DNA of 63,991 nt, filler included, from Perkinsus olseni (Eukaryota), in the NCBI GenBank assembly GCA_013115125.1. It is 3 parts of 3 records of this genome, joined end to end, with 100 filler letters (N's around TTAATTAATTAA, not from the genome) between each part and the next. Parts side by side here need not be neighbours in the genome. Positions count along the whole stretch, not along the records: positions 22,891 to 45,645 come from JABANN010000531.1; 2 more parts are not named here. One strand, written 5' to 3'. A program made the translations under genes and the position numbers. A model generated the notes under the pieces. That model ran no database searches, had not been told where the DNA came from, and saw nothing but the letters and a program-made list of their open reading frames with translations. Shown one piece after another: positions 1 to 63,991 of the stretch. Position 1 is the stretch's first letter; the number at the start of each line of letters is the position of its first letter.

Positions 1-127
1 AAGGGAGATCTAGAGGCAAATCTACTGCTTTTTCCTCTTCCCCTATAACCAGGCTCCCATCGATTCCTGCACAGTCTGCGCAAGATGAGGTTGTCCACGC
101 CGCACCGGCAGTGCCTCTGAAATTAGC

Positions 128-1916
128 ATGCCCCCTCGGCCCATCCAACTGGACTCGATAGCAATAGAGAGAGCAGCTCCTCTCTCCCTCAAGTGCCTGG
201 CCAGCATACTCCATTCCCCTGCCTGCTGCCTTAAAGGCGCCAAGGGGTACCCCTCCCTTTGTGTTGCTTACACCGGGGATGGCCAACCAGTCTTAACGGA
301 GAAGGTCACCATTAGAGGTAGAGGGCCTCTAGTTGTTTATCACAGCAGCAGTCGCGTTAGGTACGGTGGTGGGGGTCCGTAGAGGCTCCAAGCTGGTCGA
401 GATGTCGGTCGATGACGGTAGCGGCGAGCTCCTCAGCTGCATCCTATGGGAATCATCAGCCGAGGCTTGGCGACAGCTACCTGACGACGCGACCGAGCTC
501 CTCTGTAGCCCTCATTCTCGTGTACCCGGGTATATCCTCGTCTTAGGTAGAGTAGTGGCCGTGAAGGGACAGCTGAGGACCTTCCGCAACAACCTGCAGA
601 TCAGAATCATTTCCTTGGACGGCATCTTTGACTTCTCTCCCGACCAGGAAGCTCAGTGGTGGCTAGATGTGGTGGAAGAGTGGGACCTCGTACAGACGAG
701 AATATTCGGTAAGCCACTTCCATTGAACGCATCTTTAGGTCGAGCGTGCTACTGTCGCGCATCCCGCAGCGATGATGCATAGACATTAGTATCTAGGCGA
801 TCTTTGCAGAAAAGAATCCTGGTGGAATCGACGCTTGATTCATAGCTCGGCGTGGAATTTTTCTGTCCTGATTTATTCGAAGCGTCTGAAGAGCAACTCC
901 CTATGTCTGTGGGCTCGAAGGGGTATCGAATCTTCAGCTCTCCAGTGAGCTTGTTATCAACACCCTGTGCTTATCTCCCCTATTGAACTCTAGATGGTTC
1001 ATCTTTAGACAGGATTGTCCTTGAACGAGTAGAAGGAAAGTCACCGCTTCCCTGTCTTCTCCACCTCAGAGCAGTGCATTTGCCCTCGACCAGCGGAGAT
1101 CATCCAGCTAGGCCCAGTCAGCTGTCAACGCTATACGCTATGCCCTTGTCGGTGCCATCAAAACCCCGAGTTCCCCTGCTATGTATCGGACTGTGCCAGG
1201 AGGCTTCCACCAGCGTTCGCCTCAGCCGTGGCGGGCTATAGGACGGCCATTCGGGTAACGGCATCCCGCACCGCTGATGGGCATGGAGTTGGTTAGGCGC
1301 TCATCGATCTGCGACGACGGAAGGACACTGTACCCTCCCCTAGCGAGATTAGAGATCTCAGGCGCGTCTTCGAGATTTCCTACACCAAATTTGGCGTCAA
1401 CTTCGACAGCGGGGCGTCTGTCCGGTTGCCGGGGCAGTGCGTATCTAAGTGAGAGGGGATGGAAGGATCGCCGATGGTGAACTTACCGTTGCTCGAATGG
1501 AGGGTGGTTGTATATTGAGAGATCCTTCGGGGTCTCGCCCGGTCCTTTCTGCTTAGATGTCGAGATCTCGGCACAGTAAGACACACTTTGAGGTCCTCTC
1601 TCCGCTCAGGTGCGTCGCCCATATGGCTATCGGAGAGCTAGTGAAGAGCGGGGAGCTAGCACGTGATGAGGAAGGCACGCTGCACGCCCACGACCGTCGT
1701 CGAGAGGCCCTAGAAAGTGTCCGGCATTGGGTGGCCTCGGCGGACACTCAGTCCCAGAAGCTTCCCTTCAGCGAGGTAGTGTCGAAGCTCGGCTGTGTAT
1801 GGGAGGAGCTTGACTCTGGCTGGTTTCTCGGCTTCTTGCATGCTGTATGCGAAGGGGAGGTCGGACTATCTCCTGATGGTACGATCTTTCGACGGGAGCA
1901 AGAGCCTATTTACTAG
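128..1916 (+). CDS. STN1: CST complex subunit STN1-like OB-fold protein (multi-exon; boundaries approximate)
   Basis: Spliced translation gives LDSIAIERAAPLSLKCL...GTVVGVRRGSKLVEMSVDDGSGELLSCILW...VVAVKGQLRTFRNNLQIRIISL...DQEAQWWLDV, the RPA2/STN1 OB-fold signature (DDGSG, G-x-L/I-x-x-F-R/N-x-x-x-Q-I, E-x-x-W-W). Later exons up to ORF 1557-1916 are assumed to be the C-terminal part. Confidence 0.65.
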
Positions 1917-2766
1917 CTGCGGAAACGTTGTGTTGTTAAGACGGCCAAGTCGGCCTTGGAGAGGGGTGCCTCGGGTGAGTTCATGCTCGTTCTCAAAACG
2001 CCCATCAAACATAATTCGTCTCGGAGGGCTCATCAACGTTGATGTTCCAAGACAGAACCTCGCGGGAATTGTTATTCGTGTCTGGTCGATGAGGAAGGTG
2101 GATGCCCTGCTATCACGAGATTCGCGGAGGGGCCCAAGTCGTCCTGTATAGTATAGTGGCATGCTCACGGCGACCGATCCTGAGCTCCTCAGTGCTGCAT
2201 GGGGCTCTGAGACCACCAGTCGAAGAAGAGGCTCCCATCATAGCCAATCCACTGAGGAGGAGGAGGTCGCTGTGACGGGGACCACCAGAGGGGCTAATGG
2301 TGTGGGCCTGTACAAGGCAGCGGAGAAGAGAATACTTAACTTTACTCAAGGAGGATCCAGGAGACGCTCAGTCGCGGCAGTACTGGTAGCAAGGGTGGCA
2401 GAAGCGGGGTTGTCACCCAACTGCTTCTCGAGCGGCCGTGACTTCCGACGCAGTTCTGCCCGTCGTAGGATGACGCCATTGGAGGCTTCTGCGACATTAC
2501 CCGAACTTTTTGCAGGATAGTAATGATAGCGGTAGTCACAGTAGGGCGTGCCTAGGAGAGACCGACGCTCCTTGTCTGGTCTGCCGTACGGTGAGCAAGG
2601 CCCTTCGTAGGTGTTGTGGTCGCTGTGGAGCACCTACTTTGTCCTCTCTTCGTGGACGGAGCGGTCTTCTCAGTCTGGTTCTGTCCATGAGCTCGAGAAG
2701 CTGACCAAGGAGTAGTGATGGAGGTCTCACGCTGTCCGCTGTGAAGGACTGTAGGTACAACAGCAT
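1866..2766 (-). CDS. hypothetical protein (probably spliced; model uncertain)
   Basis: Minus-strand ORFs 2536-3039, 2346-2633 and 1866-2216 are separated by plausible short GT..AG introns. No recognisable domain. Confidence 0.3.
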
Positions 2767-3048
2767 GGTCGGCAAATTGACTGGGAGGAAGTCTGAGCTC
2801 AAATGGGAGAAGGAGCGCCTTGAAGAGATGAACTTCGTGAGTGTATACGGGGCGTCCTGGGGCCTGGGCGTCGATTGAGCTACTAGATTTGGGCATGGGA
2901 CGGTAGAACAAGGAGCGTCGTCTATGATACGGAAAATACTAGCAAGCGTCACATTTCGTATCACGATTTTCGCCTTTTTTCCCTTCCCGAATATCGACAT
3001 TTCACGTATTACGGTGAAGCTCAAGCGTGTTCGACTCATGTACCATCA

Positions 3049-5169
3049 TGCAGGGAATATTCACCCAGGGATACTTCGAAACTCCTTTTCCCTGTTGGTG
3101 GGGACGTGTATTCTGTCCTGATGGAAGAAGAAGTGTGACGTAGATATGCAAGCTTCTCGGAGTGCACTGTACGTGCCCGTGGCCCCCCTGCCTTCAGAAA
3201 AAGACGGCTAAGATTCGGGAAGAGATCGAGGGGGTAGAATCGAAGACAAGGGCAGCTGAGAAGGAATTGAGGGGGGTCGAGGAGGAGTATGAAGGGAAGA
3301 ACAAAGGCTTCACCAATGATAGACTGCAGCTACAGCATCAAATAAGGCAACTCAAGATGACCCTACTGGGGAGCGATCGGTAGCCGTGCTGATAGGGGCG
3401 CTCGGTCAAGGTTGAAATTTCAGAGGAACAGGACGGAGCGGAGCAACTGCTCCCTCCCAGCTAGCGGAATGCGAGGCCCAAAGGTCAAAAACGGACGCGG
3501 CTTACACTCATCTCAGCGGCTACGTCGACCGGGCTAGGTGGGCATGGAAAATATTCGCCCCGAAGATGCCAATTGGTGCCTCAGGAATTCCGTGGCGCGT
3601 AAAGCGGACGTCGAGCTGGTTGGTATCTTCGTCTTTGCCACTGCCGATCAACAGCAGCTTGTGGAGCAGTTTGTCAGCAGCATCTTCTTCACCCAACTAG
3701 ACTCGCGGGATGGAGGACTGCACGTTCACGTTCGGGTACCGTCTCGGTGGCCATCCTGCCGTCTGTCGGAACGCCGCGCCTTCAGACATCTGAGGAATCA
3801 TCGAGAGGGGCGTTGTCGGGCGAGCTGAGGCCTAAATTCTGGCAGCGAGCGCTGGAGGAGTGTGTGGCTGCCGGGCCCAAGGCGGCAGTGGACGGATCAA
3901 CTTTCGCGGTCTTTGCTGAACCTGACAATCTTGTATTTGGTGGATGGCTCGAGTAATGTGGCAGCCCCACGCTGAGGACGACCGCTTATATTACGTTCTC
4001 AACAGTATTACTGTACACCTCTCGTTCCCTTCCCTGGACCGTACGCCATGCGCATAGTCGGGCGCAGGTGGGCACTGTTTTTCCGTGTACAGTCCATTGA
4101 ATGACTGAGCCTCTGGCGAGGGCAGCAATACAGCGTCGCTCGCTTCTCCTCCTCCTTCTCTTAGTGACATCAACTCCTGTATGGCGGACAGGTCGAGCCG
4201 CATATGCTGCATGGTTCTAGGGGAGGGCCGCGACCTCTGTGATGATGGCCTCTTCGCTCTACGCTGCACACAAGAGACCATTCAAGTGGGCCCCATCCTC
4301 GCCCACAGCCTAGCTACGAATACCTTTCTAGTTGGCACGAGACATCCGTCAAAGGATGTCGGTGGTTGAGCCTAAGACGCTCGATACTGACCGCAATGTG
4401 TATGCTGCCCTCAACTGGGGCCTCAAGAAGCTTCCTCGCTCCGCTGTGAAGTTCCTGCCCTTGGGTACCTATAGGAATCTTCTTGGTGAGCGCTGCCGAG
4501 GCGGCGTGGAGGGAGCAGTATTATGGTTCAGGTAACGACAGGCTGGTCACCAGCTACGACGCTCGTACCATGCTGAAGGCCTACCGAGCCACGCCGCCAC
4601 TAGGGCAGGTGGAGTCCCCGGAAGTGGCGATGGACCACTTGCTCAGAATGAGAGCTAACGTCTTCGAAGAGAGGTCAGAGATGATGGAAGTTGATGTAGG
4701 TGGGGGTTCCAACGCTGTCACATCTCCGTCCTCACTGCCTTGTCCCCCCGACCATCCGAACCCTCTCTCTTGGCGTTGGTGTATCGTGACGTAGAAATAG
4801 GAAATTAGAAAATCTCTCGCGTTTTGGGATGAGGAGGAGCCCCTGCCAGGGGCCCCCTGGTAGTATACGCGGCAGGGATATTGCCTTGAAAAGCTTTCAA
4901 AGTTCTCGAGAGCCCGTCTGGGCTGCATGCCGCTCCCCGGTCGGGCCAACACGAGCCAGTTGCCGATCGGCCCTTTTCTTCCCTGTAGGTCCGAGCGGAG
5001 GTAGCAAGGAGCTACTTGCCGATGCTACGAACATGTACCTACTCCCTCAAGACAGTCACGCCCTATACGGCAGGAGAGGACATCATGAATGCCGTGATGG
5101 CGGGTGATTTGGAAGCTGTGGCGGAATCCAAGCTCGAAGGGAGGGACCGACAGGCTCTCGACATGGTAA
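3049..5169 (+). CDS. hypothetical protein with N-terminal coiled coil (multi-exon)
   Basis: Exon KKTAKIREEIEGVESKTRAAEKELRGVEEEYEGKNKGFTNDRLQLQHQIRQLKMTL has a heptad pattern. A chain of coding-like exons separated by roughly 45-60 nt introns runs to about 5169. Confidence 0.5.
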
Positions 5170-5615
5170 ATTTGAGGCCTTGGAGTATCTGATGGTGGCC
5201 GCCGGAAGCACCTTCTAAATGTCATTATATGTGAGCGATATGAAGAAATATGAACTTAGCGTGCTTGTTGCGCCCCGGAGCACAAGGCTGCGTGATGTAA
5301 TTCTATTCGACCCTAAGGTTGCAATGGACCATCCGACTAGTGTTGGACGACCGCACAGCCGCGAAGGCACGGAGTGACGTCGGGACTGGTGGTGTCCGGT
5401 TTAGTGTCGTCGATGGTTACCACAAACGCCATCATACTCGGATAAGCTGGCGAAGTCGGCGGACCGTTGGATGAGCGCGAGATACTACTCTGACCCGATA
5501 CCGTGGGTTGGTAGTCAAGGCTCGAGGGAAGTGTAGTGTCCCGGTAGATACGGCCATCCCCTAGCGGTGCCTGAGGCTTGGAGACGGGTGATGCCCCAGC
5601 TGTCGAGGCCTCGTC

Positions 5616-7753
5616 ATGCAGCAGATGGCAGCATCGCTGCACAGGGTGATCAGAGTGAGGAGGGAAGAGCGGCCTCCTCGTTGGACAGTGGCTGAGACCG
5701 AGAATCGCTACAATGAGAGTTCCAGGAAAGACTCGTCGTTTCAGCGGCGGTTGCGGAGGGTCCGATGGAGGTGTGGATGCAGTCCGACCAGGCCCAGGTG
5801 GACGGAGTGGAGGACCTGGGGCCAGAGGGCGGTCGAGAGCATCTGCTGGTCAGCCCGTTGAAGCTCGCTGGGACAAGGTCAGGCTGCTAACCTCGAGCAC
5901 CCTCTTCCTTGCTCTCGCTGTGAGGAGCCCTCAGTGCGTTCATAGAGTCTGTTCAGGGGAGAGAAGAGCATCAACCCGATGCTGGCCTTCGAACTTATGG
6001 ATGCAGTGGATAAGGAGGCCAAAGCCTCTGGTGTCATGGACGCTATGGGTGGGTCCTCCGGATACTCGTCGATGGCACTATTATCACTTCAGGGGACCGG
6101 ATGTCGGTGGAGAGGATAGTCCAAGACAGTCTGCCCTTGGATGTGGTGGGAGGCAAGGACCTTCTTGGCAGAGAGCAGGAGATGATAAGGGATGTCGACA
6201 GTAGACTCCGCAATCTGGGCCAAACATGACCAACAGCATGCTTGGATTCGACGTCTCTGTAGAAGGCTTGCCGTTGGGTTTTGGGGAAGTACGAGAGGTT
6301 CCCTCGCGGCAGCGATCGCTCTATCGGCCGTTTGTAGTACATAAGAGTTTGGTGATGGTTGAGTCGAGTCCTTCGGAGTCGGCGAGGGTGGCAGTGGAAG
6401 AGGAGGTCGCTCGTTGGGGGACCGCCGATCGATATATGCACCACATCGCTTACTTGGGCACACGATTGGAGGGCGGAGCGAAGCAGGAATTGTTCCGCGT
6501 CAAATTCAGCACTCCGACCGAGTCTAAGCCCATCCCTCTCGTCGTCGTTGATGTGTAAGCGGCCGGTCTCACAGTATGGCTTTTTCCGCGGTCCGTGTCT
6601 CTCCTCGTCACTCCTGTTCGCTCGGCCCCTGTGGTCCCTGCAGGTATTTCTACACTGTGAAGGGCGAAGAGGATAAGGTCGTTGGGCTGTATTATCACTT
6701 CGAGCTGGACGACCTTGTACTCAGTAGAGACCACCCAGCACCCGTCAATAATCTCCAGCGGATCGACAGGACCATGCACGCTAAAACGTAGGGGAGGTGT
6801 CAGGAGGGGTCTAGCCTACTCCCCGGTGTGGTCGCAGGCTGACCCGCTCACTCCTGGATACCCGAACGGAGTTCGAGCTGACTAGAGTGTCGAAGGATGG
6901 CAGTGCAGTGCCGGATGAGAAGCCGCTCGTGGAGGAGAAGGAGGAGGATGATGCCGACGCGACTTCAGAATCGTCCCTTGGTGGCAACTCCTCGAACACT
7001 TCCTGGGGTAGGAGAGCGGCGGGCCATGAATAGCCGTACCGCTTGTGCTCGGTCAGCGGTTAACATAGACGCTTCTGGAGAAGGGACTATGAGTTCAGCC
7101 ACGCTGCTAGGGTCGAGGACCGACTGCTCCATCATGAGCCGGTGAGGATCCTCCTCCTCTTTACAGTCCGGTGATGGATATCCGATAGATACCCGGACTC
7201 GCCGAAGCGCCGGGCGACAGGCAACCTTCAGGAGCTCTTCCGCCACATGTTCGAGGCAGTCGATGAAGATGGTATCGGAGAGCTCACCCACAGGGAGGTA
7301 GGGGGCTGTGACCGTGACTGTCGGCAACTAAATCGGACTCCAGGTAGCGGATATATTAGAGGCCACTTTGGGCCGGATGCAGCGGCTGAAACGATGGGAT
7401 GTGAAGACATTGTTGGCCGCGGCAGAGGAGGGGGAGGATGGTACGGTGATGGCCGGTATATGGTGATGCTGAGCTGAGCTCAGTGAGCTCCCTTCGACCC
7501 TGTGCGCCTCGAGGGCCGCTACAATTTCTTGCCAGGTCAAGTGTCGTACAAGCATCTGGTCGACAATGCGACCACGCTTGTCAGTGACATCAGGAAGAGG
7601 CGGAAAGCTATAGCGGAGCGGGAAGGGGCGCCTACTGGTATTGCAAGCAGCCCCCGCGAGTACTGGATTTCCGTTGCAGATACCTTCGAGGAGGATGGCC
7701 CCGAGTTTGATGAAGATGGTCAGCTGGTGGTGGGAAAGTTCCGAGAGATGTGA
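5616..7753 (+). CDS. AKAP28/AKAP14-domain protein with a C-terminal EF-hand pair (multi-exon; start uncertain)
   Basis: 6226-6790 spliced: ARWGTADRYMHHIAYLG...LFRVKFSTPTESKPIPLVVVDV|YFYTVKG...LYYHFELDDLVL resembles AKAP14 (RVRWSIPTRRKPIP...VYF...YxFE, recalled). Then LFRHMFEAVDEDGIGELTHRE (EF-hand loop) and AEEGEDG|QVSYKHLV (second, degenerate EF-hand). Confidence 0.55.
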
Positions 7754-8109
7754 GCATCCCTCTTACCACAACACGCTCAACGGTCTTCCTCTCATATTTC
7801 ATCTTGTCATTTTTTTGTGCCACCACCCTTATCATCCAGTGCTTTTGTAACGGGCTAAATGCTCCAGATCGCATTTATGGTAGATGCCCGGGGTCACCTT
7901 CCTCGACCCCGACAGATCCTCCAGAACTCTGCTGCTGCAGGGGGGCCAATCACGACGTCCTCGATCCCTTGATCGTAATGATGTGATGGTTTGGGAGGTT
8001 GATTTTTTCTATCTCCATCTTCTTCGTATTGTGAAGTTTTAATGCAGGAAATTGTTGATATTGGAGAACTGCTGAATCGTCAGTCTATTCTCATTACTGG
8101 CTTGTTTTT

Positions 8110-9534
8110 CGACTAAACTTTTTCTGCTGGCGAGCTCGATACCGCAACGGTTTGAGGATTGGAGAAGAGAATGAACTGGTTGAGCGTCTCAGGTTGGAGG
8201 CAGTGGAGCAGTGCTTTGGGTCGGAGATAGAGAACACAGCGAGGCACCTGCTGGAGATGTGCGTACAATATACCAATGGGAAGGACGCGACCACGAACGA
8301 CGAGGACGACGGAGGTCAGCGGATTATCTCGGGCTCTTCCTCTTCTCTTTGAGGATGCCCGTGCAGACGCCTTTGCAGACAAGGAAGAGGGCTCAGAGAA
8401 GGAAGAGAAGGCTGCCGAGGATAAGCAGTCTGCCCTCAAGCTGCATCGGTAAGTGGACGCTTGGCCGCCGTCATCGAGTTGCGCCTCCTGCAGGGGTGAG
8501 TTTGGTGGCCTGTTAAGGAGTACGGAGGGTCGGGATCGGATCTCGCCGCAGGAGGCAGTTCTCCTGATGCAAGTAAGCTCGTCGTTGTTGCCACGGAGCT
8601 CGATCTGTGTCGACGCTAGATGATCGATGAGGATGAGTTTGGCATGATGGACCTGTCTGCTATGCGGAAGCATCCGACCAAGAACGCAGTCCAAGCGGCC
8701 CAAGCTCACTCCCTGCACAAACACATGCACAACGTAACCTGTTCCTCTGCCAGCTACGGGCCCACAGGTGACAGGTACCGGACGTTATGGTCCCGGACCT
8801 GCAGTGGCAGCTGTTGGTGATACGCTCCGAGTGCCTCCTCAACGGCTTGATCGAGAAGGACTCCGCTGCAGTGTATCGTCACCTTGTGGACGTCCTTCGA
8901 GCGGGGGGCATGACTTGGACGAATGCCATCGGTGAGGAAGTCATGGGCAGTCGTCATGCCGCAGGACGATACCACTCATCGCCCACTTCAGGTGAAGAGT
9001 GCCCCCGTTGCGTGCCTTTATGGCAGCTACGCCAAGTACTGCTCTCAGCCAGAGCTCTCGCTCTGCCTAGGATCGTCATCCGGATACTCCTCATGTCCTT
9101 CCGAACCAACCTCCACGGCCTTGTGGTGAGCCTTTGGAGCATAAACTGCGGGTTGTTGCGCATCCTCGATGCTCTTAGGAAATGACAGACTTCCTCACCA
9201 ACACGGTCTCATTCGTGTCCTGGCTGTTCGACACTGCCCCGGGAGGAGCCTTCCTCACCGAGGCTGCTAAGGTATCGAAGATCCTCGAAGATGAGAAGGC
9301 CAACGCCGAGGCCAACGAGCTGGACATGCTCATGCAGGTCAGCTGGGCAGCGGCAGTCCCTAGCTCCCGCTTGGGGGCGCCTGAGTTGAGCGTATCTTCT
9401 TTGTTCAGTCTGCGGTAGCAGCGAATGAGAACAGAGGAGACGATCAGCAGGGCGGGGGACACCAAGGAGTGGTGGATCGTGAGAGTTGTGAGAAGCAACT
9501 GGTAGGTTTAGAACGGAGTTACGTCTGCGTCGTG
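8110..9534 (+). CDS. hypothetical helical protein (multi-exon)
   Basis: Series of plus-strand exons (ELVERLRLEAVEQCFG..., MIDEDEFGMMDL..., WQLLVIRSECLLNGLIEK..., MTDFLTNTVSFVSWLF...) separated by short GT-AG introns. Confidence 0.5.
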
Positions 9535-9742
9535 AAGAAGGCTAGCGTCGAAGATAATTCGGGGTTCCACGCCGCGGCGTGCCGGGAATTGACGAGCTAG
9601 TGATTTTCAGTCAGCTCATGACACTCAGCGCTTCACGATGAAACCGCCGCTTGTCTGATGCGAATCGTGTCGCATCGTCACTTTCGCCCTTCCTGGTCCA
9701 ACACAAAAGATTTCAATTCGCGCGATACGCGGAAGAGTGCAA

Positions 9743-10753
9743 ATGGGAATGACGGGAGTACGTGCTCGAACTTCATTGATCTGTAGGTCCAGCTGGTAAC
9801 TTCCTATATTTGGAACGAGCACGGTCGTGGCACTGTGGATGTTTGGCACTTCCAACGGGCCATCATGAGGCATTCCGATAGTGCAGGAGGACTGACCATA
9901 GCTGAGCTCAGAGGTGAGGATCCAGCTGTGGCATCTGAGCGTATCTTAGGTTGACCCTTAGGCTTGCTGGGAGAGGTCCCCTTTGAGCCACGGACGAACA
10001 AGACTCTGATACCGCCCCTCGACCACATCCGAGCCTGGGTGCCGCTCTACTTTCAAATGAAGGACGCCGGCGTCTTCTACCAACCATTCTCACTCGGTAT
10101 AGCATCGCCAACGACCAAGAATGCTCGAGTGGCCGATTATGGTCCGCTCAGGAGAGCTCTTCCCGTACATACCCAAGGTGAACATCGGCCCCTTGGACCA
10201 AGCGTATCCCCTCTTCCCACCGGAGACCTCGGCCGCTACGTAGTCGTCTATCTTCACTGTACTCCTGCTCTACAACCGCTCTGTTAGTCGTCGTTCGAGC
10301 AGGAGGAAGAGCTCTCTCCGACTCAAGCGCCGCAGCAGTGTTGCCGACTCTGACCGCAGCAATGGTAATCCCACGCGGTCTGATATGCTCGTGGCTGGGG
10401 AGTCGCATGGCCCTTCCTCTGCAGTTTCTCACCGTCGGACTTTCCTGGCCCCAATGGCCCTAAATAGGATGAGGAAGACCTCTGTGCTCTCAGTACGCTT
10501 GGCCGCTGCTGTTAGAGCTCATCACGTCATTTGTTTTCTCGCCAGGCAAGTTCCCGAGCCTCGCAGTCAGAAGCGGTGCCGGCGGAGGTGCGGGAGTTGC
10601 AGGAGAAGCATGAGGATCTCGTCAAGAAGAGGAGAGAGGCTAGGAAGGCCAAGCGCGAGGAGGCTCTTGCGGAAGCAGCAGAGGAGACGAGCGGAGGTTC
10701 GGAGAAGGCCGGAGACGAAGAAGTTGCTGGCACGACATGAAGCACGACGATAA
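9743..10753 (+). CDS. hypothetical protein (multi-exon)
   Basis: Exons VQLVTSYIWNEHGRGTVDVWHFQ..., LLGEVPFEPRTNKTLIPPLDHIRAWVPLYFQMK... and a charged C-terminal exon (EVRELQEKHEDLVKKRRE...). Confidence 0.45.
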
Positions 10754-10798
10754 TTTTGATGGTTGTTGTTCGGTGTCCGTGCAGCTGCGTTATAGTTA

Positions 10799-13700
10799 AT
10801 GGAGAGCGTCCGCGTGCGTAGCCTTTTTGTCATCATCCGCCCTGTACTCGTCCCGACTTCCTCCCGTGGCTGCCCAGTCGGCTGCAGACTCGCCGTCTGA
10901 TGAGCGCGACACGGCGGCAGTAGTGAGCAACAGCCGTCAATACCCTTACTGGGAGCCCCTCTCCAACTGCACTGGGGAGACACCGAGGATACGGAGTGGC
11001 CATACGGCATGTATCTACCGCTCGAGGTACGCTCAGTCTCCCCTCTCGGTGTTCACCAGCTGGGCAGGTTCCTCTACGTTTTTGGTGGCTTTGATGGTGA
11101 GCAGTGCTTCGATGATCTCTACAGACTGGACCTTCACAGCCTCGTGTGGTCGAAGATCGAGGGCCGTGGTGACATGCCCAGCGGCCGGGCCTCCCATACT
11201 GCCACCTCGGATGAGCTGGCAGGGTCGATGTTCATCTTCGGCGGCAGCGGCTCGCACTTCGGGTACACGAACAAGTGCGATCTCTATGAGTTCGCCTATG
11301 ACACAAGCACCTGGTCTCTACTCTGCGAGATGGGTATCTCTACCAACGCTTCCCCGGTACGGCCTGCCGCTGCTGACGGGGCACGTCCGGGGGCACCTGC
11401 TGGGGAGACGTCCGCGGACCGCCCTCAAATAACAGGGCCAGCTGGTCCGACATCTAGCCTCACGGTGAGCCTGTGGCCGTTCACTTAGTGCTATCTGGCG
11501 CTGTTTTCCGTCAGGCCAACTCTCCATCCTCTCCTCCTCTGGGTATGGTGGAAGTCCAGGATGCCCCAACAGCCCGCTACGGTCAGTGCATGGTCCAACA
11601 TAATGAGCAGCTCTATATATGGGGAGGGACACATGGCACCAACTACCCGACTGACATGCACAGATTCGATCTCGTCTCCAAACGCTGGTTCGGAGTGCCT
11701 ATGAGCGGCGAGCAGCCCAGTGGAAGGTGGGGGCGATCGGACTGCCGTGCCGCCTGAGGTATCCTGCTACGCGTCAGATACCGTCATCAAGCTCTGGTGC
11801 GGAATGACTGTATGTACGTGCTCGGAGGTTCAGGCACGGCACGCTACGGGGATGTCTTCGAGTTCAACCTTTGCACTAACACTTGGAAGCGCTTAGTCTG
11901 CTCAGGGGTTGCCCTCTTCCAACAGGGCAGGTGCGTTGCTCTCCTTCGCTTTTCGCCTGCGGTCATGTTGGCGATAGGTATGCTCATGCTGCAGTGCTGC
12001 AGGACTCGAAAGTGCTGGTGTATGGTGGCAATGATGGACGGAGGACAAACGACCTGCTCACCTTTGATATCGACACGCAAGTTTGGGCTCAGGTGGCTCC
12101 GATGGTGCTGTGCTCTCAAGGACCTCTCATATGCCAGTTGCCTGTTCACGCCCTGGAGGCCCCGCCTGGTCGAGACTTCCACGCCGCCGTGGCCACTGCG
12201 CCGCAGCCCATCCTCTCGGCTCTGTCCGACCCTGGACAGGATAGCTGGTCTGGTCCTGGAACAGGCGCAGGCGAGGAGCTCGACGCCATGGTCATCTTCG
12301 GAGGCTCCTCAGGCCACACGAGGCAGCCCCAACAGTTCTGTGAATGCCTCTGATCGGTCTCTCCCAGACACAATGATGTCTCGCGGTTCGTCCTCTCATC
12401 TGTCCCTCCTGTCTGCACTCTGAGCTCGGACCTCGGCGACAGATTTTTGAAATGCCAATCAGCAGTCGATGGACGGTCAGATTCATTTTGTGACGTGAGC
12501 GGTCGTTAGTCGGGAAGCTTCGTGTCCTATCGGGCTCCTCGTTGGGTGCATCAGGTTCTCGTCGTACCGTCTATTGACTCGTCTGAGTGGCAGTTGGTCG
12601 GTAGTAGATCTGTACTGAAGATTCGCTGCCCTCTGCTCGCGCAGGCGATAGTGGAGGTGCCAACTGGTGGAAAATTCGTACGTTTCCGAAGCTCCTTACG
12701 GCAGGTCTCTGAGTCGAAGGTCCAGCCAGTTGCAATAAAGTGGCAGCTGCCGATGGGCTCCCATGAAGGCCGACCAGGTGGCAGAGACAGTGTCGTTGTG
12801 TTGATGATGGTCTCAGGCCCGACTCGTTGCACGGCTCTGCGCCTCCTCTACTTCATTCACACTGACAGGGCCCTCGATCTCACCACCATGGATTGTATGC
12901 AACTTTACGACCTCTTGAGAGAGGCGGCTAGGTGGGGTCGGCTCTGTTCCTCCTTCCTAGGCCCACCGCCAGAGAGTCTCGGGCCGAGACGTGACCATCG
13001 TCTTCACAGGTACGATCTTGATCGCCTAGCCAGCCTCTGCCACAGACAGATTCGTATCAAACTCCGTGCCGAGTTTGTCCTCCTTATACTTCGTGATTGC
13101 TACGACTCGGTACGGCGCCATGGTCAGACGCCCTCCTCATCGCATGTGAGGAGTCTCATTGAGACCTGCAAGTACTTCTTCCTCAATAACTACGCTGAGT
13201 GTGGTAGGCGACGACGGCTCTGGACTCGTCCCTTGCGCCTCTCAAGTCTGTGGCATTCCTCTCAGCTGCACTGGAAAGTTGTGAGACGTTGGACCCCCGC
13301 CTCCTATGTGACCTCATGCGCTGTATGACGGTGGCCTCGCAAAGTCACTTGCTCGGCACCACTGCAGGAGGCAACGGCAGCGGAGACCGGTTGAACTCTC
13401 CTTCGCGAGGAGTAGGCGGCTACCCCGTACGATTGTCACCGAGAACCTCGTGGATCCTCTCAGTTCCCCGGCGCTTCCGCAGACGTTCACGTGGCGCCCA
13501 GCCCTGGTGAGGACGGCTCGGCAGCATTTGCCTATCAGCGGAGATGTCCCCTAGCCCCAATACTGGTACGTTCACTTCTTTGAGCTTCCCTAGGGGCGGC
13601 TACCTCAGGTGAGAGCATCAACGCTGCAGTATGACATGCAGAGATTGCTGCACGAGGATAATCAGGGAGACTTCGAAGTCAGTTGGCCCCCCATCCCGGC

Positions 13701-14537
13701 CATCAGTCATCGTTCTATAGGTCGTCGTCCAAGGGGAAGTGTTCCGATGCCATCGATTCGTCCTCGCAGCCCGGTGTCAGTATTTTGCCATGTTGATGCA
13801 ATCAGGAATGAGCGAGTCGCAAGAGAATCGCCTGGTGGGCCACCTCACAACACTGGAGACGTTTTGAGCCTCTTTCTGACAGGTCTTACCCGACGAAGCC
13901 ACCTCCATGACAGCCACGGGGTTTGGCACTTTCCTCGAATACGTTTACACGGGCACCACTACCATGGTCCCCCAGACAGCAATGTACCCGGCCGAGCCCA
14001 AGTGGAAAAGCCACGGTTGGCGGCCTTGCCAGGTACCTGATAGACGCCTCTGACTTCTACCAGCTCACCAATTCCCGACTGCGATACTTCTGCGAGGTGG
14101 CCCTGAAACAGTCCTTCAATGAAAGGGACGTGCTAGGTAGTCGTCCCCGTCGGCGTCGGTGATGCCTCTTCGCACTGGCAGATGTATTCGAAGCCTCAGC
14201 AGCACTCAACGTGGGCCCGGTACGGAGGATGGCCTTGGACTTCATCGCTGAGCACTTCACTGCCGTTGGTGAGTCATCCTCCTCGTTGTTGCTGATCTGC
14301 CAAAGTCAGGCCGACAAGAGAAGCTGGCCACTTTAGACAAGGCGCTGCTTCTGGAGATACTGCGCTACTTGGCGGAGCATCAGACGAATAACGCCGGTGA
14401 GCAACAAGTCCATCTCGAAGCTCCTCCGGGTGCCCTCGCCTGCGGCCGACTGTTGACGTTTCCTGCTAGGTGCGTCGGGGCGAAGGAACCCCATCTTAGC
14501 TCAAGATGTGGAGCCCGTCATACAAAGCCTCGGCTGA
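10799..14537 (+). CDS. Kelch-repeat + tandem BTB/BACK protein, LZTR1-like CUL3 substrate adaptor
   Basis: Six Kelch repeats (PRIRSGHT..YVFGGFDG; PSGRASHT..FIFGGSG; PTARYGQC..YIWGGTHG; PSGRYRHQ..YVLGGSG; GRYAHAA..LVYGGNDG; PPGRDFHAA..VIFGGSSG). Then BTB1 (TLSSDL..RSVLKIRCPLL..LLYFIHTD) and BTB2 (STLQYDMQRLL..DFEVVVQGEVFRCHRFVLAARCQYFAMLMQSGMSESQ..FLEYVYTG). Confidence 0.85.
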
Positions 14538-14783
14538 TCATACTTGTCAAGCCTCTCCGCAATCTGCTAGCACATTTCATTTTATGTTTCAAAGGGGCCC
14601 GCTGCGGAAGTTCTTGCGTTAACCTGGGGATGCTTCTTCTGCTGCCCGATGGACTGCGGGGACTTCTGATGCACGGATCGTCACATGCACACCGCGGAGT
14701 GCAGGGTCCGGCTGGCATCAGGCAGACCACGATAACGTCATAGTGTGACTGCTTAGTGGCGTGGCGGTACCTCGTCCCGCAGG

Positions 14784-17700
14784 ATGGCCCCTCCACCTCT
14801 TCCCCAGGCCGTTCTGATAAAACATAAGAAAGAGCTACAGGCCTCCCTCCCTGCCAAGGCTGGGGTCGAGCAATCGAGGTATCTTGTTCATCAACTCTTC
14901 CCCCTCGTGCAGAAGATAGTGGCTGATTGCCTTGAAGACATGCCTGATGATGACCATCTTGTACGGTGGATGATAGCATGGCTCGAGGTCAGGATGACTC
15001 GTCCATTCTGATCACATCGCCTTCGCTGCGGCTTATCCGAAACAGCTATGCCCGTTCCATGCTTCAATCCCTGTATCGGTTCACCCATTCTCTCCCGTTT
15101 CAGCTCGAGAGTCGTCGGCGAGCTCAGTCACGCATCACAGCCACGCATGAATCGAAGCTCCTGGTGGAAAGAGGCCAAGAGGTGGAACTGCGAGCAATGT
15201 CTCGTCCGTCGTGGGCCTTCTGCCATCGCTCACCGAAAGACTCTCCTACCGGTAACGCTGAGTTAGTTGAACGAGTCCCTTTGCCGTTGGTTGCCGGAGA
15301 GGCCGCACAAGGGCTTTGGAGGAGAAGTTTCATAGTCAACCCCGATGGCAGTATTAAGCAGCAGACGTCCAAGTTGTGGTATGAGAAAATGTGGGAGCGA
15401 CAGCCCGATGGACCTCTAGGGCCGTATCGGCGTCCGACAAGGCACGTATCTGAACCTAACACGGGCATAGTTCAAGCCATGACAGCTGTGAGCGACCGCA
15501 TAGCCAATCTTATGACCAATGGCAAGGAGCGTGTTAAGAGAGCTCCTGATTGGTGGCGAGGAAGCTTCTTCGTGCGGAGGTTCAGTTCGAGCCTTTCGTC
15601 TCGGTCCGAAGAGCCTGAGGATTCGGGCAGGCCTGAGCGTGCGCAGATGCCTGCATTCTATTCTACGGTTGGCATACGGCGCCTGTCGCACGAGAGCTTG
15701 ACCCGGCATGATGAGTTCGTTGGTGGCCGTGGGGTATGGGTTGCTGAGGCCTCTGATGTCATTGATAGTCTCGGCATGAGTTCCTCACGGAAGAGCGACA
15801 CCAGCAGCCTCCGAGTGGAGGACGGCAGCCGGGAGCGGTTCTCTGGTAGTCACGCCAGCAGCCAGTCCGGGCGCCAGGGGCACATGAATGAACATCAGAC
15901 CATCTTCGAGCCCCCGTCTACCGCGGAGGAGAGTGAAGCAGCGCTGCCCGGAGTGGTGGTCACTTCCACTTCGTCTCTACCGAATCTCAGGACATATATT
16001 CAGCATGACCTGAGTAGGTGGACATCGACGCCGAGTGCTACTCGACAGCAGAGGAACCGCTCGACGGAAGCCGGTCAGCGTGTTGTACTGTAGATCCCAG
16101 CCTGTTCAAATCGGTGCGGTCAAAGAAGGATGCCCTCGACAAGGCCATGTCCGTAATTGCTAGTGGCACCGCCAGCTCTAGTGGGTAGCAGATTTGTCCC
16201 AGGGAGTTCGGGGCGTGTAAATTTTCGTCGAAATTTTTATGAACACCCGCATCCCCCTCGCCATGACCGTCGTTGTTAGGCATATCCCCGTCATGGCGTT
16301 TCCATGTGCACTTGTACCGAGGGAATCTAGTTGTTTCCAATCCAAGTGGGCCGGTCGTCTCCACGGGAGACAATTTCTCTTGAGCTTCGAGCTACTTCAT
16401 GGCTGCCAAGACGATGTCTACCGACAGCACAGCCAGGCAGAAGGCATGCCCTGAGGGGCAGCTAGCGATTCGCGACCGTCTCAAGGACTTGATTCGGCAC
16501 AGCGATTTCGCATGTTTCCGCTTCGAGTGGAGTCGCGTACCCTTGGGGACCCTGGATGGAGCAGAGGACCTAGCAATGCGAGTCTATGTCTCTTCCCTCA
16601 CCTCGCAATACCCTGACAGGTATATTTTTCGAGAGATAGTCAATGGCTTTGACTCCAAGCTGAACAGGGTCCTATGCACAGGTCAGGTGGAATGCCAAGA
16701 CGAGAAGAGTGAAAGCTCTTATTGTCCTCTTCAGGGTACATGCTCGACATCAATGCCAGGGATGCCCACACAACGCCTGTTTCCTCGAATGCCTCCTTGT
16801 TGCCTGGAAAATCGGGTCTGGTGGGATCCTCGAATGTGGCTATTTATCCGTCACTGCGCCCCTCTCAGGTTCTCTCTGAGCTTCGATCTCTGCTTTCAAT
16901 GTGCAAACTCGTCCGGAATGACCAACGGCTGCGCATCGAAGCACAGGAGGCCAACATCAGTCCGCTCTCGAGGACGCTGCAGCACGAACCGTAAGGCAGC
17001 TCGGAGGCGCCTCCTTCGGCCGTCGTTCCGCGGTCAACAGCTAAGGACCGATCGCAGTCTTCTTCAGTTATTACTACCGCACGATTGTGAGGTCCCTATT
17101 CGAAGACTATCCCTACTCGGAGGTAGGATGCGAATTCTTTCTGATGGCGGAACGAATGTTGAGGATCTATCACACTTTCTTTGGCGCCCTGTCGAAGTCC
17201 ACTGTTCTCGATGATAGTGGACATCATCACCCCTTGACTTCCTTCCTACTTTTGCCTCCACTCTGTCGTCCCTTTCTTTTTGGGAGTGCTGCGTCTATGT
17301 ATTGCGTGCCGGATGGGATGTGCCTGCCTGCGTTCCTTGGCATGGCCCCAACGGTGGTCGCAGCATCTCTCAGGTGGGCTCATCATCAAGGCGCCCCAAG
17401 CGACGAGAGGCCATTAACCCAGTCGACGCCAGAGAGATCGTCGCCCTGCTACTAACAGGCGGTTCCGATCGTGAATCGTCGAACGTTCAGTTCATGTACG
17501 GTCGCCCCCGCTAGGGCGACGTCAGGGTTCTATCCTCTCGTGTTAGATACCAGCTGCTACCTGTGGTGGCGGACATGGTCGAGCTCGTTGGTCCTCTGCA
17601 GGCTCTCTCCTCCAGGCTAACGTCTGCCGCTGCCTCATGCAGCTCCGCAGAGCAGCTGATGCACGCAAGCTTCGTATTCGATTGCCCGAAGCTCTTCCGG

Positions 17701-18285
17701 TGAGACGACTCCGGGGGAACTGGCTGTCCCACCGCTGTAGCAGGTTCATATGCATGCACGCCACAACACCGATGTCCCGCGGTGTCGATGGAGGCCTCTT
17801 CGACTGGCCTAGTCTCCTGTATGCCCTTTGGGAGCAGCCAGAATCGGACCCGTACCTTTCACCGCTACTCACTCGAATGTGCCGAGGAGAGCTTGCTGCT
17901 AGTGTGACTGAGAAGATGTAAGTGATTTGCTTTGGCCATCTCCGTCACATAGCAAGTTGTAGTCTACGCCTACGAGTGCATTCACCCGCCCATGATTAGA
18001 CCGGCCAGCGTCAGCGACTCCTTCCTCATCGACGCGGACGAGCATCGCAATGCCGCATCGCTCCGGTACATTGGCCCCGCCTCTCTAGACCGTATCCGAA
18101 CGCTCTTCGGTGAGCGCACGGCGGCCTTATTGGGTCGGAAAAAGGTTCTCGTGGATCGGAGTCCTGAAGGGAGAGGAGTGGTGAGTCCATCAGCTTGTTT
18201 TCAACTTCGGCACGATCCAACCTCAGATGCTAACATGTATGTTCCAAGAGCACTCAAGAAGCGCTCCCCAGTCGCGTTAATATGA
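14784..18285 (+). CDS. large hypothetical protein with an N-terminal DPY-30/RIIa-like docking motif (multi-exon)
   Basis: First exon contains SRYLVHQLFPLVQKIVADCLEDMPDDDHLVRWMIAWLE (YL-x3-hxP-hh-x-h-x-h-x3-P-D-D-hh-x-W/F-h-x-x-W-L pattern). A long Ser/Arg-rich exon follows (ORF 14966-16093), then many short exons. Confidence 0.5.
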
Positions 18286-18599
18286 TATATTACTCATGCT
18301 AAGCTAGCACTGTTCGGTGTTGCCCATCGACCCACGGCTGAATTGCGTTCCGCCAGGTCAGAATCTCAGTTGTGGGATTCCGAAGGTCGCCGAGACAAGA
18401 GCTCAGTGCGAACTCCTCGTACCAAGTGGGCAGACTGTCATCCCGCCAGCGTCACGATTTCAAGCCGCGTCCACGGCCTTGCCCACTTCAAGACCACGTG
18501 GGAGCTGTCTAGACGTCATCTCATTTCTGTTGAGGAGACCACGACTGAGGCAATGCTTCCGTGTAAGTAGCGCCTGATGTCTATCAACCCACGATGACC

Positions 18600-20260
18600 G
18601 TACCGTAACCTCTTGACTACCAATGGGCCTCCTCGACTACCTACCATTCACCTCTCATATCCAACCGGCTGTGCCCTCCCTGAAAGATCTTGAGAAAGTA
18701 GGCTCCTCTGATCGCGATAGTATGCAAAGAAAGCGCTCTTGCCCAGTTGGTCGCGGTCGAAGCGGAAGCTGTGGTCGACGGTCACCCCACTGTTACTCCA
18801 CAGGAAGTACCGGGTCGGTGACACTCCTTCAGGCCCCTGTCACGCAGGGCCACTGCTCACAATTCACTACCACTAACAGGGATCTAGAGCAATCTGTATC
18901 CTATGTGTGACACGTAATGTGTCGTTTTGCTCGTGATAAAGATACATCTCACAGAATCGTCAAAATCGAGATTCGTCGACTCTGATTCGACCATCAGATT
19001 CATCTCGTCTCCCCTGCCCTCTTCGCAGGTTAGGTCACTGGATTTCCTATCGAAACTGGCATGGGGCGAGCCAGTGCATCTCCGTCAGTCGGATCTAGTC
19101 TATAACGATTTGCCCACGTGAGTCTGAGGTGCTCGGCTCCAGGCTCATTTGCGATGGCGCTCTGCCGCCAGAATCGACCAAATCGGCCCTCTCAAGAACG
19201 TCAAAGTTGTCCCCTTACCGGAGCCACATGGACCAGCCAATTGGTGGATCGGTGGGGTGAATATCATGCGCCGTAAGACAGTCACTCTCCGCATGCCTGT
19301 GTGCTCGACGGTCGAGAACCATCAGCGCGATGAAACTTCTCAGATGGTCCAGCCGACAACCTTAGGGTTAAGATAGAGGAAGATCTCTGCGGGGACGGGT
19401 CTCGGGTTGGACTGCTGCGACGGCTATGCATTGGACAGAACCCTGATGCCTCGCTCAGTCACCACACTGTCACGGCTCTCTACACGGACTGCGCATTGGG
19501 GACCTCAATGGCTTTACGTGTAGGGTTGCGTAGCGATTTGATACGTATATGGGGCTCCGAGCAGCAGTTCTCGCTCAATCGAGGAGACCCTCAAGCGAGT
19601 TCATCGGTTGTCCTGATGGGCCGTAAGGGCCTCTACTGAACAGTACCATCGCGTTTGAATCGGCGTAGTGATATGAAGCAGCAGTAGAGGGAGATACTCA
19701 GCTCGTACGTGCTATGCAGGCATTGTATAATCGTTACCGTGGGGGGGGGCTCTAACTCACTCCAACTCTGCCGCTCGTTGCTAGTGAGGACCGTTTGGAT
19801 GACGTCCCAATCGCTGCGCTCTTGTTAGCGCTGTGAACCTTGAATGTAGCTCCAACGGCCCTCAGGTGCTCACATATCAGCCGATCATCCGCATGACCAC
19901 CCACCAGACTTTCCGACCATCACCTTCCCTCAACCAACGGGGAGAGTACATGTCACCCTCACAGCGTCTGGACAGAAGTTTTGGGATGCCACGTGGGTTG
20001 GGGTCTCCAGTAGCCCGTAGCTCCACCGCATTCGATGTCTGCTTGAGAAGTGTATCCTTACTCAACACCCGCCCTCTGTTCAGCTATGACCTTCACGGCG
20101 GCACACGACTCTCCCCTGAACTCGTTCTTCCACCGGACAGGCCATTCCGTCCACCTCATCCAGGTAGAGGGTTCAGAGACTCTTTCCTTAGGAGGGTCAT
20201 AAACTAGCTCAGAAACATCGACGTTTTGTCGGAGTTGTGGTATGGGAAGAAGTTACAGGA
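18600..20260 (+). mobile_element. highly decayed LTR-retrotransposon pol remnants (RT/integrase fragments)
   Basis: Scattered motif-like fragments: PMGLLDYLPF (cf. TPxGLYEYxxMPF) near 18620, RIDQIGPL (integrase DxxGP) near 19170, and SLLNTRPLFSYDLHGGTRLSPE (cf. BEL/Pao integrase xLNSRPL...LTP) near 20055. Many stops and no splice pattern. Confidence 0.3.
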
Positions 20261-22790
20261 CATCGCCTTTGCAGTGTTTTCTCTCGATTTGCTATCAAGA
20301 ACTATGGTGGTTAGTAGCTGAACGTTGCCGCAGGTGACCCTCCGAGAGTGACTCTGATCAGCACCCAGAGCCCCGTGCCGAAGATGTTCCCACTTTGCGC
20401 CCCTGACCACGGCCGCTTCCGTTACCAACTTAAAATACACGGAGAAAGGTTCTTATTCTCAGTCCACAACTCTGTCGCAACTCGTACGAAAGGTACCAAC
20501 CTTTGGAGGTGAAAACTCTGTGGCCTATATATCCCAGTAAGGGAAGCTACAGGTAGCCAACGCAACAAGCGCCTTCCGCGGTGTATTCCTGAACATAGTG
20601 CGGTGGGTTCCGGCTCCGACGAGAAGCCCTCCTATTCCGTGTGCGGCAAAGACAACTTAGCTGAGACCTGCCCATTCATGCATCAAGGAGGGATATCAAA
20701 TTTTGAGAAGTTAGTCACAGTGAAGGCATCCAGTGAAATTACGACTTTTCCGTTATCCAGGCACATGATGACGCAGATAGAGCCGCGCATCGATGCTGTC
20801 GTCCACAGGGTAGAGGAACTGGAGTGAAGCGGGGCAATATCCGTCGCCACGCAGGTTACTATCAACACCAGCAAAGTCAACCGGTGGCAGAAGTTCCATC
20901 CCACCAACCGAGGACCGCACTTCGGGAAGGTCCATCTCCCGAAGGCCTACCAAGATGCCATTGACAGGCTTGATCGTGAGTGCGCGAGTCATCAGTCGAT
21001 CAATTTTGAAATCATTCACATCGATCTGCGTGATAGATACCAGGCGGCCAGCGATGACGTCCAATCCGTACGGTATCCCTATGTACAAGCTACGGCCCGG
21101 GCCAGACCGATTGCATAGCACGGCTAATCACCATCACAATGAGCACAGTCTCCGCGTGCAGGACCCAGACTCTGAAAGCTTTCCCGAAAGCTTCCGAGAT
21201 GTGTTGAAGAGAAGGGACAACTGGGAAGAAGTAGACTGGTGTCTCTCAGGGCTAAGGCCCTTAGCCTAAGGGCAATAGAATGCTCGACAGTCCAACCCAC
21301 CGGTGCTCAGGTCCGCGTCAGTGCCCTTCACAATGGCAAGATGGGACTATTTGACGCTCGCCATCCGCCTAAAAACCCAGAGGCCGTGGACTCGGAAGCG
21401 TAAGCGCCCTTTTCGACTATGCCTTAAAGCTCACTGTCAGTTACTCGGAGAGTCACCCTCTGTATGATCGGGCTCATATGTCTCCCGAGCTCCGCCATCC
21501 TGTTCACGAATATGAAGGCTTCCACGATCACATAAGATTCTTGTAAGGTTCCACTAGCTGCTAGCTAGATTTCGCTGCGACTGAAAAAGGCACCCTTCGA
21601 TCGAGTTCCGCCACTGGGTGCACTTCGCTAAAGTCAAGCTGGTCGACCTTCAGACGCAGCACACTCTTTGGGACAAGCTTTACGAGGTGAGATGAAGGAA
21701 GACGGGAATCTTCCACTTATGCCGTCAGGTGCACGGCCACAAGATAGCGGCAGATCAAAGGGATATCGGTGGCCCGGTAGAGTTCAAAGGCCTGAACCCT
21801 CGTCTGGGGAAGCTGGACCTGTGAGTGTCTATGAACCGGCCTGTTCACACACTACGACCTATAACACAATCGCTGTGCTCAAAGACAAGTTTCCCGACAG
21901 GTTCAAGCTGACTGTCGATGCCGATAATCCTCACATTCTCCCCAAGTTCGACACAAAACCGACGTCATCTTTGAGTGATGAGGAGTAGTCGTCGGCTGAT
22001 AGGCAATGCACGCCGCCTCAGATGACGTCCATCAACAGGAGATACGCGGACTGACGACCCGCTTGGATCGGTATATTGCGAATCCACCACAATCTCATAG
22101 CCACGCTGAGGAGCCGAAAGCAGTACACAGAGCCCGCACGCCGCTATACGCTCGTAACTTCCCCTGTACTGACGCTAGAGAAGTACTCGTTTCCCAGGAG
22201 AAGGTGTGAACTCGGCCCGGCTGTTCGATTATTGGCGGAAGCAGGAGTTTCTTTTCGGTGCTGCTCGGCCGGTGAGGATCAGGATCTTTCAAGATTCTAT
22301 TTCCGTATATGTGAGCACCTACGGCTATCTTCCCTCAGCTCGTCCGTGGGCCAGCGTCCGTCGAAGTCGTCGACGGGGCGCCCGCCGGAGCGAATCCTCA
22401 TGGCGATACTGAGGCTGTCATGATGCAACCGGAGCCGGTGAAACTTCAGACGCTGCGCACACTTGCTGGCTCGCGTGTACTGTCAGGTACATGACAGTGG
22501 CAGGATGGTATGGAAGGCCGAGTAGCGTGCATGAACCTCCAAGCCTTGCCAATGAATTCTTTCATGTCACAGAGCGTCGAGTTGGGCATATAATTTAGTA
22601 GCGTTAGCGACACTCATCACGCGTATGCGGGAACTATACTGGCTAACCCATCATCGCGATACCTCTCCTGCTCGTGCCAAGCAGAATCGAGCCGATCGAT
22701 ACAATTGATGCAGCCGTCTGTGAGAGAACGATACTAAAGCAATTGTATTGTGTGCGGTTCTGTCTCTCTGTGTGGCTCTGTCTGCCGTAT

Positions 22791-22890
22791 NNNNNNNNNN
22801 NNNNNNNNNNNNNNNNNNNNNNNNNNNNNNNNNNTTAATTAATTAANNNNNNNNNNNNNNNNNNNNNNNNNNNNNNNNNNNNNNNNNNNN
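22791..22890. other. artificial contig-join spacer (44 N + TTAATTAATTAA + 44 N)
   Basis: Seen directly: exactly 100 bp, and the 12-mer places stop codons in all six frames. Confidence 0.97.
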
Positions 22891-23735
22891 CATCGCTGTT
22901 CAGGTGCAGCACGGCATGCGTACAATAGGCATGGTGCTGTCGCGTTCAACATGGGCGGTTCGGAAAACACACCCTTTCGCTGACAGTCGAAGGCCTTGGC
23001 TAAAAGTACAGCATTCCTGGCCTGACGCTGTCAGCAGGGTGCGGAACTCGGTACAGTCGGGAGTTTCCGTGTCCGAGTTCTGTGGGCGCCGCCCACTGGG
23101 CGGTATGCCAACAGCGGTATAGTAAGCCAAACTCCTTCACCGAATCAACTACTCAACTCTAGGTAACAAACAATTTACTGTTATACACTGGTGATCTGTT
23201 AACATAGACCCCCAAGCCCAGAGGGGCTACCAACTTAGTAGTACCAAGGAAGCCGTCGATGTCCGTTCTCAGCGTTATCACCGAAGCGTACGTCACGGAA
23301 GAGCGCTGTGCATGGGGCAGCTGCTTTAGGGACATCGGCGGCGGGTGAATGTGCGATCGCGTGCAACGATACTTTAATTACTGCACTTGCCGGGAAATAC
23401 GGGTAGACATTTCGACAACAAGTTGACTTTTTTATGACCAATATTGGCAGTCTGAGGGACTGCCAGTGATACTTATCAACTATAGGAATCACGCGAGAGA
23501 GGTGACCACTATAAATCCGATGTCTTACATTGTCGACGGTTACCCCAAACTACCGAAAACTTGATTGTCGTCAGATTGATCTGGCCCATCAGTCCACTGA
23601 CTGAACTCGTACCCAGCGCGTGTGACCTCAACGCTGATTAGCTAGGTAGTGCCGCCTATGATACATGATCTGTGTTATAGGCAGATATATAATACAGATC
23701 CGACTCGGATGCATGTGTCACATGCCATGTGAAAC

Positions 23736-24508
23736 TTAGGCTATGACGTATAGCAGATAATGCGCCGCATTCTTCGGCGCAAGCATGATCAGAATCGGGT
23801 GATTCAACATGATCAGCATGATCACCGCCCGCTGTGCGGGCGGTGATGATAATGAATTCATTTCTTCTTCCGACATCGTAGGATCAACAGGATCTGAGGC
23901 TGGTAGACCTAGTAGTTCAGCTGCATCCGGGGTAGAATCTGCACGTAGCCGAGCTTCATCCAGTCCCAGGAGCTGCTGAACACGTTGTGCAGCATCGAAC
24001 AAGCTCAGGGTAGCCGATTCATTACACAATACCCGTGCATAGTCGGGAGGTATACCAGCCAGGAATTTGTGAGTACATAACTCATCTCGTTCAGTAGGTT
24101 GCAAGCCTGGCATAAGATCAGATGCCATGTGCCTGAGCCGGGTAGCGAAATCCATAGGATGCTCCTTTGGGTGCATGATGCACCGTGCATCTTCTGATGA
24201 GTAAAAGATAGCCAAGTAGTTGCCGTTCTTGGTCTCAGAGCCTTAGTTAAGGCTTTTAACGCTTCTTCGAGCGTTGCTAGGGGTCCAGAACCTTCCAGCT
24301 CACGATAAATAGAATATGTAGTAGGCTCGAGATATAAGGGCAAAAGCTTCAATCCCTTAGCATCATCATAGTTATTGACCTTAAGGATAAGCTTGAAGCG
24401 TTCAGACCAAGTAATAAAGTCATCTCCAAATTTATAAGTAGGAGGATGAAGTACACCACGGGTTGAAGTTGACGAAGACATGACGGAGCTGCTACCAGAT
24501 GTAACCAA
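23736..24508 (-). pseudogene. Ty3/gypsy-like retrotransposon gag (capsid) remnant, frameshifted
   Basis: HPPTYKFGDDFITWSERFKLILKVNNYDDAKGLKLLPLYLEPTTYSIYREL...LEEALKALTKAL...QKMH/PKEHPMDFATRLRHMA...RDELCTHKFLAGIP is a typical retrotransposon gag pattern. The two ORFs fuse in frame when the 14-nt insertion at 24171-24184 is removed. Confidence 0.75.
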
Positions 24509-24829
24509 TGCAGACTCTGCGTCGCAGAGTAGGACGTCCGAGGAAATATATTATAGGAACGTATGGAATGTATATGTTAATGGGCAAAGATCACTCAAGC
24601 GATAATAGCATAGCTCAGGAATTGTTGGTAGGGACAGGACACAATTAGTCATGGAAATGGTCTGGCAATGAGACCACAATTGTCTACATTCTCTGCACCG
24701 GACGTGAGTTCAACTTACTCAGGGACGATTTGTCCCGGGCATCGGGGATTCCAGCCTAAAACCGGGATTTCAACATCCCACCTTCGGAGGTTCTCAGAGG
24801 TTCTCAGCCAGATTTTCGCTCGTATGCGT

Positions 24830-24915
24830 CAACACTGTACGTTACAGTGTTACAGTGTGACAGTGTGACCGTCACACTGTTACTAACAGTGTTACAGTCT
24901 GTAACACTGTTACAC
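24830..24915. repeat. nested direct and inverted repeats of ACAGTGT/ACACTGT
   Basis: gttacagtgttacagtgtgacagtgtgac-c-gtcacactgttac, and the perfect 14-bp inverted repeat taacagtgttacag-t-ctgtaacactgtta (24884-24912). Confidence 0.85.
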
Positions 24916-26656
24916 GAGGGACACAACAGTGGTAACCTCGCCGTTTCGCCACAACAGCGGAAAGACTAAAAATAGAAGTTGTGTCACGACGAATCAAAGT
25001 ATGTCGTCAGACCGCTTCGCTATATACCTGTTCGTTGTGCTATTCTTGGGCCAACCCTGACAAGAGCAGCCCACACCGGAGCGTTAGGTAACCCGACGCG
25101 AACCCGACAACACGTTTCATGCAGCAATAACGGGCGAGTGACATTCGAGCGTATTGTGTCAGTCAACTGGTTGGCGATCTCGACATGGGGCATCATGGGC
25201 CCACTAATATGGGATCATAAGTTATCTTAGCTCATGCAGTCATCGAAGATATATTCGAGCATTACAGTCGAGCCAGGCGGCAGATGCGCTCAGCAGGGTG
25301 GGATGGATTGTCATGGTATCACATTCCAACAGGAACCTCTAATTTTAGCTCCGCTACAATCGGGGACAGTATCTCCGGGACACGGGGTCCGGGGCACCTA
25401 GCTCTAGTGACACGGTGCGGTATACGCGCTGTGTAGCAGTGGTAGCAGTGCTGCTGCACTGCTGAAACAGAATGCACTACACGCAGTAAAGTGTTCACGG
25501 TCGCACATTCCAGAGCATCGAAGCGTGTTCTGTAGGTGACGTGACGCCTCCTCAAGTCACCTCTCAAGGGACACTTGGAGTGTCCCAAGGGTACAGTACC
25601 CTGGGTACTACCCTGCTGTCCCAGTGTCGACAAGTGGAGAGCTATAATCTATTTGTAGATTATAATGCATGGATGCCTACCGCCATGGGCGGGTTACAGC
25701 GGGTCTCCCTCACCGGGCTCTCCCACCTTGGCCTCAAATGAGTGTCGAGGAACAGCATCGATCGGTACAGCCCGTGTCTCGATGTACATAGTATTCACAC
25801 ATCTGCCATTACTGTCGAGTCGTCTGCACTAGAGTGACAACAAAGTGACGACTACAGTGTACGCTATGTAAGTTACTGTAGCTGGTACATGATGCGACAG
25901 CTACAGCCCGGTTCAGTACTGCTCAGCTGTTAGTTTTGCTACTACGTATCATCAGAATCAGATAACCGTCTGACCTTATTATGCGGTTATTATTGCACTC
26001 GCGTGCATGAGTACACGTTCTACACTAAGCCTAGCTTAGCTCAGTAAGCTGTAGATCACATTATTACTTAGCTCCCCTCAAGTCCAGTTCTACCTCTCTT
26101 TGAGCCCCGTCTCTAATAGCCACACTTCACTGAGTTATACTGCAGTAGTGATAGTAGTTCCTTGTTCTCGAAGACCATCCGAACTTGGACTTCTTGATAG
26201 TGCACGTCTCAGTCGTGAATCACGTCACGTCACGTCTGCTGTCCCTTAGTGCCATTCGCATATTTCTAGTACACATGTTTGCGATACCTAGGTATAACTG
26301 GTTGGGTGCCACGATTGAGTATCGATAGATCACTTTGGCAACCCTTCATCAATATCGTATATCAATCTCTTATTTCAATATCGTCAGGCTAGCTCCTCGT
26401 CTACGTATAGTTTGCGGAAATTCCGCTGCGGAATGATCGGTCCCTGTAGAGCTCAGCTAAACCGTTTAGCTTGACATTTAGCCGTATCAGTTAGCTGTTG
26501 AGCTTAGTCGGCGTCGGAGCCTTCGTCTCGATGCTCCGATTGCACACAATGCCTTGAAGCGGTCGTGCAGCCAAATGCACGATGATGAAGTAGACTAGTT
26601 AGTACGCCAACTCTCACACACCCTCGAGAAGGCTTCCTTCGGAGTTTCGTCTTTTA

Positions 26657-28794
26657 ATGTCTCTCACCTCCCTCCTTTGCGCAGCTCTCGTCGGCAGTGT
26701 TACCGGTCAAGGCACGGTCGTGGGCATCGAGCAGCAGAGAATACCATTTCGGAACGGAAGAAACAGAGCTACTTTCAGGTCTCAGATAGGTGCGTAAAAG
26801 AGTAGTAGTCATTTTGTCGAAGTTTTGCCTCTGTTTCCAGGTGATCTGAGGCACATTCAGACGCTCCAACTCGAACGCTCGGCCGGAGACGGGTTCAACT
26901 TCACCTCGATTATTGTGGCTGAGGATGGTTCGGAACTGCTCGCTGCCTCCAGTGACCAGGGAGGGTGAGTGCCAGCTGTTGTCCTCGCTTGGAGAAACTT
27001 CACCCTGCTCGGTGCTCGTTGTCAGACGTTTCGTTACCTTGGGCATTCAACCGACTCGTCGTGGGCGATATAATATTGGCACCGTAACAGAATATCCGCT
27101 GCTCGACTCTGATGGAAAGGAGTTCAAGATCCCCCGAAAGCGCGGCTTCAGGAATAGGATGAGTAAGCGGCTTGAAATTGCCTACGTTCTTCTCACCAGC
27201 TCTTTATATGGCAGGGCCCTGGCAAGGGCCCCCTGTTCTCTGTATCACAATGATCTTCCAGCTTTATCGCACGCTCGTTCGCATTCCTAGAGATAAGCTT
27301 GAGTGCTCACTCGCCGCTATTGTATTGAAGCGTATTAGTCTTACGGTACTATTTTAGGCTTGGCGGTCAACGGTACATATCGTTCCGGAGGCCGAGGAGA
27401 TCTTACTATAGCTTACGAAGGTAATCCTAGTTTCGTCCTGGAGAAGAGAGCTTCGAGGTGAGAGAAGAGGGCTGGGTCCATATGCTCCAGGTCCAGCATG
27501 GCAACTCTCGTCTTGTACTGGTCTACGATGGTCATCAGATTCCGTAGAGGCGTCGGGTCAAGGAGCACTCCCCTTGACGTTTCTACTATCCAAAATATCT
27601 GCGATGCAGTAGTTGAACCTGGAGTAACGATCGCTCGCCTGGGTAATGTGACAATACAACTTGGAGTCGTCAGTATGTGTATCTTCAGCGGAGAATGGAG
27701 ACCTACTCTTCACCTGCCTTCTAACGGACCTATTCTTGGGCGATGTCTCTGAACCTCCAGAGCAAATTCCCTTACCGATGGGGATATATACTGGATATAC
27801 TGTTCATGATTTCAGAGTTGAGGTAAAACTATCAGTCGCCTTCATAATGAAGGCTCCATTCAGTTCGGCATTGAAAATGCCGATCACCCTCGCCTTCTCC
27901 TCCGGAGGCTAAAGATCTTCTGAGGCCACACCGTTCGTTATGCAATTTTCAGATCGACGCTCATCAATTATCCCACGCTTTTGACTTCGTTGTACTCAGC
28001 TCGAGAATTTCAGGTCACCTCTGGGTACGATCCTATCGCTATGGCGCCGCTCAAGAATGGTGACATAATGATTGCCTTCGTTGCGTACACCAACCCCAGG
28101 AAACTAAGAATCAGTTATTTGACGTCTGAGCAGCTGCAAGAGGGTATTGATGATTATTTTAAAATTCTACGTCCAGTGGTCATAGCCGATATAGATCAGG
28201 CTGATGGGTAAGGCCGGTGACATCTGCTCGGCTCGCGTATGGTGCCATTGTCGCCGCTGGAGGCCCTCGCGACTACTTTCTCACATCAGCCGCGCGAATA
28301 AATTTCCTTTCACTCCGGCGAAGGATTGGATATGTCAATGTCGCCGCCAATGAGCTCCGTCCCATTGCTTGATTTTACTGTTCTTGCTGACTGATGGTGT
28401 GTTGGTAGGTACGAAATTGGTCATCAATCTGGGATTGCTGTGCGAGAAGACCGTGGACGGACATTCGTCTACAGCATGAGTGACGACTCGTTTGTAAGAA
28501 GCGCCAATAAGGATCATTGTCTCCTCGGAGGATCATTGTCAAACACTCACAATTTGGACTTCTTACTTCTCAGGCACCAGGGAAAACCTTGCTCACCACC
28601 TTTGAGTGGAGGCCCACCAGAAATCGTTAGCCATAAGTATGATCAACGTTGTACCGTCATCGTCGATCGTGTCTCAGTCTGATCGGCGATCAGTGATCGC
28701 TACGAAGCTGCAGTTGTTCGTAACAGCAATACATTGGCCAATCGATGAGCTACCATGGGTTTTGTATTATCTTCAGCACGTACGTTGCGTGTGA
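26657..28794 (+). CDS. secreted esterase-like phytase family (Phytase-like) beta-propeller protein (multi-exon)
   Basis: Signal peptide MSLTSLLCAALVGSVTG. Spliced motifs FNFTSIIVAEDGSELLAASSDQGG, GLAVNG...LTIAYE, MAPLKNGDIMIA, and GIAVREDRGRTFVYSMSDDSF...TKLQLF match the S-D-x-G / EGLA..E / EGIA...SDDNF...TxLxxF pattern of this family. Confidence 0.55.
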
Positions 28795-29146
28795 CTTAGT
28801 CACACAAAACTCGACTTGGTCGAACATCTTTTCGTGTCTTCTCATTTTTCATCATCACAACCACTCAGAACTGGTCGCTTGATGCGAGAGTCACTTGGTG
28901 ACTAACCTCCTCTCTGTAGCAGTCAGTGTTACAATTTTGGCTGAGGACAGTTCTTCAGTTGTCGAGTTCATTTGGCGGTCGGTCCGCTCCGTGTACATCA
29001 ACAGGTAGTAACTCACTAGTCATCTAAGCGGGCTAATTCATGTCACCGGGACGCCGACTCATCTCCCAAACGCTGTCAAGACGATGTATCTCGTTTAGTA
29101 AACATTGTGTGATACCACATTCTTCATAATTCATTGAACGCATTGA

Positions 29147-29219
29147 CCCGCAGCGGGAGAGTAAATCACCGGCGGTGATCTACTCTCCCGCTGCGGGATT
29201 CAGCGGTGATTCACCGCTG
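29147..29219. repeat. double hairpin (25-bp arms with 1-nt centre, then 9-bp arms with 1-nt centre)
   Basis: cccgcagcgggagagtaaatcaccg-g-cggtgatctactctcccgctgcggg (one mismatch) followed by cagcggtga-t-tcaccgctg. Confidence 0.9.
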
Positions 29220-29359
29220 GAGCAACCGTTGCTTTTGAATCTCGATGTCTGTTAACCGTTAGGGAACTCAAGTTAATGGTTTAATGGAATCCTTAGATTC
29301 TGCCAATAATAGTACTAATAAAGTCATCAACTGGCGTCAAGCTTAGAAAGTTTGACAAG

Positions 29360-29992
29360 CTAGCCCCTTCCCCTAGAGACGAAAGCAGGCAGAGGAAGTA
29401 ACATCTTGTGATGTCTCTTTCGCTTCAAAAAATAGAACGTGATTCGATGCAATCGATAGAAGCCGCTGGAAGAAGTACAACCACTTATAGGACACTCGCT
29501 TTGCTTAACATTGTTAGACTTGGCGGTACTATCAGAACGGAGCCAGTGAATGCGAGACACAGACGTCAACGACAGCTTATCCCTCCACTGGGAGAGTTCA
29601 AGAGATGCATCAGCAGCGAAAATTTCGCTGCGAAATGATGAGAATCAGTACTAATCTCGTGTGTAGCAACACAATACCACTCATGCTGGTAAATAGTATG
29701 AATAATAGGGTCAGCAGGGAAAACAAAGGTCGGTTTATCAGGTAGTGACAATGGCACTGAATCGAAATTAATACAGTCTCTACTCTTAGGATCCAGATCA
29801 TGATGATTTGATCATCTAGTGGGTAAGGTAGATCTTCTTCAACCTTATAAGCATCGAAGTCAATAACCTCTCTTTTCTCAGAACAAACTTTACAAGCATT
29901 AGTATCACTAATCGCACTACAGGAAGACTTACCAACACCACCACCGTCAGCTCCATCATCAGCACCATAGTTATTACATTCACTATCCTTGG
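29360..29992 (-). pseudogene. decayed ORF of unknown origin (possibly retroelement), broken by two 14-nt scars
   Basis: Removing the scars at 29615-29636 and 29795-29816 joins three reading frames into DSECNNYG...EEDLPYPLDDLDPKSRDCINFDSVPLSLP...HHFAADASLELSQWRDKLSLTSVSRIHWLRSD. Confidence 0.45.
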
Positions 29993-31265
29993 ATACCGCA
30001 CGTACAAAGTTTCCGAAGAATGTTTCTCGGAATTCTTCCGAAAATTTCCGAAAGTTTCTGAAATTTGCGAAAAACGGTATCTATGCCGTTTCAGATGCTC
30101 CCAGCCAGGTCCTCGGTGAGAGCCTCACGCGAAAACCGATAGGAATCCGGGACCGAAGGCTCCATTCGGAGCCGTAGGAACGAAGCCTGCGACTCTGGGC
30201 ATTCAGAGATCTTGCGAAAAGAAACTTTTCAGTCTTTCAAAGAAGACAGTGTCTTCAAGACACTCCGCAATGCTTCACGTACATGCTTTACATGTCTTGA
30301 CGTGACATATAGAGTCTAAGGAACGTATCTCACGCTTCGAGGAGCTGTGCATGATGATAAGGCAGGTCTCATGCGTTGAAACTCCCTCACCTTCGAAAAG
30401 TCCCTTCAGGAAACTTTATGCGAAAGTTTCCGCGGAAAGATTCTCAGGCACCCTATTCAGACACCCTCACTATGTTCATCCCATGTGTGCTGCAAGTATT
30501 CGACGGACTCGCCATTGGGTTACATCCAGCAAATTTGATTCTTGGTCGATTCTTCTGCGCCGAGTTCGACGTCTAATTCGATCTCGATCACAGATTCATC
30601 GTTCTGGAAAAACCCGACAAGCCAGTAGTTGAAGAGATAAAATCTCAACAGTGGTGGGAGAAGACTCGAATTCATCGCTGCCGAGGTTGCAAGGATGCAC
30701 CCCCAGCAGGTGACCCGCTCACGACTGATTTTGCCAATTTTCTGTGTATTATATTAGATTCTAATAATAAGAATAAATATCATATTCTTGCTCATGTGAC
30801 GATGGTGATGTTACTCTGCCAATGTCGTGTCGAGGAGTGTTCAATTATATTAACCAAAAAAACAGATGCTGGAGACCGGATATTTATGGACGTCGATCAT
30901 GGCGGATTGCCATAATGGCAGTGCCACTGAAGATTCAACACTGATCGTTACTCAGAATCTGAACGGTTTAATGGTCGTCAATGGTCACCTCAAATTTGAG
31001 TCTCGGATTGAAGGTGGTCTCGAATAAACTGCATACTACACCTTACACCAATGCCGAACCGACATTATCGATGACTTGCCTGTTCATGTTTAAGCGCGTT
31101 GGCACGTACTTATTCAAGTGGGTAGCCCTGCCTACTATTGGCACTCCTAATTGAATCATGTAAGTTGAATGCCGATTCATGATACATTGGAGCCTCGAGG
31201 TCCTTAGTGGATCGGGTCGATGCTCCAATGTGTCAAACTCTCCTCGTTACGAGGAATCAAGACCT

Positions 31266-31460
31266 TCAAGACACCTTTGCTCGACCAAGGCTGCAGCGGC
31301 TCATTCTTGAAAAAATCGGCGAGCTTAGTTGTTGACAAGGAGTTATCGTGAGAATTCCAAGGTACTTAGTCAACACAAATATCTTTGCCATTGAGAGACT
31401 TGGCTGAAGCAAGTGGAGTTCTAACCTCACCTGGCAGGGCGCCCCCCCCTGAGGCAAAGC
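31266..31460 (-). mobile_element. non-LTR (LINE-like) reverse transcriptase fragments
   Basis: RALPQGGA (cf. GxPQGxxLSP) followed by TKYLGIL (cf. KYLGI). The segment expected between them, including YADD, is missing. Confidence 0.35.
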
Positions 31461-31756
31461 TCTGCTACTGCTGACGAAAATGTCGTTCGGACGAGAATGT
31501 CACAGTAACATTGTCAACTCGCTCTTATCAGGATTCGCAGCTCGAGAGCTGCAGACACTGTCTGAGTCTCCCCTCGATGACGATGCCTTCAGAACGGTTT
31601 AGTACAGGCGCTTCAATACCAAGTAAAAAGAAGAGATAACTTTACCATATGATGGCAATGCTTTGAGTAATAGCGAAAAAATGAGTGGCCTGAGCCTGTC
31701 CACGACCTCAGGACTCCTGAGTTCGCCTCTCCTGAGTCAGGAGAGAAGATCACGCA

Positions 31757-32107
31757 TTAGTAGTTGTCGGGAATGGAGCCTTCGCCACAGAGCTTATTCA
31801 CCTCTTTGCGGAAGGAAGGAATGGTGAATGGGTCGACAGCATGCTTACCATCTGGGAAGAAGTCCTTCATAGGGACGGGGATTCTCGTCGAATAGGTGGT
31901 TTTAGAGGTGGAGAAGATAGTGCTGGACCCTCCAAGACTCTTGCTATCGCAGGTCAGTGTGATACTCACGTCAGGATAGGAGGCCTGAGTCATCCTCACC
32001 GAGACAGACCCCACATCAACCGTGAAGTCAAAAGCGTTATCAGTGGTATCACTCGCCCTCACGGCGATGACCAGAGCCGATACCGGTGACAGTAGAGTGA
32101 TGGTCAT
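31757..32107 (-). CDS. small putative secreted protein (possibly truncated or pseudogenised)
   Basis: From the ATG at 32107: MTITLLSPVSALVIAVRAS (signal-like) followed by a beta-rich segment ending ...FRKEVNKLCGEGSIPDNY. Confidence 0.4.
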   Translation of the reverse strand: MTITLLSPVSALVIAVRASDTTDNAFDFTVDVGSVSVRMTQASYPDVSITLTCDSKSLGGSSTIFSTSKTTYSTRIPVPMKDFFPDGKHAVDPFTIPSFRKEVNKLCGEGSIPDNY

Positions 32108-33408
32108 CCTTTTGAATGAAGCGATGTTTCGAAAAAAAATACCAAAAGCATTCAGCAATTGACAATCCACATCATAAGTCCGAGGAAAGGAAATTGCTGA
32201 GATGCGCAACTCCGTGCACAAGTGCAGTGGCAGTGCTGAGTCCCGTCCGAGAACGCACAAGATGGTCCCGCATTCGTTCCTAACAGGTATAGCGGGATCG
32301 ATTCAGAAGCCTGATCAGCCTTCGGCGAAGGGGGACAGTCCCGCTCCAACGACCTCCAAGGGACTCAGAGAAGCGTTCGTTGCAACGGTGGTGTGAGGGA
32401 GGTTGATCACCCTCCTTCTCGATCAAGAGCATCGCGCCCGGACAGCGAGGGGGGCAGCGGTGGGAGCAATCGAGGTCTATCCCGAGTTCTCAACTCGGCG
32501 AGACGTCGCTGCTGTCTCCGGCGCCGAGACTCTGGTCCACTCGAAAATCTAGACCCCGGCCACACTGGCCAAGACAGTATCCTGCAACTGTGAGACTGAG
32601 TTCACAGAGGGAGCTCGCTTATTCACATCTCTCACAGAGTTGTTTGAGTTAGATGAGCATCCCGGCCATCGAACGGTATTCTTGCGGACCTTACCCAATG
32701 TCATTGGGCCAATGAGTAAGATTCGAGTTCAATGGGTGATACCCATGCCATGCACGTCGTGCATTGCACGACCCTTCACTTAGGTGCCCCTGGCCGATGT
32801 ATTGCCAACAATGTGTAAGCGTCGATGATGGTTTGAAGTGAATTGTTGGGGCCACGTCTTACAAAACCTCTTGCCTGGATACGTGTGGCTCTAATGATCC
32901 ATCGAAAAACTTTTCGTTATCTCCTGCGATAGTCTGAACACACAAGCAGCCTGTCCCCAAGCGCTTGTAGCGTTCAATCGATGCAGCATATACTGGGTTA
33001 TGAGAATTGGTATCGTTGGAGATGCACCAGTTCATCGCGAAATGGCGTTAACCATGAAATGATTATCGCGAAAACCGCGAAGTGGTAATCGACCTTATCA
33101 CTTCCTGTTTGAGCAATGTTGAAAATCAACTTCGCCAAGACCTAACGCGGTCTTCGAGGTTAACCTTTTTTCTCGCGAAGTGAAATGCGTGATGTAGTTT
33201 TCGCCAGCGGTTTTCACTCCGCGGGCGCATCTCCATTGTTGTATCTACAAGTGCTTACTCCTTGCGAGTTCAACCTGGGAGGCATCAGTATCGCTTTCGC
33301 TGGGTTCTGAGTTAGAACTTCCAACACCCACGATTCGAATTCTCGGATTTTCGCTCCCCTTGTCTATTGACGCACTACTCGCCGCGCAAGTCTCATACCA
33401 CACCTCAG

Positions 33409-34773
33409 TCAAATCGCATGCTCATCTATCCAATCGACCAGCGACGAGCTCTCCGCTGTTGTTACCTTCCGCACGAACAGCGACCCATCTCTTATAGCCT
33501 GTTCAACGAAGGGCACTTCATTCTCAGTCAAAACATTTGTCTTGCCGCTAGCCTCACGCTTCACCCCCGAGAAGTGCGACTGAGCCGCGGGATTCCCCCG
33601 ATGTATTTCACCCGGCTTCAAAAAGTGTCGCACAATCGGACCGTACAGAACCTCGTCGGCCATCTTAGACAACCTTACATACGCCAGAATTTTTCGAAAA
33701 ACCGGATCGTCGAAAAACAGTTTTTCCACCGCTTCTCGACTGAAGACGCTGTTGAAGAGCGTATTGCATAGACAATACATGGCCTTCTCCTTCATAAACG
33801 GCGATGACCATCTCTTCCTCGTCAAGTTGAGTATCCCCAGCGGGGCTGCTCGGTCGTCATCACCAGCCGAGCATGGTATAACCACCTTCTGCCACCGCTT
33901 CTTCATAGCGTAATGATCGTGCATGCAGCACTCCCGAGGCACCCAGGTCTGCCCTTTAGTAGAGCTGAGCAGTTCGTGGAACCTCCCCATAGTGACTACT
34001 GGATAGTCGCGAGAAGTGAGCGTGACGAAGTGACTGTAATGCCTCCAATTCTTCGCTCGTCTCGCGAAGCCCATAACCGACCACATCTCGTTCAACACAG
34101 TACTCGTCGCCCACACTATCTTCCTGTGGGGCCTCACAATGCACAAGTCAGCTGGCACTGAGCCGAGTAACTCCTCCGTCACCCCATCCGCGTGCAACAC
34201 AATAGTGTTCATCGGATGCCTCAGTCGCTGCAGCACTCGCAGCAACATACTGAGATCGGTAAAGTACGTTATCAGTATAAACGCACGCTTGTCACTCTCG
34301 TCATTCAAAATAGCCCTGCAGTTCTCTTCGGTCACGAATAAAGGCTCTAGCGGTCGAGCCTTCTCCCAGTGGCAAAGTCCTTGCGCGTTCACCAGGTCCA
34401 AACTCAGCTCCCATCGTGCTTCAACCTCACATTCAGGATTCTTCAGCTCTGGCGGGAAGACGGCTCCTTCAAGGTACCTCTGCAGCTGACGATTGATCTC
34501 GTGCTGGTCCACCCCAGTCCAATCGCAATGTCGCATTTCTTCGTAGAAAAGGTTCCTGTGTCGGGTCATGTAGTTTGTGTATTTTCCTCGATCGAACTTT
34601 TCCCATGCAAAATACGGCGGCACGAAAACCTCCTTTACCCCGACCTGCGGCGTCTCGTAATTCCGTCCACCGACTGACACTAGCTGGTAGGCCTGGCGAG
34701 GCATTCCAGTCCAAAACCACAGACCTGCTGCGGCGAAGGCGAGTATAATTATTGAAGACCGTTTAGGGAACAT
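33409..34773 (-). CDS. glycosyltransferase family 14 (core-2/I-branching GlcNAc-transferase or xylosyltransferase-like), type II membrane, intronless
   Basis: N-terminal signal anchor SSIIILAFAAAGLWFW. GT14 motifs AFILITYFTD..LLRVLQRL..PMNTIVLHAD, IVWATSTVL, WRHYSHFVTLTSRDYPV, MADE and SLFVRKV. The ORF can extend upstream to 34866. Confidence 0.85.
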   Translation of the reverse strand: MFPKRSSIIILAFAAAGLWFWTGMPRQAYQLVSVGGRNYETPQVGVKEVFVPPYFAWEKFDRGKYTNYMTRHRNLFYEEMRHCDWTGVDQHEINRQLQRYLEGAVFPPELKNPECEVEARWELSLDLVNAQGLCHWEKARPLEPLFVTEENCRAILNDESDKRAFILITYFTDLSMLLRVLQRLRHPMNTIVLHADGVTEELLGSVPADLCIVRPHRKIVWATSTVLNEMWSVMGFARRAKNWRHYSHFVTLTSRDYPVVTMGRFHELLSSTKGQTWVPRECCMHDHYAMKKRWQKVVIPCSAGDDDRAAPLGILNLTRKRWSSPFMKEKAMYCLCNTLFNSVFSREAVEKLFFDDPVFRKILAYVRLSKMADEVLYGPIVRHFLKPGEIHRGNPAAQSHFSGVKREASGKTNVLTENEVPFVEQAIRDGSLFVRKVTTAESSSLVDWIDEHAI

Positions 34774-35954
34774 GAAGCGAGCAATAACAAGGAAGGGGTC
34801 CTGCAGCGAGTTCTGGCAGAGACCGACTAATTGGGAACGTAGCAGGCGACTTCTGCCATCTGGCATCCAGTCATTGATTCGCTGTCTTCTTGTGGATGAT
34901 CCACCACTTAGCGTCGGCGATGTTTCTGACGGAGCAAAATTGAAATATGCTTCTTACGGTCTCGCTCCGCTTTAACGGTTGCTGTGATTGTCATTAACCC
35001 CGATTGATACTCTAGTAACTCGAAGCATCCTTCCACAGCACTTAGAGAGGTACAATCGACCCGAGCAAGTTGAATGATGCGCTCGCACGGTGGGGTGAGT
35101 GCGGTGGTATATCTTGAAAAATTAGTTTGTTGTTTGTCGCTCTACTCACGATGGACCTGAGAAGCCCAGGCGAATAGCCTAGCGAATAGCGAAGGCGCGA
35201 AGGCGAGACTCATGAAAATGAGACATCTCGTAGCTCTCCATCTGCCCTGGTTGCCGAGTTACATGCAGGAGTATCCGACCGTAAGTTCCGTCGGACTCCG
35301 ACGTATTGAAGACAACGCGTTGTCACCATGATTGACCCACAGATATACAGCCTAGAGTGGTTCAGCGGGAATGCCTTGTGAGAACCACGGCTTTCATTCT
35401 AAGCAGTACAAACCTAGTTGTACTAGGCAATCATAACGTAGTTTATCCGTCAATCCCAGTTCGTATGACCCCGGCTTTTCCGTACAAAGAGCGACTCTGA
35501 TTCCTTTGTGGTCACAAGCACCACAGGAAAGGAGTTCAAGTTTTTCAAGATATATCGCCGCACTCACCCCACCGTGCGGTCGTCTGATAGCCCAAGTAAA
35601 AATAAAGCACTCCAAGAACGATGTGGTAGTTGGAGGGAATCTGCTCATGTTCTCTTTACTAGACGATGCCAGCTCCCCCTCTCACCTGAAGTTGCTGCCC
35701 TCAACTTTCACTCCCATCATACCAACTCGTCACGACCAGAAACGGCCAATCATCGGCTACCACAACTTCAAGCGGAGTAACGTTTCGTAATCGTACGCAA
35801 CCAAGGATATGCAATTCTCTACTCGAATGACAGTTATACCACAAAACTCCCAACTCGTCCGACTGACAACACAACTGCTCAGCCCCGCCAAGAGAGAGAA
35901 TAATAATACCAATATGAACAACCGAGGATAAAAGTATTTCCAACGATACGGACC

Positions 35955-36942
35955 TCAGCGACGGTAAAAAAGATACCTGACCCGCAAAAGATTCTCTCCA
36001 TCTAGTTAACCCCCCTTCCTCACATTAACATGAACATAGCCACTACGAAAAGGGCCAGGTATATCATGGACCGCCCGCTGCCGCTGTCCACCATACTCTG
36101 CAGCTTCGCCATGGTCCCCTTCAGCATCTGAAAAAACGGTTAGTCTAGTAATGGTAAAATTTGCGATCTCGCCGTTTTCATAAAAAAAATTATAAATTAT
36201 CAGCGATGACCGACGAGTGCCATCGGGCAACGCCCGTCTAAACTCTGCATTCCACACGGAAAAAGAAGACGAAAAAAACTTCATCAACTAATCGTCGGAC
36301 AATACCGGCATGATCTCATAACAAAATACTGTCACCCGACTGAACACCTTCCCCGGCCATCCACCGCAAGGCACGTCGCCGTACTACATTGCCAGCTTTA
36401 TCAAACTGTCCACCCATGCCGTTCAGTATATTGTTCGACTCGCGAGCCTCTCGACCTATGCCATGGGCCACTTCCTTTACAGCACGCACTCGGGCGTCCA
36501 ACTCGTCAAGATACTCATCATTCTGCTGCTCCAACACTTGGGCACTCGCCCCGCCCTGAACAACAAAGCGATGCCATTGAGAATAAGACTACGCTACGAG
36601 CAACAAGGAAACACCGTGAATAATGAAGCGAAGGCGCGAACAGAAAACGACGTGCAGAAGCCTGACTCACTCGAGGCTGCATCTCTCTGCTGCCAGAATA
36701 GCGGTTGCCGAATAACGCTGCCCGCTGGTCTACTTCAAACCTGAGGAGACAACCCTCGATAGATTCCCCCAACTCAACCGACGACATTCAACACAAATCC
36801 AACTACCTGTTATTTATACGCTCCCGCACATCATAAGACTTCCGCCCGCCCGACGACCCGTCCCCGGCCCGACCAGCGTAACCATCGCGACTCGACATTT
36901 TAGAAACGGAAAACAAACCTCCTGAGCCCACCTTCTATTCAT
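35955..36942 (-). CDS. BET1: BET1-like Qc-SNARE (5 exons)
   Basis: Spliced: MNRR|FEVDQRAALFGNRYSGSREMQPR|GGASAQVLEQQNDEYLDELDARVRAVKEVAHGIGREARESNNILNGMGGQFDKAGN|MLKGTMAKLQSMVDSGSGRSMIYLALFVVAMFML|MYLFYRR*. It has a SNARE heptad, a C-terminal TM helix and the RAALF N-terminal motif typical of Bet1. Confidence 0.8.
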
Positions 36943-37200
36943 CTGATCCTTCACACTGTATCCCTTGCGTTGCTCATGCCCGGACATTGCACAAAAACTG
37001 TCCCGCACTTGTCAAATTATTTCCAACACAACAGTCGAGTAACTCGCTACCGAAGCTCGATGTGAATGGCTGGTAATGGTAGCAGTGGTAAACGTAGCAA
37101 TAGATACAAAGGCCTCTCCGAAGGGACTTAGTCCCGACTAACGATGAGCAAAACGAAGAGGGAAGCCAAAGCGTAAACAACAACAACATTTTCCCAGCTT

Positions 37201-40200
37201 TTACATGGTCTCAGCATTCCGCGCTCGACCAATATTGCTCACAACCGGTCGAAGCTTCCGCAGAGGGGCGACCACTGGGCTCTGGTCCTTCAAGGACACT
37301 CCGACGAGAGCGATCTGGCCGTTGCTGGCTGCAGAGATACCCGCCCATTCTACAGAAGCAGGGAAGTCGCCATGGACGGTGGCACGGGCCTCCAGAGCAC
37401 CTGATGTCGAAAATGTCGGAAAATTGAAATTGCTAAATTTCATTATTTTAAAATTATTATTGCCTAAAATTTTAATTGTCAACTATCATGGCCGAGCCGA
37501 GTTCAAACACGTCAGAACATGTCTCAACAAGTTCATACTACATGACATCCAAGATTAGACAGTACAGCATCGTTCTAGTATCGACAGATTCATTTTCGGA
37601 AGACTTCGACACATCACAATCTCCCTGATGGCCGTCCGCCACTAGGCCTCGGAACCTAGTCTTCATAGAGGCTTTCCATGTCAAGCAGAGTTCCGAGGCA
37701 GAGCCCTATCATATCTTTCCTGATGGCAGCGGATTCATGCCGTCTGCGCCTCCTTAGTAAAGCCGAGCTAGGAAGCTCAGGCCGGGATGCCGGACGCATT
37801 CAAACTATCTTTACAATTCTTGCTGATCCGACCTCGGGCCGTCAAGTCTACAAGAGCCGCTACCTGGGACGAACGGACCCATAACAATGTGACACTCAGG
37901 ACCAACCCTCTCGGACCATGGCTAACTTGATATCTTATCCACTAGGCACATAGATCTGGATGATTCCGTGTTCGTTCCGAATACCCTCCCCAGTTTGCTC
38001 TTGACTCAAGAGTCTTGAGCTTCACCAACAGCCCGAAGGTCTCGCGGCAGACTCGAGATCCATATTTCTCACAAGATCTTCGCAACTGTTTCCAAAATAT
38101 TTCACGCATTACCGTCGCTTAGAGGTGCCTTGGGAGCACCCTCCTTAGTGCTGGTTTCTTCGTTGAAAGACCGAAGTACCATGCTCGCCCCAGACCGGGT
38201 GGTACCGTGGCATTCGGCGCTTCCAGTTGTACTGCTTCTTCCGCTCTGGCGTAAGTACTCCGCTCATGAGGCATAGCGCGTTGAAATATCAGGTTGAAAC
38301 CTCCCGCAGTTGAGGCGAAAAAAACTTTTTCGTTTTTTGGCGATTTCCGAAATCGACCAAAACCCGTATCTATTCCCCCTACCACTATGAAGATCTATCC
38401 GCCCGGCAGCATAGTCCGGATGCTCCTCGGTGGTCGTCTCTTGCCACAACACATACAACTTCTCAACGTTCGACCTTTTATGCGCCAAACCAACCACTTT
38501 TCCAGGAGCCCTAAGGACCCTCTCAACCACCAGAGAGGACGACGATCCATCGTATCTAAGGTCGATCATGGTAAGATTCATTCAAGCTCAGCTTCCTGCC
38601 TACCTGACCAACTGGATCCACTGAGGATGCTCTCTTGTAACGACTGCAATCTCGTCATCAGCCAGGAACTCCGCCTTCACAATAGCGCTGCCGGTGTTCA
38701 TGCGGGCCGTCTCTTCAGCAGCCGATTGCTCACATCTCTTCAACCCACCCTCGGACAAAACAGCGAAGGTCGTGTTGGACCTGAAGATTCCTTAAATGGA
38801 ATGATCGATCAAGTATCTCAGGTTGAAGCCCGACATTGACCAGTCTAATGATTCCCCGAGATTATATAACTCGTCATGCATTAGGTAACAATGAATTGGA
38901 ATCTTAGGTTGAAGCTCGACCTTCTCAGATCGAAGCGTAGTCCCCCAACTTACGGCGTCACCGCCACATCAACCGCCCTCTCGCCAAAAGGAATGTCGCA
39001 CTGAACATCCGCACCAAGCTGTGGAGAGTAAATGGTGCCCTGAAAAAAAGAGGATGCTGATGAACTATACCCGTAGTAAATTTTCCCATCAAATTGATTG
39101 CGTTGAATCATTTGATTAAATAAAAAATTACACCAATTTTTCCCAATTCATCAGCTTCGAAAACTTCCTAAAATAATATAAAAATAATACACTCATTCAA
39201 ATGCCTCCGGTTTCACAATACCATAACATCCGTAACTCTCATCACATGAAGAAGCGAGGTAAACACAGCCACCAACGATACAGGTTGAAAAGAATTCCGA
39301 CGATCGAGACAGTTCTAATAAACCAGCTAAGAATAATGAAAACTTCACCATCAACAAACCTATTAAAATCATCAACGACTTTCCCTAATAAACAATAACA
39401 TGGCTCATTCACGCGCCCAATTCACCATACCATAACAAACGTAAATCACATTACCCCCAAACCACAAAGAAGTGCCTCACCAACCGCCAGCTGACCTCAT
39501 TGCTGGTGAAGACCAGTCCAAGCTCGGGGATGTTGCTGACCCCCGTCGGACGGAAGAACGGCGGCCAAGCCCCGCTGGTCTCCGAGGACTCAACATTCGG
39601 ATAGAACGCCGCTGACAGCCTTCGAGTGAACTCACCATTACCGAAGGGATTCGAATCAGGCCAACCTAAGGGAACAAAGATGAATCGCCATTTTATCGTC
39701 CATTCTTCTTGCCACATCACCATCAGCGTAAAAACATGAACAACGCGCCCCGCTGAACAACAGCGACGCTTGTAACGGGCAGTAAATCCATACTGCGGAA
39801 ACCATTAATCCAAATTGTCTCAGCGATTACTACAATCTACTGATCTCCTGAATCTCATCCACGTCTTTTATATCATGGACGAGTGAGACATACTCGAGAC
39901 CAAAGGCCAAGCCGCAGATCCCAGTCGAGAGGACGCTTCCTCCAGAAACGACTTTCGAATCATGTCGACTTTCGATTTTCGATTCTTCTCCGGGTAAAAC
40001 GCCTCATTAGTGCAACGTGGCGCTTGTCTCGCAGCGGAAATCGCACTGATCTACATGATGTGTAAACAAAAAAATATTTTCAACTTTTTCCCGCTTTTTC
40101 CACTACCTACCATCTACGTAACAATGACTAGTATTCTCTATACAGTACTACGCGAAGCTTCAACACGGAGAAATTTTGCAGATGAACTGACGGTATCTTT

Positions 40201-43200
40201 ACAATTATCTTACGACTCACAAGAAAGATACCAAAATTCTTCTGCGTGCGCAATAGATATTCTCATTATTACCCCAGCGGTATCCGGTAAGAACTGCAAT
40301 GCCATACGCCAACCCGAACAGCCAGCAGAAGCAGACCGCGATGCAGGCCTGGTTGAAGCTGTGCCAAGGGAGGGTCTGCGTCTTAAGGGACGCCTTGTAG
40401 GTCTCCGGGGCCTCTCCTAAATGACGGGAGAAATACCTTCGCCGGGGTTCGAACCTGCGCCCTTCTTACCATCGATGAACTCTGGGCTTTCCAACGACCT
40501 CGCAACCCTCTTCGCTTCCTCTTGCTTCTGCTTCTCGACGTCCTTCATCCACTCTGGACACGAAATTCCGTAATTGACCAGCTTCAACCTAAGATGCCCC
40601 TACCAGATGGCGTCCCAGACTGCATCCTAGATATCTTCCCTTCGCTATTCTTCTGAGCAGTCTCGTCGACTACCAAACCCTCCTCCCGACTTTTGCGATA
40701 AGATCCGCTCTTCCCAACTGTAAAGAGCAAGCTTCGACCTAAGATACCACCCGCAACCGAAATCTCACTTTCAGATTTCTTCTTGTCCTCAGCGGCCTCC
40801 TCCACGCTGGACTTAGCATCCCACAGGAACGTCTGCAAGGACTTAACTTGTTCCTCAAACCCTTGCAGCACCACAGCCACCGCCTAGACAAAAACAACAA
40901 TCGATCAACTAGTCGATGTCATTCCCAGGTAGAAGATTCTGCTACAATAACATCAGCAGTGGTGTTCACCATCAAGTTCAACCACAGGTTTGACACTAGT
41001 TGCCATTACGTTATCATACATCGTTATTGCTCACTGGCTACATCGGTTATTATAATTCGACCATCCATGATAAAACACGAGCAATTAGTGCCAAGTACTA
41101 GTGATGATGAGTCGGATGGAAATAAAGCCGCACGAAATTCTTCAGTAAAATATCTCACAAGTCTTTCCGAGCGCATTCCGGCATTTCAACGACTACTGGA
41201 AGAAACTTCCAAACTGTTTCATCATGATGCTAAGAGTATCCTCATGTTTTTACTACAATACCAGTAGAGATAAAAATCCTAATTTTCTATCCTAATCATC
41301 ACCCTCCCCCTCCTACATCAGGCCCATCCTCTGCCTTGATCTGGTCGGCCGATAAGTCCTTCGGTACGGTATAACTAATCTCGCTAGTATGCACATTGAG
41401 GAAGTATGGCCTCTTCTGGTTGGTATTATCATCAGTAAACTCCAACCTCACCCAGTGACCTGTCCAGACACACGTTGCTCGTCTTTACTCAAGCGACGAC
41501 GAGGACAGACCCACACAAACCCTACAGATGATAATGAGGTGATGATGCAAATTCAACTGGTGGGCGCATGATACAGAACACAGATTTTCTACAACCAAAA
41601 CAACCAAACAAAATACCATAACACGATGTTCTACTAATTTGATACCGCAAGGCAAGCAGGCCAGTGCCCCTACTACTACCTGGGGACTCCTCCCCCTCAG
41701 CGTCATCAAAGCTGGCGTTGGGAGCTCGGACCACGTCGCTGGCCTGAAGTACTTGATGAAAGATCGAGAGAGTGGCTGATTATTATCACCCCATTAACAA
41801 GCTTTTTGCGTTCACCCACAAGCCTTGCAAGCTCCTTTCTGTCGGAATTGAATGCCATGCGCAACCTGACATATTCCGTATCCTGCAAGCTCAACCTCAA
41901 GATACGCTTACTGTTTCAACCTCTTCTCCTGCGCCGGAGTAAACGAGCATTCCGTAGACATCTCCCACTCCACCAGCAACTTCTGCAGAGAATCTTCCGT
42001 ATTCCTAAAAAATCCCAAAATCTTCGCTGTGCGCGACAAAAGATTCCAAAAGATACGCCCCCACTACCTGCAAGCCTTCTCCAACCTCTCACACGCATCA
42101 ACCGCATCACTTGCATGCTCCGACGCACTTTTCTAATAACAAACATCATCGATTGCAAACCGCGCGCGCCCAGTTGATCGATTTCCGTTACCGCTGTGCT
42201 AAAGTGAGAGGTATCAATACCGCTCTTCTTGAGCTCTTCCTTGGTCTTCCTGAACGTGTGAGCCTGCCTGATGACCGGGGCTGCGGGGACCGCCTTAGCC
42301 ACAGGCGTCTCTTCCTTGTCCTGCTTATGGAGGTCTTCTTCTTCCCGCTCTGAGAAACATCATATAGTCAAATTCCGGACTACAAGGGAAGCAAAACAAT
42401 TCTTTTGTCGACACGCCCAACAACCTATCTTCACTGTACAAGCTTCACTATTGCTATGCAAATCCAGATACGCCCATGCCAGGCTACCCCTATCAAGATC
42501 TTCAAGATTTAATTTTTGCTCTCTGAAAAGCATCATAAGACTAAATCCACGACTAATGGACATGACGAATCCGTGCAGGATGTGTCTATCACCCCCGTGA
42601 AAGTTCTACTATTACTAGACGAGATCTGATACCACTGCCCCATACCATCGAAGGCGAACCTCAAAATCTATATCCTCACTAAACCTATTCCAGCTCCCCT
42701 AAACTCATCAAATTCTGCGAGCACTTGCAATCTTGACTCACCTTGAACTTTCTCATCGAGCCCCAATATATCAATACTAGTAACAGCAGTATACCTCGTC
42801 GGCACGCCACCATCAGTCTCGATGCCCATGAACCCCAAGAAGCCGATCCAGCAGAACATGAGCAGACAGATGAAGACGAAGAGCCACTCGGCGACGTGCG
42901 TGGACTGGTCGAACATCTGCACGGTGGCCCCGATGCCGGCCATGATGAGAGGCAGGGAGCAAAGGAACATCATGACACACCACTCGAGGGTGTTGGTGTA
43001 AAGATTCATGTGAACGTGGACCATGGCGAAGGCGTCCAGGATGAGGATGAACGACCTGAATGGCAGAAAATCGGGAGATATCTTAGGTTGATGCGAGGAC
43101 AACATCGAGAATAAAGATACGTCTTTGATTTGATCATGCTAGAATTGGAACCCTCTATGAGAAGGGAGTTCCCTCATCCGCATTGTTAGCGACGAGGGAT

Positions 43201-45255
43201 GAAGAGTGTTAGCGGATTCAACCATGTCCGAGAACTACACGCAAGAATGCCCAGAACAATCCGACGTACTTCCCGGAAATATTCTCAACAGCCGACAAAA
43301 GATAATATTAAACGCTCGAGAAGTATCCACAGGTCGACCATGGACAAGACAAAAATAAAGATACCCATCACAACAATCCCCAACAACACGATGCACAAAA
43401 ACCGAATATCCCTACCACTCCTCCCCCAACTCACCAGACGCCCCACAGATGCGAGTTAACCATAAAGTATGCCAAACCCATATACGTGATAGCATGCAAG
43501 AGCTGATTCGTACCAATAACCTGACGATTCAAAATGACCCCCTCTCCGATCGGTATTATTATCACTACCATGCAGACTCGAGTATAGGCATCGAAGCCCT
43601 GCCAATGCTGTTGGAGTTGGTAGAACAGATAAAAGTGCTCGAGGAAGAGGTTGTAGTCGCCAACCAGCTCATCGCGAACATACGCGTTGCTCATGTCAAT
43701 TTCTTGCTGAAAAAATGAGACCAGTCAAAAGGTGGCGATGGCTCTATCATTGGCAAAGCAGAAATAGATTCCGATACTAAAAACGGATTCATCTCCTGCG
43801 TGTCCTCTTTCGCTCATCCTCACACGATGAGAAGCAAGTTGGTGTTCCATGTCAATGACCATGAGAGAATACTTCAGAAAAGGTGGAGGTAAAATTACGA
43901 CTCGGCAAATTTCAAAAATATAAGATACTAATACTGAACCGCCAAGCCCCATCGGATGAGATCGATAGGAATCTTTCATTCCGTGTATCACATGCTTCAA
44001 CATAAGATACTACCACTTTCATTACCTCCTTAAGAGCATCTTCCAACCTCCCCCCTCCCTGTCTACGAACCTCTCGACCAACTTCCTTAATCCCAGGCAC
44101 TCGACTAAACCATGAACAAAATTATCAACAAAAGATTCCCTCAAAAGATTCTATCTTACCCAACTACGGGGATCCTGAGCATCTCCGCGACCCCACCCCG
44201 TTCGTACTCGACCGCGCCGATACCCGTCGTGGCGTTGATATTCTCCAGTCCAGGGACAGGCAGACGCAGCCACTGCGTGAGCAATCGCACCTACAACAAC
44301 GCAGCCGAAAGATTTACACAGGAAGCATCTTTTGGATTTAACTCACAGCGAAGGTTTGTGCGGTGATAGAAGCGTGAATGGCGAATATGATGGAGAGAAT
44401 CAAAAATAGGACGGCCGAACCCAGGGAGAGCAGATACAGCCAAACCAACCATCCGGGGGTACCTGAAGGGAACGGAAACTGATAGAAAAATAGGAAAAAC
44501 GAAACGAATTGAAATGTCGACAAGGCGCAGTAATTAGCGCATCGACTATGGTCAGATGGTGGGTCAGAGAACTTCAGCGGGAAGACTTCCGGGGACGGAA
44601 ATTAAATTAGATAATCTAAGGACTGCTGAGTAAACGATCACGTCCACAGACGGTGTCGGAGGGAAGCGTAACTCGCCTTTGTCCGCTATACCAACTACCT
44701 ACTTCATCTACCAGAGACGCTGCTTCAATTTAGATTAGTTCCCATTAAGGAAGAGTTCCATTGCGATAATAATACTAATACGGGAGAGAGAGGACATTCT
44801 TCTCACCGTCCGTTGGTGCAGCCGACCCTTCACTCATTCTATGCGCTCTTAGTGAATGGATAGTGAATATAGAAACGGGGTTGATGAGTATGAGAAAGCT
44901 GCTTACCTTGGGGTACTCGACCTTCATAGAAGAAGCCACCAGTGAAGGCGAGCATGAGGGTGTTGACGATGAGGTAGTTGTCCATCTTAGAAATGGTCAG
45001 GTCGAAAAGGTCCCGAATATCCTCACGGTACAGCCGTACTTGGTCAAACCGGGCTTTCTGGGTATGGTACACCTGATGAGAGAGGAGAGTATCTTCAGGT
45101 TGAGCATGCAAGATACAAAACAGGTCAACAACCCGGAGCCCATCGTATAGTACCCTTTTCTGATTGATCTTCCTATTGAACATGAAGTTCTGCCTGTTAT
45201 ATTCGAAGATGCCCTTGACACCCTCGAACACTGATCCAGCTTCCAAGCCTCCCAT
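37201..45255 (-). CDS. multi-pass membrane protein with an Orai/CRAC-like N-terminal pore module, extra TM helices and a C-terminal beta-rich (propeller-like) domain; about 20 exons
   Basis: Phase-consistent GT-AG exons 45154-45255, 44907-45072, 44347-44462, 44160-44290, 44026-44104, 43569-43706, 43435-43520 and 42742-43055, then further exons to the stop at 37201-37203. About seven hydrophobic helices. The gene itself is well supported; the Orai assignment is inference (see findings). Confidence 0.75.
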
Positions 45256-45645
45256 TGTAGCAGCAGCAGTGGATGATCTCTAGTAGTAGAAGTAGGACAA
45301 TACAAATAGAGGCGATGACGAGTGGCGGCCCAAGCAAGTTGCGAAAGCTGACAACAAGAAGTAAAACTCTCCTACCACACCTTCGCGGGCGCAGGGAACT
45401 TCCCAAGTTACGACCGCATGGGTGTCATAGTCAAGGTGGGTGGGGTGTAACGCAGCGCCGGCAGGGAGGGTGGTAAGTGGGAGCTGAAGACGATTATACG
45501 AAATGCGCTAAAACGTTGGGGTGCGGAGTAATTTCCTCAGGCTAAATCGTTGAAGCTCTGACATGGTCATCATGTAGGGTATGTGTATTATTCGAAGACG
45601 CAAGACTCACGTCTTGCTGCCTTACGCCCCCTTATATTCTACTTA

Positions 45646-45745
45646 NNNNNNNNNNNNNNNNNNNNNNNNNNNNNNNNNNNNNNNNNNNNTTAATTAATTA
45701 ANNNNNNNNNNNNNNNNNNNNNNNNNNNNNNNNNNNNNNNNNNNN
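45646..45745. other. artificial contig-join spacer (44 N + TTAATTAATTAA + 44 N)
   Basis: Same structure as 22791-22890. Confidence 0.97.
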
Positions 45746-46896
45746 TAAACTCTGTCGAATCCTCCGAGGCTTTGCAGAGTCGCCTGGCCGAACAGCGGCC
45801 GTGAGCGAGAGAGAGAGAGGACAGAGGAGTGACTCGCTCTCCTTAGCCACTGTTACATCTCTACATGAGTTGAACTCATTAGTACTAGTACATTGAGTTC
45901 TAGCAGAGCAGAGATCATTTCTCCGATAAATTAGACGGGAATGGATACTATACACTGGATAGCAAAGATGAAATTGAACACTTTCATTGATGTAAGAATC
46001 CCATGGAATGCTCCTAAGGAAGACTCCAGACGACTGGATTATCAGGTCCTGACAGGTTCTCCTCAAGTTCCTGAGGAACAGCCTTCCCAGGGAAGGCTTC
46101 CCTAGGGTTCGTCCGACAGACTTCGTCGAGAAGCCACACTAAGTGATATAGTGCAGTCATGGGACTGAACTCGACTCGATGCACGTATGTAAATCTCAGT
46201 AGAAAGCACATATCACTCGGGAGCTCCTCTACTCTTACGCTCTCGCCGCAATGCTAAATCGATGAAGGGAATTCGACACGCCACTGCTTGACGGTATCTG
46301 CACACGATTAAGATGCCCACTGTCAAAACGGATTCCCGATATAATACGCCACCCGCGTGGGATGTGGCCTTGCACTGCAAAGACCAACGGATTTTCTCAG
46401 GGGCTGACAGTCAGGGCCTGACTGCCAGGCTGAACTGAGCTGCGATGATCTTACTGAGGTCAGTCAACCTTCGGCCGTGAAAGAGTCACTCATTGAGGGT
46501 GAATCATACTTACAAGCACAGATTTCCACTTCGAACATTGAAAACTTTTCAATGAAAAGGCATCGGTCCATTCGATATCCAGCTCCCGGATTTCCGGGAG
46601 CCGGATATTGCATGGACCGAGGCCAAGGCTTATTCCGGCATCGAGGCTGCCTTCCGAGCCCAAATGTAGCTACTGAAGCTATTGGAGGTTCCTCCCCTCG
46701 AAATCCCACAGCTATTAGCCTGAAGTGGTGGCTGAGAGCGTCACCGTCCCGAGAGCTATCTCCGCGCTATTTCCGCTCGCCCTAGACAAGAGTTGCGGAC
46801 GCGCCAGTCGGACTGCCGTCTCCCCATCGGGTACGAGACATTTCCTCGAGTGTCGGCCTACTCAGTTCTCTCGCCATCCTCTCAGCTTTGCTTCAA

Positions 46897-49800
46897 ATGA
46901 GGCTGCAAAACCTGGCGTCGCTCGGAGTAAGTATTTTGGGTACTTGCAAGTTCATCAGAGTCTGCGCTCACCGATCAGCAGTACCCGAGCTCATCCTCTC
47001 TGGGTTGTACCGGAGCGTGGACAGGGTGTCGGGCTTGGATGGTATTGCTATACGGTTTATCGATGGAAAAAGGTGCGCTATTATATTCCTAGCAGGAATG
47101 GCCAAACAGGGCTTCCGGTACGCGGTGGAGACCGAATTCATCAATATGGAGTCATTCACAGATCGAGGACGCCTCTCGTGCTACCGATTATCTCAAGTTA
47201 ATACTGTGAAAGCGCTATTGAAACGAACTCGTTGGCTTGCACGCTTGTCCAGAGGCCGACTTCCTGACCTGTCGGAAACTATGGATCTGTGCGTGTCGGG
47301 TGATCGGGTCGTATTGAAGATTGGAAATTCTGAGTTTCGGATGGGAAAGATCTCTGATGACCCATACCACATTGTAGAGCAACCTTTGGAACCACCAGAC
47401 AATGGCAAGTACGTGAACGACAGCCTAGTCCCTGGCCTGAAAGGCTTGTCCCTTACAATTGCCGAAAATCGCAAGATCTCAGTTGAGATAGTGCTACCAG
47501 ATGGCACGACCCAGGAGTACTGTCGAGGGGTTTTGCGGGAGGCCAGTACGCAATCGAGGTGCTTTGAGTTTGTGACCGCAAACTCAAAGTTACGAACTAA
47601 TGGTCTTGCTTTGGGGCATTTCTTAATGGATCTACCGAAGTATGAAATACAACTGTGTCGTGACTCTAAATCAGCGACATACCTGGCCTTTGACAAGGTG
47701 AAAGTCCGACTGAAGCAAGAGAGCACCGGAGTCCATGAGCCACGGACTGAACCGAAGCGTACGGACGATCCCAGCGGACATCGGCTCGCTATATCAGGTC
47801 TGTACCGGACAACTGGCTCCGTTTCTGTGTTCAACGGTCTGGCTCTGAGGTTCGCTGAGGGGAAATGCGCCATCGTATTCCTCGCAGGGATGCCCGAACA
47901 AGATTTTCGATACTCCATAAGTACAGAGTTCAGCAGAATGCAACCATCTACTACTCGTGGGCTCACATGTTACAAGCTGAACAATGAGAATGTGAGAGAT
48001 GATTTACATAGAGCCAGCACCCTCCAGAAGAAGCTCGGGGGGCCAGGGAATGTCTCGCCGGAAACTGTCTTCCCCTGTGTCTTGAACGGCGGTGTCCTGA
48101 TGATGGCTGGTGGCTCCACATATCCAATGCGTATGGTCTCCGGCGATCCCTACAAGTCCCTGGAGCTCCCTCTCCAACCTCCTCCACCTGGCGTGTATGT
48201 GAACGATTATCCGGTCGCTGGCCTGGACAGCGTGACTGTCGCAGTAGACACTGATGGCAGTTTTTCGGTGAAGGTCGCAATAATTGGCCGAACGGAGGTC
48301 ACTTTACTTGGGCGGACGTTCCAGAGTGCAGATCCACTACAAAGATGCTTCCGAGATGTGACACCGCATGTACAGAGCATAACCATTTTACTAGCTGCAA
48401 AGGATTCCTCGACTAAATTGATATTGGACGACGTGAAACTTTGTCGAGACTCATGGCTGGTGACCTACATTGTCTTAGGCGACATGAGTATTCGCTTGAA
48501 GGAGTTTTCTCACCCAGAGAACCTTGCGAATAAAATTCGGCTTGGGATGCCTCCTGGGGAGGCTAGCACGAGAAGTCAAGTTATTGGACAGGATAAGCCT
48601 CCCATCTCTAACCCCAAGCCCACAGGCGAATCCATCATCCGCGAAGCGAGTCAGGGAAATGCCGACTCCCCAGACCTGGGTTCGCTTTGGCCTTCATCTG
48701 TCACGAAAAGGTCGTCACCTGGGCCTCGTAATGGATCCCCGAGAACGGGCGACCAAAATGTGCAGCAGCTGCTTCCGGTCCGGAAAGAGGAAGCGTCAGC
48801 CTTAAATCCCGAGCCCAAGAAGAAGTTAATCCGTTTGCCAGTTTTCTCAGTTTCGCCTTCATCTGCCGGGGAAACGCTGCCATCTGGACTGGCGCGTGGA
48901 GGATTTCCGAGAGCATCTGGTGACAGTGCGGAGCTTCGAGACCAGCAGAAAGACACCCTGAAGCCCAAGAGGGAGCCCCTCGCTGCCGTTGTGAGCGCAC
49001 CGAGTGGGAGTCTTCTACATATCGATTCGCTTCTGCCTTTACCCGCCCCGCAGAGGTCACCATCTGGACCGGGGCGTGAGGGATTCCCGATAGTAAGTGG
49101 CGAAGCCGGGAAGGTTCGAATTCTTCGGCAAGGTGAGCCGTCAGCCTTAAACGACGGATCTGGAACGAAGTCGCCCTTGGCTGAACCGGGGAGCTCGGAA
49201 AGTGGGAACCTCCCGGAGTTAGATGTGCTTCTGCCACCGCCGGTCAATTCCAGGAGCCGCGTAGAATCAGTCCATGCCGCTAGACCCCACAAAACTGTGA
49301 CTGGAAGGAGTTTGGGGCCTGCGGAGGATTTGCAGGCCTCCATGGAAAGAGGGTCGCTGGTAAAACCTAGCACTCACCCCCAGAGGCCGCGGAGCACCGC
49401 ACTGCAATCTGAGACGGATGGTGCACGGGCGAGCAAGCGACAGAAAACCAAGCACACCGCAAGTATCAGTCACGGGCTGGCGGAGAGAAAGCCGGGTAAA
49501 GTAAGACCTCACACGGAGAATACGGGGAAACACGGCGGTGAGAAAAGTGATTTCGGACCGACTACTTCGGCTATTAAGGCGCGTGAGAGCGCATCTGGTG
49601 GTGGCCACCACGGTTTTGGATACTCTCACAAGGCCCGTTTTCCTACCGGAGCGGTGGGAAAGCCATCCGGATCCAGTCAGGTGAGATCTCTGAGGCCGGG
49701 CGACGAGGAGTCCAATCTAGAGACTCAGCTATCAATTATCGACAGCGAGGTCCCTGAGTGGTCGACTACTCCAACAGAGACTCGGGGCGTTGGAATGGTT

Positions 49801-49986
49801 CCCGACTTTGGCGCTTCACTCGTCCCTTCTAATGTCACTTGGAGCGACCTACTATCACCTGAGCCGGGGGTGTCGATGACAGCTCCGAGCGGAGCTGGGG
49901 AAGAGCGCGGAGAGCTGTCGATTGATGAGAAGCTGGAGATGGTACGTGGAGGATTGCTTGACTTCCTAGACCCGGATAAGCAGTAG
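46897..49986 (+). CDS. secreted-family protein, paralogue A: signal peptide, two copies of a ~240-aa domain, disordered tail
   Basis: Intronless 1032-aa ORF; first ATG at 46897 (MRLQNLASLGVSILGTCKFIRVCA). The domain SGLYR..GxAxRF..KCAIxFLAGM...DPY..xExPLxPPxxGxYVND..C..C occurs twice. Confidence 0.8.
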   Translation: MRLQNLASLGVSILGTCKFIRVCAHRSAVPELILSGLYRSVDRVSGLDGIAIRFIDGKRCAIIFLAGMAKQGFRYAVETEFINMESFTDRGRLSCYRLSQVNTVKALLKRTRWLARLSRGRLPDLSETMDLCVSGDRVVLKIGNSEFRMGKISDDPYHIVEQPLEPPDNGKYVNDSLVPGLKGLSLTIAENRKISVEIVLPDGTTQEYCRGVLREASTQSRCFEFVTANSKLRTNGLALGHFLMDLPKYEIQLCRDSKSATYLAFDKVKVRLKQESTGVHEPRTEPKRTDDPSGHRLAISGLYRTTGSVSVFNGLALRFAEGKCAIVFLAGMPEQDFRYSISTEFSRMQPSTTRGLTCYKLNNENVRDDLHRASTLQKKLGGPGNVSPETVFPCVLNGGVLMMAGGSTYPMRMVSGDPYKSLELPLQPPPPGVYVNDYPVAGLDSVTVAVDTDGSFSVKVAIIGRTEVTLLGRTFQSADPLQRCFRDVTPHVQSITILLAAKDSSTKLILDDVKLCRDSWLVTYIVLGDMSIRLKEFSHPENLANKIRLGMPPGEASTRSQVIGQDKPPISNPKPTGESIIREASQGNADSPDLGSLWPSSVTKRSSPGPRNGSPRTGDQNVQQLLPVRKEEASALNPEPKKKLIRLPVFSVSPSSAGETLPSGLARGGFPRASGDSAELRDQQKDTLKPKREPLAAVVSAPSGSLLHIDSLLPLPAPQRSPSGPGREGFPIVSGEAGKVRILRQGEPSALNDGSGTKSPLAEPGSSESGNLPELDVLLPPPVNSRSRVESVHAARPHKTVTGRSLGPAEDLQASMERGSLVKPSTHPQRPRSTALQSETDGARASKRQKTKHTASISHGLAERKPGKVRPHTENTGKHGGEKSDFGPTTSAIKARESASGGGHHGFGYSHKARFPTGAVGKPSGSSQVRSLRPGDEESNLETQLSIIDSEVPEWSTTPTETRGVGMVPDFGASLVPSNVTWSDLLSPEPGVSMTAPSGAGEERGELSIDEKLEMVRGGLLDFLDPDKQ

Positions 49987-50968
49987 AGTTTCCGCTCCAC
50001 TAGAGAGCCACTGCAGAAATGGAGCGGTCGAGTCCTATGTCCACCTTGTCGGAGGAGATTTCACGAGCTCAGACTGACCTGCTCAGTCCAGCATGGCTCA
50101 ATCTTATCTGTGGTACTGAGTCTCCAACGACGGAGAGGTCTATCGACGATGATTAATGATAATTTACCGTGTTACACTTCTCTTGTGGCCTCCTGTGTGT
50201 GGAGGTAGCGACGTCTACATGTGCTGTTGATGCTTGTTCGAGAGGCTTATCCTTGAGCAAAGTGGATCCAATTCTACACAATGAATCCCTGGAGACAGGG
50301 GCGAGGGCGGAATGAGCAAACGTGCTCAGGGTAGCCTAAGGGCAGCACAGTGAGGTATCGCCATAGCTAGCGGCTAGCACGTCTGCCCTAGACTGAGTCT
50401 GGTAGAGTCTAGTAGACTCTAGGGCCCAGAGGCCCATGACACGCCGCTCATGTCATCGTATTGCCTTTCTCATGCCGCAAGGCTAATACAATGCGCGTAT
50501 GCGGTGACCCAGAAAGCCTCGCGTGAATGCACACCGCGTTTCACGAAGAAAGCGTCCTCTGCGCTAAGACTTGAAGTCTTAGACTTCCTCCCCGTACGGA
50601 AAATGAAGGAAGGTTGCAGCCAATATTATTGGCGCGGCCTGACTGCCGATCTCTGACTGCGGCCTGCAACTTGCAGGCCGCAGTGTTCTCGCCAATATCA
50701 AGTTGGTATAAAAAACTGCTATCATAGCAACTGCAGCGTTCTGTCCTTGATGCCGAATCGCGGGGATCGCAACCTTCGAGCAGAATGCTCAGCGGGCACA
50801 GCTCAGTGCAGCGCACGCCAAGGAAGCGGAGGATGCCTCCGCTCGCCCGAGACGACCAAAAAGCCGATTAATCGTGCTACTGTCGTCTCCTCCCCCACGG
50901 TGGGGACGCCCCTTTCCCGGCCATGATTGGATCGCCCCCTTTACTCAGTTAGTACTCATCACATCGAA

Positions 50969-53059
50969 ATGCGGTCGCGAATTTTCATGCCCTTATCATG
51001 GTGGAGTATTCTCGGCTCTTGCAAATTCATCATTGAAGTCTGGGCTCATCGATCAGCTGCACCCAAGCGCGTACTCTCTGGGCTTTATCAGAGCATCGAC
51101 AAAGTGCCATATTTCGACGGTCTCGCCATGAGGCTCTTCAGCGAGAAGCGGTGCGCTCTGGTTTTCCTCGCTGGCACGCCTGCACAACACTTCTTGTCCT
51201 CGTTCGAAACAACCAAGATAGAGATGAAATCATATGACCCACCAGGGAACTCAAGGCGTTACCTACTCTTCGACAAAGATTGCAAAGCGAGATCTACTTT
51301 GAAAAGGGCGAGAACCCTCACGACAGAATTCGGCCAGCGGATGGACTTCGGCGTACACACTATTTTTCCGAGGATCTCCAAACGCCGTAATGTAACACTG
51401 AAGGTTGGAGATGTTATTTTACACATGAAAAAGATTTCTGACGATCCTCGCAAGGCCTTGGAAGCGCCTTTCGAGCAACCATCGCCTGGAGTGTACGTGA
51501 ATGACGGCCCGATATCGGACGCTGCTCTCAGCAGCACTGAAGTGACAGTCGACAACGAGAGAGGCTGCTCCCTTCAGATCGGATTACCGAACAATTCGAC
51601 CATACGTCACTCGGTTGGTTATATGGCGAACAAGGGTCGCTCTCATAGATGCCTCTGGTTCCCAAGGAGGGCGCGGAGGTATCTATTATTTCCTGAGTCC
51701 TCGACGTTCCCTAATGGACATATCTTGCGGGATTTAAAACCGGACGACGCGGGCATCTGTCAAACACCCAGGTTGCGGCTTTACTTGGTCCTTGGTCACT
51801 TGAATATTCTTCTGAAACCAGCATTGAATGCCACTTCACAGCGGCCGTTACGTACCCCTAGACAATCAAATAGAGAAATGCTGCACACCCACCGGAAGCG
51901 TAGCAGTGAGCCCAAGCCTGCGAGCGAGCCTCGAAACCAAGATCGACACGTTAAAGTGGCCAAAAAGGCCCCCCGTATCACCATAGGACCCCCCGCAACA
52001 GCGACAGAAGCTGCCACGAAAACAGACGGCCCGTTGCTGGAGCCGACCCAGACTAAGCGTCCGAGCAGAGCTGCTGAATACCTGGTGAATTATCCCGATA
52101 TCGATTCGCGTTTGCCTCCATCCATCACAAAAAGTGCGTTATCCCGGCCGACGCGTAGAGAATCCCGGAGGGCAAGTGGCGAGAGTGGGCAGGTTGAACT
52201 TCTCCGGCAAGGCGAGCCACCAAACTTCAACGACGAGTCCGGAGAGAAGTCGGCCTTGATTGGCCCGAGGGGCTGGGAAAGTGGGGATCGCCCCGAGTTC
52301 CATGCGGTTTCTCCTCCGGGAGTCGAGCATCGGAGCAGCTTAGAATCGGCTAATGCTGCTCCGCACCTTATGAGTCCAGATGGGAGAGGTGGAGGAGAGC
52401 CTGTTGCGGATTTGCTGGCCTCCTTGGAAGGATGGGTGGTAAAACCAAGCACTCAACCCCAGAAACCGCGGAGCATCTCAGTGCAACCCGCGGCGGATGG
52501 TACGCTTGCGAGCGAGCGACAGGAAAACAGCCTCGCCGCAAGTATCAGTCACGGGCTCGCGGAGAATAAGCCGGGTGAGGAGTTACGCTACACCGAGAAT
52601 ACGGGAAAGCGCGGCAGCAAGCCAGTTGATTACGGGCCCAAAACTACGGTGTCAGCTGTTGATCCGAGTGGGAGCGCATCGGGAGGTGATCTCGACGGTT
52701 TCGGATACCTTCAGAAGGTCGATTCTACGGGAGCGGAGGGAAAGGCATCAGGAACCAACGAGGCCAGATCTTTGAGACCGAGCGACGAGGATACCACTTT
52801 AGAGACTCAACTCTCATTTATTGACGGCGAGATCCCTGAGTGGTCTCCTACTTCGGCGGAGAAACAGGACGTTGAAATCGATCCCGACTTTGATGCTCTC
52901 TTCGTCTCCCCTAACATCACTTGGAGCGATCTACTGTCAGCTGAGCCGGTAGCAGTTCCGAGCGGAGCTGGTGAAGAGTCTCAGGACCTTTCCCTTGATG
53001 AGAAGCTAGCGATAGAAGCTCAAGGACTGCTCGATTTCCTAGACTCTGATAAGCAGTAA
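50969..53059 (+). CDS. secreted-family protein, paralogue B: one domain plus a tail homologous to A
   Basis: Intronless ORF; MRSRIFMPLSWWSILGSCKFIIEVWA is signal-like. Domain SGLYQSIDKVPYFDGLAMRLFSEKRCALVFLAG...PSPGVYVNDGP. The C-terminus LETQLSFIDGEIPEWS...GLLDFLDSDKQ matches A. Confidence 0.8.
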   Translation: MRSRIFMPLSWWSILGSCKFIIEVWAHRSAAPKRVLSGLYQSIDKVPYFDGLAMRLFSEKRCALVFLAGTPAQHFLSSFETTKIEMKSYDPPGNSRRYLLFDKDCKARSTLKRARTLTTEFGQRMDFGVHTIFPRISKRRNVTLKVGDVILHMKKISDDPRKALEAPFEQPSPGVYVNDGPISDAALSSTEVTVDNERGCSLQIGLPNNSTIRHSVGYMANKGRSHRCLWFPRRARRYLLFPESSTFPNGHILRDLKPDDAGICQTPRLRLYLVLGHLNILLKPALNATSQRPLRTPRQSNREMLHTHRKRSSEPKPASEPRNQDRHVKVAKKAPRITIGPPATATEAATKTDGPLLEPTQTKRPSRAAEYLVNYPDIDSRLPPSITKSALSRPTRRESRRASGESGQVELLRQGEPPNFNDESGEKSALIGPRGWESGDRPEFHAVSPPGVEHRSSLESANAAPHLMSPDGRGGGEPVADLLASLEGWVVKPSTQPQKPRSISVQPAADGTLASERQENSLAASISHGLAENKPGEELRYTENTGKRGSKPVDYGPKTTVSAVDPSGSASGGDLDGFGYLQKVDSTGAEGKASGTNEARSLRPSDEDTTLETQLSFIDGEIPEWSPTSAEKQDVEIDPDFDALFVSPNITWSDLLSAEPVAVPSGAGEESQDLSLDEKLAIEAQGLLDFLDSDKQ

Positions 53060-54015
53060 GATTTCCGCTCCACTAGAGAACTACTGCTGAAACGGAGTGG
53101 CCGAGTCGTATGTCCACTTGTCGAAGGAAAGTTCACGCGCTCAGTCAAGCACGGCTCAACAACCATAACTGTAGTACCGAGTGCCTAATGACGCCGTCAT
53201 TATGACGGAGTGGATAATCGTGATGCATCTCCTCTCGTTGTGTGCAGAGATAACGGTGTCCACATGTGCTGTTGATACTTGTTCCACAGGCTCATCCTTG
53301 AGTAAAGTGGTTCCTAGTCTACACGCACGCCGATAATCCGTTGTCGTATACTTCGTTGTCGTATTCATATAGTTCATGGGCGCGCGGGTACGCGCTTCCG
53401 TGCCCTACGGTAATCGCAGTACGATTCTCGACGAGAATTAATCGTTTTGTCTTTGGAACGTGGATTTCACCGACTCCAATTTACTTCAGGAGTCTTAACC
53501 TTGTTTTCGAAATGCTCCGGCACAATAGGTGGTAAGGTAAGGATACCGCTAGAGGGCCAGTCCAACTGTCGAATGATACATCACCCGCGTGACCTAGCTA
53601 ATCTCTCTGCTATCGATGGCTAGACCTCCACAGGGTACATCAGAGTTCACCAAGGTGCCCTCTGTGCTGCCACTCATAATATGAAAAATGACGGAGTGCT
53701 CTTGGCCGCAGCTCCCTCGATATACCAACAGCTGGTTTGTCGCAAGCTGGCAGCCAACTCTAGCGCTCTGTCCGCAATGCTACTTGCTCTGCAGCCGCTG
53801 CTCTGTCCACCGCACGTCAACACAGTGGGAGATTCGTTCGCGCTGTTTTCGCTCGCCCGAGACAGCGGCTGTCACCTGGCTGTCTGATAGCCAGAGAGCC
53901 GAGCTATTATGCTGCTCGCGTCTCCTCCCCCGCGGTTGGGACGCACCTTTCTTGGTCACGATTGGATCGGTCCTTCTAGCGTTCCTTCCACTCAGTTTGT
54001 GTTCACCATATCAGA

Positions 54016-55194
54016 ATGAGGCCAGGAAATTTCACGCTCTCGTTGGGTTGGGTATGGTTGGGTATGCTCAGCACCTTCAAACCCCTTATCGAGATTTGTG
54101 CTCACGGAGCAGCTGCCCCGGAACCCGTACTTTCTGGACTTTATCAGAGCATCGATAAAGTGCCATATTTCGACGGTCTCGCCATGAGGCTCTTCAGCGA
54201 GAAGCGGTGCGCTCTGGTTTTCCTCGCAGGCATGCCTGCACAACACTTCTTGTCCTCGTTCGAAACAACCAAGATGGAGATGAAATCATACGACCCACCA
54301 GGGAACTCGAGGCGTTACCTACTCTTCGACAAAGATTGCAAAGCGAGATCTACTTTAAAAAGGGCTAGAACCCTCACGACAGAATTCGGCCAGCGGATGG
54401 ACTTCGGCGTGAACACTATTTTTCCGAGGATCTCCAAACGTGGTAATGTAACACTGAAGGTTGGAGATGTTATTTTACGCATGAAAAAGATCTCTAACGA
54501 TCCCCGCGAGGCCTTGGAAGTGCCTTTCGAGCGGCCATCGCCGGGAGTGTACGTGAATGACGGCCCGATATCGGACGCTACTCTCAGCAGCGCTGATGTG
54601 ACAGTCGACAACAAGAGAGGCTGCTCCCTTCAGATCGGATTGCCGAACAATTCGACCCTTCGTCACTCGGTTGGTTGTATGGCGAACAGGGATTGGTCCC
54701 ATAGGTGCCTCTGGTTCGCGAAGAAGGCGGGAAAAAGTCGATTACTTCCTGATTCACCGGAGCTCCCCGATGGGCATTTCTTGCGAGATTTGAAGCTGAG
54801 TGACGCGGGCATCTGTGAAACGCCTAGGCTGCAGCTTTACCTGGTCGTCGGTCGCTTGAATATTCTTTTGAAACCAGCATCGACCTCAGAATCCTACCAG
54901 TCGTTACGCACCTCCAGACGATCAAGTACGGAAATGCTGCACGCCCACCGAAAGCGTAGCAGTGGTCCCAGGCCAGCGAGTGGCACAGACCAAGCTGGAG
55001 ATGAAGTGACCCGAAGGCTCTCCGGCATCACCATGGGAACCTCCATAACAGCACCAGGAGCTGTCCGGAAAACTGAAGACCCGTTAGCGGACACCACCCG
55101 GACTCGAACTGCCCAACAGTGGCTTGAGGAAGATGCTGATGACTTCATCCACTGGTTGGACAGCTTTGAAAGTAGTGAGAGTGAAAACGAGTAG
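54016..55194 (+). CDS. secreted-family protein, paralogue C: one domain plus a short acidic tail
   Basis: 392-aa intronless ORF. The domain is nearly identical to B at the DNA level (about 54140-54680 vs 51080-51620). Confidence 0.8.
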   Translation: MRPGNFTLSLGWVWLGMLSTFKPLIEICAHGAAAPEPVLSGLYQSIDKVPYFDGLAMRLFSEKRCALVFLAGMPAQHFLSSFETTKMEMKSYDPPGNSRRYLLFDKDCKARSTLKRARTLTTEFGQRMDFGVNTIFPRISKRGNVTLKVGDVILRMKKISNDPREALEVPFERPSPGVYVNDGPISDATLSSADVTVDNKRGCSLQIGLPNNSTLRHSVGCMANRDWSHRCLWFAKKAGKSRLLPDSPELPDGHFLRDLKLSDAGICETPRLQLYLVVGRLNILLKPASTSESYQSLRTSRRSSTEMLHAHRKRSSGPRPASGTDQAGDEVTRRLSGITMGTSITAPGAVRKTEDPLADTTRTRTAQQWLEEDADDFIHWLDSFESSESENE

Positions 55195-58153
55195 TATTGT
55201 GATTTGACATGGGAGCGCATGATGATGGTAACAATTTAACCAAATCTTGCCGAGCTTGCCATGTACTTCCCCTTGCTTGCATTACGTGTGTTCGTGAGAG
55301 GTTTTGGTTCAGTTTCTGTGAGTTGGTACTCCTGTCACCGCTGGAAAGAGATACAAAACCGAGTGACAGCGTGAGGAAATTATGTATTCGACCGTTGGGT
55401 TCCGTCGAAGGCTAGTGTCACCATCAGTATGCTTCGTACATGAAGCAAGCGTGGGCCATGCACCATGGTGAGAGTAGTCTCCCAGAGCCCTCACGTCCAC
55501 TTATGAAACCTTTCAGGCGAACAAACTTAGTTCTCTCGAACGCCATTCTACCGGTTCTTTCTGTCCTTATCAGGTGGATGCCCTCTGCACTACCTAACAT
55601 AATTCCACTTATAGAAGTACTCCAGCGTCCTCTCTTCAAAGCGAAGGCGCTCATAAAAGAACCACCAGGCGCATGCTGTATATAGACCAAGACAGAGACG
55701 ATTACACCTAAAATGAGGGTGATAACACTATGACTACCATAAGGGCCTACAATAGGAAATCTTGCTGTTCGCGCTTTGGCCGGCACTCCAGACAGCTCCA
55801 AGTGCACACGCCGACAGAAGGCCATCCATCATCGGAATTTCGACACGACTTCTAGCGCTAATAAAACGATACTCTCGCCAAGGTGGCCGAGCGGTCTGCG
55901 GGGCTAGGATCGGTTCTGAGGTCAATCTTGGTGGGGTGGACGAAAGTGAGCCGAAGATTTCACCGATGAATACGCGCGAGGAAACTCATGAAAAACTACG
56001 GCAGTCGCAGAATGAAACGAATCGGCCACTCTTAACGACTGCCGACGATCAATTTCAACAGAAAGTCGACAACTATGAACACGCTCGGTGTAATCTCAGA
56101 TAACATCAGCAACTTGAGTAAATACGAGAACCCACTATTACAACAACAATTGCGTCCCTACTGCCCACCAAAACCATCCGCTGTACCCCGGATGACGACA
56201 CAACCGATACCTACAGGATAAATCGTCATGGCTGAAGCGATACAGCTTCCTTCACTACGCTCCCGTCGTGATGAGCTGCTGATCTCCTTCCTTCTGCAGA
56301 CGAATTCGATGCGTAAAATTGGCCCCCGCACTAAGAAAGCAGTGCGAGATAACTGACTTCTAGGCGGAAGGCAAGACTCTCTAGGCTACGTCTCATCGCT
56401 ACAACGCTGGATCTCAGATGGAGAACGAACAGTGACGAGAGCGTAAGCCTTCGTCGTTCGACGAGAACCAAACGTTCGGGACGTTAAATGCCTCAGTAGA
56501 TTTTTCTAAGGTTCATGTTGTCTTGCTTCACTAGTTGATAAAATTCTTCTTCCATACAGCTCCAGCTAATCCGCGGACAACTCGCCGAACATGATCCCCC
56601 GAAATCTTCTCGCGCATCGAGCCCGGTGCCCTTCCCACTACCTGATAAATGCCGCCCATCGCAGTAATTGTCCTCCTATGGTCACCGCCACGCCCAGCAG
56701 TCGTTCATATTTCGATCCATCTCCTCCTGCCAGAGTGTACTCAGCAGATGCCGCGACCAGGGCTATCGTGTAGGCTGCTGAGTTATTCACTAGGAAAGTA
56801 CTGTATCTGAAGCAAGTTCGAACTCACGCTCGGGCTCTCGGAACAGAAACGACGATCGTCAGATGACCGATCGGAAACGAGGTTAGAATCTTGTCTCGGG
56901 GGAGCACGCTCAAGGCAAGATCACAAAACCTGCTTGCTAGCCGAGCGAATCGCCTGCGGGAAATTTCCAGGACTTCCAAATCGACCCATACTCCGCTGTC
57001 TGTTCAAGCATACTTCAAGATTTTGGATGTGAATCCTTCAAGAAAAACAACCAAGTGCTTCATCTCCAGTAGTAATCATCGAGAGATATTGAATGGACGC
57101 AACTCGATAACACCACAATAAGTATCCTGCTTACGTTATGCTATCCCGATTTTGGAAACAGCAATTGCATGCGAATTCTCCATAGTGAAAAGTCACCAAC
57201 GCGCATATCTGAAAACCCAGCGTTCAGAATCGGGCCTATCCCGGCAACGGCGACTTCTGGGCGTTTTTCTGCAGCCAAACAGACTCGCCGGTCCGGGAAT
57301 TTTTCACACTATCCACCTTCCCGTAGTACGAAGGCCTGCATTGGTATGTTGACTCCCATTGCCGCAAAAGTGACGGCCGTACCGAAAAAGGTACCTGCGA
57401 ACAGACTCGTTTGGAGTCGTAATGATGCCCCTTATGATAAAGGAAGCGGTGGTGTTGTCTGAGCCAGTTTGTCTCTACTCTCAAATGTTGCATTTTCCCT
57501 TCGCAAATTTCACATATCATGAATAACGAAAAAATGAGTGGTGATCTTGCTGCAATATTTATCCAAGTTATCCTCCCTACTACCAAGCGTGGCTGAGGCA
57601 ATCCCTAAAACAATAGGCTTCTTGTTGTCAGGGTCGACGCTTACAAGGCCGAGGACAGCCAACGTCAGGAAAGCGACTAACTCAATCTGAAAACAACACC
57701 AATGACACCCGTGAGAAGCTCGGAATCAGCTCCTCACTGTGTATGAGGTCGGCTGGTCTTGCTGGATCCCCAAGAAGGCTATACCGGCCCCCACTGGGAC
57801 GGCGAGCCAGTATGCTAGTAGCACTGCTACTAAGGGAAGCTCTAGAGCTTTCCGTTTTAATTTCGGCATAGAAAGATGGGAGATCCTGCAGGAGGAGTGT
57901 AAAACTCACGCTTTGTCCCTATTGAAAGAACGATTTCTTTTTCTGGCGTCTCTTTACACGCCTAACGAGGTAAATTGTACGAGTAGCGTACTTCTGAGAC
58001 TCAGAGTCTATTCCGGAATTGATCTGTGCACGTAGAATTGGGTTCAGAATTGATTCGTTAAACATCCTCTTTACGAAGACATCGCGGCTGATTCGCGGCA
58101 TTTTCAACTTTCTGGCTCGTGAAGAACACCATGCGTAGTACGTGCGCCGAAGG

Positions 58154-58232
58154 AAAAATACGCTCGCCGGGGTTCGAACCCCAATCCTTCGGAAGGGTAG
58201 CTCGAACTTCAACCACTCGCGTAAATTTCCGT
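58154..58232 (-). other. tRNA-like Pol III element (tRNA pseudogene or SINE head)
   Basis: Minus strand: ...TACGCGAGTGG (A-box-like)...GGGG-TTCGAA-CCCC (T-arm/B-box) GGCGAGCGTA TTTTT (terminator). I could not fold an acceptor stem or a canonical anticodon loop. Confidence 0.5.
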
Positions 58233-59947
58233 GGGTCTGCGTGCAGATCAGTGGAGAAATATTACCGATGTCAGTGTTCACCTCGCCAAAACGGAAGTCG
58301 CCAGATCAGTAATCTGAGCCGTTCTCGTAGGCTCGAGACCATCTAACGGCGCATGTTCAGCTTAGCTCGATACAAGGCAATCTGCATTAGTCAAGTACAA
58401 GGCAGTTGGTTCAGCCGTATCGATTTCTCTATTTCTCTGGCAGAGAAGAGAATCTCTTCTCTCCAGTTCCACCCGCTGCTCTTTCTTAACTATGCCGGGC
58501 GACAAACTAAAACGAATTTCCGAGATGGAAGAACAAAAACGACGCTTATCCGAAGTCCTCGAGCGTACCAATTATTACAGGTCAGTCCCTTCCTCATTAA
58601 TGCTATCATGAGCATTCAGCAATCATCACTCGCGTGACGGTTTTTGATGGGTAAAGCAAAATTGTATTTTTTCCGACAACTCTTTGGGAGAGCTGATCAT
58701 TCAGCTTCATTTGGAACGGTTTAAGAAGGCTTCGTGGATGGTATGAGAACAACACCGGTGTGACTTGGATATTCGCCGATGCGTTCGGCTCTCGTGGTCT
58801 TCGCGCGTAAATCCGTGTAAAGTGATTACCAGCGGGATTCCCTCGAGATCCATTCGAACTCAGAAGTTTCATGCCAGCTCACATTCTCGTTAACAAGAGA
58901 GGTGAGATCGGATTCACTTCGGAACAGTTATAGATGTGCTCCCTCGAATCGCCGGAGCGTCGTTCTTGCACCACCCTTGTGCGGGTCGGTCGTACCAGTT
59001 GCGTTTGGTGAAGAAATATTTAACCGGGTCGATCCGAGAGTTATGAAGAAGCGTTCCTCTCAGTGTCACTCTGAGACAGTTCAACAAGATGGTGGCAGAT
59101 CAGAACAAGCTTCTCAGTGACACCGTCCGTACGCGTGGCGAAAAGGGCGACAATATCGCAGCTTGTGTAGCGAAAATAGGAAAGCACAGAGACGCTTTGC
59201 TAGAACAGGTGAATGACCGTATGCTCACATGCCGCTCGAGTCCTTTCTCAGAACCGAAAAGTTCTCATCGACAGCGCTGGTGGGCCTAAGATGGTCACGA
59301 GACTAAACGCTTTCGACGAGTCAGAATCATGAGCGGTGTGAGATGGCTGAGCGTGTGTTCAGGTACGTGACGGAGGTTGAGACGAACGACAAGCACTCGA
59401 CCAACCCTGTAGATGATAAAGAGAAAGCTCATCTTTCAGAAGCTAGGAAGGGACGGGAGGAGTTGAAAGTCAACATACCAACGTAACCGATTCTTTTCAG
59501 CTCTGCGATCGATCTTGTCGACTCGCCGATCGTGATCATCTGTGTAGATACCAAACTTTGCTCAGCTCGAGCCTGCGCGAACTTCGCATGGATGAAGCCA
59601 AGTCCGAGCCTGTGATGTGCGTCACTTGTCTGAGGCCTTACAAGGGCACCGGAGCGGCGACGCGAGCCGTCAACGATGACTAACCCGTGAATCCACAAAT
59701 GTCTTCGAATTTTCACTCAAACCGATGTGCCGTATGTCATGTGAACTTATCTGCTCCATCTCTGTTGCGTTGCCCATACCAGTGGCGGCCAAGCCGCAGA
59801 GACTGAGTCAGTGTCCATCCCAACTCGAGGTTGGCACAAGGTGCTGATTCTAGTGGGTGCGTCATGTTCCCGAGCTGGTCAGATTTTTCACCAGTCGAAA
59901 GAGTCTGCCCGTGGATTCAATTGTTACTGTTATTGTTATTGTTCACT

Positions 59948-60068
59948 ATGGGAAAGAAACGGAAGAAGAAAAACTATAAAGAACAGACAGGATTTTCGAA
60001 GGTCAGTTTTGGCCAATTGTGATCGGCTCGTATTAGCGACAAAATCTACAAAACTTGTGCCACCCGAA

Positions 60069-60110
<42 letters not shown>

Positions 60111-61512
60111 TATCATTATCATCATCAGCATCATTATCATCATCATCTCAGCCCGACAGAGGTTCTTTCCCTTCAGTTTTTCTCGATAAAGAAGTTACTC
60201 CCGACGACCTCCCTCCTGAACCTTCGAGGCGAACAAGGTGAACAGAAACTCTCGTCATCCGATGAGCTCTAGACATTTTCAGATTCTCCAAGCAAGGGTT
60301 GGCTCGGGTATTTCACGAATGACTCGGCGGATGAACCGTGGTTCAGTGGGTGGTTCGGTGACGATGACGAACAAAACGACGGGCAAAATGAGGGTAAGGC
60401 ATCCTGCAGACGGTAGGGGTCTTGATTTCACCACAGGTTCGGACGAGAAGAAGTCCAGCAAGAAGGAAAAGTCGAAAACGAAAAAGAAGAGAAAAGAAAG
60501 ACGCGTGAAACGAGAACAATCATGTGAGTTCACCCGAGAGAACTTTGAGTAGCTCTCGGCGCACTCAGCACCGAGCGAATCCGAAGACAATCTTTCATCG
60601 TTTAACGGCTCCAACGACTCCGACCTCGCGAGTGGCGGTCGGTATGGAAGGTCAAGACGTTCTCGAGGCTATTCTGAGTCCGAGGATGAGGACAGCTTCC
60701 ACGAACAAACCTCTGTCGATTCTGAGGCTTCGTTCAACTCACGCCTTGAACGCAGCGGAAGATGTTGCGAACGGTGTGGTTATAGTCCCGGTGGAATCGA
60801 CAGCGAATGCAATGAGAAGGATGAGGACGAAGCTGAGTTCGAGGGGAATGAAGATACTCCGGACTTGGATGACGAGGTCGATCTAGAAGAGATGGACTTT
60901 GATACATTCTGGAAGAACCTGTGGCAAGTCAACGTTGACAGCGGTGACAATGAAAAAGAAAAACGGCAGGATCCCCGGATCGCCGAGCTCGTTGAAAGCG
61001 ACCCCAAGGCCGAGTCCGTCCCTGGGGAGGAGTCCTGGCTGCATCGTCTATGGGAAAAATTCTTCGCAAAAAATAGTGACGCGCCGTCCGAGACAATCAA
61101 TGCTCAGCCGAAAGAAACCAATACCAGCAGCCCTGCGACAACTGGGACTCCAGCAGTACCGGCAGTTCCCGTTTCGGCGGAGCGGAGTTTTCTGAGCGAC
61201 CGAGTCGTTTATCCTGGCGAACTCGAACCCGGATTATTAGTGGAGGATGAGAGTATTCGAAGGACAGAGAAGATCCGAGAGTGGCTCAAGCGCTATGCCT
61301 CGGTCCACAGGGATATCACAACGCACAGTGAAGAATTTCAGCAGCAGATTCTCCCGGCCAGAGCTCCCTGTGGAGCCGTCCGGGCCCTGAGAGATGTGAC
61401 TTTAACATGCTATCGAACGCCATTACCGTCATCGTTTACTGACGATCATGCTCGGGAGATCCGCATGTGCCACAATGGAAGAATGCATGATGGCAGCCTT
61501 CGACGATCATGA
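59948..61512 (+). CDS. acidic, low-complexity hypothetical protein (multi-exon; 3' end uncertain)
   Basis: Spliced MGKKRKKKNYKEQTGFSK|FFSIKKLL...|DSPSKGWLGYF...|GSDEKKSSKK...|SPSESEDNL...DDEVDLEEMDFDTFWKNLWQV..., with phase-consistent GT-AG introns. Confidence 0.55.
60069..60146. repeat. (CAT)n microsatellite, probably intronic
   Basis: About 26 CAT units with occasional TAT/CAG variants, lying inside the first predicted intron of the 59948 gene. Confidence 0.95.
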
Positions 61513-63991
61513 TGGTGTTCCGCTACAGTTGCCATTTTGTTCATAGTCACCGACAAGACCCAGAGGACCTCCCTTGAGGGAACCGGACGAACCATCTGAT
61601 GCTGATGGATGGGGGCCTCGAACTGAGCGCAACTGCACTGTTCTTATCACAATTGTATCCGTGGGTTGTCCTCGTCATACGATAGCTAAAGTACTGGGCC
61701 GCCTAGCGCGACGTATATTCGTGCTCCCCATCTCTCAGCTTGGATTGTGTTACGCGCTTATGGCATCTAGGACACGATGTTGATGGCAATCTTCTCGGCT
61801 TGTCATCGGTTGGGAAGGTGAAATTTAATTCCAGGACTTGTGACACCTTCTTTGATGCTCAGCTTTGTGTGCGCGGCTGATGAGTTTGCCGCAAGCAGAA
61901 CTTTGCAGACGATCATATTTACCCTTGGTTGTGGTGGGTAGATTGGATGGTATACACTACATGTGATAAGTTATTCGTTTTATCAGTTCAATCACTCACG
62001 CAATATTGAGATAGACTAAGGAGAAGTTTTATTACTTGTTAGTAGAAGTTGCTAAAATAATGGGATCAGTAAATCCTCCTATGGCGGTTATAAGACAGGA
62101 ATCGTAATCGAGAGAGACGAAGTGTGATGGGTCATACTTTTCAAGTACATAGAAGAAGAACCACGCCTCACCGAGCAAAACATAAAATCAAACAACCACA
62201 AGAACGAAATACATGAAGAAAATGAACTTTAATGAACCCCCCTCGGGCGCGTAGATCCATCTATGTACATACGTACAGCACTTCCGCGAGGTACTCCAGC
62301 AACCCGGCTTGATAATTACCACTGGTAATTTACCAGCATAAATTACTGCAACCTGGTGCAGCCTTTTCTGCCACAAATATCTTGCCGACAACGCTACAGT
62401 AATCGATAAACAATCAACGTAACCTGCCAAGGTACCTGTAGACAGATCCGGTTACCCCGATCGCTTATCACAGAGATAAGCATTTTGACCAAACGCTAAC
62501 CCACCCGGGGGCTGAAGTTGACCAAAATTCTGCCACGCCATTACCTGGGTCATCGGTCCGATGACATCGGAAACAAACAACCTAATACTAAACGAAGACC
62601 AACGTGTGAGCCCTATAATACAGCGCAGCGAGTCGTCTACCTCGGACTCTTGGACCTCCACTTGTAGCCCTCCACCATTTTCACGCGCCTACAATTAAAC
62701 CTGACATAACAGGACAATATACCAACCTCCAACAATATCTTAACGTCACCACTGTCACAGTGGTGCCCACAGTGGCACTTTGCGCACCTGGGAAACATTA
62801 CTTGCAACTAACTACAATGAAGCTTAAGTCATTGACTTAAGCTTAGGCTTGACAAGCCTAATGAGCTCAATCAATCATCGTTAATCGCGGCCCTACGAAA
62901 GCCGTCATTGATAATGTCCAAACAACCAGGAAGGAAACAACAAATAATTATCTAGTGATTCGCCCCCCCACTGCGAGCAATTCTAGCTAATTCCCTCCGC
63001 GGGCACGTTGACCCATTTATGTGCACGCGTCCGGGAACCTGGAACCTGATTACGAATTAGTAATCGAGAACCTTGAACGGGCCCAAAATATCCAATAGGA
63101 CCCCTGACGCCCAGAGCAGTAAGATATCAAAACAGAGTAAGGAGACTGCTTCACTTCTCAGTGTGCGCGCCTGTTGAGGTTCTCCTGAAGATGAACACCG
63201 GCGACGAAACAAGACGCCAGTATAAATGCAAGACGTTCTGGAAGAAAAGTTCGATCGGATCGCGCTTTCGCTTAGCATTTGCCGCACCGTTCACAAATAT
63301 TCACAGCTCCCGTTGGCGTTTCCACTCAAGTTATGTCCCCGAGGCGTTCACAGAGGCGACGTCTAGAAGATGTATCTATAGGGTTGGGTTTTTCCTTCAA
63401 GCTTTTCTTGAACTATGCGAGCAAAGTTTCGCAATGTATAACCTATCTTTCGAACTTCTTCGGATGCACTCTCCGCTTTCATCTCCTGTAACTTACAGGC
63501 TGTAAGCGTCGCAAAAAAACGTGAGTGAATGAATACGGAGTGAATACGTGAGTGAATGCGGCACTCAGAAGTTCTGAGTCAGAACGCAACCGCAATGTAT
63601 GTGTGAACGAGAGGGGTTAAACATCACGCATCACACTCGGTTTAACCGAGTCGGTTAGCAATGGATTGAGACACGGCAGAGCAGTGATAGTGATGATTGG
63701 TATATTAGCAAATTAGCAGTGGCGTCTCTCATTCTATCAGAAGAAGCGATAAGAGCATAATCGTCGCACCGCCCAACATGATGCCGCCTCCCTCATTACC
63801 GAAACCCATAAATTCAGCTGCTTTGTGCACATACCATTCTTTCCGGTCATTTCAATATGTGTGGACTAAAGCTCGACGAACTATGCTCGACACGGCAGCC
63901 TTCTGCCAGCACCGGTTGTACAGTACCCGCCATCTAAAGACAGGTAAACTTTCAACGGGGCTCACGCAATCAATTTTTAGAGTTTGGGCAT

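Follow-up and report, generated by a model that had tools for sequence, protein, structure and literature searches.

A uniform 22-nt scar in Perkinsus olseni DNA, probably the excision footprint of a transposon with 8-bp target-site duplications

The sequence analyzed here (the window) comprises 63,991 nt from Perkinsus olseni, which belongs to a genus of parasites of molluscs. Two N44-TTAATTAATTAA-N44 linkers (22791-22890 and 45646-45745) connect the three contigs of which it is made, and an artificial joint falls inside the span (23082..63657) that an earlier note had assigned to a repeated "7-8-7" scar. The scar is a 22-nt sequence that reads T[1-7]+revcomp(T)+T[2-8], where T is an 8-mer, and a scan of the full window located 22 exact sites (Table 1). 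All 11 exact sites of the earlier note match this form at the coordinates it gave, and 11 more were found (starting at 4839, 7469, 21251, 28679, 37998, 46538, 50566, 53187, 62315, 62550, and 63485). Its two one-mismatch sites were also as described, with one broken pair at 26413 and, at 29795, a single altered middle base that disrupts 2 pairs. The 7-8-7 observation is real and stronger than first reported.

Table 1. Scars and homologous empty sites in the window
Feature	T	Position	Strand	Basis and remarks
Exact 7-8-7 scar	GCCCCTGG	4839..4860	.	window scan
Exact scar	CTGAGCTC	7469..7490	.	window scan
Exact scar	GCTAAGGG	21251..21272	.	window scan
Exact scar	GTGGGCGG	23082..23103	.	window scan; kept with small indels in high-depth repeat contigs
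Exact scar	GCATGTGA	23711..23732	.	window scan
Exact scar	GGTGCATC	24170..24191	.	window scan; 14 nt missing from other copies of repeat
Exact scar	AGGGTACT	25588..25609	.	window scan; unchanged in X1 record 5
Exact scar	CTGATCGC	28679..28700	.	window scan; polymorphic between runs
Exact scar	AGCGAAAT	29615..29636	.	window scan
Exact scar	GAAGACAC	30242..30263	.	window scan
Exact scar	CCCAATGA	32694..32715	.	window scan
Exact scar	ATGCACGA	32750..32771	.	window scan; 56 nt from scar 32694
Exact scar	CTCTTGAG	37998..38019	.	window scan
Exact scar	CCTTCCCT	46082..46103	.	window scan
Exact scar	TTGAAAAG	46538..46559	.	window scan
Exact scar	AAGACTTC	50566..50587	.	window scan; paralogous region too diverged for scoring
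Exact scar	AATGACGG	53187..53208	.	window scan; single 8-mer in paralogue
Exact scar	ATTACCAG	62315..62336	.	window scan
Exact scar	TCATCGGA	62550..62571	.	window scan
Exact scar	CCTGTAAG	63485..63506	.	window scan
Exact scar	CTCAGAAC	63564..63585	.	window scan
Exact scar	CTCGGTTA	63636..63657	.	window scan; last of five scars within 1.35 kb
Scar, 1 broken pair		12969..12990	.	window scan
Scar, 1 broken pair		24508..24529	.	window scan; 14 nt missing from other repeat copies
Scar, 1 broken pair		26413..26434	.	window scan; one-mismatch case of earlier note
Scar, 1 broken pair		27839..27860	.	window scan
Scar, 1 broken pair		30752..30773	.	window scan
Scar-like site, 1 broken pair		46409..46430	.	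window scan; second weak match at 46402 overlaps
Scar, one changed middle base		18902..18923	.	window scan
Scar, one changed middle base		18969..18990	.	window scan
Scar, one changed middle base		23227..23248	.	window scan; other copies without the 14 nt
Scar, one changed middle base		29795..29816	.	window scan; second one-mismatch case of earlier note
Scar, one changed middle base	AGCTCAGT	50066..50087	.	14-nt insertion relative to paralogue
Empty site, homologous to scar 53187	single AACGACGG	50126..50133	.	paralogue mapping
Empty site, homologous to scar 50066	single CGCTCAGT	53138..53145	.	paralogue mapping

The earlier note had expected a sharp peak at a repeat unit (k) of 8, and this is what the window returned. 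Exact counts were 271, 26, 2, 0, 0, and 22 for k = 3 to 8 and 0 for every k from 9 to 15, while the means of 50 block shuffles were 251.5, 16.2, 0.96, and 0.06 for k = 3 to 6 and 0 at higher k; the exact k = 8 form was absent from all 250 shuffles performed (50 and 200). Mutated copies occur in graded numbers: sites with 0, 1, 2, and 3 broken pairs numbered 22, 6, 13, and 17, against means of 0, 0.015, 0.27, and 2.5 in 200 shuffles. The scars decay through point mutation.

The geometry is equally narrow. When middle lengths of 6 to 12 were scanned in all combinations with offsets of 0 to 3, a middle of 8 with both offsets at 1 (8/1/1) was the only enriched form; the other nonzero forms either numbered 1 or 2 against shuffle means of 0 to 1.2 or were 8/1/1 sites with a chance extra base, and the zero-offset 8/0/0 form was absent from the window. 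With the arms and two tip bases fixed, a spacer of n = 8 gave 30 sites versus 1.0 in shuffles, and all other spacers from n = 1 to 24 gave 0 to 4 versus about 1 (n = 2 gave 0), a scan that is blind to deletions and precise restorations and that has no strict form at n = 0, where there are no tip bases to fix. Since every spacer from 1 to 24 except 8 lies at background, classic short footprints are absent. All 22 letters of each exact scar are fixed by T, with no constant foreign part, and the base complementary to the outermost base of T lies at the center of each palindrome.

The scars avoid long open frames and cluster. Stop-free stretches of at least 200 aa make up 22.6% of the window and contain none of the 22 exact scars (binomial P = 0.0036), an indirect check that agrees with the earlier placement of the scars in intergenic or decayed DNA; five scars are clustered within 1.35 kb. 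The claim that the target 8-mers show no obvious consensus holds insofar as any preference is weak, but an nYnnnnRn preference exists: among the 44 symmetrized observations from the 22 sites, position 2 is a pyrimidine or position 7 a purine in 32, and the narrower T (position 2) or A (position 7) in just 16. The target preference of Hermes is nTnnnnAn (PMC10368747).

Next, homologous DNA was compared, using tandem paralogues within the window and contigs built from public runs X1, X2, X7, and X8. The two halves of scar 53187 align to overlapping intervals (50099-50132 and 50129-50145), as do those of scar 50066 (53109-53144 and 53139-53177, with an overlap of 6 nt, t2-t7); the paralogue alignment shows scar 50066 as a gap of 14 columns opposite a lone 8-mer. 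In the run contigs, 4 of the 12 indels listed (of 222) leave out 14 nt, and all 4 begin one base inside a scar. Among the indels listed, those at 24171 (contig depth, 848 versus ∼78 for single-copy DNA) and 24509 occur in all four runs, that at 23228 occurs in X2, X7, and X8, and that at 28680 occurs in X7 (depth 199.1 of 199.1, 2 contigs) and not in X1, X2, or X8. Against paralogues, further copies of the repeats, and a second strain, the scars stand out as insertions of 14 nt. The single-T state that the earlier note proposed to seek at homologous places is present at two paralogue sites and, as the omission of 14 nt, opposite four scars in run contigs. Scar 23082..23103 is retained in high-depth repeat contigs and therefore probably predates the spread of its repeat.

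These comparisons bear on two readings in which the 22-mers would not be scars of any past event. Fold-back library artefacts can produce inverted triplications and the window is a concatenation of contigs, but a sequencing or assembly artefact, such as fold-back chimeras, is barely credible here. X1 and X2 contigs, which come from two studies and possibly from the same strain as the window, reproduce long scar-bearing stretches as independent contigs with 0 differences at ordinary single-copy depth (X1 records 5 and 8; X2 records 13 and 16). The graded mutated copies, the depletion from long open frames, and the difference in state at 28679 between runs likewise argue against an artefact. A reading of the 22-mers as functional elements under selection (double palindromes that bind protein, or small hairpin RNAs), rather than as neutral scars, is also highly improbable. 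Clustering in noncoding stretches and the two alternative hairpins possible in each 22-mer would fit such a role; however, the 22 T sequences are nearly without consensus, so that a common binding partner would need to recognize shape only, the sites decay by point mutation, and they are missing from paralogues and other copies with no sign of compensation.

We consider each 22-mer to be, probably, a footprint left when a cut-and-paste DNA transposon, previously inserted with an 8-bp target-site duplication, was excised by hAT-type chemistry. Integration would duplicate the 8-mer T. On excision, the transposase would nick each flank one base away from the element, and the 3'-OH so released would attack the opposite strand, giving a left flank hairpin (t1-t7/c8/c7-c1) and its mirror hairpin on the right flank. 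The host would then open or resect the hairpins at least 8 nt from the tip, leaving each 3' tail with a copy of T in inverted orientation, and these tails would anneal over their sole long complementarity, the 8 nt of c8-c1 with t1-t8. Trimming of flaps and filling of gaps would leave t1-t7, c8-c1, and t2-t8, a gain of 14 nt. Worked through on paper, this model of two hairpins and 8-nt annealing yields exactly 7-8-7. Two hairpins that each hold all of T could not come from one unduplicated T; therefore, duplication, and hence integration, must have come first. The element, the superfamily to which it belongs, and repair by resection and microhomology annealing are inferences, and "hAT" here would denote a chemistry rather than demonstrated membership.

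A transposon-free host process was also considered, in which fork template switching or snap-back synthesis during polymerase-theta-type end joining would copy the local 8-mer in reverse and then again in the forward direction. Local sequence is the template for all 14 inserted nt, with no foreign letters, and no element was found in the window, both as this process would predict. However, insertions made by template switching or polymerase theta show a spread of arm lengths, spacer lengths, and positions, whereas all 22 exact scars have a length of 8 and two offsets of 1, and neighboring geometries are at zero or background. An invariant stagger of 8 bp points to a cut defined by an enzyme, and the inability of a single T to supply both hairpins also counts against this process, which we judge to be improbable.

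No published description of a stereotyped 7-8-7 scar was found. Among known systems, Tc1/mariner excision leaves a stereotyped, recognizable scar that can serve as a record of earlier visits, and the P-element footprint retains the element's terminal letters. Tc1/mariner scars hold the element's terminal letters between TA duplications, whereas the Perkinsus scars hold no element letters; a P-element footprint was rejected because the exact scars are wholly determined by T, with no constant foreign part. The P tracts of V(D)J joints are usually 1 to 4 nt, and the RAG/Transib duplication is 5 bp. RAG and Transib cleave precisely at the border rather than one base beyond it, and the matching 8/0/0 form is absent here. 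The scars nonetheless resemble the P nucleotides at V(D)J coding joints, where a hairpin flank made by RAG, which is related to Transib, is opened off-center and the palindromic extension is retained (related matter in PMC5499845). Stowaway/mariner footprints are mentioned in the abstract of PMC4561436. A MULE footprint, with duplications of at least 9 bp (8 to 9 bp in Muta1) and mostly precise excision, was rejected, as k = 9, 10, and 11 gave 0.

The closest likeness is to hAT footprints (Ac/Ds, Tam3, and Hermes), which combine an 8-bp target duplication with palindromic insertions centered on the complement of the base adjoining the element, a hallmark explained by flank hairpins (PMC5873905). 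The repeat unit is likewise 8 nt in 22/22 exact scars. According to the same source, published hAT footprints are heterogeneous deletions and short palindromic tracts, with 28 types among 128 revertant colonies and arms of at most 3 nt in Candida and variable arms of up to 20 nt in yeast, while the scars here are almost uniform. The mixed spectrum that is typical of hAT excision, although not strictly defining, is not seen in the spacer scan, where, of n = 1 to 24, n = 8 alone rises above background. Nearly all recognizable footprints here are of one kind, in which both tracts reach their full 8 nt and are merged, whereas in yeast the full inverted-duplication product would be at most one of many. 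Yeast Ac/Ds hairpin ends are reported to be joined via microhomologies near the ends (Yu et al. 2004, cited in PMC5873905), which resembles the repair proposed above.

To look for the element itself, the window was searched for exact 8-bp direct repeats enclosing 12-nt terminal inverted repeats (TIRs; at most 2 mismatches) within 8 kb, and 0 pairs were found. A relaxed search (1 mismatch in the duplication, 14-nt TIRs) gave two matches, both rejected: one belongs to an inverted repeat of 42 nt (81%) and does not represent a duplication, and the other sits in a tandem gene array. Neither a Pfam transposase domain nor a Merlin domain was detected in the 150 longest of the window's 189 stop-free frames of at least 90 aa, and no occupied allele (T-element-T) was seen at the 16 joints checked, whose edges share no common 8-mer. 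The earlier hAT-excision reading is partly upheld, by the k = 8 peak, the single-T sites, and the footprint geometry, but not as to the transposon, for which the searches of the window gave no element, transposase domain, or occupied allele.

The same process (8-bp duplication, flank hairpins, and annealing over the inverted duplication) might instead belong to a non-hAT superfamily, namely Merlin, an 8-bp MULE, Zisupton, or Novosib, a doubtful but not negligible alternative. Zisupton and Novosib are candidates with 8-bp duplications. Literature searches found no published report of hAT elements in Perkinsus, for which Dada elements with a 6- to 7-bp duplication are reported, and no hAT domain was seen in the window's 150 longest frames. 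Perkinsus marinus has Merlin-related ORFs with a conserved DDE motif, and Merlin makes 8- to 9-bp duplications, but these P. marinus copies are without TIRs or duplications (PMC8101967). Similarly, the MULE Muta1 makes 8- to 9-bp duplications and flank hairpins, but a 43-bp flank of Muta1 gave a hairpin of 43+43 nt, and its excision was precise in more than 90% of cases (PMC5499845). Both Merlin and Muta1 also make 9-bp duplications, yet scars with k = 9 number 0, and in the literature examined the one-base offset at both ends is documented for hAT only (PMC5873905).

Under hAT-type excision, repair in this genome quite likely follows one stereotyped route, with the transposon unseen. The window holds 22 scars and 0 resident elements in 64 kb, which would require either that excision outnumber retention by a very wide margin or that the element be extinct.

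A recurrent 22-nt motif, reading T[1-7] + rc(T) + T[2-8] for an 8-mer target T and hence 14 nt longer than a single T, is probably the excision footprint, or scar, of an unseen transposon with 8-bp duplications and hAT-type chemistry. Each of the 13 sites named in the earlier note had the sequence given there, and a vectorised scan identified 22 exact 7-8-7 scars in the window, double that note's list of exact cases (scars are named here by start coordinate; t1-t8 are the bases of T and c8-c1 those of its inverted copy). Exact counts for target lengths k of 3 to 15 were 271, 26, 2, 0, 0, 22, 0, 0, 0, 0, 0, 0, and 0, compared with means from k = 3 of 251.5, 16.2, 0.96, and 0.06, and then 0, in 50 block shuffles; the k = 8 peak over shuffled sequence that had been predicted was thus present in the window, with nothing at k = 6, 7, or 9 to 15. 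When mutated palindrome pairs (broken pairs) were allowed at k = 8, matches with 0, 1, 2, 3, and 4 broken pairs numbered 22, 6, 13, 17, and 62, against means of 0, 0.015, 0.27, 2.5, and 19.6 in 200 shuffles, with some of the three-broken-pair matches being 7-nt-offset shadows of exact scars. Slippage loss between the 6- to 7-nt direct repeats could be the cause of the excess of intact scars over those with one or two broken pairs. The lone change in the decayed scar at 24508-24529 is CG to TG in the first arm; CpG deamination would fit this single case.

The geometry of the scar was nearly uniform. Across middle lengths of 6 to 12 and offsets of 0 to 3 on both sides, the sole enriched form was 8/1/1 (middle length 8, one-base offset on each side). 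Matches to 9/1/3, 9/3/1, and 10/3/3 (10, 3, and 1, respectively) were 8/1/1 scars plus a chance extra base, other nonzero geometries were observed once or twice against shuffle means of 0 to 1.2, and the 8-8-8 form (8/0/0) was absent from the window. With the arms (7 nt each) and both tip bases fixed and the spacer n left free, n = 8 gave 30 matches versus 1.0 in shuffles, and every other spacer from n = 1 to 24 gave 0 to 4 versus ∼1; the classic short footprint (n = 2) had 0 matches in the window, and n = 0, which lacks tip bases altogether, had no strict test. A handful of near-variants of the scar were seen, such as a 7-6-7 form at 24877.

Scar density was 0.13 per kb in the first contig, which is GC-rich and gene-dense; the remaining contigs had 0.44 and 0.49 scars per kb. 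None of the 22 scars lay in stop-free frames of at least 200 aa, which make up 22.6% of the window (P = 0.0036), and two lay in those of at least 150 aa (34.9% of the window); this scarcity is as expected if selection removes +14 frameshifts. Scars were also found close together: 32694 and 32750 were only 56 nt apart, and the 1.35-kb stretch 62315-63657 contained five. The earlier note had seen no obvious target consensus, which held for all positions except 2 and 7, the others being near background; at those two positions the restored targets had a weak symmetric preference, with a pyrimidine at position 2 and a purine at position 7 in 32 of 44 symmetrised observations. At 25576-25615, removal of scar 25588 restores a target region that is a 13-nt palindrome with 6-nt arms around a central C, which could have been left by a previous event at this site.

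Copies of the tandem array in the third contig provided homologous sites for comparison. Scar 50066-50087, which has one changed middle base, aligned to a 14-column gap in the next copy. Its halves, mapped separately, matched 53109-53144 and 53139-53177 and shared the six bases t2-t7, so the next copy has a single 8-mer at 53138-53145. For the exact scar 53187, the halves, likewise mapped separately, matched 50099-50132 and 50129-50145, and the copy with these matches has a single 8-mer at 50126-50133. Each of two array copies bears a scar missing from the other, and the single-T state that the earlier note expected of orthologous sites was found in these paralogues. Scar 50566 was left out of the comparison since its region is too diverged.

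Eight public DNA runs contain the stretch. Contig sets from public runs (X1, X2, X7, and X8) were compared with 22891-42890 at 80% likeness, and 4 among the best 12 of 222 indel rows were contigs without a scar's 14 nt (at 23228, 24171, 24509, and 28680), each starting at the second base of a scar (23227, 24170, 24508, and 28679). The depth of ∼850 in contigs at 24171 and 24509, versus ∼78 for single-copy DNA, reflects the collapse of copies from a repeat family whose other members lack these scars. The 14 nt at 28680 were missing from two X7 contigs (depth, 199.1 of 199.1) but not from X1, X2, or X8; scar 28679 is therefore polymorphic. The motif of scar 23082 was retained, with small indels, in high-depth contigs, and this scar thus probably predates the spread of its repeat. 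The remaining eight exact scars of 22891-42890 had no row among the best 12 of 222. The X7 and X8 records across 31518-32913 have 55 and 69 gap letters. Contigs of X1 and X2, which come from two studies, have single-copy depth over 24619-28211 and 30134-42890 and retain the scars there, with 0 to 2 differences from the window. X1 and X2 may be the strain behind the window's assembly, so they exclude an assembly artefact yet are not independent biology. That the motifs are artefacts is countered by these contigs, by the graded decay series, by the polymorphic scar, and by the scarcity of scars in open frames.

Passages of PMC5873905 explain the palindromes of hAT footprints, centered on the complement of the base beside each element end, by hairpins on the flanks. 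The scar palindromes t1-t7/c7-c1 and c8-c2/t2-t8 are centered on c8 and c1, exactly the two bases of hAT footprints. In a route worked out on paper, of which the product is the part observed, the left flank hairpin would read t1-t7, c8, c7-c1, and the right one, on the bottom strand, c8-c2, t1, t2-t8. If each were opened or resected at least 8 nt from its tip, the 3' tails would have one common 8-nt complementarity (c8-c1 with t1-t8), and annealing over these 8 nt, followed by flap trimming and fill-in, would give t1-t7, c8-c1, t2-t8. A border-exact cut would instead yield the absent 8-8-8 form, and because a single T cannot give both hairpins a full T, integration with an 8-bp stagger must precede. 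A weaker 6-nt annealing (t2-t7 with c7-c2) would restore the target precisely; precise restoration and deletions escape detection here, so "one outcome" means one visible outcome. The uniform product points to resection and microhomology annealing, as opposed to opening near the tip and direct joining; under this model, either the opening of hairpins close to the tip or classical end joining would be expected to be absent or weak in the organism. The P. marinus CRISPR paper is silent on which end-joining genes exist.

Hairpin footprints of the hAT type are known, and the present ones differ in uniformity and scale. In passages of PMC5873905, 128 revertant colonies of Candida gave 28 types of footprint, with arms of at most 3 nt, and arms in yeast were variable and up to 20 nt long, whereas the window scars are almost uniform. 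The MULE Muta1 also forms flank hairpins, but the part of PMC5499845 that concerns it gives >90% precise excision and includes 9-bp duplications, and k = 9 is empty in the window. The scars are putatively assigned to hAT: they have two features that define its footprints, an 8-bp duplication and a one-base offset, and empty sites exist, but no element or transposase was found in the window. The hAT interpretation of the earlier note passed two of its own tests (the k = 8 peak and the single-T sites), and its transposon was not found in the window.

Exact 8-bp direct repeats enclosing 12-nt terminal inverted repeats (TIRs) within 8 kb gave 0 pairs in the window, and exact direct repeats of 5 to 10 bp with 12-nt TIRs gave chance-level matches only, at 5 to 6 bp. 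A relaxed TIR/duplication scan returned two matches, neither a credible element. The inverted match between 30857 and 36136, a pair flanked by A6, spans 12 nt with one mismatch and does not extend further, and TIRs are absent from a ∼0.85-kb repeat unit whose loose ends lie at 23836 and 24692. Pfam identified no transposase domain in the 150 longest of 189 frames, the matches being Kelch, AKAP28, and weak Branch and OB. At 16 contig joints checked, no 8-mer was shared at the edges, and hence none is an occupied site (T-element-T). Among other Perkinsus elements, Dada is described with 6- to 7-bp duplications in passages of PMC3706591, and the window has 0 tRNA genes, so that Dada targets are not involved; Merlin-related open reading frames (ORFs) appear without TIRs or duplications in the relevant part of PMC8101967, and the Tc1-like family TRT is said in the abstract of PMC5630946 to be common in protozoa. 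Introners of Amoebophrya, with direct repeats of 3 to 5 nt, are unrelated to the scars. The literature searched, outside most subscription journals, Repbase Reports, and supplements, held no hAT report for Perkinsus and no account of such scars.

The window joins three separate contigs, so features across the two linkers are not physically linked. The longest frame has one database relative, a Perkinsus olseni hypothetical protein (90% identity over 76% of the query), which places the DNA in Perkinsus. For its 1066-aa ORF, Pfam gave no match, no sequence in PDB matched with E below 0.75, and the best Atlas match scores 0.75; the 710-aa and 404-aa array frames had no Pfam match. In metagenome scans, 0 of 78 candidate stretches qualified as relatives of the 1066-aa ORF and a 35-nt piece of a high-copy repeat had 0 matches, and the two scans gave no further Perkinsus DNA.

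Features of the window other than scars
Feature	Position	Details
OB-fold, weak	333-779	Pfam, open frame
AKAP28	6205-6555	Pfam, open frame
Kelch repeats	10904-12420	Pfam, in several open frames that are probably exons of a single gene
Contig linkers, N44-TTAATTAATTAA-N44	22791-22890; 45646-45745	Join three contigs; both have stop codons in all six frames
High-copy repeat families	22891-24891; 25559-26225	Public-run contig depth 10-40x single-copy (up to ∼3000 vs ∼78)
Alternative joints	25861-26092	Many, in public-run contigs
Core-2/I-branching enzyme, sub-threshold	33412-34953	Pfam, open frame
Skewed segment	36001-44000	∼8 kb; sustained negative GC skew (-0.14 to -0.22), positive AT skew; rest of window differs
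Inverted repeat, 42 nt	41867-41908; 45086-45127	81% matched; arms ∼3.2 kb apart; no target duplication seen; may be inverted gene fragments
Tandem array	46786-55191	At least 3 paralogous open frames (1066, 710, 404 aa); period ∼3.05-3.08 kb; 76-89% nt identity between copies
Longest frame	46888-49986	1032 aa from first start codon; 1066 aa stop to stop
CAT microsatellite	60069-60147	26 copies; only tandem repeat in window above score 80

Cut-and-paste transposons normally erase most traces of their past, their copy number is a poor guide to the frequency of movement, and the usual footprints are too varied to be recognized in genomes. In the window, exact scars occur ∼1 per 3 kb, and resident elements number 0 in 64 kb. 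We tentatively propose, as a possibility that we do not favor strongly, that Perkinsus, an alveolate parasitic on molluscs, has or recently had a hAT-like transposon or transposase of a hit-and-run kind, with scars orders of magnitude more numerous than its resident copies, and that hairpin-capped breaks in this genome are never opened near the tip and are always resected and joined by annealing at the inverted duplication, with a single deterministic +14 outcome. If this were true, much of the indel mutation in the genome would take the form of such scars, and cut-and-paste transposition, ordinarily without a legible trace, would here have a fossil record that can be counted and dated. A deterministic 22-nt scar makes past visits countable, datable through mutations, and genotypable across strains; through its one-base offset, the cutting chemistry of an unseen enzyme can be read from sequence alone, and it informs on the repair of hairpin-capped double-strand breaks in a protist beyond the usual model organisms. 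Frameshifting +14 scars, with their local double palindromes, generate mutations and supply polymorphic markers in an organism that parasitises farmed molluscs.

Follow-up and report, generated by a model that had tools for sequence, protein, structure and literature searches.

A seven-helix modular membrane protein of Perkinsus olseni with a putative ion-conducting core that is Orai-like at best

Results

Gene structure and predicted topology

The window analyzed here is a 63,991-nucleotide stretch of Perkinsus olseni DNA (filler included), and a gene of 23 GT..AG exons occupies positions 45255-37201 of its minus strand. The exons, chained by script, gave the 997-residue P. olseni database protein P0001 letter for letter; this protein is recorded as "pumilio domain member 4", which is a misnomer. 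The stretch first noted (45255-42742) comprises the first eight exons, and all introns of this eight-exon model are GT..AG, with a 377-residue product identical to residues 1-377 of P0001. RNA-derived contigs of approximately 3.25 kb joined the exons across its seven introns at exactly the modeled borders (CT..AC on the plus strand) in all four runs examined, two of which are recorded as RNA-Seq, and the exon model was thereby confirmed. The gene is real and expressed in P. olseni, and it encodes a large membrane protein of modular build. All four helix sequences first quoted as TM1-TM4 were found in the spliced product at their proposed places, and the proposed glutamate codon encodes E84 (minus strand, 44925-44923). 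The features of the locus are as follows.

37201-45255, minus strand: complete coding sequence of P0001 (997 codons plus stop) in 23 exons, also mapped by tblastn
45255-45154, 45072-44907, 44462-44347, 44290-44160, 44104-44026, 43706-43569, 43520-43435, 43055-42742, minus strand: exons 1-8
42349-42192, 42132-42068, 42004-41912, 41865-41790, 41743-41680, 41459-41317, 40883-40769, 40717-40604, minus strand: exons 9-16
40553-40470, 40416-40273, 39665-39496, 39039-38954, 38780-38604, 38555-38383, 37400-37201, minus strand: exons 17-23
42742-45255, minus strand: six-TM N-terminal module, residues 1-377 (exons 1-8), whose seven introns are skipped exactly by the RNA contigs
44986-45255, minus strand: residues 1-63, long N-terminal helix continuing into TM1 (AF2 helix 2-84), containing an 81-nt intron (45153-45073)
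44923-44985, minus strand: TM1, residues 64-84, weakly hydrophobic and conserved, paired by hhalign with Orai TM1
44923-44925, minus strand: codon of E84, the proposed selectivity-filter Glu, paired by hhalign with the invariant Orai Glu
44380-44454, minus strand: TM2, residues 93-117 (AF2 helix 93-135), with near-invariant P92 and W94 at its start (P92 before it)
44252-44379, minus strand: residues 118-141, which continue TM2 on the predicted cytosolic side and are conserved best of all stretches, spanning the intron 44346-44291
43455-43601, minus strand: TM3, residues 234-266 (AF2 helix 234-266), with D237, R241 (invariant), G247 and Y257, spanning the intron 43568-43521
42824-43439, minus strand: TM4 (272-290), TM5 (295-321) and TM6 (326-350) from AF2, hydrophobic, poorly conserved and peripheral; TM4 spans the intron 43434-43056
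40349-42760 (introns included), minus strand: charged middle region, residues 372-704 (E 43, K 34 and S 31 of 333)
41362-41457, minus strand: WW-like motif, residues 531-562, within the charged region, read from the sequence and the family alignment
40280-40348, minus strand: TM7, residues 705-727, a hydrophobic stretch after a 'PW..F' motif
37204-40279 (introns included), minus strand: C-terminal domain, residues 728-997, predicted to be extracytosolic

AF2 gave two confident models (pLDDT 83.9 and pTM 0.73; pLDDT 86.5 and pTM 0.76) with helices at residues 2-84, 93-135, 206-230, 234-266, 272-290, 295-321 and 326-350, and pLDDT was 89-98 across residues 11-100. We infer the topology from these predicted helices and from the distribution of K/R, of which direct reading of the sequence found 12 in the N-terminal 63 residues versus 1 in the TM1-TM2 loop; this distribution points to an N-in orientation, with which the cytosolic-type WW-like motif after TM6 is also consistent. 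The additional TM helices proposed in the initial annotation were recovered as TM5 and TM6 in the AF2 models and as the seventh hydrophobic helix at 705-727, its cytosolic low-complexity stretch corresponds to the charged middle region, and the order of modules that it put forward was supported.

A large family in perkinsids and dinoflagellates

The protein belongs to a family with 920 clusters at E≤1e-3, 735 at E≤1e-10 and 337 at E≤1e-30. Among the named sources listed, all members come from perkinsids (Perkinsus olseni, P. chesapeaki and P. marinus) or dinoflagellates (Polarella, Durusdinium, Effrenium, Symbiodinium, Prorocentrum and Amoebophrya), and no oomycete or diatom protein was found among the named matches listed. 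By these named sources, the family is a large, uncharacterized one of perkinsids and dinoflagellates. Perkinsids are parasites of molluscs, and among the dinoflagellates are coral symbionts, bloom formers and the parasitic Amoebophrya. Several paralogues were present per Perkinsus species, together with hundreds of dinoflagellate clusters, and a precomputed Pfam domain was found in none of the 120 family proteins listed. Natural short members of 400-600 residues also occur.

Column entropy was 1.79 for TM1, 1.94 for TM2, 1.09 for the TM2 extension and 1.83 for TM3, versus 2.55-2.95 for TM4-6, and the family mean Kyte-Doolittle values of TM1 (1.13) and TM3 (1.06) were below those of the other helices (1.3-1.6). 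R50 and D52 were present in 150 of 150 relatives, K63 and M64 were near-invariant, and the TM2 extension contained the conserved residues H119, A120, R130, T133, Q134, R137 (invariant), L138, P139 and P141. The invariant residues R50, D52, R137, E158, P169, H222 and R241 are candidates for mutation. The 'PW..F' motif ahead of TM7 was kept in the family consensus, and the C-terminal region was poorly aligned, with 2 of 150 rows passing a 40% gap filter.

Pfam WW recognized the motif in 3 of 64 relatives, with a best E of 0.03, but not in the P. olseni protein, which has Tyr in place of the second Trp; UniRef calls one Polarella relative 'WW domain-containing'. P0001 and P0002 had no Pfam match at E≤10, the charged region and the C-terminal domain included, and the latter had no match in PDB sequences either.

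Comparison with Orai

The initial annotation had called the N-terminal module a divergent Orai-fold channel. It is possible, though rather doubtful, that the protein is indeed a true remote member of the Orai superfamily, in which TM1-TM4 would be homologous to Orai M1-M4 with the subunits arranged around TM1, the E84 ring would be the outer cation filter, G76/F77 would serve as hinge and hydrophobic gate, and the protein would be gated by cytosolic and ectodomain modules of its own in place of STIM. Sequence searches argued against this membership. Pfam Orai-1 (PF07856) matched none of six single exons and none of three full proteins (P0001, P0002 and P0004) at E≤10 and none of 25 members at E≤1; when 64 members were scanned at E≤10, it was absent from the 25 families listed of the 53 matched. 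In the positive control, PF07856 matched 10 of 10 fetched Orai ORFs with E-values from 1.9e-44 to 6.2e-67. PDB-sequence searches with three queries, family profiles included, returned no Orai chain from a sequence copy that contains the Orai chains 4hkr, 4hks, 6bbf-i, 7kr5 and 6aki. The profile check against Pfam Orai-1 and the PDB thus gave no significant similarity to Orai.

Profile-profile alignment by hhalign used 33 fetched Orai-type sequences, a profile of limited reach as it is animal-type only with one common TM1 motif. The probability was 9.1-9.7% (at 9.7%, the E-value was 0.0033 over 47 columns of TM1-TM2 only); the real pair scored 27.4, and reversed whole-domain decoys reached 25.4 and 27.6. 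The best alignment nevertheless laid family residues 58-104 on Orai TM1-TM2 with E84 on the Orai Glu, and eight positions conserved on both sides matched (L59, K63, L73, G76, F77, E84, P92 and L95), including K63 with K, residues 76-77 with G-F and P92 with the TM2 Pro; L59 falls on a matching Leu and the other seven on invariant or near-invariant Orai columns. The register is that of the gapless TM1 alignment first proposed, chosen independently by hhalign, but the match is not shown to exceed chance because its score is not above that of the reversed-sequence decoys.

Other controls favored true membership. The cognate TM1-TM2 hairpin scored 26.1, the top of 12 hairpin comparisons (the other 11 reached at most 16.5), reversal of the TM1 segment of Orai gave 187 decoys of which none exceeded 18.4, and excision of the long loop yielded a collinear alignment over approximately 145 columns that scored 25.4-26.6 against 8.5-14.6 for reversed decoys across six cut choices. 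Against it, TM3 and TM4 added nothing to the profile score, so that the TM3 'VIGT' match first noted made no measurable contribution, and 13 decoys tied the real score, of which the eight listed all retain just Orai TM1 and TM2, forward and adjacent.

Neither AF2 model had a Foldseek match in the PDB at E≤0.001, and the fold is therefore not tied to any known channel; the best E-values were 0.10 for the full model and 0.21 for the trimmed model (XPR1), with TM scores of at most 0.27 among the matches listed. Foldseek is weak on helical membrane bundles. Orai chains are in the PDB sequence copy, yet none was among the matches listed for either model, and the structural similarity predicted in the initial annotation did not appear among the solved structures listed. 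In the ESM Atlas, Orai-1 clusters were the nearest among named families for two family members with 37% aligned identity to each other (scores of 0.88 and 0.87; 188 and 184 features in common out of 256), scores that lie below the tool's own bar of 0.9 and that it grades as leads only. The structure neighbor in the Atlas, with 208 aligned residues and a TM of 0.71 by target, was an oomycete cluster that is Orai-1 in part. The first four helices of the AF2 model have the Orai-like in-out order, with TM1 continuing the long helix 2-84, but there are six helices and an inserted loop of approximately 100 residues.

Of 150 relatives, 113 have E at position 84, 7 have D, 13 have K and 17 have another residue, so the glutamate is frequent and not conserved throughout the homologues; ten of the K forms make up one clade (support 1.0), and the other three lie on adjacent leaves. 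Among the Orai-type sequences, it was invariant in 33 of 33 because of how these sequences were fetched. In human Orai, K87 and R83 are basic residues of the M1 inner pore. In the hhalign register, the Orai inner-pore Arg column paired with I69 (I/L/V in 137 of 150 relatives) and the Lys column with D65 (D/E in 131 of 150), in agreement with the initial statement that R91-type basic pore residues are lacking. A254, seven residues after G247, stands at what we take to be the expected place of the Orai TM3 Glu, in an unsupported alignment. PMC3194816 gives human R91 as a basic M1 inner-pore residue, and, together with PMC11085791, gives the TM1 glutamate of Orai as invariant (human E106, fly E178).

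Overall, the Orai-fold reading gained no significant match in Pfam, the PDB or Foldseek, whereas the weak signals (Atlas, Atlas structure neighbor and hairpin score) all pointed to Orai and to nothing else, which argues against flat rejection. At the level of sequence, the likeness appears faint, confined to the TM1-loop-TM2 hairpin and below every significance threshold, and we therefore describe the module as 'Orai-like at best' rather than as a demonstrable Orai. Membership in Orai is not established; profile similarity, structural similarity and conservation of the glutamate gave a mixed outcome.

Discussion

We give about an even chance to the reading that the N-terminal module is the ion-conducting (channel or transport) core of an uncharacterized modular membrane protein, Orai-like at best. 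The family would then be a new channel-like one, possibly a remote relative of Orai; we infer its conducting function and any ion preference or oligomeric state. In the proposed arrangement, a cytosolic helix of approximately 60 residues would lead directly into TM1, and TM1-TM3 with their cytosolic extensions, conserved and weakly hydrophobic, would form the conduit core, with D65, N71, E84, H119, S121, D237, R241, N249 and Q250 as its conserved polar or charged residues. TM4-6, hydrophobic and variable, are probably lipid-facing, and the invariant residues R50, D52, R137, H222 and R241 at the predicted cytosolic membrane face may constitute a gate or coupling network. The core would be tethered to the charged cytosolic region with the WW-like motif, then to TM7 and finally to the extracytosolic C-terminal domain, and the combined modules would make a self-contained sensor-plus-conduit protein. 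Against a conducting core, conserved polar helices would also fit transporters, receptors or enzymes, neither model could be matched to a PDB structure at E≤0.001, E84 is replaced by K in the 13 relatives mentioned above, and the Orai resemblance may be chance, given the hhalign probability and the decoy scores.

A quite improbable alternative is a non-conducting receptor, adhesion or scaffold protein, whose ectodomain would bind a ligand or surface while the WW-like motif and charged region recruit cytosolic partners and the six-TM module acts as a structural or regulatory anchor. The modular build with its WW-like motif, TM7 and separate C-terminal domain would suit such a protein, as would the numbers of Perkinsus paralogues and dinoflagellate clusters, which are usual for surface-receptor expansions, and the lack of a detectable tie to transport families in Pfam, PDB sequences and Foldseek. 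However, conservation peaked in the TM1-TM3 core and in the stretches that extend it into the cytosol, where charged residues are invariant, and not in the tail modules, of which the C-terminal region aligns poorly, and a mere anchor would not retain polar residues in weakly hydrophobic helices. The database name is almost certainly wrong in implying a Pumilio/PUF RNA-binding protein, an identity whose sole support is that name on the NCBI and UniRef records of Perkinsus members (absent from the literature searched) and which is contradicted by the seven predicted membrane helices and by the lack of any Pfam family in P0001 and P0002 at E≤10, hence of PUF repeats.

When set beside the Orai/CRAC channel (PF07856; Drosophila Orai, PDB 4HKR and 6BBF), the Perkinsus protein shares the predicted N-in orientation of the first four helices, the predicted cytosolic helix continuous with TM1, the acidic residue with which TM1 ends on its outer side, the short loop and the Pro starting TM2; TM1 is the best-matching element, and Orai is the nearest named Atlas family. 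It differs in having no Pfam, PDB-sequence or significant profile-profile match, a glutamate that is not universal, I69 and D65 at the basic inner-pore positions, A254 at the presumed place of the TM3 Glu and a TM2-TM3 loop of approximately 100 residues; it also has two more helices, followed by a charged region of 330 residues, TM7 and a predicted ectodomain.

PMC11085791 describes algal and diatom 'AlgalOrai' and oomycete Orai homologues as protist forms that are far from the animal channel, keep the selectivity Glu and are recognized as Orai by ordinary searches. The Atlas places oomycete clusters, one of them 37% Orai-1, beside the Perkinsus family, but the latter, compared with that published description, is not recognized by ordinary searches. 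According to PMC7016017 (Schaffer et al. 2020), ORAI is ancient and often lost, and Jiraiya/TMEM221, restricted to animals, was united with ORAI; as described there, it offers a precedent in which a four-TM domain derived from Orai no longer has the Ca2+-binding residues and perhaps conducts no Ca2+. PMC3194816 reports that apicomplexans lack Orai/STIM by BLAST, as the initial annotation had stated, and that Paramecium likewise lacks a recognizable Orai/STIM; store-operated-like Ca2+ entry is reported there for Plasmodium falciparum and Paramecium.

As only the first two helices seem faintly to resemble Orai, the idea of a calcium channel is no more than a lead. We think it unlikely that the family is an extremely diverged Orai branch acting as a STIM-independent cation-entry channel, with a TM1 pore (E84 ring and G76/F77 gate) fused to a cytosolic coiled-coil/WW module and, via TM7, to an extracellular sensor. 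If true, it would provide a Ca2+-entry route in an alveolate group without any named one, and the subclades in which K replaces E would represent offshoots that are re-tuned or do not conduct. Should the link to Orai fail, a misleading name is still replaced by a defined seven-helix modular architecture. A large, expressed, strongly conserved family without Pfam domains, with a conduit-looking core and a faint likeness only to the Orai pore helix, is thus a concrete candidate for cation entry in perkinsid and dinoflagellate alveolates.

Gene structure and transcripts

The region at 42742-45255 was found to be the minus-strand part of an intron-rich eukaryotic gene, in which we located eight exons with GT..AG borders.

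Exons of the GT..AG model at 42742-45255
45255-45154, minus strand: exon 1
45072-44907, minus strand: exon 2
44462-44347, minus strand: exon 3
44290-44160, minus strand: exon 4
44104-44026, minus strand: exon 5
43706-43569, minus strand: exon 6
43520-43435, minus strand: exon 7
43055-42742, minus strand: exon 8

All four helix sequences quoted in the initial annotation lie inside the 377-aa translation of this model, and the glutamate proposed there as the selectivity filter is indeed residue 84, encoded at 44925-44923. When exon 8 was used as the query of a word-indexed search, four proteins were obtained from 127 candidates. P0001, a 997-aa protein named "pumilio domain member 4 [Perkinsus olseni]", was 100% identical across exon 8, and the 377-aa model corresponds to its first 377 residues; residue numbers below are those of P0001. 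For the full gene, 23 chained GT..AG exons from 45255 to 37201 gave P0001 exactly (script; tblastn map).

Four of the 24 public runs containing part of 42742-45255 were examined for transcripts. The exon model agreed with these data, as contigs in all four runs skipped precisely all seven modelled introns. All eight exons were present on one contig of ~3.25 kb in three of the four runs, both recorded RNA-Seq runs included, and this length was compatible with the 2994-nt coding region plus short UTRs. The P0001 gene is real and expressed; because the evidence consists of contigs, it establishes that the spliced form exists, its level not being shown. In runs X1 and X4, a contig at 44747-45129 joined 44764 to 45105 with 18 other letters between and had loose ends at 44747 and 45129. 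It may represent an alternative or an aberrant form spanning intron 2, or it may stem from a paralogue. We also observed paired 44-base N runs, 12 bases apart, in the filler at 22791-22890 and 45646-45745; the latter lies ~400 bases upstream of the start codon, and the promoter and 5' region are therefore incomplete.

Neighbouring open frames

P0004, the 1138-aa orthologue from P. chesapeaki, has an extra tail with a Pfam Use1 match at E 0.073. The counterpart of this t-SNARE/Use1-like tail lies downstream of the stop codon of P0001, at 36023-36742 (minus strand), with 89-96% identity. Since the ~3.25-kb RNA contigs agree with P0001, the shorter of the two models, 36023-36742 is probably a separate, neighbouring SNARE-like gene, which would have been fused in the P. 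chesapeaki model. A 514-aa frame at 33409-34953 (minus strand) showed a sub-threshold match to Core-2/I-branching glycosyltransferase PF02485 (E 2.1e-4, 21.4 bits against a cut-off of 23.4). Three further open frames adjoin the gene in the window, where they belong to another record (JABANN010000617.1), and none of the three matched a Pfam family at E<=0.001.

Open frames adjoining the gene in the window
46786-49986, plus strand: open frame of 1066 aa
50927-53059, plus strand: open frame of 710 aa
53980-55194, plus strand: open frame of 404 aa

Extent of the family

HMMER was run with P0002, a 406-aa partial form of the protein, against 1.84 billion cluster representatives, and revealed 920 relatives at E<=1e-3, 735 at <=1e-10 and 337 at <=1e-30. 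In two word-indexed profile searches (120 of 126 matches listed in one, 44 matches in the other), the named matches listed came only from Perkinsus olseni, P. chesapeaki, P. marinus, the dinoflagellates Polarella, Durusdinium, Effrenium, Symbiodinium and Prorocentrum, and the parasitic dinoflagellate Amoebophrya; the rest were unnamed metagenome or transcriptome proteins. No family protein among the matches listed carried a precomputed Pfam domain. Several paralogues were present in P. olseni (P0186, P0017, P0233, P0256 and P0244). Some members bear the source names "Dnah7", "AMT1-1" and "Autophagy-related protein 9", which seem to stem from gene models that were fused.

Architecture of the protein

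The N-terminal module was modelled with AlphaFold2 (AF2) from a 64-row family alignment (A3), and the model was confident (pLDDT 83.9, pTM 0.73).

Features of P0001 (residues; rows to TM6 from the AF2 model)
2-84: one helix, a cytosolic part followed by TM1 at 64-84
93-135: TM2 and its cytosolic extension
136-205: loop, poorly modelled
206-230: helix preceding TM3
234-266: TM3
272-290: TM4
295-321: TM5
326-350: TM6
333 residues after TM6: charged region (E 43, K 34)
531-562: WW-like motif, past TM6
705-727: seventh hydrophobic helix
270 residues, last module: C-terminal domain

The N-terminal 63 residues contain 12 K/R, and the TM1-TM2 loop contains one. From this bias and from the WW-like motif, WW domains being cytosolic modules, we placed the N-terminus and the region after TM6 on the cytosolic side, with E84 at the opposite, outer end of TM1. 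For the C-terminal domain, two of 150 rows passed the gap filter in a repeat search, too few to speak for or against a propeller. A three-copy complex prediction of residues 45-356 that did not use the family alignment gave a score of 0.02 and a mark of 0.32, values with no bearing on oligomerisation.

Seven residues (R50, D52, R137, E158, P169, H222 and R241) were invariant in 150 relatives. Conservation was much higher in TM1, TM2, the TM2 extension and TM3 (column entropies of 1.79, 1.94, 1.09 and 1.83) than in TM4-6 (2.55-2.95), and the least hydrophobic helices were TM1 and TM3. The module would thus be expected to have a polar, conserved inner core with variable lipid-facing helices around it. 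At residue 84, the conserved glutamate that had been expected is common but not invariant: 113 relatives have E, 7 have D, 13 have K and 17 have some other residue. In the core tree, ten K84 forms, all unnamed family members, constituted one clade with a support of 1.0, while the remaining three K forms were on adjacent leaves; His occupied this position on three adjacent leaves (alignment A2). The glutamate is thus probably ancestral, yet dispensable or re-tuned in subfamilies. G85 (143/150) and the cytosolic charged residues were more conserved than E84.

Comparison with Orai

The similarity to Pfam Orai-1 (PF07856) anticipated by the initial annotation did not appear: none of six exons matched, nor did any of three proteins (P0001, P0002 and P0004) at E<=10 or any of 25 family members at E<=1, and PF07856 was not among the best 25 of the 53 families matched by 64 members. 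Searches of all PDB chain sequences, a copy that includes the Orai chains 4hkr, 4hks, 6bbf-i, 7kr5 and 6aki, revealed no Orai at E<=10 with phmmer and two family profiles. A Foldseek search of the PDB with the full model found nothing at E<=0.001 (best E 0.10), and long coiled-coil proteins dominated its top rows. Residues 45-356 were re-modelled (pLDDT 86.5, pTM 0.76), and the best E was then 0.21 (XPR1, TM 0.23). For either model, no Orai chain was among the Foldseek matches listed, so the expected structural similarity to solved Orai was not seen. A transitive search with a profile of nine short members (lengths 86-562, E<=10) gave 44 matches, of which the named ones were all perkinsid or dinoflagellate and none was Orai-named or oomycete.

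Orai sequences for a direct profile comparison were fetched from metagenome contigs with one 27-base degenerate pattern for an Orai TM1 motif. The pattern identified 51 loci (L001-L051), in 34 of which the motif lies within an ORF of 200 aa or more, and full-length Pfam Orai-1 was present in 10 of 10 ORFs tested (E 1.9e-44 to 6.2e-67). Many of the 51 contigs are 1-2 kb long and resemble spliced transcripts from animals or small eukaryotes that were present in the environmental samples. The Orai-type alignment A6 comprised 33 ORFs, 10 of them Pfam-checked, leaving out the 659-aa ORF of L034 and 17 short ORFs; L025, truncated after TM2, was dropped in scripts. Because all rows share the fetched motif, A6 is limited in breadth and represents animal-type Orai.

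hhalign of the family against A6 returned one alignment (probability 9.7%, E 0.0033, 47 columns), which placed family residues 58-104 on the Orai TM1-loop-TM2.

Register of the family on Orai in the hhalign alignment
L59: L in 146/150; matching Leu in Orai
K63: K in 143/150; nearly invariant Lys
L73: L in 111/150; invariant Leu
Position 76: G in 102/150, Ala in P0001; invariant Gly
Position 77: F in 83/150; invariant Phe
E84: E in 113/150; invariant Glu
P92: P in 141/150; nearly invariant Pro
L95: L in 120/150; nearly invariant Leu

This is exactly the TM1 register proposed earlier, with E84 on the Orai glutamate, but its real score of 27.4 was matched by reversed-profile decoys (25.4 and 27.6), so that over the whole domain the match does not rise above a fair null. 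In the same register, an Orai Arg column lies opposite I69 and an Orai Lys column opposite D65. None of 60 locally shuffled decoys reached the real score (mean 15.9, maximum 25.2), a control that we discounted because shuffling destroys helix periodicity, which makes the reversed decoys the fairer null.

With the 80-residue loop excised, a collinear alignment of ~145 columns scored 25.4-26.6 at six cuts, compared with 8.5-14.6 for reversed decoys. A further 374 decoys were built by reordering or reversing the four Orai segments. Thirteen tied the real score, and in the best 8 of these 13 Orai TM1 is still followed directly by TM2, both in the forward direction; none of the 187 decoys that carried TM1 backwards exceeded 18.4. 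All signal therefore comes from the TM1-TM2 hairpin. TM3 and TM4 make no contribution, and this includes the TM3 "VIGT" match to which the initial annotation had pointed. Four-helix collinearity with Orai is accordingly not claimed. In a 3 x 2 x 2 hairpin table with the 150-row family profile, the cognate TM1-TM2 hairpin scored 26.1 (P 2e-4), while the other eleven comparisons scored 8.5-16.5. As judged from these profiles, the likeness to Orai is specific but sub-threshold, and local.

In the ESM Atlas, the nearest clusters to P0002 after its own were an oomycete cluster (0.89) and an Orai-1 cluster (0.88, 188 of 256 features shared), and nine of its ten best named matches were in the same family or clan as the Orai-1 cluster. 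P0034, a Polarella member (37% identical in the alignment), again had the oomycete cluster as named neighbour (0.88), as well as two Orai-1 clusters at 0.87 (184 features shared) and 0.85 (175). The Atlas model of P0034 matched a 237-aa oomycete cluster, 37% of whose members carry Orai-1, with a TM-score of 0.71 by target and 0.44 by query over 208 residues. By the tool's own statement, Atlas scores <0.9 are leads only, and the two queries are homologous, so their evidence is not independent.

Discussion

The defining Orai tests at issue were the Pfam model, profile similarity, similarity to solved structures, an invariant glutamate and a basic inner pore. Because these failed or gave no clear support, P0001 cannot be filed as Orai. 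There is about an even chance, in our judgement, that it represents a new channel-like family whose relationship to Orai is open. Weak but consistent pointers suggest an Orai-like TM1-TM2 hairpin within a new six-helix module; that the family is truly a distant relative of Orai, with TM1 lining a cation pore, is a tentative reading that we judge separately and hold to be rather doubtful.

PMC3194816 reports Orai/STIM homologues as absent by BLAST from the apicomplexans examined and Paramecium, and names R91 and E106 as Orai pore residues. In PMC7016017, ORAI is regarded as largely pan-eukaryotic, though lost many times, and is grouped with Jiraiya/TMEM221; the text mentions neither Perkinsus nor dinoflagellates. 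A divergent diatom Orai clade is described as retaining the Glu (PMC11085791), and ORAI is listed among the likely components of the last eukaryotic common ancestor (PMC7935092). Judged by title and start of abstract, none of the papers found was on an Orai from Perkinsus or dinoflagellates, or on this family.

From its conservation and polarity, we read the core as built like a conduit and not like an anchor. That the protein is a receptor or scaffold without conduction seems improbable. That P0001 is a Pumilio protein, as its database name says, can be dismissed almost outright: the name was rejected because neither P0001 nor P0002 matched any Pfam family at E<=10, and no paper was found in the literature under "pumilio domain member 4". 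If the channel-like module does conduct ions, the subfamilies with K or His at position 84 should differ in selectivity or be non-conducting.
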